DNA of 64,000 nucleotides from Candidatus Poribacteria bacterium (GTDB taxonomy: Bacteria > Poribacteria > WGA-4E > WGA-3G). Within the stretch, counting starts at the first letter, position 1. Each line of letters opens with the position of its first letter. Positions 1-64,000 of this stretch are shown here, in pieces. Position numbers and translations under genes: made by a program. The stretch covers positions 4,512,001 through 4,576,000 of the forward strand of contig OZ244048.1 in assembly GCA_965215265.1 (NCBI GenBank). The letters run 5' to 3'. The notes below the pieces were generated by a model. That model did not search any database. It saw only the letters and a list, made by a program, of their open reading frames with translations, and was not told where the DNA came from.

Positions 1-1
1 A

Positions 2-841
2 GAAAATTTAGAGTGGCACTACAAATACGCCCGTCTTCTCGATCGGCACGCCGAGACGCTCGGAGATGACTACCATACGCACGCCGAAATGGCTGTCAAT
101 GAGTACACTGCTACACTCGCGCTCAATGGGGCTTACGCCGATGCATACTTCTACCGCGGGATGCTGACGTTACGCTACAAACAGATCGGGAACACAGTCT
201 ATCGCTACAGCCAAATCCTTGAAGATTTCAAACAGGTAGCAGAATTGCAGCCCAGAAATGCAGACGCGCACTACCATGTCGGCGTAATTAACCTTGAAAT
301 AGACAGACACAGACAGGCACAAACCGCTTTTCAAAAAGTGCTTGCCCTTAAACCGAAATATAGAGGCGTGCACTTACACTTGGGCGAAATTGCGGAATGG
401 GAGCAGGCGTGGAAAAAGGCAATACAGCATTATGAGACTGAAGTCGCACTCATTCAAAAAGGCGAAACCGATAAGATTGCGACTGCTACTTATCAAAATC
501 TCGGGGAACTCTACTATGCGCACGCATTGGATTACAATGCTGCAAAAGAGACCTTGGAAAAGGCACTCGCTTTAGATGATACACACGTTCCTACGCTCAT
601 CAATTACGGCAACAACCTCTTTAGTATGGATTTACTCGGGGCAGCAGCGGAACAGTTTAGACGCGTTATTCAATTGGCTCCTGAAGACTTAACAGCAAAC
701 TATAACCTCGCACTCATGTATGAATACACAGAGAAGACTGAACAAGCGAGGGCACAATGGAAAAGGTTCCTCGCGCTCAACCCGCCACAACAGTGGAAAA
801 ATGAGGCAGAGGAACACCTCCGCCAGCTCGGACTCGAGTAG
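2..841 (+). CDS. Tetratricopeptide repeat protein, 5' part outside the window
   Basis: Frame is open from base 2. Multiple TPR-like units (AHYHVGVI, ANYNLALMY). Confidence 0.85.
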   Translation, partial: ENLEWHYKYARLLDRHAETLGDDYHTHAEMAVNEYTATLALNGAYADAYFYRGMLTLRYKQIGNTVYRYSQILEDFKQVAELQPRNADAHYHVGVINLEIDRHRQAQTAFQKVLALKPKYRGVHLHLGEIAEWEQAWKKAIQHYETEVALIQKGETDKIATATYQNLGELYYAHALDYNAAKETLEKALALDDTHVPTLINYGNNLFSMDLLGAAAEQFRRVIQLAPEDLTANYNLALMYEYTEKTEQARAQWKRFLALNPPQQWKNEAEEHLRQLGLE

Positions 842-847
842 ACTCAT

Positions 848-1267
848 CTTTTTGTATATCTTGGTACCATCACCGCTTATGTATTGTTTAATCGTGTGTA
901 AATCTCGTCGGAGGTTAACTAGGTAATGTCTTTAAAATCTAATTTTTGTATATCTCCGTACCATCAAAGGTTATGATTTTACGCTCTTGTGTTGGCAGGT
1001 TCGGTTTTCCTAGTGGGTGGCAGGGTAAAAGGTAGTGATAGCGTGTCCTTCAGGACACGCTATCACTACCTATCCTGCCACTTTATCTCTCCTTTAGGAA
1101 AGATAAGAATACCTTATCCTGCCAATCTATAGATAAATCTCGTCGGAGATTCCTTAGGCATAGCATAAAGCGGCTCTGGCGAGATTTGTAAAGTTATTAA
1201 CATAGCAGCAGCCTTTATTGGGCTCCTGTAGACAAAAGATCTTTATCGTGCTAAAATATACTAAAAA
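848..1267. repeat. Composite intergenic element: family 1 arms with two nested family 2 hairpins (993-1134, containing 1010-1081)
   Basis: tttgtata...aaatctcg arms, cgagattt...tatactaaaa end, tggcagg...cctgcca hairpin, and a perfect 18-bp stem at 1031-1070. Confidence 0.85.
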
Positions 1268-1281
1268 TTGAGGACACCCGT

Positions 1282-1917
1282 TTGAACGAGCTGACCTATT
1301 ATCTTGGATGCCACGTTGAGCACTATGCACAAGTGGCATCCACCAATGATATCGCACTTGAGCGCGGAAAAGCAGGGGCGGAAGAAGGCACCCTCATCGT
1401 TGCTGAACACCAAACCGCTGGCAGAGGCAGATACGGTAGGAAATGGGAGACACCCCCCGGCAAATGCCTGCTTGTCTCTGTTATTCTCAGGCATCGACTT
1501 AGGCATGACGAGGTTCCACTCCCTAACCTCATCGGTGCTATCGGCATTGCGAAGGCAATTCATACCACTACCGGACTGGAGGCCCGGATAAAAGCCCCTA
1601 ATGATGTGAAAATTAAAAGAAAAAAGGTAGCGGGTGTTTTAACCGAACTCGCATACGACCGGCGGAACCAGCCGTTTTTCGTACTAGGTTTTGGTGTCAA
1701 TGTGAATAACTTTTTAGAGGATTTTCCACCGGAACTACAGAGTACGGCTACCTCTCTGCGCATAGCACTAAATACTAACGTCGACATCTGCAGAAACAGA
1801 CTATTAAAAGTGATACTCCATCAAATTGAGAATACCTATCGGCATCTTAAGACAGGCAAGCCGAATTTAATCATGGCACAGTTTAACGAATTTTCGTCTA
1901 CAGGAGCACAACAATGA
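1282..1917 (+). CDS. birA: Biotin--[acetyl-CoA carboxylase] ligase, no N-terminal HTH
   Basis: STND, QTAGRGRYGRKW, K(A)PND, KVAGVL and GFGVNVN motifs. Confidence 0.93.
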   Translation: MNELTYYLGCHVEHYAQVASTNDIALERGKAGAEEGTLIVAEHQTAGRGRYGRKWETPPGKCLLVSVILRHRLRHDEVPLPNLIGAIGIAKAIHTTTGLEARIKAPNDVKIKRKKVAGVLTELAYDRRNQPFFVLGFGVNVNNFLEDFPPELQSTATSLRIALNTNVDICRNRLLKVILHQIENTYRHLKTGKPNLIMAQFNEFSSTGAQQ

Positions 1918-2100
1918 TTTTTTGTATATCTCCGTTTTTTGTATATCTCCGTGCCATCAAAGGTTATGATTTTGCGCTCCTGTGTAAATCTCGTCGGAGG
2001 TTAACTAGGTATAGTCTTTAAAATGATAACATCAAACGGCAGCCTTGTTACGGGCTCCTGTAGACAAAAGACCTTTATAGGGCTGAAATATACGAAAAAA
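1918..2100. repeat. Family 1 element between birA and the DUF523 gene
   Basis: tttgtatatctccg...aaatctcgtcggag...gctgaaatatacgaaaaa. Confidence 0.85.
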
Positions 2101-2102
2101 CG

Positions 2103-2543
2103 ATGAAAGTTCTCATTAGCGCTTGTCTTATCGGCGTTCACTGCCGTTACGACGGCGGCCACAGCCTAAACGAAAATGTCATAAAACGGAGTCAACTCGA
2201 TGAGTTAATTCCGGTCTGTCCAGAGGAGCTGGGCGGCCTACCGACACCGCGTCCGCCGGCTGAAATTGTTGGTGGAGACGGGAACGACGTACTAAACGGT
2301 AAAGCAAAAGTCATGACAGCTGATGGAACGGACCTAACGGAAATGTTTGTACAAGGTGCGTACCGGGCCCTACGCACAGCACAATCGTACGGAGCAACGC
2401 ATGTTATCCTGAAGGCGAGGAGCCCGTCTTGTGGGTGTGGGCAGGTTTACGACGGCTCATTCTCCGGTACAGTCACCACGGGCGACGGCGTAACCGCGGC
2501 ACTCCTGAAACAGCATGGGTTTGAGGTTTTTTGTATACGGTAG
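2103..2543 (+). CDS. DUF523 / 2-thiouracil desulfurase (TudS)-family protein
   Basis: SACLxGxxCRYDG, CPEELGGLPTPR, LKARSPSCG and GDGVTAALL motifs. Confidence 0.9.
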   Translation: MKVLISACLIGVHCRYDGGHSLNENVIKRSQLDELIPVCPEELGGLPTPRPPAEIVGGDGNDVLNGKAKVMTADGTDLTEMFVQGAYRALRTAQSYGATHVILKARSPSCGCGQVYDGSFSGTVTTGDGVTAALLKQHGFEVFCIR

Positions 2544-2760
2544 CACAAATTTTTGTATATTTCAGCCCCATCAAGGGTTATGTATTGTTAAATCCGATGT
2601 ACATCTCGTCGGAGACTCCTTAGGTTTTGACTTTAAAGACGATACCTAGAGCGGCTCTGGCGAGATTTGTAAGGGTTTTTACATTGCAGCAGCCTTTATG
2701 GGGCTGCAGTAGACGAAAAAGCAGCAGCCTTGTATCGGGCACCTGTATACGAAAAAATCT
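2527..2760. repeat. Family 1 element between the convergent DUF523 and trpC genes
   Basis: Arm-core-inverted arm organisation. It overlaps the DUF523 stop codon. Confidence 0.85.
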
Positions 2761-3532
2761 ACAAAAGCAATTGCTGCATCTGTTTGCCAATATCCTTACT
2801 CCGCATCAACGACTCACCAACTAACATCGCATGCACGCCTGCTGCCCGTAAACTCGCAACGTCCGTGCTTGTATAGATACCGCTTTCACTGACAACAATC
2901 CGGTCCTCCGGTATCTCCTCACGTAAACGGAACGTTGTCTCAATATCTGTATGAAAAGTGCGTAAATCTCTATTGTTGATGCCGATAATCTCGGCATTTA
3001 CATCCAAAGCCACTGCTAATTCTTCGCGTGTATGCACCTCCACTAAACATGCTAATGACAGCGACTCCGCCACCTCCATCAACCGGTGCAGCTCAACCGG
3101 TGTCAATGCTGCCACGATAAGTAAAATTGCATCCGCGCCTGCTACGCGCGCTTGATAGATGTGATACAGGTCAAGTGTGAAATCTTTACGTAACAGCGGT
3201 ACCGTAACGGCCTGGCGAATTTTGGAGAGGTATTCCAATTCACCGGCAAAGAATTTCTTGTCCGTTAGTACGGAGATAGCAGATGCACCGTTATCAGCTA
3301 ATGTCTTGGCAATCGCTACCGGATGGAAATCTGCACGGATAACCCCCTTGCTTGGAGATTTTTTTTTCACCTCTGCGATGAGATTCACAGAACCAGCTGC
3401 CGAAATGGCATTCCGGAAATCCCGGGGTGTCGGTAGGTTTGCTATTTGCGAGCTTAATGCCGCCAGAGGCACCTGTTCTTGTTCTTCCTTGAGCTCCGCC
3501 CGTTTATGGCGAATGATAGTTTCTAATATCAA
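2759..3532 (-). CDS. trpC: Indole-3-glycerol phosphate synthase
   Basis: IAEVKKKSPSKG, LRKDF, GINNRDL, SESGI and LVGESLM motifs. Confidence 0.97.
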   Translation of the reverse strand: MILETIIRHKRAELKEEQEQVPLAALSSQIANLPTPRDFRNAISAAGSVNLIAEVKKKSPSKGVIRADFHPVAIAKTLADNGASAISVLTDKKFFAGELEYLSKIRQAVTVPLLRKDFTLDLYHIYQARVAGADAILLIVAALTPVELHRLMEVAESLSLACLVEVHTREELAVALDVNAEIIGINNRDLRTFHTDIETTFRLREEIPEDRIVVSESGIYTSTDVASLRAAGVHAMLVGESLMRSKDIGKQMQQLLL

Positions 3533-3539
3533 AGTCTTT

Positions 3540-3810
3540 CCTCTATTTTAGCCCAATACCAATCGATGTTTTTAGCAACCTTGCATAAAGTGATTGAAGA
3601 ATCATAACCTAGAATGGCTCCCAGTGGGTGGCAGGTAAAAGGTATTCTTTTTCTATCCATGAGAAAAGATTACCTATCCTGCCACTGGCGAGATTTACAT
3701 ACGAGTATTTATTACATAGACGTTGATGGTACGGAGATATACGAAAAAAACGAGATTTACATCGGAATTGTAGTACATCACTTTTGATGGTACTACAGTA
3801 TACGAAAAGA
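3540..3810. repeat. Family 1 element with a family 2 insert (3621-3685)
   Basis: The canonical ggctc|tggcgagattt is split by ccagtgggtggcagg...cctgccac. Confidence 0.85.
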
Positions 3811-4818
3811 AGAATTGGAAATTGCTTTCAACTGTTCCAATTTTGCTGCAGCGTTTCCTGAGTCTATAGATTCTTTGGCGAGTTCTAAGCCAGTTTCAAG
3901 ACCATCCGCTTTTCCGCCTGCAACAATCGCAGCAGCAGCGTTTAGCACGACAATATCACGCTTCGGGCCCTTGCCGCCACTTAAGATATTTTGTGTTATC
4001 TCGGCGTTTTCCTCAGGTGTACCGCCTGTCAGCGAATTCAAATCCGTCCTCGGAATCCCCAATTCAGTAGCATCGAGAATGTAGCTCGTCACCTTGCCGT
4101 TGGCGAGTTCAGATACCTGCGTGGTCGTAGTCGTTGTGATTTCATCAAGTCCGTCGTTACCATGCACCACAAAGGCATGGCGGCTTCCAAAATGTTTGAG
4201 TGCATTCGCGTGCATCTCTGTCAGTTTTGATGAGTAAATACCAAGCACCTGCGCTTTAGCTCCTGCAGGGTTTGTGAGTGGTGCCACCGTATTGAAAATG
4301 GTGCGAATACCGATTTCGCGTCGAGGTCCGATCGCATATTTCATTGCACCGTGCAACATCGGCGCAAAAAGGAAACCGATGCCTGCCTCATCAATACACC
4401 GCCCGATATGTTCTGGACTTATCTCAATATTCACACCGAGTGCCATCAGCACATTTGCACTGCCACTTTGCCGCGTCACACCGCGGTTCCCATGTTTTGC
4501 TACAGGCACACCGGCACCTGCAACCACAAAAGCAGAGGTTGTGGAGATATTAAACGAACTCAATCCTGAACCGCCCGTGCTGCACGTATCAACAACCAAT
4601 GCATGTTTTGTCTTGACCGGAGTCGCTTTAGCACGCATCACATGCGCCGCGCCAGCAATCTCCTCGACTGTCTCCCCTTTAATCCGTAGCGCAGTCAGTA
4701 GACACGCAATCTGCGCATCTGTCGCCTCACCCTCCATGATTGTCGTCATGGTATTAATCATCTCAGCCTCGCTTAAAGAATTGCCTGCAATCACTTTCTC
4801 AATCGCTTCACGAATCAC
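3793..4818 (-). CDS. trpD: Anthranilate phosphoribosyltransferase
   Basis: DTCSTGG, FNIST, KHGNR and DGLDE motifs. Confidence 0.97.
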   Translation of the reverse strand: MIREAIEKVIAGNSLSEAEMINTMTTIMEGEATDAQIACLLTALRIKGETVEEIAGAAHVMRAKATPVKTKHALVVDTCSTGGSGLSSFNISTTSAFVVAGAGVPVAKHGNRGVTRQSGSANVLMALGVNIEISPEHIGRCIDEAGIGFLFAPMLHGAMKYAIGPRREIGIRTIFNTVAPLTNPAGAKAQVLGIYSSKLTEMHANALKHFGSRHAFVVHGNDGLDEITTTTTTQVSELANGKVTSYILDATELGIPRTDLNSLTGGTPEENAEITQNILSGGKGPKRDIVVLNAAAAIVAGGKADGLETGLELAKESIDSGNAAAKLEQLKAISNSSFRIL

Positions 4819-4833
4819 GCAATCTTCCTCCTA

Positions 4834-5200
4834 ATTTTTGTATGGTGCAGCCCCTCAACGGCTGATGTTGTGTCAATGACTGTGTTGGCAGGATAGGTAG
4901 TCTATCCGTGTCCTTCAGGTGGGGAAGTTCTCCCCGCAAGCGGGGATGAATCCCCAACGCTAGTGCTACCTTTTACCTGCCAATCTATAGATAAATCTCG
5001 TCGCCCGCCCACCCAAATCCTTTGATGTTTAGATTCATTACATCGAACGGCTCAGACGAGATTTGTAAAGGTTTTATTTAGCATAGCAGCCGCCTTTATT
5101 GGGCTCTTGTATACAGAAGAACGAGATTTGTGCAAGGTTGCTAAAAACATCGATTGGTATTGGGCTGAAATATACAAGAAAACGGAGATATACAAAAAAT
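4834..5200. repeat. Triple-nested element: family 1 > family 2 (4886-4992) > family 3 (4920-4956)
   Basis: Compared with the uninterrupted reverse-complement copy at 30261-30332. Confidence 0.85.
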
Positions 5201-5204
5201 CTGT

Positions 5205-5633
5205 TTACATTTTCAGGGTCATCTGTTGTTCGATAAAGTGCCGTTCTGATTTCTTTGTCGGCTGAATTCTCCACTCAGTCGGCAAGCGGACGAGAGTGTT
5301 GATACTATCCGGGTTCTCAAAATACGCATCGTCTATCTGCCAGAATTGGAGACGTGCGTAACTTTGCCGGTTATGCTCAAAACGTCCCATCGTTTCCGCT
5401 TGCTGTCGCATACCCGCACTAACAGGCTCAACGGTAATAAAGATGCCGATCTCTGCACCGTTTTCGGACATGACTTGGCAGAAGGCACGCACCTGCGTCA
5501 TCGAAGGCCTGCCAGTCTTAACTTCGGCGAGAATACGTGCATTCGTTTCTTTCATGAGCTGTGGATTCCATAAAGTTGCATGTCCGACACCGTCATACCC
5601 ACCATCGCCCTTTCGTCTACTGCAGCACGTCAC
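5205..5633 (-). CDS. Detached C-terminal Mrr-like restriction endonuclease domain of the methyltransferase
   Basis: GDGGYDG...EVKTG (D...ExK) motif and GIFIT. Same frame as 5685-7013, separated by one stop codon inside an inserted repeat. Confidence 0.65.
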   Translation of the reverse strand: MTCCSRRKGDGGYDGVGHATLWNPQLMKETNARILAEVKTGRPSMTQVRAFCQVMSENGAEIGIFITVEPVSAGMRQQAETMGRFEHNRQSYARLQFWQIDDAYFENPDSINTLVRLPTEWRIQPTKKSERHFIEQQMTLKM

Positions 5634-5698
5634 AAGTTGCTGTTTTGCTAAAACATTTACAAAACTCGTCTGAGGTTCCCTATGTTATGATTCAAAAC
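5611..5698. repeat. Family 1 fragment inserted in the methyltransferase-nuclease gene
   Basis: tttcgtctactgcagcac...aaaactcgtctgag...tgttatgattcaaaac. Confidence 0.85.
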
Positions 5699-7013
5699 AC
5701 CCTTTCGTCGGGTTCAGCCCTAACCGTGTTACCGCCCAATTCGAGAAGTCGTGATATTTGCGTTTGTCCCCCTCTTTCAACAACTTGCGCACCTCCTGCA
5801 TGTTCGTCGGATAGCCTTCGATTTGGTAATCTATTGAGGGTTCCAATCCATGCCTGTCCTTCAACCGTTGACGCATCGGATCCAGGGCAAGGATTGTTAT
5901 GTCTATGCCCATCCAACGCCGTGAATGGGTGTGCGCAGCATCAATCGTCGTACCGCATCCTGAGAACGGATCCAGAACAAGGTCCCCTTCATTGCTGGCG
6001 GCTTTTATCAGGCGTTCATAAAGTGCGAGTGGCTTTTGTGTCGGGTAACCGAGACGTTCCTTGGACTTACTGGCAATCGGATTAATGTCTGTGATGACAT
6101 CCTGGACCCGATTCCCTTTTGATGTCGATAAATACCGCTTGAACCCTGGTTTTTTACCGGTGCGGGGCCAGTAAATTAACCCATGTGTGTCTAACACGTC
6201 CAACTTCTGATGGACTGAAAGCGACTCATAATTGTCTGGCGGTTCAACACCCGCCGGCCACGTATTTCTACGCGGTGCACTCCAGTGTCTACCGATCTCG
6301 CTCGGATTTATACCTCGCCAAGGCTGACCGGATTCACCTTCTTGCGTGATACCCGGTGCGTCCAACGTGTGGACTCCATATAGTCCCCTTTCATCTTGAT
6401 ACCGATAAGTGCGTTTGACGTACTCCGGGTTGTGTTCTGTATAGACAGGGTTCCAGACAGGTTGCCGACTTTTGCAATAAAATAGAATTGTGTCGTGGAC
6501 GCGTCCGTATTGATTGCCATCATTATGTGCCCTGGTGCGCTGCCAGATAATCTCATTCCTAAAGTTCTCAGTTCCAAAGATAGCGTCCATCATGCATTTC
6601 AGATAGTGTGATGCCGTCGCGTCGCAGTGGAGGTAGATGCTGCCTTTCGTGTGAAGCACGCGGTGCATCTCGGCGAGGCGAGGTCCCATGAAAGCGAGAT
6701 AGGCACGCATCGCACCGTTTTTCCCGGATACGGCGTGGCGGAGTACCATGTCGTATCCCTTGAGACACTCATCAAGTGCCTTGTAGGTATCGCTGGTATA
6801 TGCACGCGATTCGATATCGGCGCGAGTATCTTGTGCAGCAGTGTCCCAGTTCCAAATATCGGTAAACGCCTTCTTTTGTGCAAGCGAGTCGCCCAGAAAG
6901 GCATTGTAGTCGTGCCCGCTGTTAAAAGGCGGATCGGTGCATATCAGTTGTACACGTTCGTCAGCCATCTCGCGTAGGATTTCAAGGTTATCGCCGAAAT
7001 AGAGTTTGTTCAC
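5685..7013 (-). CDS. Site-specific N6-A/N4-C DNA methyltransferase (beta class), truncated by a repeat insertion
   Basis: TDPPFNS motif IV precedes YPTQKP and LDPFSGCGTT (motif I). Confidence 0.9.
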   Translation of the reverse strand: MNKLYFGDNLEILREMADERVQLICTDPPFNSGHDYNAFLGDSLAQKKAFTDIWNWDTAAQDTRADIESRAYTSDTYKALDECLKGYDMVLRHAVSGKNGAMRAYLAFMGPRLAEMHRVLHTKGSIYLHCDATASHYLKCMMDAIFGTENFRNEIIWQRTRAHNDGNQYGRVHDTILFYCKSRQPVWNPVYTEHNPEYVKRTYRYQDERGLYGVHTLDAPGITQEGESGQPWRGINPSEIGRHWSAPRRNTWPAGVEPPDNYESLSVHQKLDVLDTHGLIYWPRTGKKPGFKRYLSTSKGNRVQDVITDINPIASKSKERLGYPTQKPLALYERLIKAASNEGDLVLDPFSGCGTTIDAAHTHSRRWMGIDITILALDPMRQRLKDRHGLEPSIDYQIEGYPTNMQEVRKLLKEGDKRKYHDFSNWAVTRLGLNPTKGCFES

Positions 7014-7118
7014 TTGTATTCTCCTAGTAATTCATCACTTACTATATGCCGCGGAAGTGCAAGGCGCTTCGAATTTTCAATATCGCCACTCCAGCGGGGC
7101 CATCTGTTTATAGAAGCC

Positions 7119-8130
7119 TTAAACTCCAGATTGGTTTGCATACCACTTAATATTACCCGTACTGAGCCCACTCGCCACAATATCGGGCCGCCCATCTGCA
7201 TTCATGTCTACTATCTGCATCTGCCCAACCCCCAAGCCGCCATCGTCAATTTTTCGTATATCTCCGTACCATCAACGCTTAGGTAATAATAACTCGTGTG
7301 TAAATCTCGTCGGAGATGACTTAGGTTTAGTCTTTAAAAATCTAACGTCTCTTTACCCCACCGGTTCTGCGCCAGATTCTCTGGACGGTAGAGATGCAAG
7401 CTGGTGCCTTCCCCATTATAGCCACAGATGACCTCTAACACACCGTCCGCATCAACGTCAACTGCCGCAATAGAATGTCCACGGTTGAGTGTATCATCAA
7501 TAGGGTAGCGCGTCCAAGCGGATGAACGCAAATCGCCAGTGACTTTATACCAGACGAGGTTGTTCCCGTGCCATGGCTCAATTGCCAGAATTTCGTTGAC
7601 ACCGTCGCCATCAATATCCGCAGCGTAGGTATCGCTACACGCCTTATCGCTAATCACCCACTTGCGCCAGGGTTGTGTCATCGGTTCGGTAGGGGCTCAT
7701 ACCAGACAAGCCCTTCGGTGCAGCTAATTAGGACATCGTCCCGCCCATCCATATCCACATCGTTGATGCTCAGTCCGTGGTTGATATGCAGTCTATCGTC
7801 AAGCAGATGGGCGTGCCATGTTCCGTCTCGCGGTTCATCCGGAAGTTAGTAACACCAAAGGGAACCGGGACTGTGCCATTCACCCGGTTTTCCATCTTCC
7901 CCACGGATCGATGCGACGATGAGGCCTGGTTTGTGCGACGCGTCTTTGGTGAAATTACCGAGCGCAATACGGTGAATGAACGGCACATGAGCGATGTGAT
8001 GGCTAGTCCAATTCTCACCTGATTGAGCCGGTGCTTCCAGCCAATGTAGGTAACCCCCTGCAGCGTTAACACCGCGGTTGAAACCGCTCCCGACGATGAG
8101 CTCGGGTATCCCATTATCGGTGAGGTCGCC
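7119..8130 (-). pseudogene. FG-GAP/VCBS-repeat protein pseudogene
   Basis: Repeats GDLTDNGIPEL, DVDMDGRDD, DIDGDGVNE and DMNADGRPD. In-frame TAA near 7848, frameshift near 7690, repeat insertion at 7250-7343, 5' end replaced by repeats. Confidence 0.8.
7250..7343. repeat. Family 1 half element inside the FG-GAP pseudogene
   Basis: Near-identical to 36894-36989. Confidence 0.85.
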
Positions 8131-8467
8131 CGCCCACCCAAATCCTTTTTCTGTATATAGGAGTCCAATGCTAGTTGCTGCTATTTACAACCCTGTACAA
8201 ATCTCGTTTTTTTTGTATACAGGAGCCCAATAAAGGTCTTTCGTCTACAAGAGCACAACACAACAGATGTAATGAACACCTTAGCACAAATCTCGTTCTT
8301 TCGTCTACAGGAGCACAACACAATAGATGTAATGAACACCTTAGCACAAATCTCGTCTGTGCCGTTTGATGTTTTGATTTTAAAGACTATACCTAGTTAA
8401 CCTCTGGCGAGATTTAGACACGAACCATCAATACCTAAGCGTTGATGGTACGGAGATATATAAGAAA
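8125..8467. repeat. Family 1 cluster with a tandem 60-nt arm duplication (8239-8357)
   Basis: ctttcgtctacaRgagcacaacacaaYagatgtaatgaacaccttagcacaaatctcgt occurs twice. Confidence 0.85.
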
Positions 8468-9460
8468 TCATTCGTCAAGCCAGCTCATCATACTGCGTAA
8501 ATTTTTGCCAACCTGTTCAATTTGGTGTTCAGCTTCCTGTCGGCGGAGTGCTCCCAAAACTGCTTGATTTGCCTGATTTTCTAACACCCACTCGCGCGCG
8601 AACACACCGCCCTGCACGTCTTTCAAAATCTGACGCATCCTCTCCCGGACGCTGTCGTCAATGAGTTGGGGACCGCGGGTTAAGTCGCCGTACTCTGCAG
8701 TGTTGCTAACATCGTTGCGCATTTTGCTTAAACCGCCAGTGTAAATCAGATCTACAATGAGTTTGAGTTCATGTAGGCATTCAAAGTAAGCCATCTCGGG
8801 CTGATATCCGGCTTCAACGAGCGTATCAAACGCGGCCTTGATCAGTGCGGCTGTCCCTCCACATAGCACTGCTTGCTCGCCAAAAAGGTCTGTTTCTGTC
8901 TCTTCCCGGAACGTTGTTTCAATGACCCCGGCACGTGTACCGCCGATGCCCCTTGCATACGCTAGTGCGATGTCGCGTGCCGAACGTGTTGTATCTTGAT
9001 GAACAGCGATGAGGCATGGGACACCGCCTCCGCCTTCAAATACCTCACGGACGAGGGAGCCCGGTCCCTTCGGTGCAATCATCGTCACGTCAATGTCCGC
9101 AGCTGGAACGATTTGACCGAAATGCACGCTGAATCCGTGAGACACCATCAGCATATTCCCGGACTGCATCCTGGGTGCGATCTGCGCCCGGTAGACAGCA
9201 GAATGCCTTTCATCCGGTATGAGAATCTGGACGATGTCTGCCATCTCAGCCGCTTCTTCGACGTTTTTGACGGTGAGTCCCTCTGCTTCAGCTCGTGCCT
9301 TTGAACGGCTGCCTTCGTACAAGCCGACAACGACGTTTGCACCACTATCTTTGAGGTTGAGCGATTGCGCACGTCCTTGTGCTCCATAGCCGATAATAGC
9401 AACAGTCCGTTGTTTCAATAAATCAAAATTGGCATCACTATCGTAGTAAATTGTCGCCAT
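8468..9460 (-). CDS. ilvC: Ketol-acid reductoisomerase
   Basis: [30 protein letters not shown] and SNTAEYG motifs. Confidence 0.98.
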
Positions 9461-9465
9461 AATCC

Positions 9466-9706
9466 TTTTTGTATCCTAGCCCAATAACGCGTTTTTTGGC
9501 GTGTTGGTACTGGATACGAAACTCCCCAGTGGGTGGCAGGCAAAAGGTATTCCCAATGGGTGGCGAGTAAAAGGGAAGGGAAGTTCTCCCCGCAAGCGGG
9601 GAGGAATCCCCTTTCTTCTCTGTCCTGAAGGACAGAGAAAGATACCTATCTCGCCACTTATCTCTCCTGAAAGGAGAGATAAAGAAAACCTATCCTGCCA
9701 CTTTCT
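9466..9706. repeat. Short family 1 element with nested family 2 copies and a family 3 hairpin (9576-9613)
   Basis: cccagtgggtggcagg, cccaatgggtggcgag, gtcctgaaggac and ccccgcaagcgggg. Confidence 0.8.
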
Positions 9707-9765
9707 TTTTTTTGTTTATGCCTACCGTCCCTAAAGTTTCGCTGGACTGAGCACGTCCATCGGTA

Positions 9766-10269
9766 TTATTTCTCTTTACCGCGCAGCATAGCGATTTTGC
9801 CAGTGCGTGCTAATTCAAGAATACCGTAGGCATCAAATATCTCAATTGCCGCCTTCAATTTCCCTTCATCCCCGGTGATTTCAAGCGTTAGCGAGTGAGT
9901 TGTTACATCAATAACCCGGGCACGGAAGATTTCTGCTACTTGTAGAATCTCCGGACGTTGATGAGGTTGTGCCCCTATCTTAATAAGCACCAATTCTCGT
10001 TCGACGTGCGTACCTACAGAGAGGTCTGTTACTTCAATAACGTCGATTAATCTGTTTAGATGCTGATAAATCTGCTCAATTATTTGCGCGTCCCCGTGCG
10101 TCACCAACGTTATATGCGAAATGCTTTTGTCATGCGTTTCTGCAACGTTGAGGCTGTCAATATTAAAGCCGCGCCCACTGAAAAGGCTGACGACTCGCGC
10201 GAGAACACCGAACCGGTTTTCTACTAAAACCGAAAAAATGTGTCGTTCTTCTGGATTCATGTTTTTCAT
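9766..10269 (-). CDS. ilvN: Acetolactate synthase small subunit
   Basis: ENRFGVLARV, FSGRGFNIDSL, ERELVLIK and ELARTG motifs. Confidence 0.96.
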   Translation of the reverse strand: MKNMNPEERHIFSVLVENRFGVLARVVSLFSGRGFNIDSLNVAETHDKSISHITLVTHGDAQIIEQIYQHLNRLIDVIEVTDLSVGTHVERELVLIKIGAQPHQRPEILQVAEIFRARVIDVTTHSLTLEITGDEGKLKAAIEIFDAYGILELARTGKIAMLRGKEK

Positions 10270-10270
10270 A

Positions 10271-10812
10271 TTTTCGTATACTGCAGCACGTCAAACATTG
10301 CTGCTATGCGCGCCCTAGCACAAATCTCGTCTTTTCGTATATCTCCGTTAAGAATTGTCCCCGCACGCGGGGTGAATTCTTAACCATCAACGCTTATGCT
10401 TTGATGACTTGTTTGTAAATCTCGTCGGAGCCTCCTGATGTTTAGATTCATAACATCTTTTCGTATCTTTCAGCCCCATCAAGGGCTATGTTTTTGATAA
10501 TCCTTTTTTCGTATATAGGAGCCCTACAACGCATCAAGCGTTGTCAACCACTGGGCACATCTCGTCGGAGGTTTTTTCTGTATACAGGAGCCCGTTAAAG
10601 GCTGTCTATAGATTGGCAAGATAAGGTTGAGAGATAGGTAGTTCACGAGAAGGGATTCCTCCGCGCAAGCGGGGATGAATTCCCATCCTTCCCTTCTCTT
10701 CAAGGTTTCGTAAACTTACCTTTTACTCTCAACTTCGTAATCCGCCTGGGCGGTGATGGAAGAAAGAAACCCCTTGAAAAGGGCGTTCTTGTCGCGAGAA
10801 TACGAAATCTCG
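10271..10812. repeat. Large family 1 cluster with family 3 hairpins at 10349-10382 and 10652-10684
   Basis: Multiple ttcgtata arms. The canonical atctccgt|accatcaa is split by a 34-nt hairpin. Confidence 0.8.
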
Positions 10813-10814
10813 TC

Positions 10815-12506
10815 TTAGGACAAGCCGCGGATAACATCGCCGAGTCCTGCGCCTGCGGGTACCATCGGAAACACGTTTTCTTCTTCATCAACAATGAAAT
10901 CAATGACGACAGGCCCATCAGTAATCCCTTTTGCCTTTTGCAAAGCCGGTTCGACATCTTCCACATGCTCGACGCGGAGCCCGGTGGCGCCGAAGGCTTG
11001 TGCTAGCAAAGCGAAATCTGGATTGTCGTGATAATCAACTGCGGAGTACCTTTTTCCGTGGAACAATTCCTGCCATTGGCGCACCATCCCTAAATACATA
11101 TTATTGATGATGAAAACCTTAAGCGGCAGTTTTAATGTAATTGCAGGAACCAGTTCTTGCATCGTCATAATGTAGGAACCGTCACCGTTGATATTGACAA
11201 CAGTTTTTTCGGGACATCCTAATTGTGCCCCGATCGCGGCTGGCAAACTAAAGCCCATCGTCCCGAGCCCGCCTGAATTCAGCCACTGCCGAGGCTCAGT
11301 AAATTTGAAATACTGCGCCGCCCACATCTGATGCTGCCCAACATCAGCTACCACAATCGCATCCTGATAATGTTCGTAAATCTTCTCAATCACGTATTGC
11401 GGCATGACCTTGTTCCCTTTCTGTTGATACTCAAACGGATACTTCTCCTTCCATTCCTGAATTTGAGCGCGCCACGGATCTATGTCAGCTGTTGATACTT
11501 GTTGATTCAACTCAGTGAGAACATGTTTCGCGTCCCCCACTATGGGGACATCTACCGGAACGTTCTTTCCGATACAGGATGCGTCAATATCGATATGAAT
11601 CTTCTTCGCATTTGGGGCGAATTTGCTTAGGTCTCCTGTAACCCGGTCATCAAAGCGCGCACCGACGGCAATAACCAGGTCGGCATCCGTAAAAGCATAA
11701 TTCGCACAACAGGAGCCGTGCATGCCGGGCATCTCCATTGCAAGCGCATGTGTCTCTGGGAACGCGCCCAATCCCATCAATGTAACGGTAATCGGAATCT
11801 GCGTTTTGAGCGTAAACTCCCGCAGCTCCTCTGTAGCGTTTGCGAGAACAACACCGCCCCCCGCATAAAGCATAGGACGTTTCGCGTCCCGAATGAGTTC
11901 CACAGCCTTAGCAATTTGATGTGGCTCGCCCTCAACCTGTGGTTTGTAACTACGGATATCAACTGTTTCCGGATAGCGGTAGGGTGTTTCCTGCATCTGT
12001 GCATCTTTTGCAATGTCAATAACTACCGGTCCTGGTTTCCCTGTGCTGGCGATGTGAAATGCCTCTGCAACCACTTCTGCCACTTCGGCACTATCTTTAA
12101 TTAGGTAACTGTGCTTGCAAACCGGGCGTGTCACGCCGATAACATCACACTCTTGGAACGCATCACTCCCGATATAGTGTGTAAACACCTGTCCTGTAAT
12201 CGCGACCATGGGTATAGAATCCATATAGGCAGTGGCGATACCGGTAACCAGATTCGTTGCACCCGGACCAGAAGTTGCCAGAGCGACACCGACCTTACCG
12301 GTCGCGCGGGCATACCCATCCGCTGCATGAGAACATCCTTGTTCATGCCGCATCGGAATCAGTTTCAACACTGTTTCATCATAGAGCGCGTCGAAAATCG
12401 GCATCGCTGCGCCTCCGTTAACGCCAAAGATGTACTCAACGCCCTCACGTTTCAGACTTTCAACTAAACTTCTCGCACCTGATAGTTCCATCCCAATTTC
12501 CCTCAC
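10815..12506 (-). CDS. ilvB: Acetolactate synthase large subunit, biosynthetic (start may be ATG 12491)
   Basis: RHEQG, TSGPGATN, RFDDRVTG, GLGTMG and GMVRQWQ motifs. Confidence 0.97.
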   Translation of the reverse strand: MREIGMELSGARSLVESLKREGVEYIFGVNGGAAMPIFDALYDETVLKLIPMRHEQGCSHAADGYARATGKVGVALATSGPGATNLVTGIATAYMDSIPMVAITGQVFTHYIGSDAFQECDVIGVTRPVCKHSYLIKDSAEVAEVVAEAFHIASTGKPGPVVIDIAKDAQMQETPYRYPETVDIRSYKPQVEGEPHQIAKAVELIRDAKRPMLYAGGGVVLANATEELREFTLKTQIPITVTLMGLGAFPETHALAMEMPGMHGSCCANYAFTDADLVIAVGARFDDRVTGDLSKFAPNAKKIHIDIDASCIGKNVPVDVPIVGDAKHVLTELNQQVSTADIDPWRAQIQEWKEKYPFEYQQKGNKVMPQYVIEKIYEHYQDAIVVADVGQHQMWAAQYFKFTEPRQWLNSGGLGTMGFSLPAAIGAQLGCPEKTVVNINGDGSYIMTMQELVPAITLKLPLKVFIINNMYLGMVRQWQELFHGKRYSAVDYHDNPDFALLAQAFGATGLRVEHVEDVEPALQKAKGITDGPVVIDFIVDEEENVFPMVPAGAGLGDVIRGLS

Positions 12507-12611
12507 ATGTTTTGCATCCCTCAGTGCATAAGAGACTCTTTGATAAATCTCAGTTTTTACAATCTATCTTCACGCATCCGATATTCATGCCAACACACTC
12601 CAATTCGAGAA

Positions 12612-12812
12612 TTTAGTATATTTCAGCACAACCCAGACGGATGTTATATACACACTAGCACAAACCTCGCCACTTCTCTCTCCTGAAAGGAGAGAGAAAG
12701 AATACCTATCCTGCCACTCGAGGACAGACAAAGAAAACCGAACCCCGCCACGAGATTTACACAGTCATTAACAAAACATAAAGCGTGATGGTACGGAGAT
12801 ATACCAAAAAAA
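12612..12812. repeat. Family 1 element with family 2 remnants inside the ilvB leader
   Basis: tttagtatatttcagcac...cgagattt...ggagatataccaaaa. Confidence 0.75.
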
Positions 12813-12823
12813 GAATAAACATT

Positions 12824-13112
12824 AAAAAAGCCCTACTCATTCCAAACTTGGAGACGAGAAGGACTCAACTAACCTTTCCGTGGTACCACTCCAATTCTCT
12901 TTACCGAGGCAAAATTTCTCAGTTAAGAGCACTCTAACGGATGCAATAACGGGCATCACACCGGCCAACCCTACTGCTTTCGCGAGACGAAAATTCAGAT
13001 TAGCAGCTCCAGGGCGACCTTCAGTCATGGTAACTTGAGGAGACCTCTCAGCCTATGAGTCTCCCGCTCTGGCAAGCCCGGCCGACCTACTCCTCCCCTT
13101 CAACGCTTTTAT
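12824..13112 (-). promoter_or_regulatory. T-box riboswitch leader of ilvBNC, probable Val (GUC) specifier
   Basis: Minus strand reads AAAAGCGTTGAAGGGGAGGAGTAG...CAGAG...GCTGAGAG...GAAG-GTC-GCCCTGGAGC, then T-box GAGTGGTACCACG...CGTCTCC, then a terminator hairpin with a T6 tail. Confidence 0.85.
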
Positions 13113-13293
13113 CGTGATAACGCTATTTAATTGTTAGTTATTGATTTATTATCTATGGTATGCATAAATGTGTCTACGATAGACAATAAATCTATTTATT
13201 TAGGAGGTTAATGGTTCACGTTGTTTTGTAAACGCCAAGTTGCGCAAAAATGTGTTGATTGACGTTCGTGAAAAATATATACATCATATTTTA

Positions 13294-13322
13294 AGTATAC
13301 TACATTTCAAGAGAAATGTCAA
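13294..13322 (-). promoter_or_regulatory. Sigma70-type promoter upstream of the T-box leader
   Basis: TTGACA-17 nt-TATACT on the minus strand. Confidence 0.7.
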
Positions 13323-13568
13323 AAAAAAACAGTATCGGGTCTTTACACGCGTTTATGAAAACAGATCAAGCCACATTTTTTTTGCGTGAGGTTGACGATA
13401 TTGGAGCCGTCAACATCCATGCAATCACTATCTTGGTCCGAAGCGAATACGAGTTGCGTCCCTGCCGGGTTGCTTTCACGAGCCGTGCTTGAGAAAGCAG
13501 CTCTAACGGCTTGATGTCTCTTTTTTAAGTTTGAATTATCTATTTTAGGAGTGAACCGGTTCTAAAGT

Positions 13569-13863
13569 TTACCAACCAAACCAGATAGTGAAACCAAGTG
13601 CAATAATGAAGAGGACACCCATAGCTATAGTGCATACCGTTATTCCTTTTGATATCCATGCCGGACGTTCAGGCCATAGGCGTGTCATGGCTTCAGGCCT
13701 AATCGAGATTGCCATTAATCCTATTGCACATGTCACTAAAAACAGACCAATCAAGTGGCCATATACAAGGCTACTTTCTCTTATCGCGCTTCCAGTCAAC
13801 AGCAAAAAAAATTGCAATGCCGAATAACCAATTTACTTGTCGCATGCTGCTTATTTTTATCAT
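13569..13863 (-). CDS. Small membrane protein, apparently frameshifted at a T8 tract
   Basis: ATG 13863 (MIKISSMRQVNWLFGIAIF) joins the 13569-13817 hydrophobic ORF if one T of the T8 run at 13804-13811 is removed. Confidence 0.5.
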
Positions 13864-14073
13864 AAGTTTGCCTCGTTTTTTGAAGGTTGTAATCCTGAGA
13901 CTGTCAGGTTAACTCCTCTTTTCATATTAATGATAACATTCTGCTAACTTTCTATCAAGTAAAAATGAGGGTGCATAAATCAAGTTTATTGAAAAGCGGT
14001 TATGATGTGCGTTACATTTCGCATAGAGAGTTCTTATTAGACATTCATCCGCTTATCCGCGATAGCAGGAAAT

Positions 14074-14106
14074 GGGGCAGATTTAAAACCTGCCCCAATA
14101 AAAAAC
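14074..14106 (-). terminator. Rho-independent terminator of sodA
   Basis: ggggcag...ctgcccc hairpin just downstream of the stop codon. Confidence 0.55.
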
Positions 14107-14113
14107 TGCCTAT

Positions 14114-14719
14114 TTAAGTATTGGCGAGATACAATTCATTGACGCGCGTCCAATTGATAACGTTTATCCATGCTTCGACGTAATCCGGACGGCGATTCTG
14201 GTAGTTCAGGTAGTAGGCATGTTCCCAGACATCAATTCCGAGAATAGGTGTATGTCCTTGCATCAAAGGGCTGTCCTGATTCGCCGTCGAATAGATTTCC
14301 AAACCGTTGTCACCAATCACTAGCCATGCCCATCCAGAGCCGAACCGCGTTGTCGCTGCTGTGACAAACTGTTCCTTGGCGGCATCAAGCGAGCCGAACG
14401 CGGAGGTTATTGCCTCAGCAACTTCACCACCGGGCTCCCCACCGTTCGGACTCATGAGCGACCAGAAGAGTGAGTGATTCGCATGGCCCCCACCGTTGTT
14501 AATCACAGCTTGGCGTTTTCCTTCAGGCACCCGATCTAGATTTTGCAGTAAATCCGCGATATCCAAATTCTCTATATCCCCAAGCCCTTCCAGAGCAGCG
14601 TTCAGATTGGTGACGTACCCCTGATGGTGCTTCCCATGATGGATTTCCATCGTCTGTGCGTCAATATAAGGTTCTAAAGCGTCGTGTGCATAAGGCAGTG
14701 CAGGTAATGTATGAGCCAT
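14114..14719 (-). CDS. sodA: Mn/Fe superoxide dismutase (Mn-type signature)
   Basis: [18 protein letters not shown] and DVWEHAYY motifs. Confidence 0.95.
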
Positions 14720-15087
14720 TTAAGATAGCCTCCTAAAAAAATCGTTATAAGCGATTTGTATAATTTGTATAGATAGATTCGCCCTTCTCGCTAGCCCAAT
14801 AGCCAGTTACACCAAGGTAACGGCGTTTGAAAACAGAGCAAGAAACGCCACCCCAATTTATCATTTTTGTACGAGCGATCTCCCGCCCGCAACAACCTGT
14901 TTATAAAGTATAACATAATTGCCATTTACGTGCAACAGAATTTTATTTCTCCATAACCGGAATCTTCATAATCTATCTATGTTATAGTGATTTATCAATT
15001 TTCACGGTTCCGCTTCAGTCGGCAGTGATGTATATAACACTGCCGCCGCAAATTGTCTAAACCTCTCTACTTGGAAAAATATTCCAA

Positions 15088-15116
15088 TTGACAGAAATTT
15101 AGAAACATGCTACAAT
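15088..15116 (+). promoter_or_regulatory. Sigma70-type promoter
   Basis: TTGACA-17 nt-TACAAT with an extended TG. Confidence 0.7.
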
Positions 15117-15263
15117 TTCTGACATAGAGTGCAATCTTCCAAGTGGTGTAACTGATTTCTCATGCAGAACTCTCTGTTTTTAGGCAAAAAAGCCGCCAGA
15201 GAGGGCAACATTCCGCAATTCATACCGAGGCAGAAAAGATACAAGAATGGAGATAGTCAAATT

Positions 15264-16301
15264 ATGGCAACCACTTATAAAACCGCAATCGTTGGAGGTA
15301 GGCGCGGTGTCCACCACGCGCGATGCTATGCTGGCATTGAAAACATGCGAGTCACAGCCTTGTGCGAAATTGACGAAGAACGACTCAAGACCGCTGTCGC
15401 AGAACTGAACGTTAACGGGTACACGGACTACGTCGAGATGTTGAAAACTGAACAGCCTGATATTGTACATGCTGTAACAGAGCCAACCGTCGCTCGGCAT
15501 ATCTGGGTGGAACCGGCAGCAGCTGCAGGTGTCAAAGCATTGGTGATTGAAAAACCGCTTGCGCTCAGACCGCGGGAAGCAGAAGCACTTGCTGCAGCAC
15601 ACGAGAAAACGGGCCTGAAGATTATCGTCAACCATCAACGACGTTATCTGCCTTTCGCCGAAAAGTTACTTGAATTTTTCGACGAGGATGCCCTCGGCGA
15701 AATACACTTTATTCGGGCATCTACCGAAGGCGACATCACTGATATGGATACCCATTTGATGGACGTTGTGCTTTTTGCCCTGAAGGACATTCCTATCAGT
15801 TACGTGTGGGGGAACGTTGAGGGAGCAGAAACCTATCACATACCGAATCGGAATTGCCCAGAAAATTTGGTGGCCACCTATACCTTTGAAAACGGTACTC
15901 GTGTCTTTTTTGAATCTGCGCGCACCGCATTTGGTACCGTCGATTTCCCCGGCAGCAATCCGAGATGCAATCTCGATTTTTGGGGAACAAAAGGCAGGAT
16001 GTGGTGGCGCGAAAACGGGTCATGGGGGTATCAGCTCGACGGAATGGCGCGTCCGTTCGTTGAAAAAACCTATTTTGGCGAAGATGATAAATTCGGACAA
16101 CGCGTTTTTACACAAGCTATCGCCACCTGGCTGGATGATGAAAATCAGCCACACCGAAATAGATTGGAATTCGCACTGCTCGGTTTCGATCTTATTATGG
16201 CGGCGTATCGTTCCGCGCTCTTCGGCGAACGGATCGGCTGGCCCCCAAAACTTACCGATGACGAATGGGTGACACTCAGGAATCGGGTAGTCGGTGAATA
16301 A
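15264..16301 (+). CDS. Gfo/Idh/MocA family oxidoreductase
   Basis: N-terminal Rossmann fold, EKPLA and NHQRRY motifs. Start placed at ATG 15264 after GGAG. Confidence 0.88.
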   Translation: MATTYKTAIVGGRRGVHHARCYAGIENMRVTALCEIDEERLKTAVAELNVNGYTDYVEMLKTEQPDIVHAVTEPTVARHIWVEPAAAAGVKALVIEKPLALRPREAEALAAAHEKTGLKIIVNHQRRYLPFAEKLLEFFDEDALGEIHFIRASTEGDITDMDTHLMDVVLFALKDIPISYVWGNVEGAETYHIPNRNCPENLVATYTFENGTRVFFESARTAFGTVDFPGSNPRCNLDFWGTKGRMWWRENGSWGYQLDGMARPFVEKTYFGEDDKFGQRVFTQAIATWLDDENQPHRNRLEFALLGFDLIMAAYRSALFGERIGWPPKLTDDEWVTLRNRVVGE

Positions 16302-16348
16302 GGCAAGCTTAATTACGGTATACAAATATAATAGATTAGGAGGAGAAC

Positions 16349-17158
16349 ATGCTAAACCAAGCACAGGTCGAGGCATTTCATGAGAAAGGGTTTTTGCTCG
16401 GGGACCGCGTGCTCAATGACGAACAAGTCGATGAATTACGAACAGAATTAGCGCGCGTTATTGATGATTACGAGAACACCGACAAACCGCAGCCAGTACG
16501 CATCGCAAACCTCGGTGGACGAGAAGAGAGCCCGGTTTGGCAAATTGTCAATATCTGGGAAGCTAGTCCTGCCTACCATCAACTGGTTCACAACCCCAGC
16601 ATTGTTGAAGAGATTGCGCAATTGACTCAGGCAACGGAACTCCGCGTATGGCACGACCAGATCCAGTACAAACCGCCTCAGGTCGGTGGTGTTAACATGT
16701 GGCACCAGGATTCACCGTACTGGCCAATTCTAACCCCCAAAACCAGTCAAGTAACCGCTTGGGTTGCGCTTGACGATGTGGATGAAAGCAACGGGTGTAT
16801 GCGTATGGTTCCCGGCTCCTATCACTGGGGCAATCAGATCCCGTTTTTGCACACAATCAAAAACATTGATTCAATGCCGGACGCTTTTCAAGAACATCAA
16901 CTTGAAGTAGAACTCTGCCCTGTCCCGAAGGGGCATGTGCACTACCATCATGCTTTGACCTGGCACGGCTCACACGACAATACAAGCGGAAGCCCCCGGC
17001 GCGCTATCGCCGTGCATTATATGACCTGCGAAACGCTCTACGATGCCAGCGGCAATCACGTTATGAAGCCTTTTGTCACCGTTGACGACGGGGATAAATT
17101 GTCCGGAGATCATTTTCCACTTGTTATGGAGACAGGTACCCCAATTCCACTACGCTGA
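16349..17158 (+). CDS. Phytanoyl-CoA dioxygenase (PhyH) family Fe/2OG oxygenase
   Basis: WHQD, AWVALDD, NGCM, HGS and RR motifs. Confidence 0.9.
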   Translation: MLNQAQVEAFHEKGFLLGDRVLNDEQVDELRTELARVIDDYENTDKPQPVRIANLGGREESPVWQIVNIWEASPAYHQLVHNPSIVEEIAQLTQATELRVWHDQIQYKPPQVGGVNMWHQDSPYWPILTPKTSQVTAWVALDDVDESNGCMRMVPGSYHWGNQIPFLHTIKNIDSMPDAFQEHQLEVELCPVPKGHVHYHHALTWHGSHDNTSGSPRRAIAVHYMTCETLYDASGNHVMKPFVTVDDGDKLSGDHFPLVMETGTPIPLR

Positions 17159-17209
17159 TAACGGATCCTTGTTGCCCATCAGTTTAATAGACAAAAAAGG
17201 ACGAAAAAT

Positions 17210-18844
17210 ATGAAAGTTGTTGACGCAGTCGCGAAAGTCTTGAAAGTTGAAGGTGTAGAGTATCTATTTGCTTATCCTGTTAACCCGATAATTGAGGCGG
17301 CGGCGAAACTGGATATCCGCCCCATCATTGTTCGGCAGGAGCGCATTGGACTACATATGGCAGATGCAATCAGCCGGATGACCTCAGGGCAAAAAATCGG
17401 GGTTTTTTGTATGCAAAGCGGCCCCGGGTCTGAAAATGCCTTCGGCGGTGTCGCACAAGCTTATGGGGATTCCGCGCCAATCGTTGTACTACCTATGGGC
17501 TATTCGCGCGGCTTGACACAGATTCAACCGAACTTCAATTCTGCCTTGAACTATCGGCATGTTACAAAATCTTGTGAACAGGTCTCCCTCCCGGAAGCCG
17601 TCCCTGAAGCACTGCGGCGCGCTTTCACACAAGCGCGGAACGGAAGACCGCGGCCCGCACTCGTCGAATTCCCTTCAGATCTGTTTGGCGAAGAAATCCC
17701 TGAACCGTTTGAGCCGACTCCGGTGCCCACCACACGCTACGCACCAGACAGCGAATCTATTGCCGCAGCTGCAGAAGCACTCATAAATGCAGAGCGCCCG
17801 GTTATTTACGCAGGACAAGGAGTCCATTATGCACAAGCCTGGGATTCGCTCAAAGAATTGTCAGAACTCCTCGCTGCACCTGTTACCACCAGCCTCGGCG
17901 GAAAAAGTGCTTTTCCAGAAAATCATCCATTAGCCTTAGGTTCTGGTGGACGTGCCATTCCTAAACCCGTACATCACTTTCTCCAAAAAACCGATCTCCT
18001 TCTCGGAATCGGATGCAGTTTCACCCGAACCGGTTTTGGTGTCAGGATTCCGGCAGGAAAACGTGTTATTCATGCTACTTTAGATCCGGCCGATATCAAT
18101 AAGGATGTCCCTGTTGAAATCGCCCTTGTGGGAGATGCTGGGCTCACTTTAAAGGCATTGGTTGGAGCCGTTCGCGCGCTTTCCCAGGGCAGACCAGAAA
18201 GTCGTACCGCGGCGGTAACCACAGAAATTCAGGCAGTCAAATCCGAGTGGCTTGAAGAGTGGATGCCCAAACTGACCTCCGATGCCGTGCCCATGACACC
18301 TTATCGTGTTATATGGGACATGTTGCATACCGTCGATGTCGCAAATACAATTATCACCCACGATGCCGGAAGCCCACGAGACCAACTCTCGCCTTTCTGG
18401 CAATCTACTACGCCCCTCTCATACATCGGCTGGGGCAAAACGACGCAACTCGGTTACGGACTCGGTCTTGCGATGGGCGCGAAACTCGCAAAACCCGATA
18501 AACTCTGTATCAATGTCTGGGGCGACGCGGCAATCGGTTTTACCGGGATGGATTTCGAAACCGCAGTACGTGAAAGAATCCCGATACTCTCTGTCCTTTT
18601 TAACAACTTCTCTATGGCTATCGAAATCCCGATTATGCCGGTCTCCACCGAGAAATACGGTTCTACCGACATCTCCGGCAACTACGCAGACATGGCAAAG
18701 GCGTTCGGAGGATACGGGGAGCGCGTTGAAACACCAGACCAAATCGTACCGGCACTCCAACGCGGTATCCAGAAGACACAAGAAGGCGTGCCAGCACTAT
18801 TGGAATTCATCACCGCAAAGGAAACTCGGGTTTCTACATTCTAA
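17210..18844 (+). CDS. Thiamine diphosphate-dependent enzyme (AHAS-like, non-IlvB)
   Basis: RQER, QSGPG and the GDAA...NN ThDP-binding motif. Confidence 0.88.
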   Translation: MKVVDAVAKVLKVEGVEYLFAYPVNPIIEAAAKLDIRPIIVRQERIGLHMADAISRMTSGQKIGVFCMQSGPGSENAFGGVAQAYGDSAPIVVLPMGYSRGLTQIQPNFNSALNYRHVTKSCEQVSLPEAVPEALRRAFTQARNGRPRPALVEFPSDLFGEEIPEPFEPTPVPTTRYAPDSESIAAAAEALINAERPVIYAGQGVHYAQAWDSLKELSELLAAPVTTSLGGKSAFPENHPLALGSGGRAIPKPVHHFLQKTDLLLGIGCSFTRTGFGVRIPAGKRVIHATLDPADINKDVPVEIALVGDAGLTLKALVGAVRALSQGRPESRTAAVTTEIQAVKSEWLEEWMPKLTSDAVPMTPYRVIWDMLHTVDVANTIITHDAGSPRDQLSPFWQSTTPLSYIGWGKTTQLGYGLGLAMGAKLAKPDKLCINVWGDAAIGFTGMDFETAVRERIPILSVLFNNFSMAIEIPIMPVSTEKYGSTDISGNYADMAKAFGGYGERVETPDQIVPALQRGIQKTQEGVPALLEFITAKETRVSTF

Positions 18845-18925
18845 GGCTTTTTTTTGTAACAGTGACTTCCTTGGAAGAGTTATTTTCCAAAAATGGCTCT
18901 TACCAACCTTGAAGGAGGAAAAATT

Positions 18926-19696
18926 ATGAAATCCCTCGTTACCGTTTCACTCATTGTACTTAGTCTGATGACTAATGCCTGGGCACTCAACGATGACAAG
19001 GCACTAATGCTCTATTTCACTTTTGAAGAGGGCAACGGTGCCACAACCACAGATGTTAGTGGGAATAATATCAAAGGTAACCTAGAAGGTGCAACATGGT
19101 CGAAAGATGGAAAAATTGGAGGCGCTATCTACCTGGAAGACTTTGAACAGTTTGTAGAAGTCGAACCTGTTCCCGAACTCGACATCACTGATGAACTGAC
19201 GATTCAGGCATGGTTTTTTCCTGAAGAGTCCCAAGGGGACTCTAATTTGATGGGACGCAGAAGTTCTGCAAACGTTGGAGGCTATTGTCTTCAGTGGAGT
19301 GCACAGTTTACCGGGGCACCACAAATTGAGACATGGATTAACATCGGAGGATGGCAAGGTTCCCGCAATAAACAGACCATTAAGCCGGCGCTAGAGGAGT
19401 GGCATCACGTTGCGTCTACCTACGACGGTGAGATGATTCGCCAATACATTGATGGCAAACTTGATGTTGAATTTAAGCCACCCAACGGTAAAATTAACAG
19501 CATTGAAGTCGTCTTTCGCATTGGCAAAGCCCAGACTGGACTCGATGGTATGATTGGCTATGTTGACGAAGTTGCCATTTACAATCGTGCACTCACTGCA
19601 GACGAAATTAATCAAGATATGGAGAACGGTGTCTATTTCGCCGTTTCTCCTAACGGTAAACTGGCCTCAACCTGGGGCAATTTGAAAAGAAGGTAA
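18926..19696 (+). CDS. Secreted LamG/ConA-like domain protein with a Poribacteria-type C-terminal motif
   Basis: Signal peptide, WHHVASTYDG, YIDG, DEVAIYNRAL, C-terminal AVSPNGKLASTWGNLK. Confidence 0.88.
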   Translation: MKSLVTVSLIVLSLMTNAWALNDDKALMLYFTFEEGNGATTTDVSGNNIKGNLEGATWSKDGKIGGAIYLEDFEQFVEVEPVPELDITDELTIQAWFFPEESQGDSNLMGRRSSANVGGYCLQWSAQFTGAPQIETWINIGGWQGSRNKQTIKPALEEWHHVASTYDGEMIRQYIDGKLDVEFKPPNGKINSIEVVFRIGKAQTGLDGMIGYVDEVAIYNRALTADEINQDMENGVYFAVSPNGKLASTWGNLKRR

Positions 19697-20302
19697 CATG
19701 GTAACATGGTAACATGCTCCTCTCGGGGCTCTGTATCCGTCTTCTTTAGCGATATGATGTTCAGTGTCTGAACTTCATATCTTTTTAGGCATAGGCGAAA
19801 ATGTGTGCAAACCCCGTGCTGTCTTACTTATGGACGTATAATCTGTGCGAGTTCAAGTTGAATGAATCGGCGTATCACCGGATTCTATACGGGCGTGCGG
19901 CTATCTGGTGGAGTGGATAACCGTGTGCCGGCTGCAGAGGTAACCTTAACGATTGTGTTGTCGGGGCTGCTCTCCCGTTCGCTTTTTGGGAAGTCGTGGG
20001 CGCAGTTGGAGGGGGCATTATCAGTTCATGGATGGCGTTCCAGTGCATCTGATGTCTAAGTTCCTTCATCGCCATGAAGGAACAAATGCCACGGCACGCC
20101 ATTTTTAGACGTGTTGCGGTATGCTATTCAAGAACCTGCTGGCTGCGCGCCTGATTCAGGCACCCAATACCGCACATCCTCCACAGAAGTTGCCATCAAT
20201 CGCAAAGGATTGTAGTCGGACAATTTATCGCCCTTCCAACTTGATGAAAACTGACATGTCTAGTCGATATTTTTTTTTGTAAAATTCCAAAAAACAAAAA
20301 AC

Positions 20303-20331
20303 TTGACATATTTCGCAAATAGTGGTATTAT
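20303..20331 (+). promoter_or_regulatory. Sigma70-type promoter of the rsbW-like operon
   Basis: TTGACA-17 nt-TATTAT with an extended TG. Confidence 0.65.
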
Positions 20332-20589
20332 AAAAAATAAAAAGCACTATAGGAAAAGAAGGCAAGTAACGCAAGCATGTCAAATAATATACCGATTCCA
20401 GAACCTGCTGCAAAAACAGTCTCCTTTTTTCGCCGAATTGGTAGATTTTAACAAGAACCAGATTGAGAAATTCGACCCCTAATCATCAAGCTCGGCATTA
20501 ACGCCTCTGAGTAGTGCCAAGAAACTTTAGTATACCTAAGGAGGGCAACGCAGCGTGGCGTTTTACGCTGCTTGCAAGGACATATAGCG

Positions 20590-21009
20590 ATGACTGACAA
20601 GCACAAGGTACTCTTGACGATACCTATGTACCCAGACATGGAACTCACCGCCGCAAAAACAGGCTCCGTAATTGCCGAATTGATGAGCTTTAACGAAGGA
20701 CAGATTGAAGAGATCCAGCTCGCCATCATCGAAACCTGCATTAACGCCTTTGAACATAGCCAAAGTCAAGATAATCAGGTTGTTATAGAGTTCATTATGA
20801 AGGATGACGAATTAGAATTCATCATCACAGACCAAGGGATCGGATTTGAATCCACTTACGAAAATGCCACTACGAAACAAAATGGTTATTCGGACTTGCG
20901 TAAGCGCGGCTGGGGGCTAGAAATCATTAGAACTCTCATGGACAAGGTCGATATTAAAAGCGATATAAACGGGACCACTGTTAGTATTGTTAAAAGGAAA
21001 ACAGTATAA
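20590..21009 (+). CDS. RsbW-like anti-sigma factor / serine kinase
   Basis: ETCINAFEH, DQGIGF and GWGL HATPase_c motifs. Confidence 0.88.
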   Translation: MTDKHKVLLTIPMYPDMELTAAKTGSVIAELMSFNEGQIEEIQLAIIETCINAFEHSQSQDNQVVIEFIMKDDELEFIITDQGIGFESTYENATTKQNGYSDLRKRGWGLEIIRTLMDKVDIKSDINGTTVSIVKRKTV

Positions 21010-21019
21010 CGACTGGAAC

Positions 21020-21379
21020 ATGGAGGAGCCACTTTTGGAAAACACATTAAATATACATATCCGCGAAGCATCGAATTATGCTGTCATTGAAACGGAGGGA
21101 TACCTCAATGACTCACTTGGTGAACAACTCTCATCAAAAGCACACACTCTCATTGAAAAAGGCTGTACGAAACTCGTCATTAATCTTGAGAAAACGTCAC
21201 TGATTAACAGCATCGGCATTTCAATTTTGATAGAAATTATAGAATCCCTTGATGAGCGAGAAGGTACCCTGAATTTTTGTGGACTTACGCCGACGCAAGA
21301 ACGGACGTTCCGCATGATGGCAATCGCGAAATACGCCGGTATTTTCCCCGATGAAGATACCGCCATCTCCAACCTATAA
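21020..21379 (+). CDS. STAS-domain anti-anti-sigma factor (RsbV-like)
   Basis: LVINL...INSIGISIL STAS phosphoacceptor loop. Confidence 0.88.
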   Translation: MEEPLLENTLNIHIREASNYAVIETEGYLNDSLGEQLSSKAHTLIEKGCTKLVINLEKTSLINSIGISILIEIIESLDEREGTLNFCGLTPTQERTFRMMAIAKYAGIFPDEDTAISNL

Positions 21380-21450
21380 TCTCGCGAAAATAGGTTAACC
21401 TGAGTACTTACAAGATAAAAAAAATAATCGGAAGGCACGTAAAACGCAGC

Positions 21451-21515
21451 CCAGTGGGTGGCAGGAAAAGGTAATCTTCTCTCATGGACAGAGAAAGAAT
21501 ACCGAACCTGCCGCT
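21451..21515. repeat. Family 2 double-hairpin element, intergenic
   Basis: ccagtgggtggcagg...cctgccgc. Confidence 0.85.
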
Positions 21516-21554
21516 CAGACAAAAAATTTAGCACTACACAAACAGAGGCACAAG

Positions 21555-23600
21555 ATGAAGATAAACTCAACAGAAGAGACAATACACCGGCTCATATTTA
21601 GTTTATCCGAGCTAGAACAGTTGGGCCAGACGCTTATCTCTGGACACAGTAATTTTAATGTCTCAAGTAAAACCTATCTCCGTATTGCTCTCGGAACACT
21701 CCAAGTTCCACGCGGTGCTATATTGCTATACCATCCGTCGGATAATCAACTCATCCTTGCTGCTGCCCAGTGGGTGGCAGGAAAAGGTAATCTTCTCTGT
21801 CCTGAAGGACAGAGAAAGAATACCGAACCTGCCGCATCAGGTGCATTAAACGCAACCTCAGTTCCGCCTATTGGTATTGAACCGGACGAGGTGCACGCGT
21901 TGTTAAAATATCCTGTTATTGGACTCGGCGCGCCCCCTGAAGAACTTGCTGACTTCTTCGCGCGGCATACAGAACTTTGTCTCACCCTCGGTGCTCAACA
22001 TTGGGTACCGCTAAAAATACACGAGGAATTCCTCGGTATTCTTAGCTTAGGAAAGTTTCTCCAGCCAGAAGTGACTATAGGACTTAGACAGAACACTTCA
22101 ATGCACGAAGGCATTCACTCAGAACATATAACCGATGCAACTCTATTAGGAACATACGAAAAACTCATTACGATTCTTGCGCATCAAATCTCCATCGCTA
22201 TTGCCTATTCTCATATGGTAGAAGGCATCCAAGGCGAAAAATTCCGACTGTTCATGCTTGCAGAAAGTGCACCCCAGATCTGCCAACTCTTACAACCGGA
22301 AGAGGCCGCTGAACAGGTAGTACATCAAGCTGTCGCCTTATTAGATGCAAACGCCGGCGGACTCTTGCTCCTGGACGCAGATAAACGGAATCTCTCTTGG
22401 AAGTATACGTTTCCAGATAACAGTTCCGCTCACTCTGAGGCAGAAATACCGATAATCGGAGAACGAATGGAAGCCACCTCCAAAGCGAATCAAAGCACAG
22501 TATCTTCTGCCGAAATGCTCGCCCGGGTTGTCAAAGAAGGTAAAACGTTGCATTGGCAAACTGACATAGATGGATGCCTCGGAACTAAGAATTTGATGGC
22601 TGTCCCGATACTCGGACGCGATGAAGACGGTCTTGGCGTGCTAGTCGTCGGAGATAAGGAAGAACGCGGTGGCAGGGTCACGGCTTTCAACGATGAAGAC
22701 GCAATCCTACTGGATTCCTTCGCAAAGCAGGGAGGCGTTGCCATAGAAAATGCGCGCCTTCACCAAGAAGCACTTGAAGCCCGTCAATTGCAGGCAGAAA
22801 TGGAGGAAGCTCAAAAAATACAAGAAAACCTCATCCCGGATACACTTCCCGAAATACCCGGATACGAAGTTGCAGGGCATTATGAACCGCGTGGGCCTGT
22901 AGGTGGAGACTACTTCGATTGTCTCAAACTTCCTGCTGGTGGATGGGGGCTTGCCATCGCGGATGTCTCAGGAAAAGGCATGCAAGCAGCGTTGCTTATG
23001 GCAACGCTGCGGGCCGGACTCCTCTCTGAATTGTTCAGAGACACTCCGCTGACAACACAAGAAAAAACGACACAACATCACCGGATACATACAAGAATCC
23101 CCACATACGAAATAATTGAAATGGCATATACACTCAATGCCTTACTTTATGCTAGCGGCACCCCGGAAAAGTACGCAACCTTCTTCTATAGCTACCTTAA
23201 CCCAGAAACAGATGTTCTAACCACACTCAATGCCGGACACAATCCGCCCCTCATAGTCAGAGGCGACGGAACCTGCGCATGGCTCAGCGAGGACGAAGGC
23301 GGCGTTCCACTCGGTATGTTCCCCAACGATATGGTGACAGAGATTGCTGAGTATGAAGCTGGACAAGTCCAGCTGGAAAAAGGCGATACCGTCATTTTTT
23401 ATACCGACGGCGTCACCGAAACCGTCAACATTGAAGATGAATTCTACGACGAAAAACGTCTACAACAGGTTGTCAAAGACTGTAATCCTGCAACAGCCAC
23501 CGATATATGCCAGAGGATTTACGAAGCCGTTACCGCGTTTCAGGGTGAAGCAGACCAGTTTGATGATTTGACACTACTTGTTTTAAGGAAAAAACCGTGA
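21555..23600 (+). CDS. GAF + PP2C/SpoIIE (RsbU-like) phosphatase carrying an in-frame repeat insertion
   Basis: VGGDYFD, DVSGKG, NAGH, YTDGVTE and DDLT motifs; GAF segments ending in AIENARL. Confidence 0.92.
   Translation: MKINSTEETIHRLIFSLSELEQLGQTLISGHSNFNVSSKTYLRIALGTLQVPRGAILLYHPSDNQLILAAAQWVAGKGNLLCPEGQRKNTEPAASGALNATSVPPIGIEPDEVHALLKYPVIGLGAPPEELADFFARHTELCLTLGAQHWVPLKIHEEFLGILSLGKFLQPEVTIGLRQNTSMHEGIHSEHITDATLLGTYEKLITILAHQISIAIAYSHMVEGIQGEKFRLFMLAESAPQICQLLQPEEAAEQVVHQAVALLDANAGGLLLLDADKRNLSWKYTFPDNSSAHSEAEIPIIGERMEATSKANQSTVSSAEMLARVVKEGKTLHWQTDIDGCLGTKNLMAVPILGRDEDGLGVLVVGDKEERGGRVTAFNDEDAILLDSFAKQGGVAIENARLHQEALEARQLQAEMEEAQKIQENLIPDTLPEIPGYEVAGHYEPRGPVGGDYFDCLKLPAGGWGLAIADVSGKGMQAALLMATLRAGLLSELFRDTPLTTQEKTTQHHRIHTRIPTYEIIEMAYTLNALLYASGTPEKYATFFYSYLNPETDVLTTLNAGHNPPLIVRGDGTCAWLSEDEGGVPLGMFPNDMVTEIAEYEAGQVQLEKGDTVIFYTDGVTETVNIEDEFYDEKRLQQVVKDCNPATATDICQRIYEAVTAFQGEADQFDDLTLLVLRKKP
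21767..21835. repeat. Family 2 element inserted in frame (69 nt) in the phosphatase gene
   Basis: Encodes QWVAGKGNLLCPEGQRKNTEPA. Near-identical to 21451-21515. Confidence 0.85.
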
Positions 23601-24547
23601 GAGATAAACCCAGATTCTTAAATCCAGCAATCCTAGCCAGAATCGGAAATCTTGAATTCATTGCAAAATTGGTAGTAGAAGGCTTTATCTCAGGCCTTCA
23701 TAAAAGCCCCTATCACGGATTTAGCGTTGAATTCTCACAATACCGGCAATACATGCCCGGCGACGATACCAAACATATTGATTGGAAAGCTTACGGCCGG
23801 ACGGATAGATACTACATTAAACAGTTTGAAGAAGAAACCAATCTCAACTGCTACCTACTCTTAGATACGAGCCGCTCCATGATGTACCCAATACCCGAAG
23901 ACAAGACTACCGAAAACGATACATCAACACAAGCGAACGATGCTATACGAAAAATAACAAAGTTACAATATGCCAACTTTCTGATAGCCTCCTTGGCGTA
24001 CTTCATGGCAAAACAACGAGATGCCATCGGGTTCGCTTATTTCGATGACATACTTCACGAGTATCTGCCCGCACGAAGCACTGCAACACACTTGCACGCC
24101 ATCTTATTAAAACTGGAGACACTCGAAACCACAAAAAGCACCCGCCTAGGTACACCGCTCCATCAGGTTGCCGAACGACTCACAAAACGCGGATTAGTCA
24201 TCTTTATCTCCGACCTCTACGATGAAAACCGAGACGAACTCCTCGCAGGACTAGAACACCTTCGCTATGATGGGCATGAAGTTATCGTTTTCCATATCCT
24301 TGCACAGGAAGAACTGAACTTTGATTATAAACGGCCCATCAGATTTGTTGACTCAGAAACCGATGCGGAAATAATCACAACCCCGCAAGCCATTCAAGCG
24401 AATTATCTGCAACATTTCAATGCATTTATTGAAACCTACGGAGTTGCCATGCGCCAAGCCGATATAGATTATAATCTGATAAACACCTCAACGCCAATCG
24501 ATTTCGCGCTCTCATCCTACTTAGCCAAACGGCAAGGTTTTTTATAA
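23597..24547 (+). CDS. DUF58 domain protein
   Basis: GLHKSPYHGFSVEFSQYRQY.PGDD, IDWK and ISD motifs. Confidence 0.92.
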   Translation: MRDKPRFLNPAILARIGNLEFIAKLVVEGFISGLHKSPYHGFSVEFSQYRQYMPGDDTKHIDWKAYGRTDRYYIKQFEEETNLNCYLLLDTSRSMMYPIPEDKTTENDTSTQANDAIRKITKLQYANFLIASLAYFMAKQRDAIGFAYFDDILHEYLPARSTATHLHAILLKLETLETTKSTRLGTPLHQVAERLTKRGLVIFISDLYDENRDELLAGLEHLRYDGHEVIVFHILAQEELNFDYKRPIRFVDSETDAEIITTPQAIQANYLQHFNAFIETYGVAMRQADIDYNLINTSTPIDFALSSYLAKRQGFL

Positions 24548-24548
24548 T

Positions 24549-24776
24549 CTTTCGTCTACTGCAGCACGTCACCGATGGATTTTATGAACACCCACGCACA
24601 AATCTCGTGGCAGATTAGGTATTCTTTGTTTGTCCATGAGACAAGACAACCTTATACCTGCCATCTATAGATCGGAGTTTTCCGATGTTATGAATCAAAA
24701 CAGAGAGCGGCTCAGACGAGTTTTGTAAATGTTTTATCAAAACATCGATGGTAACGTGCTAAAATATACAAAAAAA
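24549..24776. repeat. Family 1 element with a family 2 insert
   Basis: aaatctcg|tcggag is split by tggcag...ctgccatctataga. Confidence 0.8.
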
Positions 24777-24781
24777 GGAAA

Positions 24782-26917
24782 ATGATGCCAGCTTTTTTAT
24801 TTCCACTCTTCGCAATCGCCGGTCTCATCGGGGCATCGATACCTGTCATCATACACTTGCTGAATCGTGAACGGGCACAACAGCTTATCTTCAGCACGCT
24901 GCGTTTCATCCAGATGTCGCATCAGACTAACGTGCAGCGGCACCAACTCAAACGTATGCTCTTGCTGCTGCTGCGTATCCTGATATTGGTTCTACTAGGG
25001 CTCGCTTTCGCACGCCCGTTCTTCGCCGCAGTGCCTGATAACGCACAGCAAACTGGCGGGAAACGAAATGTCGTTATCATTTTGGATACCTCCTATAGCA
25101 TGCAGTACCAGAACAACTTCGCTACAGCCAAAAAGGAAGCACTAGAAATTCTGGACAATCTTGATGCTACAGATGCCGCTGGACTCATCCTTGCCTCAAA
25201 TAGAGCCAGAATCGTCACACCGCTCGGCTCAGAATTTACACACATCCGAACCGCTATAAACAGTGCAACAGTGACAAATGAGACAACCGATTATCTAGAT
25301 GCGATTCAAACTGCCGATGAGATACTCCAACCTATCCTAATTGGCCAGAAATCCATCTATCTCGTGGCAGATATGCAAAAAAATGGGTGGAATAACTTCA
25401 TAGAAACCGATAAACTCAGCCCTGATGTTAACATAGTGTTGGTCAATGTTCGTACCGAACAACCGCATAACGTGACTATCACGGCTATCAACGTACCGCC
25501 TATTATCTTAAACGAACAAAAGCATACCCAACTTGTAGCGCGACTTTTTAATTTCGGAAACCAACCCGTTGAAGAGATGCCGGTACACCTCATAATTGAT
25601 GGAAAATTGATTAGCACGACAAAATTAGATATTGAACCCAACGATATCAAAGATGCAGTCTTCAAGATTGATTCATTATTCAATAGCGAAAACGCGGCGA
25701 TACATAGGGGATGGGTTGAAATTCCTAGCGACGCGTTGGTAATTGACAATAGACGTTATTTCATGTTGAAGAGTCTCACCTCTATTAAAGTTCTCTGTAT
25801 CAACGGAGAATACCAAACGCCGGTCGACCTAAGTGAAACATTCTTTCTAAAGAGGGCAATTGGGGCAGGAAGTGAAGCCGTCCCAATAGAGTTGACTGAA
25901 CTGCGAAGGCTGCCGGATGCAGCCACACTCTCGCAGTACGACGTTCTTCTTCTCGCCAACGTTTCTCAGCTCACTTCAACGGAAGCAAACGCATTGAAGG
26001 CTTACGTGAGCAGCGGCGGCGGGTTGATGTGTACAGTAGGCGATAAGGTTCAAGGCGATACTTACCAGCAGCAACTGAGTTCACTCATGCCGTGCACCTT
26101 TGTCCAATCCGTCGGAGATGCGTTTGAACGAGAAGAGTTCCGGCTCATCGCTACAGTCAACTATGAACACCCGATTTTCGCGCCGTTCAAAGAACCGAAC
26201 CACGGTGATTTCGGCAAAGCGCGGGTTTATAAGTACTTAGAAGCTGTACCTACCGGCGGTGACGCTGTCGTCATCGCTACCTATGACGATGGCAATCCTG
26301 CACTCTTTGAAAGAACCTACGGGACGGGACGTGTTCTCTGCTTTACCTCCACACTTGACAGGGAATGGACAGACTTACCAATTCGTGCTGTCTATCTCCC
26401 CTTCCTGCATGAATCTATAAAATATCTTGCTCTTAAACAGGTAGACGAAGCACCCGATTACCTTATCGGTGACAGTGTTGAACTCAGCGGTTTTGAAGGT
26501 TCAACTGCAAAGGAACTGGCTGTTTTCAATCCACACAACGAAGAGACACGCCTAAGCTTGATAACGGATACCAATGAAGGAGAGCTGTCTACTCCCGGGC
26601 GGAGCGTCACATACCAAAAAACCGAACTGCCCGGCATCTATTCCGTCCACGCCTCGGGGGCAACCTCACGCTACTTTGTTGTCAACCTGGATGCTACTGA
26701 ATCCAATCTCGACGCGCGTGATGTTGAAGAATTAGAGAGTATGTTAATGGGCGCGGCCGAGGCTAACAGCACTCAGGAAATAACCGGGCTCAACGCGAAA
26801 CAACTCATTGCAAAGTACCATGAGGATGTTGAAAAGAATCAGAACGTATGGGTGTATTTCATGCTTGCTGTCTTTGTCCTCGCTATAACCGAGATGTTTT
26901 TTTCAAACCGGATTTAG
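24782..26917 (+). CDS. BatA + VWA domain membrane protein
   Basis: PVIIHLL...LAFARP BatA N-terminus, DTSYSM MIDAS, C-terminal TM helix. Confidence 0.88.
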   Translation: MMPAFLFPLFAIAGLIGASIPVIIHLLNRERAQQLIFSTLRFIQMSHQTNVQRHQLKRMLLLLLRILILVLLGLAFARPFFAAVPDNAQQTGGKRNVVIILDTSYSMQYQNNFATAKKEALEILDNLDATDAAGLILASNRARIVTPLGSEFTHIRTAINSATVTNETTDYLDAIQTADEILQPILIGQKSIYLVADMQKNGWNNFIETDKLSPDVNIVLVNVRTEQPHNVTITAINVPPIILNEQKHTQLVARLFNFGNQPVEEMPVHLIIDGKLISTTKLDIEPNDIKDAVFKIDSLFNSENAAIHRGWVEIPSDALVIDNRRYFMLKSLTSIKVLCINGEYQTPVDLSETFFLKRAIGAGSEAVPIELTELRRLPDAATLSQYDVLLLANVSQLTSTEANALKAYVSSGGGLMCTVGDKVQGDTYQQQLSSLMPCTFVQSVGDAFEREEFRLIATVNYEHPIFAPFKEPNHGDFGKARVYKYLEAVPTGGDAVVIATYDDGNPALFERTYGTGRVLCFTSTLDREWTDLPIRAVYLPFLHESIKYLALKQVDEAPDYLIGDSVELSGFEGSTAKELAVFNPHNEETRLSLITDTNEGELSTPGRSVTYQKTELPGIYSVHASGATSRYFVVNLDATESNLDARDVEELESMLMGAAEANSTQEITGLNAKQLIAKYHEDVEKNQNVWVYFMLAVFVLAITEMFFSNRI

Positions 26918-26920
26918 TAG

Positions 26921-27011
26921 ATTTCGTCTACTGCAGCACGTTTTGTAAATGTTTTATCAAAACATCGATGGTAATGTGCTAAAATATACAAAAAAACGGA
27001 GATATACGAAA
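26921..27011. repeat. Truncated family 1 element
   Basis: Shares about 55 nt with 24721-24776. Confidence 0.75.
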
Positions 27012-27077
27012 TTGGTTCCCATATTAGATAGAACGAGCGCGAAAGCGCCACCAACATTAGTGCAAGGGCGACCTTAC

Positions 27078-27983
27078 TTGAGTCATACACAACAAGTCCC
27101 TAAAATTGCATCTGATAAGCAAGTACAGTTCTTTGTTAAGAACGGGTATCTCGTTGTTCCAGGTCTGCTCTCCGATGAAGAAATTGCGGAATTAAGGCAA
27201 GATACAACTACACTCGCCAGGGGTGGGCATCCCTGCGACACCCTCAAACCGGTGCCAGATGAAATAAGTGACGAAGAAGCAATTAGCCGCATTCTCTGTA
27301 TACATCAACCACACTTCGTCAGTCCTATCATTGAGAAATACATCAAACACCCCAAAATCTGTGGTATTTTAAGCCAGATAACCGCTGCGCACCTCCCACA
27401 CTGGGATGGCAGTGTCAAGTGTATGCAGTCAATGCTTTTCGTCAAACCACCCGAATTTCAAGGGCAAGCATGGCATCAGGATGAAATCTATATACCGACG
27501 CGCGACCGTTCGCTAATCGGCGCGTGGATTGCCATGGATAACGCGACCGTTGAAAACGGCTGCTTGTGGGTCCTCCCCGGTTCCCACCGGCCCGGGTACC
27601 TCTACCCACAAAAACCGCACGAAAATCCAGACGAATTCGATTTTGCAGAAGAGAGCTTCGGATTCGATGAAAAGGATGAAGTACCTGTAGAGGTGACAAC
27701 CGGAACACTTGTTTTTTTCAATGGATACTTGCTCCATCGCTCTCGTAAGAATCGTGGGCACACCTATCGACGGGTTCTGGTAAACCATTACTGTAACGCC
27801 TGGTCGTTATTACCCTGGTCGATACGCGAGGATGAACGGCCCGCCAGCGCAGACAGGCGATGCATCATTCCAGTTTCTGGTGTCGACCCCTATGCTTGGA
27901 AGGGATACGATGCAGCACCCAAAAACGTCTCATTGCGAACCTGCAAAACCGTTCAGCAACTGGAGGCATCAAATGACAGTTGA
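27078..27983 (+). CDS. PhyH family dioxygenase (start uncertain; the ORF extends to 26949 through a repeat)
   Basis: WHQDE, AWIAMD, NGCL, HRS and RR motifs. Confidence 0.88.
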   Translation: MSHTQQVPKIASDKQVQFFVKNGYLVVPGLLSDEEIAELRQDTTTLARGGHPCDTLKPVPDEISDEEAISRILCIHQPHFVSPIIEKYIKHPKICGILSQITAAHLPHWDGSVKCMQSMLFVKPPEFQGQAWHQDEIYIPTRDRSLIGAWIAMDNATVENGCLWVLPGSHRPGYLYPQKPHENPDEFDFAEESFGFDEKDEVPVEVTTGTLVFFNGYLLHRSRKNRGHTYRRVLVNHYCNAWSLLPWSIREDERPASADRRCIIPVSGVDPYAWKGYDAAPKNVSLRTCKTVQQLEASNDS

Positions 27984-28176
27984 ACACCGAGAGGAATTGA
28001 AACAAACGTTGGCACTGATGTTTGAACGGATTCAATCCGGCGCGGATATCACAGAACAGCTCCTCCGCATCAACACACTGCATTGCCTCATCTCACCAAC
28101 AGCTCCTCGCATGCTCGACCACTATCTTGAGCGCAAGAGCTATACAAAAGCGTTAGAACTCTTGATGCAGATGTAA
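27973..28176 (+). CDS. Small hypothetical protein (HYLERKSYTKAL)
   Basis: GGAGG SD upstream; overlaps the PhyH stop codon. Confidence 0.6.
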   Translation: MTVEHREELKQTLALMFERIQSGADITEQLLRINTLHCLISPTAPRMLDHYLERKSYTKALELLMQM

Positions 28177-28345
28177 TTTTGTCTACTGCAGCACGTTAAC
28201 GATGATGTAATGTTTACCCTTGTACAAAATTCGTCGGAGCCGTTATATATTTTGACTCAAAAGACTATACCTAAGAAGCCTCCGACGAGATTTACATCAG
28301 ATGTAACACAACATAACCGTTGATGGTACGGAGATATACGAAAAA
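28177..28345. repeat. Complete family 1 element
   Basis: Arm-core-inverted arm, about 170 bp. Confidence 0.85.
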
Positions 28346-28352
28346 CGAAAGA

Positions 28353-29111
28353 ATGAAAAGAATTGATGGACGCCAGCCAGATGAGTTGCGCCCGGTTAAA
28401 ATCAAGCGCAACTATATTAAGCACGCCGAAGGATCTGTTTTTATCGCAATTGGAGATACCCAAATAATATGCACCGCTTCTGTTGAAGACCAGCAGCCCA
28501 GTTTCATGCGTCAACAACGTATCCGCAAAAGAGGTTGGGTAACCGCAGAATACTCCATGCTGCCACGCTCCACCGCAGAACGGATGCAACGCGAGATATC
28601 TCGTGGACACCTCGCAGGCAGAACCCAGGAAATTCAACGGCTCATCGGACGTGCATTGCGCACCGCCGTCGATCTTTACGCTTTAGAAGAAAAAACAATT
28701 TGGATCGACTGTGATGTCATTCAGGCGGACGGTGGTACGCGCACTGCTGCTATTACAGGGGCCTTCATCGCACTTTGGGATGCCGGACAATACCTGCTTC
28801 AACGTCAGAAAATCAAAAACTTCCCCATCCGGGAGAATATAGCCGCAACGAGCGTCGGAATTATCAAAGGGCAATCCCTATTAGATCTCTGTTACGCCGA
28901 AGACTCTACTGCCGATGTCGATATGAATGTTGTTATGACAGGGACAGGCAAATTTATAGAGATACAAGGGACTGCTGAAGTGCAGCCTTTTTCGCGTGAA
29001 GAATCCGACAAACTTTTGGAACTCGCTACCGGGGGCATCCAGCAACTTATCCGATTGCAAAACAAAATGATGCTCGAAAACTTGGAGACGCTTGTATGGC
29101 CAGAGAAGTAA
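28353..29111 (+). CDS. rph: Ribonuclease PH
   Basis: [35 protein letters not shown] and EIQGTAE motifs. Confidence 0.97.
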
Positions 29112-29481
29112 TTCGTCTACTGCAGCACATCGCAAGTTGCTGTAATGTTATACCCCTTACAAATCTCGTTCTTTGTATACTGCAGCACAGCAACACCGGA
29201 CGGGGTGATAACGCTTGCACAAATCTCGTTCTTTCGTCTACAGGAGCACAACACAACAGATGTAATGAACACCCACGCACAAATCTCGTCTGAGCCATTT
29301 TAGGTTTAGATTCAAACAAAAACATCAAGAGGCTCCGACGAGATTTACACAGTCATTGACAATACATCAGGCGTTATCGGGCTGAAATATACAAAAAATT
29401 GTGTTCATAAAATCCATCGGTGACGTGCTGCAGTAGACGAAAACGTGCTAAAGGATACAAAACGTGCTAAAAGATACGAAA
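29112..29481. repeat. Family 1 cluster with three tandem ~60-nt arms
   Basis: Arms start at about 29112, 29172 and 29232, each ending in aaatctcgt. Confidence 0.85.
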
Positions 29482-30096
29482 AGACTTGTATTGGCGACAC
29501 GGAACCACGGGAAAGTTAGAGAATTGATAGCTCTTGTCAAAAACGCTCTATATGAGGAAACAGCCTCGGCGCACTGTTCAATTCAAATTCTAACGCTGCA
29601 GGACTTCCTTGATGCCCCGGATGTTATAGAGGATGGCGAGACCTACGTGGAAAACGCAATCAAGAAAGCGAAAGTCATCGCTGACTATACCGGACACCTT
29701 ACTCTTGCCGATGATGCAGGGTTAGAGGTAGACGCACTCAACGGTGCCCCAGGTGTCAGATCCAAACGCTGGGCATCCGAAGAGACACGACTGACAAAAC
29801 TACTAAAAGCGTTAGAATCGAAGACTCAGAGGAGTGCCCGATTTGTCACGGCTATTGCACTCGTTGCCCCGAATTCAGAACCAGAAGTGGTAATTGGCGT
29901 TTGTGAAGGCAGTATTGCACATGCACCGGCCGGCAAGGGCGGTTTTGGATACGATCCGGTATTTGTCCCTGAAGGACATGACAAGACTTTTGCTGAATTG
30001 GGAGATGACATCAAAAATCAGATCAGCCATAGGGCTAAAGCACTGCAGCTTGCACTCCCATTATTGTTAAAAAAAGTGGTTTTTAGTATACAGTAG
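29464..30096 (+). CDS. rdgB: dITP/XTP pyrophosphatase (RdgB/HAM1)
   Basis: ATRNHGK, DDAGL, GFGYDP and KNQISHR motifs. Confidence 0.95.
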   Translation: MLKDTKRLVLATRNHGKVRELIALVKNALYEETASAHCSIQILTLQDFLDAPDVIEDGETYVENAIKKAKVIADYTGHLTLADDAGLEVDALNGAPGVRSKRWASEETRLTKLLKALESKTQRSARFVTAIALVAPNSEPEVVIGVCEGSIAHAPAGKGGFGYDPVFVPEGHDKTFAELGDDIKNQISHRAKALQLALPLLLKKVVFSIQ

Positions 30097-30446
30097 CACA
30101 ACAAAGGCGTGTGTTGTGATAAATCCTTTACAAATCTCGTTCTTTCGTCTACAGGAGCCCAATGACGCTCTATGTTTTGTAAAAATCTGTGAAAATCTCG
30201 TCTGAGCCGTCTGGTGTTTTGACTTTAAAGACATTACCTAGAGCGTCTCCGACGAGTTTTATCTATAGATTGGCAGGTAAAAGGTAGCACTAGCGTGTCC
30301 TGAAGGACACGCATAGACTACCTATCCTCCCAACACAGTCATTGACAATGCATAATGCGTTATCGGGCTGAAATATACAAAAAAAACGAGATTTACATCA
30401 GAACCATCAAAACATAGACCGTAATGGTACGGAGATATACAAAAAA
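30080..30446. repeat. Family 1 cluster with a family 2 insert (30261-30332)
   Basis: Tandem arms plus atctatagat-tggcagg...cctccca. Confidence 0.85.
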
Positions 30447-31004
30447 ATGGCAGCTCTTAATGATTTAAAGAATGGATTAGTTATCCGACTCAACGATACA
30501 ATCTACACGATTGTAGATTGTCAACATGTCAAACCGGGTAAAGGCGGTGCGTTCGCCCGGACGAAAATTAAGCGCGTAAGCGATGGTGCTGTGCTAGACC
30601 GGACCTTCCGAACAAACGAGACTGTTGAAACCGTCCGACTTCTTGACCACGAAATGCAATATCTATACAGTGACGGCGACGCATTCTACTTTATGGACAA
30701 CGAAACTTTTGAACAGTATATCCTCAGCGCCGACCTCATCGGCGACGGATTGAAATTCTTAAAAGAAGGCGAGAGCGTTACCGTCAAAATGGAAGGAACC
30801 ATGCCAATAGCACTTGAATTGCCGACGTTCGTCGTACTTAAAATCGTCGAGACTGATCCCGGATTACGTGGGGATACAGTAAGCGGCGGCTCCAAACGCG
30901 CTACACTTGAAACCGGCGCCGTCGTTAACGTACCGCTCTTCGTTCAAAACGAAACTGACATCAAAGTTGACACACGCACTGGAAAATATGTCGAAAGGGT
31001 TTAG
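30447..31004 (+). CDS. efp: Elongation factor P
   Basis: KPGKGGAF, GDT, VPLF and DTRTG.Y motifs. Confidence 0.98.
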   Translation: MAALNDLKNGLVIRLNDTIYTIVDCQHVKPGKGGAFARTKIKRVSDGAVLDRTFRTNETVETVRLLDHEMQYLYSDGDAFYFMDNETFEQYILSADLIGDGLKFLKEGESVTVKMEGTMPIALELPTFVVLKIVETDPGLRGDTVSGGSKRATLETGAVVNVPLFVQNETDIKVDTRTGKYVERV

Positions 31005-31071
31005 AAATGAACAGAAAGAGAAAAAGTCTGGCAGAGGCGGCACCCCCTACGCAAGCACGCGATAAACCTTA

Positions 31072-31204
31072 TTTCGTCTACTGCAGCACGTTTTCGCCTA
31101 CAGTAGCACATCAACGCCCGATGTTCTGTTAGAGAAACATAAGGCGTTGACGTGCTGAAATATACAAAAAAACATCAGCCGTTGGAGGGCTGAAATATAC
31201 AAAA
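31072..31204. repeat. Family 1 fragments between efp and accB
   Basis: ttcgtctactgcagcac and two gctgaaatatacaaaa ends. Confidence 0.75.
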
Positions 31205-31660
31205 ATGGACGAGCTCCTCAAACTTGTTGTACAACTCGCGAACATTGCTGAAGAAAAAGAACTCACGGAAGTTCGCATCCGAGATGGAGAAATCGAAGTA
31301 CAAGTATCCAGGCAGAAATCGCAAGGTCCCGGAACCGGCACTGGGCATTTCCTGCCAGCGTCTCCCACAGAAGTGACACCAACTCCTATGGACTCCAGCG
31401 ATGCGAATCAATTTCCTGACTCTGAATTGATTAACGCGCCTATGCCGTCACGATTCTATCGCTCCCCAGCACCTGAAGAACCAGCGTTTGTTCAAGTAGG
31501 CGATACGGTAAATGCCGGAGATACTATAGCAATCCTCGAAGTCATGAAAACTTACAACCCGGTTGAAACGTCTTTCAACTGTGAGATACTCGACATACTT
31601 GCTGAGGATGGTGACGCTGTTGAATACGGGCAACCGTTGTTCCGCGTCCGTAGATGCTAG
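31205..31660 (+). CDS. accB: Biotin carboxyl carrier protein
   Basis: EVMK biotinylation motif; VEYGQPLF. Confidence 0.93.
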   Translation: MDELLKLVVQLANIAEEKELTEVRIRDGEIEVQVSRQKSQGPGTGTGHFLPASPTEVTPTPMDSSDANQFPDSELINAPMPSRFYRSPAPEEPAFVQVGDTVNAGDTIAILEVMKTYNPVETSFNCEILDILAEDGDAVEYGQPLFRVRRC

Positions 31661-31681
31661 GTAATTCTTCGTGAGGAAAAT

Positions 31682-33049
31682 ATGTTCCAAAAAATACTCA
31701 TAGCCAATAGAGGCGAAATAGCTGTCCGCATTATCCGTGCATGTAAGGACATGGGAATTAAAACGGTAGCAATCTTTTCTACTGCTGATGCAGATGCACT
31801 GCACGTTGAGAATGCTGACGAAGCCTACTGTATCGGACCGCCGCCGTCAACAGAGAGCTATCTTAAATATGCCAATATTATTGCTGTGGCAGATTTCGCG
31901 AATGTGGATGCCATCCATCCGGGGGCAGGATTCCTCTCCGAGGACGCGCAATTCGCCGAAATTTGTGAAGCACATGAGATCCGGTTTATCGGTCCCTCTG
32001 TTACTGACCTCGCAACAATGGGAGACAAAGTCCATGCCCGTGAAAAAGTCGCCAAAGCAGGACTGAAATTGGTCGCGGGCAGCCGGGACAACAAACGGAG
32101 AAACGCAAATAAATCAAACGCGACTCTTACCGTCGAAAAGGCAATTCAGCTTGCTGAGAAAATAGGTTACCCAGTCGGTATCAAAGCGACTGCCGGCGGT
32201 GGCGGGCGCGGCATCCGTATTGCACACAATCGTCCGAGCCTTTACAATCTATTTCACACCGCAAAGTCAGAAGCTGACGCAGCCTTTGGTAATGCCGAAG
32301 TTTACCTTGAAAAATGGATCGAAGAGGCACGCCACATTGAAGTACAAATCCTCGCCGATACCCATGGAAACGCAGTTCATTTCGGTGAACGTGAATGCTC
32401 TATCCAACGGAAGCAGCAAAAACTCCTCGAAGAAGCCCCTGCTGCATCTATTTCCCCAAAACTTCGCGCCGAAATTTGCAAAGCCGCCGTAAAAGCCGTC
32501 AAATCAATCGGATATACGAACGCCGGAACCATCGAATTTGTTGTGGATACCAACGATAATTTCTATTTCTTAGAAATGAATACGCGCATCCAGGTAGAGC
32601 ACACCGTAACGGAAAATACCACTAACACCGATCTGATTAAAGAGCAAATTCGGCTCGCAAGCGGCGAAGAGCTCGGATATAGCCAATCTGATATTCAACT
32701 GCAAGGGCATGCAATTGAATGCCGAATTAATGCCGAAGATCCGGACAATGAGTTCATGCCCTCACCAGGGCTGATTAAAAACTACCATCCGCCCGGCGGG
32801 ATTGGCATTCGCGTTGACAGTTATCTCTATACCGGCTACACTGTTCCACCGCACTATGACTCGCTCATTGCTAAACTCATTGCTACCGGACGGGATCGGA
32901 ACGAAGCAATCGCACGACTCAAGCGGGCACTCTCTGAATTTAGAATTGACGGTATCAAAACCACAATCCCGTTGCATCAAAAAATACTGAACGACGAACG
33001 TTTTCTCAACCGAAACATCTTCACAAATTTTTTAGACAAAGGTTTTTAG
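31682..33049 (+). CDS. accC: Biotin carboxylase
   Basis: ANRGEIA, GGGGRG, ECSIQR, EMNTRIQVEH and YDSLIAK motifs. Confidence 0.97.
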   Translation: MFQKILIANRGEIAVRIIRACKDMGIKTVAIFSTADADALHVENADEAYCIGPPPSTESYLKYANIIAVADFANVDAIHPGAGFLSEDAQFAEICEAHEIRFIGPSVTDLATMGDKVHAREKVAKAGLKLVAGSRDNKRRNANKSNATLTVEKAIQLAEKIGYPVGIKATAGGGGRGIRIAHNRPSLYNLFHTAKSEADAAFGNAEVYLEKWIEEARHIEVQILADTHGNAVHFGERECSIQRKQQKLLEEAPAASISPKLRAEICKAAVKAVKSIGYTNAGTIEFVVDTNDNFYFLEMNTRIQVEHTVTENTTNTDLIKEQIRLASGEELGYSQSDIQLQGHAIECRINAEDPDNEFMPSPGLIKNYHPPGGIGIRVDSYLYTGYTVPPHYDSLIAKLIATGRDRNEAIARLKRALSEFRIDGIKTTIPLHQKILNDERFLNRNIFTNFLDKGF

Positions 33050-33286
33050 TATACGGTAGCACAATAAAGGTTTTTAGTATATTTTAGCCCCATCAACGCT
33101 TAGGTATTGACAGCCCGTGTGTAAATCTCGTCGGAGCCATTTTATGCTATGCCTAAACAGAGAGAGTCTCCGGCGAGGTTTACACAGGCATTGACACAAC
33201 ATCAGCCGTTGACGTGCTGAAATATACGAAAACATACATCGGATTGATAAAAATAGGAACATTGACGGTGCGGAGATATACAAAAA
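33043..33286. repeat. Family 1 element from the accC stop codon to the CRTAC1 start codon
   Basis: ttttagtata...cggagatatacaaaaaATG. Confidence 0.85.
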
Positions 33287-35014
33287 ATGAAGGTAAAGAA
33301 CATCCACGTAACTGTCGGACTCATAGTTACACTAATTTCAATCAAGGCAGTGGCGGTTGCGTCCACTTTTGTTGATGTAACGCGCGAAGCTGGCATCGAT
33401 TTTCATCATAGCGGTGGTTCTCCTCGCTCCAGCCTACTTCCAGAGGATATGGGGTCCGGCGCAGCCTTCGTCGATATTGATAACGACACGCATATTGATC
33501 TTTACATCGTTAACAGCCCTGGCCCTTTCAGGGAGCACGGACAGCAAACTCAGGCTAACGTCCTCTACCGAAACAATGGCGACGGCACGTTTACAGATAT
33601 AACAACCAGTGCCTTCCAAAATAGTAACGATGCACTTAATAAGCCTGCACCATACGGCATGGGATGTGTCTACGCAGATTATGATGGCGACGGAGATGTT
33701 GATCTCTACCTTACCAATTACGGGAACAACACCCTCTATCGAAATAATGGAAATAGAACGTTTACAAATGTAACAGACACCGCCGGAGTTGGCGGAGAAT
33801 CGTGGAGTACAGGTGCTGCCTTTGCTGATACCGATGCCGACGGCGACTTAGATCTTTACGTTTGCAACTACGTTACTTATGATTTAGAAAAATTACAGGA
33901 CATGCAGGCAGAATCCCTTCAATCTGGGAAACCTGTACCCAGTGCCTTGAATCCACACGTCTTTGAACCACAAGATAACGTCTTCTATCGCAACAATGGC
34001 GACGGCACCTTCACTGATGTAACGACCGAGGTTGGAGTTGCCGCATCAGGGGGCAGAAGCATGCAGGCAATCTTTAGCGACTTTGATCTGGATAACGATA
34101 TGGACCTGTACGTTGCAAACGATACTACTGTCAACCACACTTATCGCAACAATGGCGACGGCACCTTCACTGATGTCAGCGATGATTCCTGGGCAGCAGA
34201 TTTCCGCGGCTCCATGGGACTCGCTACCGGAGACTACGACAACGACGGCGACATAGACCTCTTTATGAGCCATTGGGTTGATGAAGAAAATGTCCTCTAT
34301 AGAAACCTCCTCATCGAAACGTCAACACCTAACGCAAAAAAAATTCGGTTTGCCGATGAATCATATTCCTCAATGTTAGCAGAAGTCAGTATCAAAGAGA
34401 TTGGATGGGGAACCTCACTCTTTGACTACGACAATGATGGCGACCTGGATATCTTTGTCACAAATGGAAGCACCTTCCAAGAACTGGACCGCCCGGAAAA
34501 CCTGATTCCGCAAAAAGACGCGTTGTTTCGCAACAATGGCGAATCGACGTTTACCGATGTCAGCGAGCTCGTAGGCATCACAACACTGCCGGCGCGAGTA
34601 GGGCGAGGCGCAACCTTTGGCGATTACGACAACGACGGAGACATCGACATCTTTATCGTGAACAACCATGCACAGCCCACGCTGCTGCGCAATGATACAA
34701 TCCGTGTAAGGACAGCTAGCACTAACAACTGGCTACACGTCAACTTGCATGGAACTGATGCAAACCGAAATGCTATCGGCGCGAAAATTCAGATTAAAAC
34801 AGAAAATGGCAGTCAAATCCGAGAAATTTACGCCGGAGAAAGCTACATGTCTTGTAATAGTTATACTGCCGAATTTGGCGTAGGCACAGCAACAGCCGTC
34901 GAATCCCTGCAGGTTACGTGGCCCAATGGAATAACACAAACACTCCATGACGTTCCGGTGAATCAACGGATAGATATTTCCTATATCTCCGTACCATCAA
35001 CGCCTATGCCTTGA
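33287..35014 (+). CDS. CRTAC1-family FG-GAP + ASPIC/UnbV secreted protein
   Basis: Repeated DYDNDGDxD and YRNNGDGTFTDV; AIGAK...WPNG ASPIC domain. Confidence 0.92.
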   Translation: MKVKNIHVTVGLIVTLISIKAVAVASTFVDVTREAGIDFHHSGGSPRSSLLPEDMGSGAAFVDIDNDTHIDLYIVNSPGPFREHGQQTQANVLYRNNGDGTFTDITTSAFQNSNDALNKPAPYGMGCVYADYDGDGDVDLYLTNYGNNTLYRNNGNRTFTNVTDTAGVGGESWSTGAAFADTDADGDLDLYVCNYVTYDLEKLQDMQAESLQSGKPVPSALNPHVFEPQDNVFYRNNGDGTFTDVTTEVGVAASGGRSMQAIFSDFDLDNDMDLYVANDTTVNHTYRNNGDGTFTDVSDDSWAADFRGSMGLATGDYDNDGDIDLFMSHWVDEENVLYRNLLIETSTPNAKKIRFADESYSSMLAEVSIKEIGWGTSLFDYDNDGDLDIFVTNGSTFQELDRPENLIPQKDALFRNNGESTFTDVSELVGITTLPARVGRGATFGDYDNDGDIDIFIVNNHAQPTLLRNDTIRVRTASTNNWLHVNLHGTDANRNAIGAKIQIKTENGSQIREIYAGESYMSCNSYTAEFGVGTATAVESLQVTWPNGITQTLHDVPVNQRIDISYISVPSTPMP

Positions 35015-35488
35015 TAGCTCATGTGTAAATCTCGTTTTTTTGTATATTTCAGCCCCATCAAGGGTTATGTATTGTTAAATCCGATGTAAATCTCGGCGGA
35101 GGTTAACTAGGTATAGTCTTTAAAATCTAAACATAAACGGCCCAGGCGAGATTTGTAAAGTTATTAACACAGCAGCAGCCTTGTATCGGGCTCCTGTAGA
35201 CGAAAGAACGAGATTTGACAAGGGGTTATCAAAACACAGATTAGTATTGTGCCCAATGGGTGGCAGGTGGTAGGGTTCGGTTGAGCCATCTATAGATAAA
35301 AGGTTATCTTTTCACTTCTAGAAGGAGTGAAAAAGAATACCTATCCTGCCACTGAAATATAGGAAAAAAAATAAATCTCATCGGAGCCCTTTTATGTTTT
35401 GTTTGAATCATAACCTCGAAAACCTCAAACGAGATTTGTGCGAGGTTGTATATTACATCATCGGTGCCGTGTTGCAGTATACAAAAGT
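34977..35488. repeat. Large family 1 / family 2 cluster
   Basis: Several arms and cores plus cccaatgggtggcagg...cctgccac. Confidence 0.8.
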
Positions 35489-36848
35489 GCATATTATTAC
35501 TTTACTCATCCTCTTTCATACAATCGGATGTGGAGAAGATCCTGCGATTAAGCGCGGTAAACAACTCGCCGTCAGTGGTGATACTGCAGCAGCAATACAT
35601 GAATTTGAGGAAGCCCTTAAACGAGATCCGGCTAATGCAGAAACCTATTATCAACTTGGCGTAGTTCATGAACAGACCGCGCAGGCGGGACAAGCTGTGA
35701 TAGCGTTTCAGAAAGCACTACGGCTCGCACCGAAAAGAGACGACATACGCTTTGCCCTCGGACGCGTCTATTGGTTTGGAGACAAGCCAGATTTGGCACT
35801 TGAACAATTCCAAAAGCTCCTGATTACGAAGCACGATATCCTTCTAAAGATAGCAGGACTCACCGGGGATGCTTACCACGTCAAACGACTCCGAACTGAA
35901 GGGAGTAACGACTACGAGCAAACCTTTACAGAGAAGGGAAATATCATGACATTTACTGCAAAGTATGCAGATGATTATAGTCCCGCTATCTCACCTGACG
36001 GAAAATGGATAACCTTCACGTCCTACCGATTGCAAAACGGTGAGATTTACCTGATGAACATCTCGGTACCGGATGGAGAACCCCGGCAACTCACGCATAC
36101 GGATGAGCTTGACGAATATATGCCGACCTTCTCGGCTGATGGAAAGACACTCGCCTTCGTTACGGAACGCACAAAGGGCATGATGATGCTCCCGCCGATT
36201 CAGGCAAGCGGTTCTGTCCCGAGCACTGCAAAAATCTATCTGATGGACATTGACGGTCGAAATCAACGGCCCTTAGCGGAGATGCCAGGCATGCAAAGCG
36301 CACCAGCATTCTCACCTAATGGACAGAAAATCGCCTTTGAATCAAATTTTTCCGAGACTCCTGAAACGGACAATGACATGGAAATTTTTGTCATCAATAT
36401 AGATGGCACCGGCCAAATACAGCTAACCGACAATGATGTGGACGATGGAAACCCTACTTGGACACCGGATGGAAAACAGATAGCTTTCGTATCAAATATC
36501 AGAGAAACCTACCAGATCTGTGTCATGAATGCAAAAGGCGGAGACATCAAACAGCGGACAGCATCTACTGACAGTCACTACCAACCGCTCTTTACACCAG
36601 ATGGAAAACGAATTATTTACGTTTCAGACGCTCATAATCACTACACCCTCTGGATGATGAACGCAGACGGTACAAACAAAAACCAACTCACGAATCACAT
36701 CGGGGCCCATTTTGAACCCAGTTTGTCCCACGATGGGAAAAAACTCGTTTTCAGCGCAGATCGTTCCGATCATATGCGAATTTACCTTCTCGATTTCACA
36801 CAACCTATCAAAAAAGAGGAACTGCAAGCACGTTTTCGTCTACAGTAG
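35469..36848 (+). CDS. TPR + TolB/PD40 beta-propeller lipoprotein
   Basis: Lipobox TIGC, TPRs, repeated P.FSPDGK.I. Likely GTG start lies in the repeat end. Confidence 0.85.
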   Translation: MLQYTKVHIITLLILFHTIGCGEDPAIKRGKQLAVSGDTAAAIHEFEEALKRDPANAETYYQLGVVHEQTAQAGQAVIAFQKALRLAPKRDDIRFALGRVYWFGDKPDLALEQFQKLLITKHDILLKIAGLTGDAYHVKRLRTEGSNDYEQTFTEKGNIMTFTAKYADDYSPAISPDGKWITFTSYRLQNGEIYLMNISVPDGEPRQLTHTDELDEYMPTFSADGKTLAFVTERTKGMMMLPPIQASGSVPSTAKIYLMDIDGRNQRPLAEMPGMQSAPAFSPNGQKIAFESNFSETPETDNDMEIFVINIDGTGQIQLTDNDVDDGNPTWTPDGKQIAFVSNIRETYQICVMNAKGGDIKQRTASTDSHYQPLFTPDGKRIIYVSDAHNHYTLWMMNADGTNKNQLTNHIGAHFEPSLSHDGKKLVFSADRSDHMRIYLLDFTQPIKKEELQARFRLQ

Positions 36849-37442
36849 CACGTCAAAGATGTCTGTAATATGCACCTTAGCACAAATCTCGCCTTTTCGT
36901 ATATCTCCGTACCGTCAACGCTTATGTAATAATAACTCGTGTGTAAATCTCGTCGGAGATGACTTAGGTTATGTCTTTAAAAATCTAAACATCAGAACCC
37001 TCCCAGTGGGTGGCAGGTAAAAGGTAATCTTCTCTCATGGACAGACAAAGAATACCTATCCTGCCACTGGCGAGATTTGTAAAGGATTTAACATAGCAGC
37101 AGCCTTTATTGGGCTCCTGTATACAAAAAAACGAGATTTGTAAAGGATTTAGTAAGACAGCAACTTGTGCCGTGCTGCAGTATACAAAAGCCTAAAAGAT
37201 ACATACGAAAAATCTAAACAGAGAAAACTTCAGACGAGATTTGTCAAGGGTATCCATTCCATCAGGTGTTGATGTGCTAAAAGATACGAAAAATCTAAAC
37301 AGAGAGAGGCTCCGACGATCTATAGATGACGAGAAAAAGGTAATCTTTTCTGTCCTCGAGGAGAGAAAAAGAATACCTATCTCGTCAGATTTGTGCGAGA
37401 TTGTATATTATATCATAGGTGCCGTGCTAAAATATACGAAAA
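36833..37442. repeat. Large family 1 / family 2 cluster (inserts at 37003-37067 and about 37318-37387)
   Basis: Canonical junctions split by double hairpins. Confidence 0.85.
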
Positions 37443-39757
37443 CCTGCTTCCTCGTTCTTCTAATGGTTATCGGTTGCCAAACTGATACTCCTAAACAAGA
37501 ACCTCCTTCTCAATTCTCCATTCAGTACAAACGCGGTATAGAGGCGTTAGACATGGACAAGTTGACAGAAGCAGAAAAGGCGTTTCAGACGTGTTTACAA
37601 ATCAATGCCAACGCGCTCAATGCTCGCATGCAGTTAGCACGCATCTATATTAGACAGCAAAAATTTAACCGTGCAGAAGCGACATTAGGGGCATTAGAAA
37701 CACTACACGGAGAACACCAAAATCTCCAAGAATTGGCACAAGCCTACCTCATGCTCTCACAAATTTTTAGTTACCAGCAGCGATTTGCGGATGCCACTGC
37801 CGCGTTGACAACCGCGTTGGAATTCAATCCAATGGATACAAGCGCTCGCATGAGATTGGGATATTTCTTAGGTGCACCCCAGCAGATGCTCGTCCCTGAT
37901 CTGGCGGCATCAAAACGGCAGTTTGAAAAAGTCTTGGAACTTGAACCGAATCATCCAGAAGCGATGCTCCAACTCGGATTGGCGGAATTCAGATTAGGAG
38001 AACCGGATAAAGCCGCGAAACGTTTTACGCATCTGATCGAAAACTACGGCCGGCACGCGGGAGCTTACTACTACTTAGGTGTCTATCATCTGCGGCACGG
38101 TAACCTTGAAGCAGCCATAGATAACTTCAAAGAATCCCTCCATCTCAGACCTCGGGACCCTGAAACCCTCTGGAATCTTTGGACAGCTGCTTCCAAATTC
38201 GGCGGTTATCCAGACAACTTACCAGAGGCATTTAAAATTCGACCAAAATCAGCCGAACCGCGAATCGGTAGCACAAATCTTGATACACTGTCCCTCCCTA
38301 AATTTACCAACCTCGCTTCCGCTTTAGGCATGGACAAAGTTGATGGAGGTCGAGGTAGCGCCTGGGGTGACTACGATAAAGACGGCGATTTGGACATCGT
38401 CGCGGTCGGCACCTATCAGCCTCATGCACTTTATAGGAATAACGGTGACGGAACATTTACCGACGTTGCGGAAGACGCAGGCATAGCGGATCCGCGCGGC
38501 GGCTGGGGCTCCCTATTTGCTGATTACAATAACGACGGATACATAGATCTCTATATCACACGCGGCGGCTGGTCGGGTGCAGCGGAGAATACCCTCTACC
38601 ACAACAACGGTGACGGGACATTCACAGATGTCACCGAAATCGCAGGTGTCGCAGATCCGCAGAGCAGCTTCTGTGCCGCATGGGCAGATTACAATAATGA
38701 CGGACATATAGATCTCTATATTGCAGACGGAGTCATCGGCGACGGGGCCCCCAACGTCCTCTACCACAATAACGGCGACGGCACTTTTATAAACACCGCA
38801 GAGGCAGCCGGGGTAGCGAACCGAGGAAACTCCCTCGGCACCGCATGGGGCGATTACAATAAAGACGGACACATCGATCTGCATGTTGTCAACTTTGGAC
38901 AACAGAATGTTCTCTATCGTAATAACGGCGACGGCACCTTCACCGACGTAACACCTACCACAGGCATGGAGTTATCTATCACCGACCCTTTCGTCACCTT
39001 TTTTTTAGATGTGGATAATGATGCAGATTTGGATATTTTCATTTCAAACTCAGGTTCTTTTCAAGCATTTATCGCATGTCAACTCACAGGCACGGCTACA
39101 CACGATAGCGACCGGCAAGTGCTTTACCGCAACAACGGAGACGGCACTTTTACTGACGTAACGCGCGAATCGGGACTCTATAAAGCTTTTGGGGCAATGG
39201 GTGCCAACTTCGAAGATATTAATGGTGATGGCTATCTCGATATCTACCTCGCCACCGGCGCGCCACAAATGGGACGTTTGGAGAGAGACGCGCTCTTCCT
39301 AAACAACGGTGACGGCACCTTTACCGATGAGACCATCACTTCAGGCTTAGGCAATATCGGAAAGGGGCACGGGGTTACCTTTGGCGATGCAGATGCGGAT
39401 GGAGACGTGGATATTTACGTTTCTGTTGGCGGTGCCTTTATTGGAGATCAGTGGCACAATCTTTTTTACCATAACCCGGGTACACAAAACAATTGGATCA
39501 CGCTCAAAACAGTTGGAGTCAAAAGCAACCGGGATGGCATCGGGGCAAAAGTGACACTCACCCTTGGGAATACCAAAATTTATAGAGAAGTCAGTGGCGG
39601 GTGTGGATTTGGCTCAACCAACAGCATTCCACTTGAAATCGGGTTAGGAAAAGCGAAACAGGTAGACAGACTTGAAATCGTTTGGCCCTCCGGGCAGATC
39701 GATATATACACCCATCTCGCTCCCAATCAGCCCTACGTCCTCACTGAAGGTTTTTAG
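37424..39757 (+). CDS. TPR + FG-GAP + ASPIC/UnbV lipoprotein
   Basis: Lipobox VIGC, TPRs, DYNNDG repeats, GIGAKV...WPSG. Likely GTG start lies in the repeat end. Confidence 0.88.
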   Translation: MLKYTKTCFLVLLMVIGCQTDTPKQEPPSQFSIQYKRGIEALDMDKLTEAEKAFQTCLQINANALNARMQLARIYIRQQKFNRAEATLGALETLHGEHQNLQELAQAYLMLSQIFSYQQRFADATAALTTALEFNPMDTSARMRLGYFLGAPQQMLVPDLAASKRQFEKVLELEPNHPEAMLQLGLAEFRLGEPDKAAKRFTHLIENYGRHAGAYYYLGVYHLRHGNLEAAIDNFKESLHLRPRDPETLWNLWTAASKFGGYPDNLPEAFKIRPKSAEPRIGSTNLDTLSLPKFTNLASALGMDKVDGGRGSAWGDYDKDGDLDIVAVGTYQPHALYRNNGDGTFTDVAEDAGIADPRGGWGSLFADYNNDGYIDLYITRGGWSGAAENTLYHNNGDGTFTDVTEIAGVADPQSSFCAAWADYNNDGHIDLYIADGVIGDGAPNVLYHNNGDGTFINTAEAAGVANRGNSLGTAWGDYNKDGHIDLHVVNFGQQNVLYRNNGDGTFTDVTPTTGMELSITDPFVTFFLDVDNDADLDIFISNSGSFQAFIACQLTGTATHDSDRQVLYRNNGDGTFTDVTRESGLYKAFGAMGANFEDINGDGYLDIYLATGAPQMGRLERDALFLNNGDGTFTDETITSGLGNIGKGHGVTFGDADADGDVDIYVSVGGAFIGDQWHNLFYHNPGTQNNWITLKTVGVKSNRDGIGAKVTLTLGNTKIYREVSGGCGFGSTNSIPLEIGLGKAKQVDRLEIVWPSGQIDIYTHLAPNQPYVLTEGF

Positions 39758-40122
39758 TATACTGCAGCACAACACAAGCAGTTGTAATGTTTAATCCTTT
39801 ACAAATCTCGTTTTTTCGTCTACAGGAGCCCATTAAAGGCTGCTGCTATATTAAAACCTTTGCAAATCTCGTCGGAGTCTTTCGATGTTATGAATCTAAA
39901 CAGAAAGAGGCTCCGACGAGATTTATGCGAGGATATTCATTCTATCAGGTGTTGATGTGCTAAAAGATACGAAAAATCTAAACAGAGAGAGGCTCCGACG
40001 ATCTATAGATGACGAGAAAAAGGTAATCTTTTCTCATGGACAGAAAAAGAATACCTATCTCGTCAGATTTGTGCGAGGTTGTATACTACATCCATCAGTG
40101 ACGTGCTAAAAGATACGAAAAA
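39751..40122. repeat. Family 1 / family 2 cluster; 39944-40122 is a direct near-copy of 37261-37442
   Basis: About 90 nt identical, followed by a similar arm. Confidence 0.85.
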
Positions 40123-40127
40123 CCACC

Positions 40128-40715
40128 TTACGTATCGCTCTCGTTGTCCGCTTCCAACAACCGACGCATCAGTTCCGAACGCACCTCCGATGGCAACGCC
40201 CGAAGCTCCGACTGCGATAACTCTTGAAGCGCCTTGACACGCTCATCGGCGCTCAGCCTTTTCACCAGTTCATCGGCACTGAGTCCTTTCACACGCTCAT
40301 CAACACTGAGTCTTTTCACTAACTCCGAAGGCGGAATTCTCTCCAAGATATCCGAACCAAATTTCTCTATTAGCTCCCTCAACTCCGCTTGCGACAAACT
40401 TTGAAGCACCTTGATATGCTCATCAGCACTGAGTCCTTTCACACGCTCATCAACACTGAGCCTTTTCACTAACTCCGAAGGCGGAATTCTCTCCAAGATA
40501 TCCGAACCAAATTTCTCTATTAGCTCCCTCAACTCCGCTTGCGACAAACTTTGAAGCACCTTGATATGCTCATCAGCACTGAGTCCTTTCGCACGCTCAT
40601 CAACACTGAGCCTTTTCACTAACTCCGAAGGCGGAATTCTCTCCAAGATATCCGAACCAAATTTCTCTATTAGCTCCCTCAACTCCGCATCGTAAAATCC
40701 TTGATGCCCCATCAT
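40128..40715 (-). CDS. Putative internally initiated small isoform (RpnS-like), 195 aa
   Basis: GGAGGT (40728-40723) lies 7 nt before an in-frame ATGATG at the start of the repeat region. Confidence 0.55.
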   Translation of the reverse strand: MMGHQGFYDAELRELIEKFGSDILERIPPSELVKRLSVDERAKGLSADEHIKVLQSLSQAELRELIEKFGSDILERIPPSELVKRLSVDERVKGLSADEHIKVLQSLSQAELRELIEKFGSDILERIPPSELVKRLSVDERVKGLSADELVKRLSADERVKALQELSQSELRALPSEVRSELMRRLLEADNESDT

Positions 40716-41348
40716 ACGTAACACCTCCAGTGCACGCAGTGGACGAATCCACAACGCATAGTTAAAATACACACGCTGTTCTTCTGAAACAACCTGCTCA
40801 ACAAACGAATCAAAGCCTGAAAACGACACCGTAAAAGGCAGAAGTAAATAGTTCTCACGCGCAATCTCTAGCTCATTGCACACTAATAGATGCACAGCAA
40901 ACCTCTCTGTCCACTGGTAGTGTCCAGGCTTCACCAACTCCCATTCCCCACTGGTACCCGAGAGAAACCCCCGAGGCGAACTCGCCGTCACTATCGTCAA
41001 AGTGAGCTCATCCTTTGGAACCCGCTTATCCGACAGATAAATACTGGCCCGCGCATGGATACGGGAATAGTCCCACTCATCTAACCGATCCGCTTGACTC
41101 TTGAACTCAATCAGGTTATGCGAACGGAAATACTGGCATATCGGCTCTACCGCCAGCAAGTTCGCACGCTCTGCTGCATCTTTCAACAGCACGACCACGT
41201 CTATCGTGAGCGGCAGATGGCTGACTTCCACCTCTGATTGGACAGTCAGCCCGATTTTCTCGCCGAGATGCTCGTGCATTGTCTGTTTGAAGCGTGCGTC
41301 ATAGGTAGCACGGGCATCGCGCTGTTTTTCCGCATCGGCTATCCGCAT
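40128..41348 (-). CDS. Rpn-like PD-(D/E)xK nuclease with a tandemly repeated C-terminal region
   Basis: E...IDVV...NLIEFKS nuclease motif; 50-aa repeats; internal SD-ATG. Confidence 0.7.
   Translation of the reverse strand: MRIADAEKQRDARATYDARFKQTMHEHLGEKIGLTVQSEVEVSHLPLTIDVVVLLKDAAERANLLAVEPICQYFRSHNLIEFKSQADRLDEWDYSRIHARASIYLSDKRVPKDELTLTIVTASSPRGFLSGTSGEWELVKPGHYQWTERFAVHLLVCNELEIARENYLLLPFTVSFSGFDSFVEQVVSEEQRVYFNYALWIRPLRALEVLRMMGHQGFYDAELRELIEKFGSDILERIPPSELVKRLSVDERAKGLSADEHIKVLQSLSQAELRELIEKFGSDILERIPPSELVKRLSVDERVKGLSADEHIKVLQSLSQAELRELIEKFGSDILERIPPSELVKRLSVDERVKGLSADELVKRLSADERVKALQELSQSELRALPSEVRSELMRRLLEADNESDT
40240..40688 (-). repeat. Coding tandem repeat with a 150-bp period and 24-bp subunits
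   Basis: aactccgaaggcggaattctctcc at 40321, 40471 and 40621; LS(A/V)DExxK units. Confidence 0.95.
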
Positions 41349-41365
41349 AAACCCTCCATATTCTT

Positions 41366-41395
41366 AGTATACCATTAACTGTGTAAAGTTGTCAA
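41366..41395 (-). promoter_or_regulatory. Sigma70-type promoter of the Rpn-like gene
   Basis: TTGACA-18 nt-TATACT, followed by a GGAGG SD. Confidence 0.6.
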
Positions 41396-41471
41396 GCACA
41401 AATTCACGCGGCCCATCTCAGGCAACGTGTGTAACCGCCTATAACCGCGCGCTAGAGGCCCAACACCCATC

Positions 41472-41520
41472 AAAAAACCCAGGGGCAGCCGCTTGTGAGG
41501 TAGCTGCCCCTAGTTTTTGT
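41472..41520. terminator. Hairpin with A/T tails (bidirectional terminator-like)
   Basis: aggggcagc...gctgcccct flanked by A6 and T5. Confidence 0.6.
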
Positions 41521-41581
41521 GATGTGTGGGGTTGTTACTACGGGCTCATCAATTCCTATATGCTGAAAAAAAACGCCGCAT

Positions 41582-42334
41582 CTAACGAATTGCGGTACCC
41601 AATATGAGATCGTAGCCAATGGCATCCATCAAGGAAATGAGCACATTCCCATCAATCCTATCGACGAGATGATCGAGTCTACCGCGATCGAAAAGCGTGC
41701 CGGCAACTGGTTCTTTTTCCGTAATTAAGATGATAAGTTGCATCGCTGCACCTGAAATCAAGGGAACTGTGAGATTATCATCAACGCGAAGCGGAAGAAG
41801 TTCAACGATAGTTGCAACGGATGCTCCAACCAGTGCAACAACGAGACTTGAGAATTCAGGCTGCAACTGCACACCGCTGTCGAAAAGGAACGAGAAAAAA
41901 AAGATCGCCGTCGCAGTGCAAACGATAAAACAGGCAGCACTCCCTTCTAAACTCTTCTGACCGGTGAGTTTCATCCTGCCCCACATTTTACCTACCAACG
42001 CCGCCGAAGTATCCCCCAAAACCATGAAGAAAATGCAGACAATTGCAGGCTGCTTATAAAAAAAGAAAATGCACAACAGCGTGCTGATGAGATAGTAAGT
42101 TGCACCGGTAATAGCACCTTGGCGTTCATGTGTCCGAAGGAGCGGCATCAGTGCAGTAAAAAAAAACGCCCTGAAATGCGGCGATAGCCATTTCGCGAGT
42201 TCAACGGCTATCGCCACACCTGTCAAAATACACACAAAAAACAGTATCGTCGGTTTATCCATAAAGAGATAAACAACCGGGACGATTAAACCTGCCAGAT
42301 GAATGCTTTTCCGACGTAACTCTTCCTTCATCAA
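41582..42334 (-). CDS. Dolichol/phytol kinase-like (CTP transferase-like) membrane protein
   Basis: RKSIHL, GDTSAALVG, KSLEGS and DDNLTVP motifs. Confidence 0.85.
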   Translation of the reverse strand: MMKEELRRKSIHLAGLIVPVVYLFMDKPTILFFVCILTGVAIAVELAKWLSPHFRAFFFTALMPLLRTHERQGAITGATYYLISTLLCIFFFYKQPAIVCIFFMVLGDTSAALVGKMWGRMKLTGQKSLEGSAACFIVCTATAIFFFSFLFDSGVQLQPEFSSLVVALVGASVATIVELLPLRVDDNLTVPLISGAAMQLIILITEKEPVAGTLFDRGRLDHLVDRIDGNVLISLMDAIGYDLILGTAIR

Positions 42335-42752
42335 TGCTACCTCCGTCCAGAATTCAAGGTTGAACCCTCCTCTTCAGGATACCCACTACTGTACAGTTGA
42401 TGCCTCTGTTGCAAACTGAATCCATCGCTTCCTTAATTGTGCCAGATGTCCCGATTAAAGACAAGCCAAAATGAGCGGTAGCCACGCTTTGCAATCCGAT
42501 TTCGTAACGGACACACTGCGCAATTTTAATCTGACCTTCCAAAATTCTTGTTTTTGTCAAAAAAACAACACATTTTTGTTACATTTGACCAGTATAATTT
42601 TTTTACCATTGGAATAGAGTTGAGAACAAACGGATTCGCCTCAATCAAAATTATCTAACAGTAGGAGTTTGCAGTGCCGCAGGAGACAATACATTCATCA
42701 AAAATCCAAAGAATATTGAAACCTGCCTAAGCGTAAAAAGAAGAGAGGAAAA

Positions 42753-45599
42753 ATGGAACGGTTTTGCATCATGCTGTTGCTGCTCATACTTGGTACAGGG
42801 CCTGCTTTCGGCGAAAATGAAGCACAACAGCGAGTAAAAATTACCGGCGTGGTTATAGATAGCAACACCGAGGTACCCCTATCTAATGCCACTATCCGGG
42901 TAGTGGACACGTCTTCGCGTGATAGACAATCCCAAGTCAGTAGTGATGACACAGGGAATTTTTCTCTGGAACTACCGAGCGGTACCTATACAATCCAAGT
43001 CACTGCTTCGTTTTACAATGCCTATGTCATTTCAGATTTTCAGGTTGATGTAGAGAAAGCGGTTGAACCCATTCGTGTCTTGATGACTGCTCAGGTTGTA
43101 AAACTCGACGCGATTAAACTCCCAGTGCGGTTGAGCCAATCCAGCGAACGTGGGCTCCTTGAAAAACGGATGCGCAGCTCCCGAATTGAAGATAGCATCA
43201 GCACCGAAGAGATTAGCCGCCTCCCAGCCTCTTCTGCAGGGGATGCTATTAAGAGGGTGACAGGCGTTAGCATCGTTGGCGGACGGTACGTGTTTGTCCG
43301 AGGGCTCGGTGAACGTTACAGTAATACTCTCCTCAATAATGTTGAGATTCCGAGTCCGGAGCCCAATCGACGGGTTGTCCCGATGGATATATTTCCGGCG
43401 AGTCTCCTGGCGAGTTTGCAAACAGTCAAAACGTTTTCACCGGATCAACCGGGGGGGTTCGCTGGCGGCTCTGTACAGGTGTTTACGAAAGACTTTCCTG
43501 AAGAATTAACAATGTCACTTTCCATATCGAGCGGTTTCAACACACAGACAACCGGTGAAGAAGGGCTCACCTATGAAGGCGGTACGCTGGATTTCTTAGG
43601 TTTTGATGATACATCGCGTGAACTTCCAACGATTGTGAGAGAACAGGCGGCGGAACTGCCTATCCGCGAACGGGGACGTTTTACACCGGCCGGTTTCACA
43701 CCGGAAGAGATCCAAAAATTCGGGCAAGCTTTCTCCAACGTCTGGTCACCAAGACGGCAGGAGATTCCTATCAATCAAAGCTATAAATTCAACCTCGGCA
43801 ACAGTCACCCACTTTTCGGAAAAGACTTCGGCTACCTTGCCGTGCTCTCTTATGGCAACAGCCATAGTTCCAGTACCCAAGTGCGCAATGCCTTCCGCAT
43901 CGGATTAAACGAAATCCTTTCGCCGGTAACCTCCTACGACGTTGAACGCAACGCAAATGAAGTAGACTGGGGGAGTGTTCTAAACGCAAGCCTCCGGTTC
44001 TCACCACAGCATCAACTGAGTCTACGTTCTCTCTTCACGCATACGGCTGAAGATGAGACCCGGATATGGGAAGGCTTTAATGCCGATAGAAACACAGATA
44101 TGCGGAGCTCTCGACTCCGATATGTTGAACGCCAGCTCTTCTCTGGACAATTAGCCGGCATGCACGACTTTAATTTCGGTGCCCCAGAACTGGAACGTTC
44201 CAGCGCGGATAGTGGGACAGAAGCGATAACAACCCAGCCCGAGCTCGCAATGGAATGGCGACTCACTTATTCACGTGCATCACGGGACGAACCAGATACA
44301 CGCGAGACTATCTATGAAGATAGGGCTGGCACTTTCACTTTTCGAGATGTTACACACAGTGGCAGCCGCTTCTTTTTTGACCTGGAAGATAATGAGTATA
44401 ACGTGCGCGTGGATTGGAGGATTCCGGTTCGCAAGGCCGGATTCTTCAAATTCGGCGGACTCTTGCGAGATCGAGCGCGCACCTTTGATGCCCGCAGATT
44501 TAGATTTTTGCCTGCAGACAAAGTGGATGCCACCGTTAATTTATCAGACCCGCCCGAAACACTTTTCAAACAGGAACATATTGCACCACGCGTATTTGAA
44601 CTACGCGAATCCACTCGGGCAACCGATAACTACCTAGCAGACCACAATATCTACTCCGGCTACCTTATGCTGGATATCCCTGTCACGCAAAAATGGCAAT
44701 TCATGTCGGGGGTCCGGCTTGAATCTTCAACGCAAAAGGTAACTACCTATGATCCGTTTTCAGCATCCGTGCGGCCAATTGTGGCAGATTTAGAAACCGT
44801 AGATTTGCTGCCCGGTGCTAACTTGACGTACCGGCTAGCGGAACGGATGAACCTACGAGTCGCTGCATCACGAACGATTACACGCCCAGATTTTAGAGAA
44901 CTTGCTCCATTTGAGTTCACAGATTTCGTTGGCGGACGAACCATCCTTGGAAACCCGGAACTTGAGCGGACACAGATTGACAATTATGACTTCCGCTGGG
45001 AAGTGTTTCCACAAATTGGTGGGGTCGTCGCCGCCAGTCTCTTTTATAAACGATTTCAGAAACCGATTGAGCAAATCGTTCAGCCGCAAGCAGAAGTCCG
45101 CATTACCTATGAAAACGCCGACGCTGCGAATAACTACGGCCTTGAACTAGAAGCACGCCAGAACCTCGGAATACTCACAGATAAACTCAACGAATTCTCG
45201 ATTAACACCAATGTGGCGCTAATCTCTTCGCGGGTGGTACTACCTGATGTTGGGATCCAGACATCGTCTGAACGGCCCCTACAAGGGCAGTGCCCGTATA
45301 TAGTCAATCTCTCTATCGGTTACGAAAACCCCAACTGGGGCATCTCGAGCGCAGTCGCTTATAACATTTTTGGCAAAAGGCTCTCTGAAGTTGGAAACCA
45401 TGGTGTACCTGATGTTTATGAACAGCCCCGCGGCCAGTTGGATGCCAATTTTAGCCGCACCGTTGCAAATTACTTCCGAATCAATTTTTCGGCGAAAAAT
45501 TTACTCGACCCTTATGTGCATTTCAAACAAGGCGAAGAGGTATACGTTCAGTACAAACTCGGACGTGCCTTTTCATGCGGACTCAGCTATAACCTCTAA
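42753..45599 (+). CDS. TonB-dependent receptor
   Basis: Carboxypeptidase-reg N-domain, plug VRGLGERY...VPMDIFP, RPDFRE, GNPEL, terminal SYNL. Confidence 0.93.
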   Translation: MERFCIMLLLLILGTGPAFGENEAQQRVKITGVVIDSNTEVPLSNATIRVVDTSSRDRQSQVSSDDTGNFSLELPSGTYTIQVTASFYNAYVISDFQVDVEKAVEPIRVLMTAQVVKLDAIKLPVRLSQSSERGLLEKRMRSSRIEDSISTEEISRLPASSAGDAIKRVTGVSIVGGRYVFVRGLGERYSNTLLNNVEIPSPEPNRRVVPMDIFPASLLASLQTVKTFSPDQPGGFAGGSVQVFTKDFPEELTMSLSISSGFNTQTTGEEGLTYEGGTLDFLGFDDTSRELPTIVREQAAELPIRERGRFTPAGFTPEEIQKFGQAFSNVWSPRRQEIPINQSYKFNLGNSHPLFGKDFGYLAVLSYGNSHSSSTQVRNAFRIGLNEILSPVTSYDVERNANEVDWGSVLNASLRFSPQHQLSLRSLFTHTAEDETRIWEGFNADRNTDMRSSRLRYVERQLFSGQLAGMHDFNFGAPELERSSADSGTEAITTQPELAMEWRLTYSRASRDEPDTRETIYEDRAGTFTFRDVTHSGSRFFFDLEDNEYNVRVDWRIPVRKAGFFKFGGLLRDRARTFDARRFRFLPADKVDATVNLSDPPETLFKQEHIAPRVFELRESTRATDNYLADHNIYSGYLMLDIPVTQKWQFMSGVRLESSTQKVTTYDPFSASVRPIVADLETVDLLPGANLTYRLAERMNLRVAASRTITRPDFRELAPFEFTDFVGGRTILGNPELERTQIDNYDFRWEVFPQIGGVVAASLFYKRFQKPIEQIVQPQAEVRITYENADAANNYGLELEARQNLGILTDKLNEFSINTNVALISSRVVLPDVGIQTSSERPLQGQCPYIVNLSIGYENPNWGISSAVAYNIFGKRLSEVGNHGVPDVYEQPRGQLDANFSRTVANYFRINFSAKNLLDPYVHFKQGEEVYVQYKLGRAFSCGLSYNL

Positions 45600-45677
45600 A
45601 TGAGAGGCATCAGCATCGCGGAACGTCAAAAAGAATTAATAGTATTGCAACTATTCTGTAACAATTTAAGGCTATCA

Positions 45678-45841
45678 TTTTTCGTATATTTCAGCCCCAT
45701 CAAGGGTTATGTATTGTTAAATCCGATGTACATCTCGTCAGAGCCTTTCGATGTTATGAATCTAAACATAAACGGCTCTAGTGAGATTTGTGCTAAGGTG
45801 TTCATTATATCAATCATTGTTGTGCTCTTGTAGACAAAAAA
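45678..45841. repeat. Complete isolated family 1 element
   Basis: Left arm is near-identical to 2550-2615 and 35038-35098. Confidence 0.85.
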
Positions 45842-45954
45842 TTGAATTGGCAACCCTTTTGCCGATGAGCGGGAAAAGGGTGCCTTATACCCAAAAAAGC
45901 GGGGTTTTTGTGCTCCGCTTGTTCTAAAATAAAAAAAGGAGCTTAGTTAAGCTA

Positions 45955-47331
45955 ATGTCAAATATTACGTCGACCCCACAGTCCAAATCTATAGAGACCA
46001 GGGTTCTGTTTAAAAATTGGTTATTTCAATTCATGCTTGTTTTCACGGTCGGGCTCACCTTAGCTTTTGTCGGTTGTGGTGCAGATGAAGATGGTGAAGA
46101 AGAAGGAGAAGCAACTTCCGAAGTGACGGAGGAAATTATTAATGTTGATGGACGGGAGGTAGTTGTCCTTGAAGGAAGGCTCACTGAAGATAGAACTCTC
46201 ACCGCGGCATACGATTATCTGTTACGTGGCGCTGTGTTTGTTGAATCCGGTGCCACGTTAACGATTGAAGCGGGTGTCCAAATTTTTGGTGAAGGCGCAA
46301 GCCAGGGGACCTTGATTGTCGCACAAGGCGGTAAGATTATGGCGCAAGGCACTGCCTCGGCTCCTATCGTCATGTCTAGTGATGCGGCTATCGGCAGCAG
46401 AGCCCGCGGACAGTGGGGGGGCTTGATCATCAACGGAAACGCCCCCACGAACCAGGGTGTTACGTTCGGTGAAGGGGATACAGGGGCCTTTGGCGGAAAC
46501 AACCCAGCCGATAGCAGCGGTGTCATACGGTATGTCCGTGTTGAATACGCCGGTATCGAATTTAGCCCTGACAATGAACTGAACGGCATCGCCTTCCAGG
46601 GTGTCGGGTCAGGTACCGTCGTTGAACATGTGCAAGTACACATGAACCAAGATGATGGTATAGAGTTCTTCGGTGGCACCGTCAACCTCAAATACGCCTT
46701 GGTGACCGGTGCACGTGATGATTCATTTGATTGGACTGATGGCTGGACCGGGAAGGGCCAATTCTGGGTTGCGCAGCAGTACGGTGACGATGCGGATAAC
46801 GGTTTCGAAGTTGATAACAACAGTAAAGATAATGAAGCAACCCCACGTTCTAATGCTACTATCTATAACGTTACGCTCGTCGGCGACCCGAGTGGCCCCG
46901 AAAGCGACAACGGTATGCTAATTCGCGAAGGTGCCGCTGGCACATATGGGAATTTCATTGTCACCGGTTTTAACAAAGTCGGGCTTGACATCAACAATGA
47001 ATCAACCCACGCACAAGCCAATAACGGGGCTTTGACGGTAAAAAACAGCATCTTCTTTGAAAACGGTAAAGGAAATTTCGGTGATGAAAAAGATGACGAC
47101 GGCTTTGATGAAGCGGCATGGGCAGCCACAAACGATAATCATGAGACAGACCCGCAATTGGCAGCCCCTTTCAATAAAACCACGCCCAACTTTACGCCGG
47201 GTGCTGGTGCCACTTCAATACCAGCCGCTACACCCCCCGCTGACGGTTTCTTTGATGCTGTTAACTTCATTGGGGGCGTGAGCCCTTCCGACAATTGGAC
47301 AAGCGGATGGACAACGAGTGCGCAAAACTAA
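45955..47331 (+). CDS. Surface lipoprotein (beta-helix-like) partnering the TBDR
   Basis: Lipobox FVGC; GQWGGLII, YVRVEYAG, DDGIEFFGG and DDSFD motifs; ends WTSGWT. Confidence 0.8.
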   Translation: MSNITSTPQSKSIETRVLFKNWLFQFMLVFTVGLTLAFVGCGADEDGEEEGEATSEVTEEIINVDGREVVVLEGRLTEDRTLTAAYDYLLRGAVFVESGATLTIEAGVQIFGEGASQGTLIVAQGGKIMAQGTASAPIVMSSDAAIGSRARGQWGGLIINGNAPTNQGVTFGEGDTGAFGGNNPADSSGVIRYVRVEYAGIEFSPDNELNGIAFQGVGSGTVVEHVQVHMNQDDGIEFFGGTVNLKYALVTGARDDSFDWTDGWTGKGQFWVAQQYGDDADNGFEVDNNSKDNEATPRSNATIYNVTLVGDPSGPESDNGMLIREGAAGTYGNFIVTGFNKVGLDINNESTHAQANNGALTVKNSIFFENGKGNFGDEKDDDGFDEAAWAATNDNHETDPQLAAPFNKTTPNFTPGAGATSIPAATPPADGFFDAVNFIGGVSPSDNWTSGWTTSAQN

Positions 47332-47878
47332 TAGCACTGGCCCCATAAGCGTAGTTTGGTTTTCCGATAAGACCGGGCTCGCACGGCAAACCCCTTGGAC
47401 GTTCATAGCCAGTCTCCTTATTTGCAGTAGTTTGGCAGGATGTGAACAATCCAAGTGGCAGAATAGTCTCGACTCGCCAGGCCGACTCGGTCTGGCAGTC
47501 GTTGACGCTCTGAATCGGAAAGACCTTCAAAAAATGAACCGGCTCCGCGTGCAGCGCACAGAATATCTCACTTGGATATGGCCAGCTTTTCCAGCCAGCC
47601 GTCCGCCAAGCAACTTCCCCGGTGATTTTGCCTGGGCCAATCTCAATAAAAAATGTAGCATCGGGATGAAAAGAGCCATAGAACGTTACGGAGGACAGAA
47701 CTTTACCTTTGTAGGGATTCGCTTTACAAAACCTTCAGAAGACTATGACGGGTTTCAACTTTTGCGTGGAACCGTTTTGACATTAAGAAATCAGACAGGC
47801 AAAACGTTGGAAGCCAAGATTCTCGGTTCTGTAATTGTTAAGGATAATCGTTACAAGTTCCTAAGTTACGACGACTAA
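47318..47878 (+). CDS. Hypothetical lipoprotein
   Basis: LAGC lipobox; overlaps the upstream stop codon. Confidence 0.65.
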   Translation: MRKTNSTGPISVVWFSDKTGLARQTPWTFIASLLICSSLAGCEQSKWQNSLDSPGRLGLAVVDALNRKDLQKMNRLRVQRTEYLTWIWPAFPASRPPSNFPGDFAWANLNKKCSIGMKRAIERYGGQNFTFVGIRFTKPSEDYDGFQLLRGTVLTLRNQTGKTLEAKILGSVIVKDNRYKFLSYDD

Positions 47879-47922
47879 TTCTCTTTTATGTCTCGTGCAC
47901 AGAATGTGGAGGATCGAAATTT

Positions 47923-48933
47923 ATGAGTTATGCAATCTCTAATTACGCACTTGGCAAACAGAAAAGGAAGCATCGGCGGCAAAAAATGAAGGGCAGCGCA
48001 AAACTACAATCCACACCTATTAAAAAAAAGGTGACGATGTCGGCGAAAACCGCTCAGGTCTCAATGACAGTTGTCGATGCGCAGCGACAAAATAGAGAAG
48101 CCGCCAAAAAATGGAAAACTTCTGTTAGAAAATTCGCAATCGGACTCTCTATCGGTTTGCATGCCGTCGCCATTGTGATTGCCGCTGTCTATATCGTTCG
48201 GAAAACAGTTTTACATATGAATGAAGACAAGGTCCAAAGTGTTGTTGTGAACCAGGCCAAACCACAACCGAAACGGCGAACGCCGCCGCGTGCGACCAGA
48301 CGAACCGAGAAACCTAAAACTTTTAAGATTCGCGCACCGAAAGGGAAGCCAGTAACAACGCACGCTAAGATTCCGATGGGTAACGCACGTTTCACATTGC
48401 CCACCGGCGATATTTCTACGCGCCCCACAACGGTACCCAGTACGACTGGGATTGGCAAAAACCTCCTGACTATCGCAAGACAGACTCACATCGTTAATAC
48501 CATGCCCAAGTTTGAAGTCCCGAAATTTCAAACGGCCAGTTTTGTAGAAAGAATGGATGTCGGAACGAGTCTTGCGCAATCGGAATTCAACGACCCAGGC
48601 AATATTGAACTCGCTTCTATCAATTTAGGCGATGCCAAACAGTCATTTAACGAATTCTTGAAATTAGTCCGGGAACGTATTAAGCGCGCACAACGGTTCC
48701 CTCCCAGCGTACGGAATTTAGAAGAAGGGAGCACCACAACGGTCCGCTTCACGCTTTTTAAGGACGGCACTGTAGGCAATCCGAAGGTTGCCAATTCTTC
48801 CGGATCACGTGCACTGGACAGTGCTGCAATCGCTGCGGTTCAAAATGCAGTGCCGTATCCGCCGTTCCCCGATGGGCAGTATGGGAGCAGCTTGCGGCTT
48901 GAACTCCCCATTGTTTTTGAGTTAGTGAATTAA
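47923..48933 (+). CDS. TonB-family energy transducer
   Basis: TM SIGLH, Pro/Lys-rich linker, TonB_C (SSGSRALDSAA). Confidence 0.85.
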   Translation: MSYAISNYALGKQKRKHRRQKMKGSAKLQSTPIKKKVTMSAKTAQVSMTVVDAQRQNREAAKKWKTSVRKFAIGLSIGLHAVAIVIAAVYIVRKTVLHMNEDKVQSVVVNQAKPQPKRRTPPRATRRTEKPKTFKIRAPKGKPVTTHAKIPMGNARFTLPTGDISTRPTTVPSTTGIGKNLLTIARQTHIVNTMPKFEVPKFQTASFVERMDVGTSLAQSEFNDPGNIELASINLGDAKQSFNEFLKLVRERIKRAQRFPPSVRNLEEGSTTTVRFTLFKDGTVGNPKVANSSGSRALDSAAIAAVQNAVPYPPFPDGQYGSSLRLELPIVFELVN

Positions 48934-49023
48934 CGATCGAACGTCGGGACGGCTGCTGCTGTCCTCGACACTCCAAAGCAAGATTTTGTCTATCCGCAAA
49001 TACGACTTGCTATGATGCGTCTC

Positions 49024-50349
49024 CTACTGATTTTCCCACTCAAACCGCTGTTTATCTATCTTCGCTTTCTCTTCATCTACAAAACGCAACAACACCAACC
49101 CGACAATAAAGAAAACGATAAGCGAGATGATAGCTTGGCGTGCGTCGCCTGTGATGTGACGAATAAAGCCAAACACAAACGGTCCCCAAATCGCCGAGAA
49201 CTTATTAAAAACTGAATAGAAACCATAAAACTCAGCACTCGCCTGTTCTGGAACTATTCGCCCGTAGAAGGAACGGCTCAGCGCTTGTGTTCCGCCAAGC
49301 ACAATGCCAACAACCACGCCTAACAAAAAGTATTGCATTGCACCATCAATGAAATACCCGTAGGTGACAACAGCACTCCAGAGAAGCAAGGCAAAGATAA
49401 TAGCACGTTTTGTGCCGATGCGTTCCGCTAACCGACTGAATAGCAGCGCACCGCCTATTGCAATGATTTGGATAACGAGCAACGTCACTAGGAGTACCGT
49501 TGTTGAAAGCTCTAACGTTTCCTTACCGTAAATTGTCGCCATGCTGGTAACCGTATGGATACCGTCATTATAAATCATATAGGCGATCAGAAAGAGCGTG
49601 AGATGTTTAAAGCGGCCTACCTTTTTCGCAGTCGCCAGGGTGCGGCGAATGCCGAGCGCCAGATAACCTTTTACTTTTAAGGAATCAGGCCCATTTTCAG
49701 GTAACGCGTGAGGTGTTTTCTCTTCCTTAAGGTACTTAGCCGTCAAAAGTGTCCAGCCTGCCCACCAGAGTCCCGCCATTGCCATCCCGATACGTGCTGC
49801 CATGGCTTGACTCATTCCCAACGTTTCATGCATCGCAACGAGTGCCAGAGAAATAGCAAACTGAGTCCCACCGCCGATGTACCCAAATGCATAACCGTTA
49901 GCGGAGACAGCATCCAGTTTATCTTCAGAGGCAATGTGTGGTAAAAAAGCGTCATAGAAGACATTCGCCCCCACAAAACAGACCTGGGAGCCGATAAAGA
50001 GGCACACCGTCAACACGACATCTCCTGTCTTACAAAAATAGAGCAAGGTTGCGAAAAAGCTGCCCATGTAAGCGAAACCGAGCAGAAACCGCTTTTTCGC
50101 CGAAGAGAAATCGGCGATAGCCCCCAGGACAGGCGCGAAGAGGAAGACTAAAAATGCGGACGCTGCCAACATCCATGCCCATAACGTCTCACTACTTACG
50201 TTATGCCCGGCAATGTTAACACCATCTTCGCCTACGATCGCTCCTGCAAAATAGACAGGCAACAAGGCAACCACCGTCGTCGTAATATAGGCCGAATTCG
50301 CCCAATCATATAGACACCAGCCCAAAATTGTTTTCTTATCGTTTTTCAT
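49024..50349 (-). CDS. MFS transporter, UMF1/Atg22-like
   Basis: WCLYDWANS, YDAFL and QALSRS motifs; about 12 TM segments. Confidence 0.9.
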   Translation of the reverse strand: MKNDKKTILGWCLYDWANSAYITTTVVALLPVYFAGAIVGEDGVNIAGHNVSSETLWAWMLAASAFLVFLFAPVLGAIADFSSAKKRFLLGFAYMGSFFATLLYFCKTGDVVLTVCLFIGSQVCFVGANVFYDAFLPHIASEDKLDAVSANGYAFGYIGGGTQFAISLALVAMHETLGMSQAMAARIGMAMAGLWWAGWTLLTAKYLKEEKTPHALPENGPDSLKVKGYLALGIRRTLATAKKVGRFKHLTLFLIAYMIYNDGIHTVTSMATIYGKETLELSTTVLLVTLLVIQIIAIGGALLFSRLAERIGTKRAIIFALLLWSAVVTYGYFIDGAMQYFLLGVVVGIVLGGTQALSRSFYGRIVPEQASAEFYGFYSVFNKFSAIWGPFVFGFIRHITGDARQAIISLIVFFIVGLVLLRFVDEEKAKIDKQRFEWENQ

Positions 50350-50505
50350 GATAATTTCGTCCTATTTTCTCATATTTCGCATCGCAAATCAAGCCGGTTT
50401 TCCTAAAACGCCAAAAACTAATAGACGTTGATATTTTTCCTATTTGAGAGTATACTCGAGTAAAATAATTCCTGCCGCTCAACGGCAGTCTTTTTATGGT
50501 ATCAC

Positions 50506-50919
50506 ATGAATATGAAAGCACACGTTATCAATTTTCAAGAACGGAAACCTATTGACCGGGGAACAGGCGTGAAGACGGTCCCTTTAACTGGAAAATGGCT
50601 TGATTCAACCTCACTAACCAATGGCGTAACGATGTTCGAACCCGGTGCAGCGATTGCTCGCCACTATCACAATTGTGATGAATCTGTTACAATTCTAGAA
50701 GGCGAGGCCGCCTGCGAAGTTGATGGTGACATCTTCTCAATGACGGCTTTTGACACCACTTTTGTGCCTGCCGGTATTCCACACCGGTTTTGGAACGAAA
50801 GCAACGCACCGATGAAAATCCTATGGACTTACGCCTCGGTGAACGTCACGCGAACGTTTACAGATACCGGTGAAACGGTAGAACACTTATCCACGGATGA
50901 TAAAGCCGTAGCAAACTAA
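50506..50919 (+). CDS. Cupin domain protein
   Basis: HYHNCDE...PAGIPH motifs. Confidence 0.88.
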   Translation: MNMKAHVINFQERKPIDRGTGVKTVPLTGKWLDSTSLTNGVTMFEPGAAIARHYHNCDESVTILEGEAACEVDGDIFSMTAFDTTFVPAGIPHRFWNESNAPMKILWTYASVNVTRTFTDTGETVEHLSTDDKAVAN

Positions 50920-52172
50920 TGACTCAAGGATGCCAGATGTCCGTACAAACTTATATTAAGAACAACCAAACCGCACTTTGTGCCTTACTACAAGAACTCG
51001 TCAGAATTCCGACTGTCAACCCACCCGGTAATGATTATGACAAGTTTGTTGCCGTGCTTGAGGAAAAATGCCGCGAACTCCGCATGCAAACGCAAATCGT
51101 TCCGGTGCCTCTTGACTATGCAAACCAATTCACCCCCAATGCCAAAAGTCACCCGCGTCTCAACCTAATCGCGCATTGGGATGTCGGGGCAGAAAAAACG
51201 GTGCATTTCAACGCACACTACGACATCGTCCCGGTCTCCGGAGACTGGCAGTTTGACCCTTTCGGCGGCGATATTGCTGACGAGTGGCTTTACGGCCGCG
51301 GGGCTGATGATATGAAGGATGCCATCGCTGCATTACTCTTCGCGATTAAAGCCATTCAAGAGACTGGCGGGAAACCGCGCTTCAACATTGAATGTTCTTT
51401 TACATGCGACGAAGAAACCGGCGGAGACCTTGGTGCGGGCTATATCACAAAACAAGGTTTGGTGAAAGCCGATTACATTGTTAATTGCGAAGGCGGCGGC
51501 GGTATGACCATCGGGAACGGACATAACGGTGTGCTCTGGATGGACATCACTGTCAATGGGAAGGCAGCACACGGCTCGCAACCGCACAAAGGTATAAACG
51601 CCTTTGAGAAAACAGCAGAACTCATAACAGCACTCCAACGGCTCAAACGTGGATTGAAATCACCGACGCGCGCTTTCACCCTCACTGACGGCACTGAACG
51701 GTACCCGACGCTGAATATTGGCGGCACGTTTCGCGGTACTGACGGAGACAAAATCAATACAGTTCCAGCACAAGTTATATTCTCAATTGACCGGCGGGTT
51801 ACTCCTAATGAAACACTCCAGAACGCGGAATTGGAATTGCGAGAAGCTATCTCAGGTGCGTGTGAATACTATTCAGAACTACAAGCGGATGTGGAAGCTA
51901 TCTTGCAGATTGAACCCTGCTTAACAGACGCAACATCCGCGCTCGCACAAACGTTCGCGCGAGCCGTACGCATTGTCCGATTCAATCAACCACAATTTAA
52001 ACCCACAACCGGTTTCACCGATCTGCATTTTTTTGTCAATACAGGTCTTCCCGGAATTGGCTACGGACCACGCGGCGAAGGAGGACACGCCATAGACGAA
52101 CGCGTGCACATTCCCGACTTAGTCAAGACCGCTGCTATTTACGCAACCTTTATGATACGCGACGGTCTTTAG
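50919..52172 (+). CDS. M20 (ArgE/DapE-like) metallohydrolase
   Basis: HYDIV, GRGADDMK, DEE and HAIDE motifs. Confidence 0.9.
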   Translation: MTQGCQMSVQTYIKNNQTALCALLQELVRIPTVNPPGNDYDKFVAVLEEKCRELRMQTQIVPVPLDYANQFTPNAKSHPRLNLIAHWDVGAEKTVHFNAHYDIVPVSGDWQFDPFGGDIADEWLYGRGADDMKDAIAALLFAIKAIQETGGKPRFNIECSFTCDEETGGDLGAGYITKQGLVKADYIVNCEGGGGMTIGNGHNGVLWMDITVNGKAAHGSQPHKGINAFEKTAELITALQRLKRGLKSPTRAFTLTDGTERYPTLNIGGTFRGTDGDKINTVPAQVIFSIDRRVTPNETLQNAELELREAISGACEYYSELQADVEAILQIEPCLTDATSALAQTFARAVRIVRFNQPQFKPTTGFTDLHFFVNTGLPGIGYGPRGEGGHAIDERVHIPDLVKTAAIYATFMIRDGL

Positions 52173-52206
52173 AAAACGCATGACAACACTGGGACTGAAA
52201 TAGAAC

Positions 52207-52518
52207 ATGGAAAAGAAATTCCAGAGACAGATCGAAAATTTCAGTTGCGGAAATTGCGGCACGTTCGTCACCGGCGACGGATACACAAACCATTGCCCAG
52301 AATGCCTCTGGAGCCGACACGTCGATGTCAATCCCGGAGATAGGGCTGAAAATTGTGGAGGTTTAATGGAGCCCGTGGCGGTTATCCAAAAACAGCAGAA
52401 TTACATACTCATCCACCGCTGCACGAAGTGTGGCATAAAAAAAAGAAACAGAACGTCAAAAACGGACAACTTTGACGCAGTTATTTCCATTCTAAAAGGA
52501 GAATATTGGCGGTTGTAA
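52207..52518 (+). CDS. RNHCP domain protein
   Basis: CGNCG...NHCPECLWSRHVD..PGDR...C.GLM motifs. Confidence 0.88.
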   Translation: MEKKFQRQIENFSCGNCGTFVTGDGYTNHCPECLWSRHVDVNPGDRAENCGGLMEPVAVIQKQQNYILIHRCTKCGIKKRNRTSKTDNFDAVISILKGEYWRL

Positions 52519-52586
52519 AGCACCCTGGCGCGTCGATTTAACCCAAAAACCGAGTGCCTCGCTAACTTCATCCAATATGACCAACT

Positions 52587-53486
52587 ATGAATAAATTTTA
52601 TATAACTGCTTTCGTTGTTAGCGCGCTCGCGATAATTACACTCTCCCTTTTTCTTTACGCAACTTCCAACACCTTGAAAGCGGTCCGCGGGGAATTGGCA
52701 GCATCGCAAACAGCACGACAGAAAACAGAAACAGAAAAGAAGAACTTAGAGAATGAATTAGAAGATATCCAAAGTACCCTAGGAGCAACACGCTTAGAAC
52801 TCAGCCAAACGCAAGAGATATTGCAAAACGCAAGCGAAGCCGCCCGAAATATCGCTACCGAACGGAACGCACTCCGCGAAGAGAAAAGCACCCTTGAACA
52901 AGAAAAACAGCAGCTCCGCACAAAATTGAACGAAATTGAAGCCGAATTGAAGCGGATCCGGATTCAATCCCAACGCTCAATTGTAGCCATTCAAGAAAAA
53001 TTTAAAGACACGGTCGGGGCAGTATTAGATGATGCCGGACGGTTAAAACTTGACGTGAAAGGGAAAATCCTGTTTGAAACCGGTAAAGCCACTTTAAGTG
53101 CAGAAGGCAAGCAGCTCCTGGATGCAATTGCACAAGAAGTTTTGCTAAACCCCAACTATGCAGATTATATTATCCGGATTGAAGGGCATACGGACAATAC
53201 GCCTATCGGCGGTGACGCATTGCGAAACTGGGAACTTTCAACCGATCGAGCCGTCGCCGCAGTAAAATACCTCCAAGTGCACGCGAACGTGGATGCCCAT
53301 CGCCTTACAGCAACAGGACACGCTTTCTACCAGCCGATCTATACAGCCAACACCTCAGAAGCGAAGGCAAAAAACCGGAGAATCGAAATTATCCTCGTAC
53401 CACCACAAGATTTCTTATTAGAGCTGCTTACATCTGTCCAAAATGTCATGAAATCCCTTCAGAAAACAGAAAGTCAACAAGAATAA
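52587..53486 (+). CDS. OmpA/MotB-family protein with a coiled coil
   Basis: IEGHTDN, NWELSTDRA and NRRIEI motifs. Confidence 0.9.
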   Translation: MNKFYITAFVVSALAIITLSLFLYATSNTLKAVRGELAASQTARQKTETEKKNLENELEDIQSTLGATRLELSQTQEILQNASEAARNIATERNALREEKSTLEQEKQQLRTKLNEIEAELKRIRIQSQRSIVAIQEKFKDTVGAVLDDAGRLKLDVKGKILFETGKATLSAEGKQLLDAIAQEVLLNPNYADYIIRIEGHTDNTPIGGDALRNWELSTDRAVAAVKYLQVHANVDAHRLTATGHAFYQPIYTANTSEAKAKNRRIEIILVPPQDFLLELLTSVQNVMKSLQKTESQQE

Positions 53487-53498
53487 TCACAGCCATGC

Positions 53499-54371
53499 CT
53501 ATTTTTCGGTGTGCTGCCCCTTAGCCCCTTGCATCACCAGCCGCTTTGTCTCCGCAATCTGTTCTATGATACGCTCGTTCGTCCATGAAACCGATACAAA
53601 ATAGCGGAGTTCTTCAGGATTACTCAAACTTTCAACACCAAATGTTGTTTGAAGCCCGCTTGCGGCAATATGCCGCATCGCAGCGTTAACGCTAATGCCA
53701 TCAAATTCTACGCTTAGCGTGATATCTCCCTTCGCAAATACAGGGTGGAATTCAGTACTCATCCCTGCAAACAACCCGACTGGGAAATCACCGGGGGCAA
53801 AACGTGCTGTGCCAAGCCCTATATGCCCCGAAATAAGGTGGATCCGAGGAAGATTAAACGTTTTACTCACAACAAGAAAGGCAGCACGCTCGCGCGAAAC
53901 TGGATTTTCTAATAGAGCAGACGGACCTGCCTTTGCTAACTTCAAGTTCTCAACCCCGATTGCTACACCCGGAATCATCCCAGGTTCCTTTTCCTTTACT
54001 AGTTGTACCTTCAGGGCTGCTAATTGTAAGGTAGCATCTCCGTTATCCAATTGCACGTCAGGCACAAAAGACTGATACCAGAGGTAGGATAACCCAATCT
54101 CACCTCTATCAAACATGCCGAAGTTAAGACGAAGAGCTGTCTCATCCCGTAGAAGTCGTGATGAATTTTGGAAGGCGATGTGCGTTCCGACTCCGAATGT
54201 CCCGTGTCTTAGCACATCACCCGTCGGGATATTCATCAAACCGCTCTCCGTAAACTTGTCTGCCATAACCACCCCGTTCGGGGCGATGACACATACCAAG
54301 CACAGAAGACAGGCGTTTATAAGGTAGTAAAGAGGAAAACTGCCCTGCGAGCGCCGCTGGTAAACAGCCAT
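53499..54371 (-). CDS. Hypothetical exported protein (YjbH-like beta-strand-rich)
   Basis: Signal peptide; GLMNIPT motif; amphipathic strands. Confidence 0.6.
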   Translation of the reverse strand: MAVYQRRSQGSFPLYYLINACLLCLVCVIAPNGVVMADKFTESGLMNIPTGDVLRHGTFGVGTHIAFQNSSRLLRDETALRLNFGMFDRGEIGLSYLWYQSFVPDVQLDNGDATLQLAALKVQLVKEKEPGMIPGVAIGVENLKLAKAGPSALLENPVSRERAAFLVVSKTFNLPRIHLISGHIGLGTARFAPGDFPVGLFAGMSTEFHPVFAKGDITLSVEFDGISVNAAMRHIAASGLQTTFGVESLSNPEELRYFVSVSWTNERIIEQIAETKRLVMQGAKGQHTEK

Positions 54372-55090
54372 TAATGTTTCTCCATATACCGAATCCCCGT
54401 AGATGTCCCGATAATAATTTTGTCTGCGCGATTTACGAAAATCCCATTTTCTACCACACCCGGTATATTGTTCAGTTGCGATTCGATCCGCGCAGGCTCT
54501 GCAATTCCATCAAAATGGCAATCAAGGATATAATTTCCATTATCGGTAATAAGTGGACGTTCGTTTTTCTTGCGCAATGTTGACTTTTCACAGAGCTGAT
54601 TGACAACCTCCTGTGTAACTTGCCAGCCGAATCTTACAATCTCTACGGGAAGTGCGAAGGTTGTACCCAGCACCTTAGAGCACTTGCTCTGATCGACCAC
54701 AATTAATATTCGTTTAGAGACGTTGGCGATAATCTTTTCTCGGACTAACGCCGCCCCACCGCCTTTAATCAGATTGAGGTGAGCGTCAACTTCATCGGCA
54801 CCGTCGATGGTCAGATCTATTGCAGGATGCCTTGCGAACGTTGAAAGCGGGATCCCTTGCACTGTAGCAATTTCTTCGGTACCGCCGGAGGTAGGAACCC
54901 CAACAATGTCTAAGCCTGCCTCAACCATCATGCCAAGCTTTAAGAGCGCGTAATAGACAGTTGACCCGGTGCCTAATCCGACAACCATTCCGGATCGGAT
55001 TTCCTCAGCAGCTCTTTCTGCAGCAATTTTTTTCTGGTGTTCGATGTTCATAACGGGTATAAGTCTATCAGAAACGTGTTTTGGAATCAA
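54371..55090 (-). CDS. rpiA: Ribose-5-phosphate isomerase A (start may be ATG 55051)
   Basis: GLGTGST, DGADE, KGGG and REKI motifs. Confidence 0.97.
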   Translation of the reverse strand: MIPKHVSDRLIPVMNIEHQKKIAAERAAEEIRSGMVVGLGTGSTVYYALLKLGMMVEAGLDIVGVPTSGGTEEIATVQGIPLSTFARHPAIDLTIDGADEVDAHLNLIKGGGAALVREKIIANVSKRILIVVDQSKCSKVLGTTFALPVEIVRFGWQVTQEVVNQLCEKSTLRKKNERPLITDNGNYILDCHFDGIAEPARIESQLNNIPGVVENGIFVNRADKIIIGTSTGIRYMEKH

Positions 55091-55365
55091 GGCACAAATT
55101 CCTGCTTTCTCGGGTTATTTCGTTTCCAACATGTTCTCAAATTTGCGAAGATGTCAGACACAGGATAGCCTTTCTATAGTGCGATTTTTCGATTTAGCCT
55201 TCGTTCTTAGCGGCGAACTAAATCGCCCTACCTGCCCTCAATTTTAATTTGACTTTTTTTCTGTTTTATAATACGATAAAATTACATTCCATAATTTTCT
55301 CAATTTCTAAATATGAAAACGCTACGTGGAGAGAGAACACGTACTAATTCAACAGGAGAAAAGCA

Positions 55366-56667
55366 TTGCACAAGCATAATCGCCAAACGTTTATTGAGAA
55401 GATGGGGCCCCGCGGCGTTGCTATCTTCGCGAGTACAGCCCCAGCTATGCAAAATCACGATACCGAATATGTGTATCGTCCGGACCCGAATTTTTATTAC
55501 CTCACAGGTTTTGAAGAACCTGAGGCGATTTGCGTCATCGCTCCTGAACATCCGAATCATCAATATATCCTGTTTGTTCGTCCTAAAGACAAGCAGGCCG
55601 AAATCTGGACCGGAAAACGGGTCGGTGTCGTAAACGCTCGTACGCAATATGGTGCAGATAAAGTATATCCGATAGAGGACTTTGGTGAGGCAATTGAGAG
55701 ATACTTACGAAATGCGGAAAGGCTTTACTATACACTCGGTTCCAATGAAGAGGTTGACACGAAAATCTTCGAGTTATTCAGGCAATCCGTTAGGCGAAAA
55801 ATCCGCACTGGAAAAGGTATCTCTACGTTAGTCGACCCGTACCCAATTCTCAGTGAACTGCGCTTAGTAAAAAATAATGAGGAAATCCAGCGCATCCGCA
55901 AGGCAACAGAGGTTACAGCAGCAGGACACTTGGCAGCAATGCAGGCAGTACACCCGGGCATATATGAATACGAGTTAGAGGCAATAGTTGATGCTACATT
56001 CCGAAAGAAAGGAGCTAACGGCACAGCCTTTCCAACCATTGTCGCCAGCGGCGCGAACGCAACAACGCTCCACTACACAACCAATGCCTGCCAGATCGAG
56101 GACGGCAGCCTTGTTCTCATAGACGCAGGTGCAGAATACAACCGGTACTGTGGAGATGTTACTCGCACTTTTCCTGCCAGCGGCACCTTCACTGATGCCC
56201 AACGGCACATCTACCAACTTGTGCTTGATGCCCAATACGCAATTATTGACACTATAAGCCCCGGGGTCTCAATTGACGAACCGCACCAAAAATCTATTGA
56301 CTTTTTGACAGAGGGGATGCTCAGCCTCGGGCTCTTAACCGGGGAAAAACAAAAATTAGTGAAGACAGGGGCATACGAAGAGTTTTATATGTACCGGGTT
56401 GGGCATATGCTCGGTCTGGATGTGCATGATGTTAACTGTGTACACGAACCCAACGGTGAGTTTAAAACCTTCCAACCGGGAATGATTATGACAATAGAAC
56501 CAGGCCTTTACGTCGCCGCCGATACAAAAGGAGTGCCTCCTGAATATCTCGGAATCGGCGTGCGAATTGAAGACGATATCCTCGTTACCGAATCCGGTTG
56601 TGAAGTGCTAACTGACACTGTCCCAAAAGAAATCGAGGCTGTTGAGCAGTTTGTACAAGATCGCTAG
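55366..56667 (+). CDS. pepP: Xaa-Pro aminopeptidase
   Basis: FYYLTG, LHY, DVTRTFP, GLDVHD, EPGLY and RIEDD motifs. Confidence 0.92.
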   Translation: MHKHNRQTFIEKMGPRGVAIFASTAPAMQNHDTEYVYRPDPNFYYLTGFEEPEAICVIAPEHPNHQYILFVRPKDKQAEIWTGKRVGVVNARTQYGADKVYPIEDFGEAIERYLRNAERLYYTLGSNEEVDTKIFELFRQSVRRKIRTGKGISTLVDPYPILSELRLVKNNEEIQRIRKATEVTAAGHLAAMQAVHPGIYEYELEAIVDATFRKKGANGTAFPTIVASGANATTLHYTTNACQIEDGSLVLIDAGAEYNRYCGDVTRTFPASGTFTDAQRHIYQLVLDAQYAIIDTISPGVSIDEPHQKSIDFLTEGMLSLGLLTGEKQKLVKTGAYEEFYMYRVGHMLGLDVHDVNCVHEPNGEFKTFQPGMIMTIEPGLYVAADTKGVPPEYLGIGVRIEDDILVTESGCEVLTDTVPKEIEAVEQFVQDR

Positions 56668-56758
56668 TAAAACTTAGAAAGCGGTCTTCCGATCTCTTAT
56701 TTTACAACATAGCCCAAGAAGTCAGCCGTAAGCTCATACTTCTTATAGGAGGGAACTG

Positions 56759-57298
56759 ATGAAAAAGAAATTGTCCGGTATGAACAAATATCAGAAGAGA
56801 TCGCATCGCCGACGGGAAGACCGGTTGCGCGGCAATGAAGTGGAATACTATCTCGCCCTTGCCTATTCCGAGAATCCTGACGAACGCGTCCGCGCCATGG
56901 AAAACCTCTGTCCCTGTCACGTGCGAAAACGGATTAACAAAGTCTGGGTAGCATTATACAAGGGTATGGTAGATCCGGACCTACGGGTCCGCCGAGCCGC
57001 GTGGCACACACTCGAGGATGGAGGGAATCCAAACGACCCACGGCTCCAGCCACTCCTTGAAAAAATCGTAAAGGAAGAAACCGACAAAAAACTCCGTAAA
57101 CTCGCGCTCGACCTAATCGCATCCACTCGAAAATTGGAAGACCAAAAAGCTTCGCTCCTCGAGCAGAGAGCGCACTATTTTTTCGCGAAATGCGACTGGT
57201 GTGGTGAGAAAAACATACCAGTCACTCATGATTACGAAACTGAACTTGACGTGAATGGAACGAAACGGTTCGCGCTAACTTGTGAAAATTGTCTATAG
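56759..57298 (+). CDS. HEAT-repeat protein with a CPCH motif and a C-terminal CxxC...CxxC
   Basis: D.D..VR..A HEAT-like units; GGAGG SD. Confidence 0.75.
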   Translation: MKKKLSGMNKYQKRSHRRREDRLRGNEVEYYLALAYSENPDERVRAMENLCPCHVRKRINKVWVALYKGMVDPDLRVRRAAWHTLEDGGNPNDPRLQPLLEKIVKEETDKKLRKLALDLIASTRKLEDQKASLLEQRAHYFFAKCDWCGEKNIPVTHDYETELDVNGTKRFALTCENCL

Positions 57299-57545
57299 AC
57301 AACCTCAAATGCTGTCTGACTCTAGTGACACCGATGACAGATGACAGAGATAAAGAGGGTTGAAAGGCATATCGACTTGTGGGTAAGAGTAAGCCGCCTA
57401 CGGTGGGCTAGGGGTGCTCATCCTAAGAACACCTTATCGCTTGAATCTCTAAAAAAATAGGATTTTTTCGTGACATTTTTTTTCAACTTATGTTATACTT
57501 TCGGCAAAAGGGCTCGAATGCAATATGCCAAGGGTTAGGAGGGAC

Positions 57546-57640
57546 GCCATCGCTCCAATATTTAACCAAAAACGTAATATTAATATAAGTGTTGAGCCTG
57601 TCTTAACATGATGCCATCGCTCCAATATTTAACCAAAAAC
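57546..57640. repeat. Perfect 28-bp direct repeat pair with a 39-nt spacer
   Basis: gccatcgctccaatatttaaccaaaaac at 57546-57573 and 57613-57640. Confidence 0.9.
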
Positions 57641-57754
57641 CCTCAGGAATATCAAATTAAGGTAAAACAGAGAGAAGTTGATGATTGACTTGATAAGGTA
57701 ATAAAAGAGGATAAAACTGTTCGATAATCAATCTACAGAGGAAGGATAATAAGC

Positions 57755-58861
57755 ATGAAAAAGTTTTTTGTTCTATTAATCTCGCTGATGTTAACGATGT
57801 TTTGCATGGATTCCTATGCGTTCGTCGTAGAAACAATTTTCTTCAAGCCTACCGATGCAGACGTTGTTTCAGACGCTAAAATATCAGGCTTGGTGAAAGA
57901 TGCGCAAGAGTTATATGCCAGCGAGATGGATTTGCAAGGTTTCGGGAGAAAGACTTTCAATGTTGAAAAAGACTTAAACGGGGATGTGAAAGTACATAGG
58001 GTCAACGGTAGGCATGAATCGCGACATTACTCTAATAATGCCTGGCAAAAAATTTTACCAGAGCTACCTAATAGGTTTAATCCTACTACTGCTCCCTGGG
58101 ACAAGCAGGACAATATACGTCTAATCATAGTAGGCGGTGTAGTCGTTTTTGACGGCAGGGCTTGGGGCTATGGGTGGCCGCGCCATAGCACCAGATATGG
58201 CGGCAGCCTGCTAGTAGCGGCAAATAGTGGTCATCTGAATGTGAGCGTTATAGCCCACGAGATAGGACACTGTTTCGGTTTATATCATAAGCCTGAAGGG
58301 AGCGATCCAGACCCCCCTTCTCTTGAACATTACGAGGCACGATGGCTGGATAAGCATTACCATTTCAATAATAGAGCCAATAACTTTACTTTTCCAAAAA
58401 TTGACACAGGCCGCCCAAAAATGACCGCGCTACAGGAAAATAAAGTGAAGTTTGAGTTAGGTGTCTCTAGCAATCATGGTCTGCATCAAGCGATGATATT
58501 CAGAAAGTCTGATATTAGGGTTATAGATTGGGATTATCTGAACGGTGAGAATAGGGACACAATCACACTTCATGCAGATCGGCACGAATGGGCAAATGAA
58601 ATGGTATTAGAGGTAATGGACGAACTTGGGAACTATACAATGAAAGACGTTTTCGTGTCTCTACCAGAATCCGAGAAGGTAGAGCGTGAAAATAAGAATC
58701 CTGATTTGAATTTCGACAAAGAAGTCGAAGAGAACCCCGATAAAGAAGTCGAAGAGAATCCCGACAAAGAAGTCGAAGAAAAAATCGTTGACAGTGAGCC
58801 CCGGACTACCAGTCCAAGAGGCAAAATAGCAACAACTTGGGCAAGTCTGAAAATGAGGTAA
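57755..58861 (+). CDS. Secreted zinc metallopeptidase-like protein with a Poribacteria-type C-terminal motif
   Basis: Signal peptide; HEIGHCFGLYH; DKEVEENP repeats; PRGKIATTWASLK. Confidence 0.8.
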   Translation: MKKFFVLLISLMLTMFCMDSYAFVVETIFFKPTDADVVSDAKISGLVKDAQELYASEMDLQGFGRKTFNVEKDLNGDVKVHRVNGRHESRHYSNNAWQKILPELPNRFNPTTAPWDKQDNIRLIIVGGVVVFDGRAWGYGWPRHSTRYGGSLLVAANSGHLNVSVIAHEIGHCFGLYHKPEGSDPDPPSLEHYEARWLDKHYHFNNRANNFTFPKIDTGRPKMTALQENKVKFELGVSSNHGLHQAMIFRKSDIRVIDWDYLNGENRDTITLHADRHEWANEMVLEVMDELGNYTMKDVFVSLPESEKVERENKNPDLNFDKEVEENPDKEVEENPDKEVEEKIVDSEPRTTSPRGKIATTWASLKMR

Positions 58862-59503
58862 TTTTTCAAAACCGGACACTTATAAGAGGATTTACACAAG
58901 CATCTGATAGGCTTCTTATATAGTCACGCCGAGGCCCGCCGATTCATAGAAAATTGAATCGCCTATTTTGAGAACGTTGCCACCGCCCAAACGCTTGAGG
59001 AGATTCAATGGGACGACTACCCTCACGCGGGATAACATTGAGAAAAGGGAAGAGTTAGCTTAGACAATGGCAAAATATCTCTTCCAACAAGGGGAGGTCC
59101 ACGGGGAAGCACGTCAGGAAAACACCCTCAAAAAGGCTGTCACAGTGTCTCTGGCAAGATGGCACTTTTACCTTCGCTTGTCGCTGATTCTTACCTAAAT
59201 AACTCGTCCCCGAACACAGGCAACTGCCTGCACTGCACGCAACATGCACCACTAGCTGCCCATTGGTAGGGATTTAGGGCAAACCCGGAATCTCTACTCC
59301 TATGTCCTCAACAGAAGGTCCTGCTCGTAAGGGCGCTTTTCTTCCGCCTCACAAGGTGATATGTTCATAGGCAGATTACACCGACGAAGCAGATAGATGA
59401 AAACATGCAAGTTCAACACGAGATGCCCTATTAAATCTGAAAAAAACGTGTTTCTAAAAAAAATGAAGAACATGTCCAATTCACACAACTAATATATTAT
59501 CAG

Positions 59504-60091
59504 TTGAATAAACGTAAGGATGCAGACTTAACAATGATACCCGATGATGTTTACGTGCATAAAACAGTAGAGGGTGATGCTGAAGCCTTTAACGAACTGG
59601 TCAATCGTCATCATACAAAGATTTATGGACTCGCGTATCGGATACTCGGCAACACCGAAGATGCCGCCGATGCAACCCAGGAAACCTTTTTAGAGGCGTA
59701 CAAATCGATTAAATCGTTTCAATTTCAATCGCAGTTCGGAACATGGCTCTATAGAATTGGGATTAACACTTGTCAACAGTATATCCGGAAGGCGCAATCC
59801 CGTGAACGGACGCTTACTGCTTACACAGATGAAGTTGAGATCCGCGGCATAGCCTCTGAAGAATACTCACCTGAGCGAATGATGCTTAAAAAAGAGCAAA
59901 ATCAGATCGTTCAGGATGCCATTAATCGGTTACCACCCAAGCAAAGAGAGGTAGTTACGTTATTCTATATGCAACACCTCAAGTACCGAGAAATCGCGGA
60001 GGTTTTAAACTGTTCAGAAGGAACCGTTGCCTCGCGTTTGAATCAGGCTTTGAAAAATCTCAAGGTGAAATTGAGTAAATACTACCTCTGA
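59504..60091 (+). CDS. ECF RNA polymerase sigma factor
   Basis: DAADATQETF, FGTWLYRI and EIAEVL...GTVASRL motifs. Confidence 0.93.
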   Translation: MNKRKDADLTMIPDDVYVHKTVEGDAEAFNELVNRHHTKIYGLAYRILGNTEDAADATQETFLEAYKSIKSFQFQSQFGTWLYRIGINTCQQYIRKAQSRERTLTAYTDEVEIRGIASEEYSPERMMLKKEQNQIVQDAINRLPPKQREVVTLFYMQHLKYREIAEVLNCSEGTVASRLNQALKNLKVKLSKYYL

Positions 60092-60160
60092 GGGATTTCA
60101 ATATGAACGTGTAGGAGTGAATTCCAGAGCTCCAAACCTTAAGTATTTCAAATTAGAAAC

Positions 60161-60853
60161 ATGAAAATGAATTGTGAACAGACTCGTACCAACTTAGTCT
60201 TACACCATCAAGATTCTACGTTGACAAATCGCTCTTTGCAACATTTGCGTATGTGTCCGGCGTGTCAGATGGATTATGAGGCGTTGTGGCATACAGCAAC
60301 AGTACTGGAAAATGTGGAGGAACCGGTGCCGCCGCCAGAGCTCGTCGCTAAGATTCAAGCCAGCGTTCGAAGTCTTCATAAACGGCGGCATATTGCGTTC
60401 TTTGCTAATCCGTTAGCGTGGTGCCTAGACCGTTTGAAGCTGGAGTTGTCCCCTAAATTTGTCAACTCTATGGCGTTGCTTTTCTATCTGATTGCTTCCG
60501 GTTTTATAGTAAAATTGGCATTCTTTACGAGCCCACCAGCACGAGAGCTCGGCTTAACTGCAATGGAAGAAGCACGTCTGCGGAACGTGCGGGTCTCTCC
60601 GGCTTCTTGGGCACTGATTAAAGGCAAAACAGCAGATCCGGCAGATACAATCCCAGCGAAACCCTACCGCGACGACAATATTTCTCATGCCGATAATATG
60701 TGGAATCTGCGTAGTACGAATACTGAAAAACTAACGTGGCACCAAGGCCACAGCCTGCAGTTCCTTCATATTGAAAATGTGCCCTCTCTTAGCACAATCG
60801 ATGTCAGCCAAAAGTTGACGGTATTTTGGAACCACATTAAAACAGAGCTGTAA
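60161..60853 (+). CDS. Zinc-binding membrane anti-sigma factor
   Basis: C...HLRMCPAC (HxxxCxxC) plus a TM helix, downstream of the ECF sigma. Confidence 0.8.
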   Translation: MKMNCEQTRTNLVLHHQDSTLTNRSLQHLRMCPACQMDYEALWHTATVLENVEEPVPPPELVAKIQASVRSLHKRRHIAFFANPLAWCLDRLKLELSPKFVNSMALLFYLIASGFIVKLAFFTSPPARELGLTAMEEARLRNVRVSPASWALIKGKTADPADTIPAKPYRDDNISHADNMWNLRSTNTEKLTWHQGHSLQFLHIENVPSLSTIDVSQKLTVFWNHIKTEL

Positions 60854-61142
60854 TTTCGAATGTATCGTCAACTCCGAAAACATATTGACATTTAATGAAC
60901 AACAGCTCTACTTCGTTCACAAGGATTGTCCAGCGCGCCATGATGTCAGTGTATAAATAATTATAGATTTTACTATAAAATTTGTTACAGTTCGCCGTTC
61001 AAAAGCCTGCCCTCTGCGTGCATCTCCTCTTATCCTGCAAATCGTAAAATCCTGTCCATCCTGATTCAACGAGAATTTCTGATTACAAGCTACCTAAAGC
61101 AGTTGGGTGCTTCGGAACGTTTGGCAACACAACATCTGATAC

Positions 61143-61668
61143 CTCATTTACCCCCGTTTTTTTTGAAGGTTTGTGGTGAAAGGTTTTTGTTTAGAAACAT
61201 GTGAGAAAAGCAGTGGGTTAGAGATACCCGAACCGGGTAAATCCCACATCTCTGATAACCCGTTTTCAAAACATCTTCAAGTCTATTGCTCTAAAAAAGC
61301 CTGCGTTGCGTCACTTGCTCTTTGTGCTGATAGCGGTGAGTGTGTCGCAAACGTTTGGGGTCAATGCGCTCGCGTTGCGTTTGCCGCTTTCGGTAAAATG
61401 AGAGAAGTTGAAACAGAAAAGGTTGCTCCGCCCAGTGGGTGGCAGGTAAAAGGTAGCAAAGCGTGTCCTTCAGGACACGACTTTCTACCTATCTCGCAAC
61501 TTATCTCTCCTTGCAGGAGAGACAAAGAATACCTATCTCGCAACTTTCTACCTATCTCGCCACTGTCCTTCAGGACAGCCAAAGAATACCTATCCTGCCA
61601 CTTTTCTCACACACAAACCTAACAATATCACACACAGACGACTCTCAAAAAAAATGGGGGTAAATGAG
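61143..61668. mobile_element. MITE-like non-autonomous element with 24-bp terminal inverted repeats, containing nested family 2 copies (61431-61601)
   Basis: ctcatttacccccgttttttttga / tcaaaaaaaatgggggtaaatgag, with 1 mismatch. Confidence 0.7.
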
Positions 61669-61837
61669 AATTTGCGTGCTATAAAAATAGCGTCTCAATC
61701 GGTTTATCGAGATTCGGAGTGCGTGTGCAAAAGCGTCCTAAAGTTGGTTGTATTTCAGAGCAATAGAGAGAGATTGTTGTGCGATTAAGAGATGGGCGAT
61801 AAAACTAAAAAACCGCGTCTTTATTCCACTTTGTGCG

Positions 61838-63754
61838 TTAGTCTGGTAAGATGCGGTATCCTGTGCTAATCCCGGTAATCATTCCGATAATGGCCCAGAT
61901 GCCGGCGCAGGTCATCTCCCCGAGGACCAATCCGAGGAAAATTGGACGCGCTTGGCGGTATGCTTTTAGTCCGCCGTACTTTACAATGGTGAACTTTAAG
62001 CCCCATCCTAAAAAGATTGAGAACCACAACTTAAATGTTGCCCATGAGCTTAGCATCGTGTAGCCGAGGGGGTGGAGTGGCCACCAGACAAAAGTCTGTC
62101 GCATCCACATTAGCCATACCGTGAAGCTGCCGCCGAACAAGATAAATCCTGTGTTTGTCCAATTTGTGGTGGTTTTTGGGCTTGTGAGAATGCCTTCTAA
62201 TTGCCGCATGAACCAGCTGCCGCCGGTATACGGTGCGCCGTGTGCGTAACTAATTTTTATGGCTGAGTAATATGAGACGGCAAGTCCGATAACCATTGCG
62301 ACTGCCATGGCGATAAGAAGTTGTCGGCGTTTGATTCGTGCTTCATCTGCGGCTTTCAAGCCGTTCATGATGTTGGGCATCATGAATTCGCGCAGGTCTA
62401 GCGTGAGACAGACGGGATGCATTAATAAGGAGGTCGTCGTTGAAGGATGGATTCTGGCGGAACCGAGGGTTGTGAGGAAGAAACTTTGCGGTGAAAATGA
62501 TGGATTGATGAACGGGATCCCGCCGTTAATCACTTGCCAGGTCAGTACGATGTACATGGCCAGGAGGAAGAGGACAAAACCGAGGGCGAACGGGATGGAC
62601 ATGCCCATCAGATGATTGAAGAAGACGAGGACACCAATACCGATGAGGAGTCCAAAGAGCGTTAAGCTGTGCGGCAATGCCTCATCGGATGCCCGAACCT
62701 CCAGCATTTTTCTAATATGATGTCGTGCTTTCCACAATGCAATTGCGACAAATGCCAGGCATGCGCCAGCTTCCTGCGCCGCACTAAAGGATTTGCCTGT
62801 CCATTGGACACCGGGCCCCGAAGTGAGTTGGAAACCGAGTATTGCGCCGGTAAGGCATTGGAGTTTGTAAAAAACGAAGAAAAACCAGATACTAAAAGAG
62901 ACTTCCAAAGTTAGCAGGTAGCTAAACCCGACCATCGACCAGAAGATGACAATCTGAAATGGACGGAGTGCGTTCCAGGGTCTTTCGGTAAGGTAGGAGT
63001 TCAGCCAAAAGTCACGTGGTACGTGCGGCATAGAAGGGAAAAATGTGTGTAGTCCGTTCATCGTATGAAGGAAAACCGGAAAGGCGAATCCGAACCAGAG
63101 TGCGCTGTTCTTAAAAAGCGGGCCGAGACGGCCTGTGCCTTGTGCTGCCATTTCGACTGGAAGTTTTACAAGCGGAAAAGCACAACGTTCGTATTCCACC
63201 CACTGCTTTCGGAGGAGTACCGAAAGACAGATCATCACGAAGTAGATAACGATGACATAGGCGCTCCAGGTAAGGATGGGCGTGATCCAAGCATTCCAAG
63301 GGAGGGATTCCCCAGCGAATAAGCCTTCATAGAAAGAGCGGATGGCACTTTCATCCCGCACGACACGCCAATGTGGGATGTAGTGATGAAATAGAGACAT
63401 CCAATCATTTTCAGGGGTTGCGAAGTACTGGTAGGCTACCATGGGGCTGAGTGCGTAGCGCATCATGCCTGAAGACGGAATTCCTGCAGGTGCCAACATG
63501 ATACACCAGACCGTGACGAGTTCACCGGGCGAAAATGCAGCGTTGGGACGTATCTGTTTTAAGATAACGTTGAGCCCTAGCACGAGTGCAATTAGCACAA
63601 AGAATGGAGCGACTGGAAAATGCCCTCCTGCGAGGAAGATGTTGCGGATGACGTAATCGTTATAAGGGGCGAGTAAACATTCCGTGGTGGCACACACCAG
63701 ACCGGTAATCACGGCGCGCGCGGATAAGCTATTACGTGCTCGCTGTTCAATCAA
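61838..63754 (-). CDS. Polytopic membrane protein (DUF6785/DUF6784-like, OPT-like putative transporter)
   Basis: RKQWVEYER..FPL, WWPLHPLGY and KYGG...RP.FLG motifs. Confidence 0.75.
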   Translation of the reverse strand: MIEQRARNSLSARAVITGLVCATTECLLAPYNDYVIRNIFLAGGHFPVAPFFVLIALVLGLNVILKQIRPNAAFSPGELVTVWCIMLAPAGIPSSGMMRYALSPMVAYQYFATPENDWMSLFHHYIPHWRVVRDESAIRSFYEGLFAGESLPWNAWITPILTWSAYVIVIYFVMICLSVLLRKQWVEYERCAFPLVKLPVEMAAQGTGRLGPLFKNSALWFGFAFPVFLHTMNGLHTFFPSMPHVPRDFWLNSYLTERPWNALRPFQIVIFWSMVGFSYLLTLEVSFSIWFFFVFYKLQCLTGAILGFQLTSGPGVQWTGKSFSAAQEAGACLAFVAIALWKARHHIRKMLEVRASDEALPHSLTLFGLLIGIGVLVFFNHLMGMSIPFALGFVLFLLAMYIVLTWQVINGGIPFINPSFSPQSFFLTTLGSARIHPSTTTSLLMHPVCLTLDLREFMMPNIMNGLKAADEARIKRRQLLIAMAVAMVIGLAVSYYSAIKISYAHGAPYTGGSWFMRQLEGILTSPKTTTNWTNTGFILFGGSFTVWLMWMRQTFVWWPLHPLGYTMLSSWATFKLWFSIFLGWGLKFTIVKYGGLKAYRQARPIFLGLVLGEMTCAGIWAIIGMITGISTGYRILPD

Positions 63755-64000
63755 TGTAGGTTTTCCTTCTTATATTGCTACGCTCGCTACGTGATGCATT
63801 TGGTAATTCTCTATATTCGTCAATTTGTTTTGTTAACTCAGGTCTTAACGCGAATTCCTACAAATTTTATCACGAGGGTCGTTATTTCTCAATGATTTTT
63901 TTCGATGCAGTCTGCAGACATTATAAATGGGGGCATCGCGATGAGAAAATTGCTCCGCCAACATCACAGTCAAGATAGTGGATCTGACACGTGCTAGCAA

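Follow-up and report, generated by a model that had tools for sequence, protein, structure and literature searches.

Three families of small non-coding repeats occupy gene junctions in a Poribacteria genome

Results and discussion

The gene junctions of one Poribacteria species have probably been colonised by three families of small, non-coding and non-autonomous repeats through a combination of mobilisation in trans, mosaicism and selection, a reading to which we assign a probability of about 0.65. The repeats were analysed in the window (the whole stretch of 64,000 nucleotides, positions 4,512,001 to 4,576,000 of contig OZ244048.1; Table 1) and in the one-contig genome of this sponge symbiont (G000), and were compared with a same-genus genome (G001) and other relatives. 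They represent an undescribed variant of REP/BIME/MITE-type selfish DNA, and no known transposase family accounts for them. Their significance lies in the fact that selfish repeats are abundant in this genome, yet it contains no recognisable enzyme to move them.

The copied block of family 1

The first-pass annotation had taken a palindrome of 160-175 bp as the basic element; we found instead that the copied block was a non-palindromic arm of 57 nt with a 61-nt period. The lengths of HSPs with at least 92% identity peaked at 50-69 nt, and their borders coincided with the T-run and with CTCG(T) or TCGGAG. Most high-identity blocks were single arms common to distant loci, while about 50 HSPs of 150-190 nt corresponded to whole elements. 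Each arm starts with a conserved head (TTTTYGTMTAY) and ends with a conserved tail (AAATCTCG), which is usually followed by TCGGAG. The 14-mer AAATCTCGTCGGAG occurred 110+99 times in the 4.83-Mb genome, compared with 0.04 expected occurrences. At E<=0.01, an nhmmer arm profile gave 856 matches genome-wide and none in the genome when reversed, and these units grouped into 409 arrays; in the window, 59 matches formed 22 arrays between 849 and 45841, in agreement with the earlier estimate of about 22 junctions.

The arms were diverse, with a mean pairwise identity of 63% and 655 distinct sequences among 689. A few internal positions were fixed; G7, T8, T10, G17, C20, T38 and the tail were 95-99% conserved, and about 28% of the heads read CGTCTAC (reverse complement GTAGACG). 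A nearest neighbour of at least 98% identity was present for 194 of the 655 units, which argues for recent copying. A single arm has no fold of its own (z values of four single arms: +0.07, +0.71, -0.52 and -1.62), and no fold is conserved across arms.

Array architecture

Arms around a core fold back imperfectly into structures of about 170 bp or longer. In the closed element at 2546-2722, the DNA fold reached -29.9 kcal/mol (z -5.3), which was equalled by 0 of 200 shuffles; among closed elements, the sense-strand fold was the more stable in 32 and the antisense fold in 59. The arm-core-inverted-arm plan described earlier stood in part. Heads pointed toward the genes and tails toward the small palindromic core in 220 of 234 multi-unit arrays, and neighbouring units were oriented +- in 191 cases, ++ in 121, -- in 129 and -+ in 19. 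The arrays were nevertheless mosaic: the two arms of an element usually belonged to different subfamilies, arm numbers were often unequal (++- 23 and +-- 23 genome-wide, with +++-- also seen), and 175 of the 409 arrays held a single unit. The two arms of one element were 57.2% identical, compared with 62.4% for shuffled partners (higher in 200 of 200 shuffles), whereas tandem neighbours were 73% identical, compared with approximately 62% for random pairs. Most tandem arms adjoined directly, with no half-core remnants, and at genome positions 2975964-2976580 the core was repeated five times with a period of 154 nt. The inner layers look younger: when inner and outer units were compared, nearest-neighbour identity favoured the inner unit 64 times and the outer unit 35 times, and 15 comparisons were tied (Wilcoxon p 0.0009). 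This age signal could be a mere effect of subfamily size.

Table 1. Repeat arrays and stand-alone hairpins, in window coordinates
Feature	Position	Strand	Details
Array ++-	849..1238	.	Second arm 943-992 split at TGTGT^AAATCTCG by family 2 block 993-1134
Nested family 2 hairpin in family 2 block	1010-1081		-31.4 kcal/mol, z -13.3
Array +-	1935..2098	.	Right arm partial
Array +--	2550..2756	.	Spans convergent-gene gap; closed element 2546-2722 is one long imperfect hairpin
Degenerate left arm and core, family 2, two right arms	3551..3808	.	Family 2 3621-3685 (CTC^TGGCGAG); right arms 3685-3808; z -5.7
Array +--	4835..5177	.	Left arm split at TGTGT^AAATCTCG by family 2 4886-4992, family 3 4920-4956 in its hairpin loop
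Single arm and half core	5611..5674	+
Single arm and core half	7250..7345	+	96% identical over 95 nt to 36894-36988
Array +++-	8148..8463	.	Includes near-identical tandem arms, 8238-8296 and 8298-8359, duplicates of each other
Array ++++	10271..10570	+	Second arm split by family 3 10349-10382 (CCGT^ACC; flanks CCGT and ACCATC), z -5.7
Array +-	12612..12809	.	Chained family 2 right halves between arms, 12669-12750
Array +-	24550..24775	.	Family 2 24608-24672 at CTCG^TCGGAG
Single arm	26942..26994	-	Immediately ahead of start region
Closed element +-	28177..28345	.	Upstream of rph; spanned unchanged by contigs of two other public runs
Array +++--	29112..29443	.	Occupies rph-rdgB junction, 368 nt here and 57 nt in G001
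Array ++--	30080..30445	.	Occupies rdgB-efp junction; family 2 30261-30332, without family 3
Rightmost arm of 30080..30445 array			End GGAGATATACAAAAAA immediately ahead of efp ATG at 30447
Array +--	31091..31205	.	efp-accB junction; truncated arms
Array, accC to FG-GAP gene	33044..33287	.	273 nt here; 26 nt, overlapping stop/start, in G001
accC stop TAG from unit head	33047-33049		Arm reaches FG-GAP gene ATG at 33287
Array ++-, family 2, core, further arm	34977..35486	.	Family 2 at about 35260-35352; further arm 35424-35486
Array ++---	36833..37440	.	Family 2 37003-37067 (CTC^TGGCGAG)
Second family 2 of 36833..37440 array	37318-37383		CGACG^AGATTT, splits further arm
Array ++--	39751..40122	.	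Head gives stop TAG 39755-39757; family 2 40001-40066 (CGACG^AGATTT)
Closed element +-	45678..45841	.
Stand-alone family 2 hairpin	21450..21515	+	Outside family 1 arrays
Further stand-alone family 2 copies	21770-21836, 9640-9702, 61530-61602
Stand-alone family 3 hairpin	9588		Outside family 1 arrays

Families 2 and 3

Family 2 is a hairpin repeat of approximately 65-72 nt (fold z -4.0 to -13.3) and family 3 a hairpin repeat of approximately 34-40 nt (z -4.6 and -5.7); both occur genome-wide. Their insertion spots in family 1 were fixed, mostly just beside the 8-nt tail, and no target duplication was visible at them. Among oriented copies of the ATCTATAGAT form of family 2, 35 of 53 lay at two sites flanking the arm tail. 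The copies at 3621-3685 and 37003-37067 were flanked by GGCTC/CCCTC and TGGCGAG, those at about 37318 and 40001 by CTCCGACG and AGATTT, and the TGTGT/AAATCTCG site was also occupied on the opposite strand, at 30261-30332. An uninterrupted arm (29339-29395) was 94% identical to an interrupted one (30333-30384). All insertion coordinates given in the first-pass annotation were read in the sequence, and each was as described.

The nesting direction from family 1 through family 2 to family 3 also stood: none of 92 family 2 spans contained an arm, and family 3 occupied 6 sites within family 2 and 2 sites in or at an arm. The idea of successive waves was not supported, because the innermost family 3 is the most widespread in the phylum (27 core hairpin sites in G000, 406 in G004, 30 in G015 and 23 in G026), while essentially only G000 has the family 2 foot (78 copies) and the 57-nt arm; the nesting order is thus not a time order. 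The two hairpin families are repeats independent of family 1: 78 of 123 family 2 feet lay away from family 1 arrays, and 19 of 27 family 3 hairpins were located outside both arms and family 2 hairpins.

Comparison with relatives

As the first-pass annotation had anticipated, orthologous junctions without the elements were found. The eight unit-bearing junctions that could be delimited were 64-1927 nt longer in G000 than in G001, and the syntenic 19 kb of G001 gave 0 unit matches, compared with 32 in window positions 26000-45900. The accC loci of 80 other Poribacteria (345,787 nt) likewise gave 0 unit matches, compared with 10 in the G000 equivalent, and unit model R1 gave at least 173 matches in G000, 1 in G004 and 0 in 29 other relatives. 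Since the junctions are empty in G001 and the 80 other Poribacteria, the elements were inserted rather than inherited, and this comparison between species suggests that they are mobile. The contigs of four other public runs contained no empty allele and broke at arrays; two of the four bridged one array unchanged. Between G000 and G001, divergence of the intergenic DNA is too great for family 1 insertion sites to be located or for short target duplications to be excluded. Rfam at gathering scores matched only a T-box, a 177-nt element had no match in plasmids or phages, and literature searches returned nothing on these repeats, in keeping with their earlier description as non-autonomous, lineage-restricted and unnamed.

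Gene starts and stops

Single units showed a strong orientation bias relative to transcription: in 106 of 131, the sense strand carried the reverse complement of the arm, as it did for 325 of 545 units in arrays. Start codons were exactly 5 nt from arm column 6 in 36 of 161 nearby starts; these orientation and abutment counts inherit the error of crude gene calls (longest ORFs of at least 90 aa, greedy choice). The orientation ratio was equal in both GC-skew halves. GGAG was present in 63 of the 161 start-adjacent heads, compared with 248 of 826 overall, and an ORF ended inside the unit in 40 of 125 cases. Some units provide a stop codon or a leader that extends to the start codon. Promoter-like sites in the region numbered 34, compared with 26.2 (sd 4.0), and terminator-like sites 25, compared with 20.6 (sd 5.0); few of either lay within arrays.

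Search for a mobilising enzyme

In line with the earlier remark that no transposase is present, we found none in the window and almost none in G000. Y1/RAYT, rve, IS110 and TnpB genes were absent from G000, and PF01797, PF00665, PF07282 and PF01548 gave 0 matches each; PF01609 gave 3 matches just above the cut-off, and PF00589 gave 1, which was broken by a stop codon. PF04986 gave 0 matches in G000 but also 0 in its control genomes, so that this blank carries no weight. No enzyme, donor or excision product was seen, and no parent IS with ends matching the arms was found. Y1 transposases were present in 24 of 30 relatives, with 34 matches in G001, where a 1.95-kb IS605-like element had ends unrelated to the arms.

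Proposed mechanism and alternatives

In the mechanism that we propose, an enzyme acting in trans would read the conserved head, the tail and the hairpin geometry, and insertion would leave no target duplication and would favour the centre of existing palindromes or its vicinity. Such centre insertion would produce 'onions' in which the inner layers are the younger ones. Stacking and mosaicism would be added by local tandem duplication and by recombination at the head and tail motifs that arms have in common, and perfect palindromes would be lost, so that the elements that survive are pairs of unlike arms. Selection acting on gene expression would then retain only compatible copies, namely those with the arm reverse complement on the mRNA strand and the A-rich end before the start codon (GGAG in one subfamily) or those with a head-supplied stop codon. 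Several observations count against this reading: the missing enzyme, donor and excision product, and the lack of an empty allele in the contigs of the four other runs, do so, the unequal arm numbers and the 175 single-unit arrays misfit insertion of a whole palindrome at a centre, and directly adjoining tandem arms are not predicted by centre insertion alone.

An unlikely but possible alternative is that only whole composites were transposed, in the past, and that unit blocks and stacks arose by local tandem duplication and by recombination or gene conversion at head and tail motifs. The elevated identity of adjacent tandem arms, the near-identical pair at 8238-8359, the five cores with a 154-nt period and the HSPs of whole-element length are consistent with this, as are HSP borders exactly at conserved motifs, where recombination would resolve. 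It accords poorly with high-identity blocks that are mostly single arms at distant loci, with the 175 single-arm arrays and with the many neighbouring arms from different subfamilies, and the more than 400 loci would still require a transposition step.

We regard as improbable that the arms serve mainly as functional RNA or translation modules, spread and kept by selection because they set how the downstream gene is expressed. In G001 and 80 other Poribacteria, this housekeeping operon works element-free, 220 of 545 units in arrays point the other way, a conserved arm fold is absent, closed elements fold less stably on the sense strand, and promoter- and terminator-like sites are in little excess. 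In favour of this view are the sense-strand bias of single units in both GC-skew halves, the start codons exactly after the A-run, the enrichment of GGAG heads near starts and the arms that adjoin the start codons of efp (ATG at 30447) and the FG-GAP gene (ATG at 33287). The explanation to which we give least credence is that the repeats are relics of single-strand transposition (HUH/Y1, RAYT or IS200/IS605-type) whose transposase has since been lost from the genome. Families 2 and 3 insert site-specifically and leave no target duplication that is visible, the hairpins form folds as single strands, Y1 is common in the phylum, and the tags CGTC and GTAG, which mark REP superfamilies (PMC3733652), occur in the approximately 28% of heads mentioned above. 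Against these stand the lack of PF01797 matches in the one-contig G000, the unrelated ends of the IS605-like element, arms devoid of the subterminal hairpins used by such enzymes, the recent copying indicated by near-identical partners, and the Y1-rich G001, which has no arms.

Relation to known repeats

Foldback-type elements have long inverted ends that consist of tandem subrepeats, and the arrays described here similarly have arms of a variable number of direct subunits. As in these elements and in MITEs (Correia/NEMIS of Neisseria, Nezha and Chunjie, the latter two covered in PMC3184786), non-coding inverted arms enclose a short centre, empty sites exist in relatives, and copies are tolerated inside operons and can supply expression signals. 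Unlike them, the present elements showed no target-site duplication or parent IS, a single arm is copied, and two arms from the same element resemble each other less than random pairs do.

Among the closest systems compared are REP/BIME/REPIN of Proteobacteria, moved by RAYT (TnpA-REP), as treated in PMC3733652 and Delihas 2011 (PMC3184786). The shared features are hundreds of non-coding copies, mostly at co-directional or convergent gene junctions, and mosaic clusters in which units of opposite orientation form larger hairpins. Nesting with other repeats is also shared, with REPs reported inside longer palindromes (Di Nocera 2013, PMC3733652, section 7), and CGTC-type REPs are described as having no dedicated transposase, like the repeats here. 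In contrast to REP, the unit here is 57 nt long and not itself a palindrome (z about 0), the arms stack in direct orientation rather than alternating, there is no RAYT, and only the minority of heads noted above is GTAG/CGTC-like.

Pneumococcal BOX elements have the order boxA-boxB(n)-boxC. NIME of Neisseria consist of repeat units bounded by dRS3 (PMC3184786 and PMC3733652) and, together with BOX, resemble the present arrays as intergenic mosaics of variable segments, variable in module number and joined via short conserved junction motifs. The sequences are unrelated, however, a strict heads-out rule around the core applies here, and no link to an integrase or phage was found, the single PF00589 match in G000 being interrupted by a stop codon.

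Very small nested hairpin repeats, the small dispersed repeats, are found in heterocystous cyanobacteria; like those described here, they are tiny hairpins without a transposase that sit inside other repeats at structure-defined positions. They differ in lineage and sequence from the present repeats, which form three size tiers with a non-palindromic arm outermost.

Identification of the family 1 arm

The repeats lie between housekeeping genes (lipoate/biotin ligase, RNase PH (rph), RdgB/Ham1, EF-P (efp), AccB, AccC and FG-GAP/ASPIC proteins) of the source genome, G000, a single contig of 4.83 Mb with 48% GC, in which the window spans positions 4,512,001-4,576,000. Its relatives are Candidatus Poribacteria, and its AccC was 71-84% identical to 80 named records. 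A repeat search of the window revealed 43 direct-repeat families, and most of the 20 displayed were views of one system. No Rfam 15 family matched the repeats at the gathering score over the whole window; the sole match was a T-box leader, which adjoins a repeat array (see table).

Copies anchored on both conserved ends were used as the seed set, and one regex match inside an ORF was excluded. This revealed 38 full copies in the window of a non-palindromic block, here called the arm (37 copies at 56-58 nt and one at 61 nt). An nhmmer profile run over three iterations found 856 arms genome-wide and none in the reversed genome; 689 of the 856 were full length and 59 were inside the window. The arm runs from a head with a T-run to an 8-nt tail, with the consensus TTTTYGTMTAY ... 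AAATCTCG and the tail/core sequence AAATCTCGTCGGAG. In particular, positions G7, T8, T10, G17, C20 and T38 and the tail were 95-99% conserved. Column 9 was C in 28% of the arms, giving CGTCTAC (reverse complement GTAGACG), and the other 72% carried GTATA. The mean pairwise identity was 63% and 655 of the 689 sequences were distinct, with a nearest neighbour at least 98% identical for 194 of these 655, which indicated that the family is diverse yet recently copied, with a few positions fixed.

Four single arms folded as DNA gave z-scores of +0.07, +0.71, -0.52 and -1.62, showing no fold of their own, and no helix was common to the 655 distinct arms. Columns 27 and 47 covaried, forming a Watson-Crick or wobble pair in 87% of the arms, and intra-arm structure was considered on this basis; no helix extended from the pair, which we read as subfamily linkage.

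Architecture of the arrays

Neighbouring units at most 300 nt apart were arranged as +- (191), ++ (121), -- (129) and -+ (19), and the pattern (+)n(-)m fitted 395 of 409 arrays, including 220 of the 234 multi-unit arrays. The heads thus point towards the genes and the tails towards a small palindromic core. Among 147 cores measured, the sizes were discrete (37 nt, n=12; 45 nt, n=26; 52 nt, n=36; 53 nt, n=16; 57 nt, n=7), and each core consisted of two half-modules. A closed element, in which arms are inverted around a core, folds into a single imperfect hairpin over its whole length (-29.9 kcal/mol, z -5.3). Arm numbers were often unequal (23 arrays were ++- and 23 were +--), and 175 arrays were single arms. 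The two arms of one closed element were 57.2% identical, compared with 62.4% for shuffled partners, with all 200 shuffles higher; we read this as the loss of perfect palindromes or as left/right polarity.

Family 1 had been described in the first-pass annotation as a palindromic element of 160-175 bp. The matched blocks (HSPs) of at least 92% identity among the array regions show instead that the arm is the unit of similarity: their lengths peaked at 50-69 nt, and they were bounded by the T-run and by CTCG(T) or TCGGAG. Approximately 50 HSPs spanned whole elements. Tandem neighbour arms were 73% identical, and some were recent duplicates. The 160-175-bp element is therefore a mosaic and not the basic unit. 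Arm stacking is increased by local duplication and probably by recombination at shared ends. Additionally, the inner arm had closer relatives in 64 comparisons and the outer arm in 35, with 15 ties (p 0.0009). This is as expected if arrays grow from the centre, but an effect of subfamily size could also produce such a signal. At one locus, five closed elements in tandem represent local whole-element amplification. A CRISPR-like reading of the 61-nt period was set aside, as the arrays held only 2-5 units and the "spacers" grouped into subfamilies.

Families 2 and 3 and the order of nesting

Family 2 has the structure CCCAGTGGGTGGCAGGTAAAAGGTA - variable hairpin - AAAGAATACCTATCCTGCCAC. Its end motif, the foot, gave 123 matches against 5 in the control, and 45 of the 123 were in or near arrays, which make up 3.1% of the genome. 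The copies folded strongly (z -4.0 to -13.3) and nested within one another like an onion, each half piling up on its own side, left or right. In a second form of family 2, one side carries ATCTATAGAT; this form was found at 66 sites, of which 49 were in or near arrays. Orientation could be assigned at 53 of the 66, and 35 of these clustered in two hot spots on either side of the 8-nt tail, with 22 at the CTCCG(ACG)^ junction and 13 at CGAGATTT^, close variants included (^ is the insertion point). Family 3 consists of an outer stem on each side of CCCCGC-N2-4-GCGGGG; 27 sites were found, and the control gave 1. By a strict placement test, 6 sites were inside family 2, 2 were in or at arms and 19 were elsewhere; three arms held family 3 at the identical position CCGT^ACC. 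No target duplication was visible at the nested sites with comparable filled and empty versions.

Every coordinate that the first-pass annotation had assigned to a nested insertion was borne out on reading the sequence. Its direction of nesting, with family 2 entering family 1 and family 3 entering both, also held, as arms were found in 0 of 92 family 2 spans and family 3 inside family 2 at 6 sites. Its interpretation of this order as successive lineage-specific waves did not. The innermost hairpin, the core of family 3, was the most widespread among the Poribacteria relatives (406 sites in G004, 30 in G015, 23 in G026 and 14 in G006), while the family 2 foot was confined to G000 (78 copies, and none in 30 relatives). 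The hierarchy is therefore one of size and target preference.

Comparison with related genomes

The same-genus relative G001 is syntenic with part of the window. The limits of nine junctions could be set at both ends in the two genomes, and the eight that bear arms in G000 were 64-1927 nt longer than their G001 counterparts; the ninth, without arms, was 26 nt in G000 and 100 nt in G001. There were no arm matches in the syntenic 19 kb of G001, compared with 32 in the window stretch. At the junction of accC and the next gene, the two genes of G001 overlap at TAAATG, whereas 273 nt of repeats separate them in G000; there, a unit head provides the TAG that ends accC, and an arm reaches the ATG of the next gene. 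The accC loci of 80 other Poribacteria contained no arm matches, against 10 in the equivalent G000 stretch. These results support the earlier proposal that the elements are insertions. In the case of family 1, the DNA of the original junctions was too diverged to align with G001 for target duplication to be read. One G000 junction also holds a 406-aa ORF with three 150-nt tandem copies; the syntenic G001 junction, of 54 nt, lacks both the ORF and its surrounding DNA (~1.9 kb).

A sequence model of the arm found at least 173 copies in G000, one in G004 and none in the other 29 relatives. The 14-mer of the tail occurred 209 times in G000, 61 times in G004, which belongs to another genus, and 5 times in G001. 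Across the phylum (176 genomes), 13 further genomes had 1-2 copies, approximately twice the ~7 chance matches expected by estimate, and the reversed-pattern control gave one match in each of 4 genomes. The repeats that the 14-mer closes in G004 and G001 are longer and different, and they start with the same TTTTCGTC head; the head/tail logic is thus older than the 57-nt arm. G004 contains a six-copy array of the 14-mer. G001, which otherwise lacks the family, has a cousin of the G000 arm in the form of an 87-nt tandem repeat.

Viral contigs were considered as carriers, as at least 120 had one 14-mer match each; 80 such loci (712,413 nt) contained no units, so these matches are chance. A plasmid and phage search with a 177-nt element gave no match. 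Logan contigs from four runs in four studies broke at the arrays, and their apparent joints were repeat-induced; no empty allele was seen in these broken contigs. In practical terms, the arrays break short-read Poribacteria assemblies and could serve as strain markers.

Relation to genes and expression

According to crude gene calls, which also underlie the orientation and abutment counts, 654 of the 856 arms were intergenic. Closed arrays were rarer at divergent junctions (12/162) than among all junctions (509/3805). For 106 of the 131 single units and 325 of the 545 array units, the mRNA strand carried the reverse complement of the arm, and the orientation ratios were equal in both GC-skew halves. 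Replication-strand bias had no effect; the units were split 445 to 411, and the cumulative GC skew was not a clean two-arm curve.

An open start was present within 30 nt downstream of 161 outer heads, with 36 starts exactly after the A-run, and GGAG occurred in 63 of these 161 heads compared with 248 of 826 heads overall. ORF ends adjoining heads lay inside the unit in 40 of 125 cases. The A-variant head (TTTTTAG) was considered as a dedicated stop-codon donor and rejected, since just 3 of the 27 heads of this kind terminated a long ORF. In closed elements, the fold of the sense strand was the weaker one: it was the more stable in 32 cases, and the antisense fold in 59 (p 0.002). Promoter-like and terminator-like sites showed no clear enrichment. 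We read these patterns as a filter, whereby only expression-compatible copies survive and some are co-opted as leaders. Operon junctions have been rebuilt in G000 with repeat-supplied stop codons and leader sequence. The contrast with G001 shows how far selfish repeats can alter gene spacing in a conserved housekeeping operon that is left unbroken.

Search for the mobilizing enzyme

Eight transposase-related Pfam families and DUF559 were scanned across G000. There were no matches to PF01797 (Y1/RAYT), for which the control was positive in 6 of 14 genomes, nor to PF00665 (rve), PF07282 (TnpB) or PF01548 (IS110), and the first-pass annotation had noted no transposase in the window. PF04986 also had no matches, but the control genomes were silent too, so this result is uninformative. 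PF01609 gave three borderline matches just above the cut-off. The sole PF00589 match was interrupted by a stop codon, and no intact XerC/D-type match was reported in that search. PF00078 revealed one group-II-like reverse transcriptase, under the NCBIfam cut-off; it was set aside, with no sign of a link. The DUF559 nuclease was likewise rejected; its only match, a weak one, was within an ORF of 1571 aa. Among 20 ORFs from 17 chosen regions of the 117 repeated regions, no parent IS was found, only methylases and sulfatase-modifying, LRR, MgtE_N-like and PF04754 proteins.

The only expanded transposase-like family was PF04754 (Rpn/YhgA-like PD-(D/E)XK, "Transposase_31"), with 24 copies in G000, 8 in G004 and none in G001, which ranks the three genomes as their tail 14-mer counts do. 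PF04754 genes were not associated with arms: their median distance was 7.2 kb compared with 9.3 kb for all genes, and 2 of 24 lay within 1.5 kb of an arm compared with 18% of all genes. PF04754 was also present in G006 (10 copies) and G003 (7 copies), both without the 14-mer, and it is therefore a lead only. Y1 genes were found in 24 of 30 relatives; G001 had 34 Y1 matches, from a 1.95-kb IS605-like element whose ends were unrelated to the arms. G000 and G001 are thus opposite in their mobile-DNA make-up, with arms but no Y1 in one and Y1 but no arms in the other.

Small intergenic repeats are common, but, leaving aside the REP-RAYT and IS-MITE cases, it is to our knowledge not known how most of them move. 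The present system resembles REP/BIME, NIME, BOX and MITE-type repeats in its behaviour. It lacks defining features of REP/REPIN-RAYT, as its unit is non-palindromic and G000 has no RAYT: REPs are self-folding palindromes of 20-40 nt, whereas the arms are 56-58 nt without their own fold, and a REP system would have a RAYT gene flanked by the repeats, whereas the PF01797 search of G000 was empty. REPs also have a conserved unpaired GTAG or CGTC tag at one end; the head reads CGTCTAC in 28% of the arms and GTATA in 72%. An IS-derived MITE would have terminal inverted repeats, which are matched here by inverted 57-nt arms folding end to end, though these arms are of unlike subfamilies; it would also have target-site duplication and a parent IS with the same ends and a transposase. 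No such parent was found among the scanned regions, which argues against this class. At the nested sites where filled and empty versions could be compared, no target duplication was visible. IS200/IS605 miniature elements have subterminal hairpins at both ends and TnpA, whereas the arms have no hairpins and G000 has no TnpA. Integron attC/gene cassettes would bring IntI and cassettes varying between relatives; here there are one interrupted PF00589 match, a gene order conserved in G001 and housekeeping genes.

A more novel reading, which we consider unlikely, with a probability of about 0.15, is that all three families are moved by an enzyme class so far unrecognised as a transposase, a structure-specific nuclease/recombinase, with PF04754 as the leading suspect. 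Such an enzyme would cut and join at extruded hairpins without target duplication, and repeated insertion at palindrome tips would build heads-out onions.

Di Nocera et al. (2013; PMC3733652) report on REPs that lie within longer palindromes, on CGTC-tagged REPs without a transposase and on mosaic clusters in Neisseria, and Delihas (2011; PMC3184786) covers BIME, NIME and operon-sited MITEs. We found no literature description of these repeats in Poribacteria, although supplementary tables might list related families. The repeat system is genuine and clearly bounded; what makes it most valuable is the missing mobilizing enzyme, together with the clean contrast with G001. G000 is a clean single-contig case with more than 850 recently copied arms, two nested hairpin families and no Y1, rve, IS110 or TnpB, and the opposite make-up of G001 makes the search for the enzyme tractable.

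Additional genomic features

Coordinates of the repeats and of neighbouring features
Feature	Location	Strand	Description
Recent tandem arm duplicates (example)	window 8238-8359		
Repeat array	window 12612-12809		adjoins T-box leader
T-box leader RF00230	window 12847-13112	-	97.3 bits
Stretch syntenic with G001	window 26000-45700		genes 73-83% nucleotide identity
Stretch covered with Logan contigs	window 26000-45900		
Excluded regex match	window 32470-32520		inside ORF
ORF of 406 aa	window 40128-41348	-	no clear Pfam family
Tandem copies in 406-aa ORF	window 40270-40719		99% and 89% identity to reference copy
Five closed elements in tandem	G000 C1:2975964-2976580		154-nt period (+-+-+-+-+--)
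PF00589 match (tyrosine recombinase)	G000 C1:4117565-4118038		internal TGA
Repeated blocks (examples)	G000 C1:63377-71720, 1456025-1462313, 142304-147706		92-99.9% identity
87-nt tandem repeat (L003)	G001 C1:1445476-1445800		start TTTTCGTCG, end GAAAATCTCGTCGGAG
Array of tail 14-mer	G004 C1:4963748-4964178		86-nt period

We also observed that G000 carries many highly similar repeated blocks of 2-8 kb, and 117 regions of at least 500 nt had a repeat depth of at least 3. The repeated blocks encode DNA methylases, Type ISP/Eco57I enzymes, FGE-sulfatase, LRR and MgtE_N/FliG_M-like proteins and PF04754 genes.

Follow-up and report, generated by a model that had tools for sequence, protein, structure and literature searches.

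The window, by which we mean the whole 64,000-nt stretch of DNA that was analyzed, is part of a closed 4.83-Mb chromosome of Candidatus Poribacteria, which are uncultivated sponge symbionts. EF-P from this genome shares 89% identity with its nearest homologue and 71% to 85% with most others, from Candidatus Poribacteria genomes. Reading the sequence of the gap between rph and rdgB revealed three 57-nt arms (29112–29288), arranged head-to-tail with a period of 60 nt. Each begins with a T-run plus GTMTA (TTYGTMTA) and ends with AAATCTCG. These three units had been noted at 29112–29291 in a sequence-only reading, and all of them are present at the 60-nt spacing given there. The array was not called by Tandem Repeats Finder because its copies are merely 65% to 71% alike. 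On the other side of a short core lie further arms in the opposite orientation, and the whole is referred to here as a composite (Table 1). The core and the two tails that face each other across it (29281–29346) form a strong hairpin (RNA fold −24.6 kcal/mol, z −6.3). Fold z values for arms 1, 2 and 3 are −1.1, −0.3 and +0.9, respectively, corresponding to no significant fold.

Table 1. Coordinates of the rph–rdgB composite, its adjoining genes and other composites in the window.
Feature	Position	Strand	Remarks
RNase PH gene (rph)	28320–29111		Ends with TAA; abutted by arm 1
Arm 1, R class	29112–29168	+	Tail ..TTACAAATCTCG; directly 3' of the RNase PH TAA stop
Arm 2, R class	29172–29228	+	Starts 60 nt after arm 1; 65% identity to arm 1
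Arm 3, R class	29232–29288	+	Starts 60 nt after arm 2
Core, 50 nt	29289–29338	.	Between arm 3 and the inverted L arm
Inverted L-class arm	29339–29398	-	Tail ..GTGTAAATCTCG; opposite the three R arms across the core
Inverted R-type arm without tail	29399–29443	-	Head and middle only (HMM positions 2–44)
Two head-only stubs	29437–29482	-	Period 19 nt; overlap the start of rdgB
rdgB gene	29464–30096 (ORF)
Neighboring composite	28175–28345	.	One direct arm, 52-nt core, one inverted L arm
Composite between rdgB and efp	30080–30446	.	Two direct arms, core hairpin, two inverted arms
Core-less, tail-less derivative	31068–31204	.	Half arms and head stubs, within the ancestral accB 5' coding region
Composite with the most recent arm duplication in the window (8237–8356)	8147–8467	.
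Composite between two TPR/TolB-like genes	36832–37294	.	Two direct and three inverted arms
Composite with core hairpin of z −7.5	39751–39976	.	Two direct arms, core hairpin, one inverted arm

Eight of the nine other arms named in the sequence-only reading (at about 850, 7252, 10272, 24551, 30083, 30143, 36835 and 39755) are found in our arm listing, and the ninth (~2550) corresponds to a composite at genome position 4514549 whose tail has one mismatch. The additional stacked arrays were also recovered, one (8237–8356) by Tandem Repeats Finder with a period of 60, 2.0 copies and 96% matches, and two (30080–30200 and 39751–39871) in the arm listing. Several of these elements touch genes directly. 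The ATG of efp at 30447 is abutted by the last head of the preceding composite, the present ATG of accB at 31205 abuts an arm head of the core-less derivative, and the TAG stop of the ORF at 37241–39757 is supplied by the first arm of the composite that follows.

Other features of the window were recorded along with the arms. A T-box leader (Rfam RF00230, 97.3 bits) lies at 12847–13112 on the minus strand, upstream of an acetolactate synthase large-subunit gene (10815–12506, minus strand), and is flanked by an arm at 12751–12810. A second repeat family of approximately 44–61 nt carries a short hairpin (TCTCTCC..GGAGAGA) and is present at 9615–9703, 61480–61604, 1081–1142 and 4939–5000; of its 81 BLAST matches to the genome, 33 lie no more than 300 nt from a 60-nt arm, and there are copies that, like the arms, finish with AAATCTCG beside a core. 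The minus-strand ORF at 40128–41348 holds an in-frame tandem repeat of 150 nt (40270–40688, 2.8 copies, 98% matches) with 27-nt sub-repeats.

To count arms across the chromosome, an HMM was built from 324 ungapped seed arms. This model gave 950 genome matches at E ≤ 1 and 804 at E < 1e-3, and at E ≤ 0.01 it placed 861 arms in 409 clusters that together occupy 67.9 kb, or 1.4% of the genome. Counts of simple patterns agree that the arms are far from chance occurrences: CAAATCTCG, with one mismatch or fewer, occurs 60 times in the window versus 19.0 ± 4.0 expected, a number reached in none of 100 shuffles, and the 57-nt anchor pattern matches 279 times in the genome versus 0 for the same pattern read backwards. 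Arm density is uneven along the chromosome. A bias of arms with respect to replication strand was suspected and then found to be absent, and an internal periodicity of ~20 nt within the arm was looked for and not found.

Clusters have a consistent layout in which direct arms are followed by inverted arms with their tails facing, and a minus-then-plus junction is seen in just 18 of 409. The most common forms are + (96), − (83), +− (69), ++− (23), +−− (23), ++ (20), −− (20) and ++−− (11). A composite thus laid out holds one or several direct arms, a core hairpin and one or several inverted arms, and the minimal element is ~165–175 nt long. Where arms are stacked, the period is mostly 61 nt (72 cases), with 62 nt (23) and 60 nt (16) also represented, and the gap between facing tails, which is the length of the core, falls into classes of 37, 45 and 52/53 nt. 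Partial arms are frequent at the outer edges of clusters and often correspond to one of two recurrent halves (model positions 1–38 or 22–60). Head-to-head junctions are heterogeneous, and the idea that they are palindromic was rejected.

The constant heart of the element is the hairpin formed by the core and the facing tails (AAATCTCG and CGAGATTT), which had z values between −3.0 and −7.5 in the four composites tested. Terminal inverted repeats, as found in MITEs, are made by the direct and inverted arms of nearly all multi-arm clusters. Arms that face each other across a core share heads and tails; in their interiors they have 52% identity, with no pair at 70% or above. The arms fall into two classes, typed by a single column: L, with the tail ..GTGTAAATCTCG (n = 394), and R, with the tail ..ACAAATCTCG (n = 217). 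The innermost pairs across the core are L+R in 69 cases, L+L in 18 and R+R in 10, versus 44, 40 and 12 expected (chi-square p = 2e-6). L and R, which usually lie on opposite sides of a core, are the two ends of an asymmetric element. When elements are oriented from L to R, G-T outnumbers A-C by 58 to 18 at three stem positions, and from this excess it follows that the element has polarity.

That the arms have a fixed length had been proposed from a hand alignment, and this holds for most but not all arms. The distance from head to tail was measured with the motifs alone, which sidesteps the bias of the HMM against indels, and is modal in 408 of 519 pairs, off by one in 91 and more different in 20. 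The comparison of indels and substitutions suggested along with that claim was also run. Between nearest-neighbor arms, 1611 substitutions were counted against 39 gap openings (41:1), and in the cores of the same elements 416 against 28 (15:1; odds ratio 2.8 by the Fisher test, p = 1e-4), where arms were limited to head-tail distances of 43–55 nt and cores were allowed 15–80 nt. The length of the arms is strongly conserved, more tightly than that of neighboring DNA, and in this respect the proposed constraint on spacing was borne out. The most plausible reason for the fixed spacing would be paired protein-binding or recombination sites. One specific binding protein was considered and rejected, as just 2 of 468 arms match the IHF site consensus.

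Differences between arms are organized by family. An identical twin exists for 102 of 509 arms, and 396 of 509 have a neighbor that is at least 90% identical. Since nearest neighbors are mostly close, large differences between arms must lie between sub-lineages that keep their length, and do not reflect the decay of single copies. The recurrent alternative head blocks described earlier are real: among 468 distinct full-length arms, tctccgtacc occurs in 168, tttcagcccc in 112, caggagccca in 85 and ctgcagcaca in 50. Some block partners are preferred: of the 168 arms with tctccgtacc, 125 also carry ataactcgtgtgt. Other combinations are found too, with the tttcagcccc head block being joined to seven tail types. 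Linkage between columns declines with distance, from a mean mutual information of 0.16 at 1 nt to 0.06 at 10–12 nt. The earlier proposal that blocks are shuffled by recombination therefore stands in part. Head blocks do join several middle and tail blocks and linkage does fall, but much of the pattern is the difference between the L and R classes, which as the two ends of one element account for part of the “alternative blocks.” Arms that are adjacent in a stack are at least 90% alike in 12 of 48 pairs, and their mean interior identity is 0.70 versus 0.56 for random pairs.

Whole composites have been copied around the genome without target duplications. They recur at 90% to 99% identity, and the similarity often begins and ends at arm heads. 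Alignments between clusters at 90% identity or more over at least 140 nt number 118, with pairs counted in both directions, and all six of the near-identical pairs inspected have unrelated flanks and lack a target duplication. A relative of the same genus (locus L005) shows how the sites look when empty: its rph–rdgB gap is 2 nt versus 352 nt here, and its efp–accB gap is 2 nt versus 200 nt here, with the gaps of the present genome holding arms. The ancestral start of accB and ~20 of its codons remain in place after efp, and 137 nt of arm fragments separate them from the rest of the gene, which has a new ATG. Comparison with the uninterrupted gene of the relative revealed no target duplication at this insertion. 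A leftover ORF of 41 codons (31007–31132), which starts 2 nt 3' of the efp stop, consists of the first ~20 ancestral accB codons fused to arm sequence.

The arms have a narrow distribution. None is present in 80 efp loci of other genomes, and neither the arm pattern nor the arm model was found in any of 40 relatives, apart from one weak match. This match led to a genome of another genus with the same tail-core-tail hairpin, present at 9 sites versus 78 here. Of 151 Poribacteria genomes searched, just 2 contain the tail-core-tail pattern. Arms of the other genus have a different sequence, are longer, are stacked with a period of 117 nt and place a purine-rich head beside a start codon. What the two genera have in common is thus the hairpin, which is conserved, whereas the arms are replaceable. 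That the family occurs in another genus but was not found in the single same-genus genome searched points to horizontal movement or repeated loss. A metagenome scan with the arm pattern returned two stretches, neither of which was scored by the arm HMM, and these were counted as chance. Contigs from four DNA runs of four other studies join the arms at 29112–29243 and 39751–39963 to genes with few differences, and therefore the arrays are stable among the strains sampled. Over 24000–40200, these contigs gave no clear gain or loss of arms between strains, and most of them break at clusters. Note that mobility was not caught in action, as no target duplications mark the insertions and no presence/absence difference between strains was seen; this is a weakness of the case for movement. 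A full-text search, supplements apart, found no publications on such repeats in Poribacteria.

Composites are mostly located in tiny intergenic gaps and sometimes within the ends of genes. With gene boundaries taken as ORFs of 90 aa or more instead of the output of a gene caller, 32 of 483 outer heads are at distance 0 from an ORF start and 62 are within ±3 nt. Incoming stop codons are clustered at 12 nt or less before the head, or are located within the arm. L arms face starts and stops at 76:37 and R arms at 29:39 (odds ratio 2.8, p = 0.002). L arms carry an outward GGAG. Among all heads, an outward GGAG is found on 60 of 162 that face starts (37%) versus 16 of 111 that face stops (14%).

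Such contacts raise the possibility that the elements mainly serve the host as expression modules, with the hairpin as a terminator or insulator and the heads as leaders that provide a ribosome-binding site, all kept by selection. The heads that abut starts and the preference of GGAG-bearing L arms for facing them agree with this explanation, as do efp and accB, which now start directly at a head, and the purine-rich heads placed likewise beside start codons by elements of the other genus. We nevertheless regard it as unlikely. The same-genus relative has the same operon with 2-nt gaps and without elements, the 40 relatives lack arms and whole composites have been copied to unrelated places. 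Consensus sites for sigma-70-type promoters (25 versus 17.3 ± 3.5) and for terminators (14 versus 12.7 ± 4.4) are not enriched, and more than half of the start-facing heads are without GGAG. Moreover, a selection filter acting on insertions into a compact genome would leave the same pattern. We read the start-codon contacts as such a survival filter together with some real donation of leaders.

A search of the genome for a mobilizing enzyme gave no Y1/RAYT, rve, TnpB-type or IS110 match. The Y1_Tnp family (PF01797) had 0 matches in this closed, 95%-complete genome, and 6 of 14 control genomes were matched. Matches to DDE transposases are weak or broken fragments alone, none of them flanked by arms; an IS630-type partner was rejected on the same grounds, its DDE_3 fragments being broken and not flanked by arms. 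Pairs of a direct and then an inverted arm at a distance of 200–8000 nt could enclose a partner, and 5 of 15 were read; to judge from their translations, these hold ordinary-looking genes and nothing like a transposase. Two 367-aa ORFs that resemble DNA polymerase III beta (sliding clamp) paralogs, judged by translation alone, lie near each other at genome positions ~2,763,700–2,766,200, with a direct arm on one side and an inverted arm on the other.

Two further candidates were set aside. The sole reverse transcriptase appears to be part of a diversity-generating retroelement and hence was rejected as the mobilizer. This probable retroelement (genome 1,418,596–1,422,237, locus L085) was recognized from its ORF translations. 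The reverse transcriptase (354 aa; RVT_1, E 1e-23) is accompanied by a target gene of the FGE-sulfatase type, whose C-terminus is variable, and by a small accessory ORF that is helical; there is also a template-like repeat of the target end, and a YhgA-like gene adjoins. The genome contains 24 Rpn/YhgA-like (PF04754) ORFs, many with an MgtE_N domain, and other multi-copy families are represented by ~20 FGE-sulfatase-domain and ~10 N6_N4 DNA methylase ORFs. The 24 Rpn/YhgA-like nuclease paralogs were rejected as partners of the arms, as their median distance to an arm is 6.8 kb versus 9.0 kb for all ORFs and just 4% are within 300 nt of an arm versus 15% of all ORFs. A partner insertion sequence may exist in another genome.

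The outcome of the enzyme search bears on whether the composites are elements of the REP/REPIN type, that is, hairpins of single-stranded DNA whose movement depends on a REP-associated tyrosine transposase (RAYT). The elements here agree with this in having a conserved hairpin and lacking a target duplication, and the excess of G-T over A-C hints that one strand is the folded strand. REPs bear a GTAG tag, and heads with GTCTAC read GTAGAC when reverse-complemented. However, the C that gives GTAG is present in just 86 of 324 seed arms, and the transposase family was detected in controls but not here. The unit of a REP is a short imperfect palindrome, paired in inverted orientation; the tail-core-tail segment here is a strong hairpin, and the 57–60-nt arms themselves do not fold, unlike REPs. 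The two arms of one element are also unlike each other. The probability of this explanation is low, about half that of expression modules.

The arms show little sign of acting as RNA. Their mean folding z is −0.3 (150 sampled of 468 arms), RNAalifold gave no consensus structure and no Rfam family matches them at the gathering score. Columns 27 and 47 display an isolated Watson-Crick covariation across the genome, with a mutual information of 0.78 and 89% canonical pairs versus 48% expected, and within L arms alone there are 128 C:G and 98 G:C combinations. A helix of three pairs around these columns is 57% paired in 36 window arms, the same as when it is slid by one column. Comparison of the variable middles with phages, plasmids and viral contigs, a check that had been proposed beforehand, gave no match. 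Against the masked genome itself there are 11 matches at 8 places; among the 6 places listed, the two best look like unmasked arm fragments, and the remainder are matches of 17–20 nt, so that self targets beyond likely arm fragments were not found.

In stacked arms, 20 conserved bases alternate with ~40 variable bases every 60–61 nt, and a processed guide-like RNA was among the suggestions of the sequence-only reading. On this explanation a stack would be a repeat-spacer array for guide-like RNAs (CRISPR-like or other), or each arm would be a structured small RNA. This explanation is close to refuted: the repeat-spacer appearance is superficial in that the “spacers” fall into alignable families with the close neighbors noted above, they match nothing in the phages, plasmids and viral contigs searched, the arms lack a fold and an Rfam family, the 27–47 pair has no helix around it and arrays occur in both orientations around a hairpin at 409 places. 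A CRISPR array and a structured small RNA family were both rejected on this evidence.

We conclude, with a probability of about 0.7, that the three arms between rph and rdgB are one end of a small, non-coding and non-autonomous repeat element of the general MITE/BIME/BOX kind. The family is probably a selfish, modular repeat that is restricted to its lineage and orphaned of its transposase. A complete element consists of one or more L arms, the core hairpin and one or more inverted R arms, with each arm being a module of fixed length (57–60 nt) made of a head, a middle and a tail block. The fixed length may be the distance from outer head to tail and hairpin that is needed by a mobilizing or binding protein. 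Extra arms could arise when arms are duplicated locally or when the shared anchors recombine unequally, and the same anchors would allow copies to exchange blocks, yielding mosaics. Selection would then retain insertions that leave neighboring genes working, and an A-rich and often GGAG-bearing head that points toward a downstream start codon may aid retention.

Each of the known kinds matches only in part. Like MITEs, the elements are small, non-coding and present in many copies (409 clusters, 861 arms) with terminal inverted repeats, and neither a target site duplication nor a full-length insertion sequence with the same ends was found. MITEs with long modular inverted ends include foldback-type elements and the Correia/NEMIS elements of Neisseria. 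The minimal Poribacteria element resembles these in its size (165–175 nt), its inverted ends, its intergenic location and the stop codons and leaders that it gives to its neighbors. It differs from them in lacking a target duplication and a cognate transposase, in having end interiors that are 52% alike and in that its center, not its termini, is conserved across genera.

BIMEs are mosaics in which REP units alternate in orientation. Together with other REP clusters and with the REPIN-RAYT systems of enterobacteria and pseudomonads (PMC3116915, PMC3337134), they form high-copy extragenic mosaics of few unit types, and like the elements here they are hairpin-forming, without target duplication and lineage-specific. 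Unlike them, the Poribacteria genome has no RAYT, its ~60-nt arms are unfolded and stacked directly on each side and the two ends of an element belong to different classes.

BOX elements of Streptococcus pneumoniae are described as boxA-(boxB)n-boxC with constant ends and an internal tandem module, and their end sequences are in common with an insertion sequence (Croucher et al. 2011, PMC3049150). As described there, they too are small non-coding composites that carry one module in variable tandem number, are intergenic, may affect gene expression and form arrays that gain or lose modules. Going by the same description, the tandem module of BOX is internal, whereas in Poribacteria it is the outer arms that stack, on both sides of a constant central hairpin; and BOX ends have an insertion-sequence partner, whereas for the Poribacteria arms none was found.

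A more novel reading can be put forward tentatively, as possible but doubtful. The elements might be an undescribed mobile family centered on the hairpin, in which tail-core-tail, present in two Poribacteria genera and missing from the 149 other genomes searched, is recognized, the arms are interchangeable pieces of fixed length with outward translation-start signals and a mobilizing enzyme reads the hairpin on one strand, as the excess of G-T over A-C hints, and needs a set distance from head to hairpin. Arms with such outward signals would be carried so that the element can live inside operons.

As a small, non-autonomous repeat, the family shows how repeat DNA can enter a tightly packed operon and leave it working. 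The arms supply stop codons, leaders and new start contexts, and one insertion has separated accB from its 5' end. In genome annotation, arms account for odd gene starts and ends and for breaks in short-read assemblies. The patchy distribution over two genera makes the mobilizing enzyme approachable by comparison of gene content.
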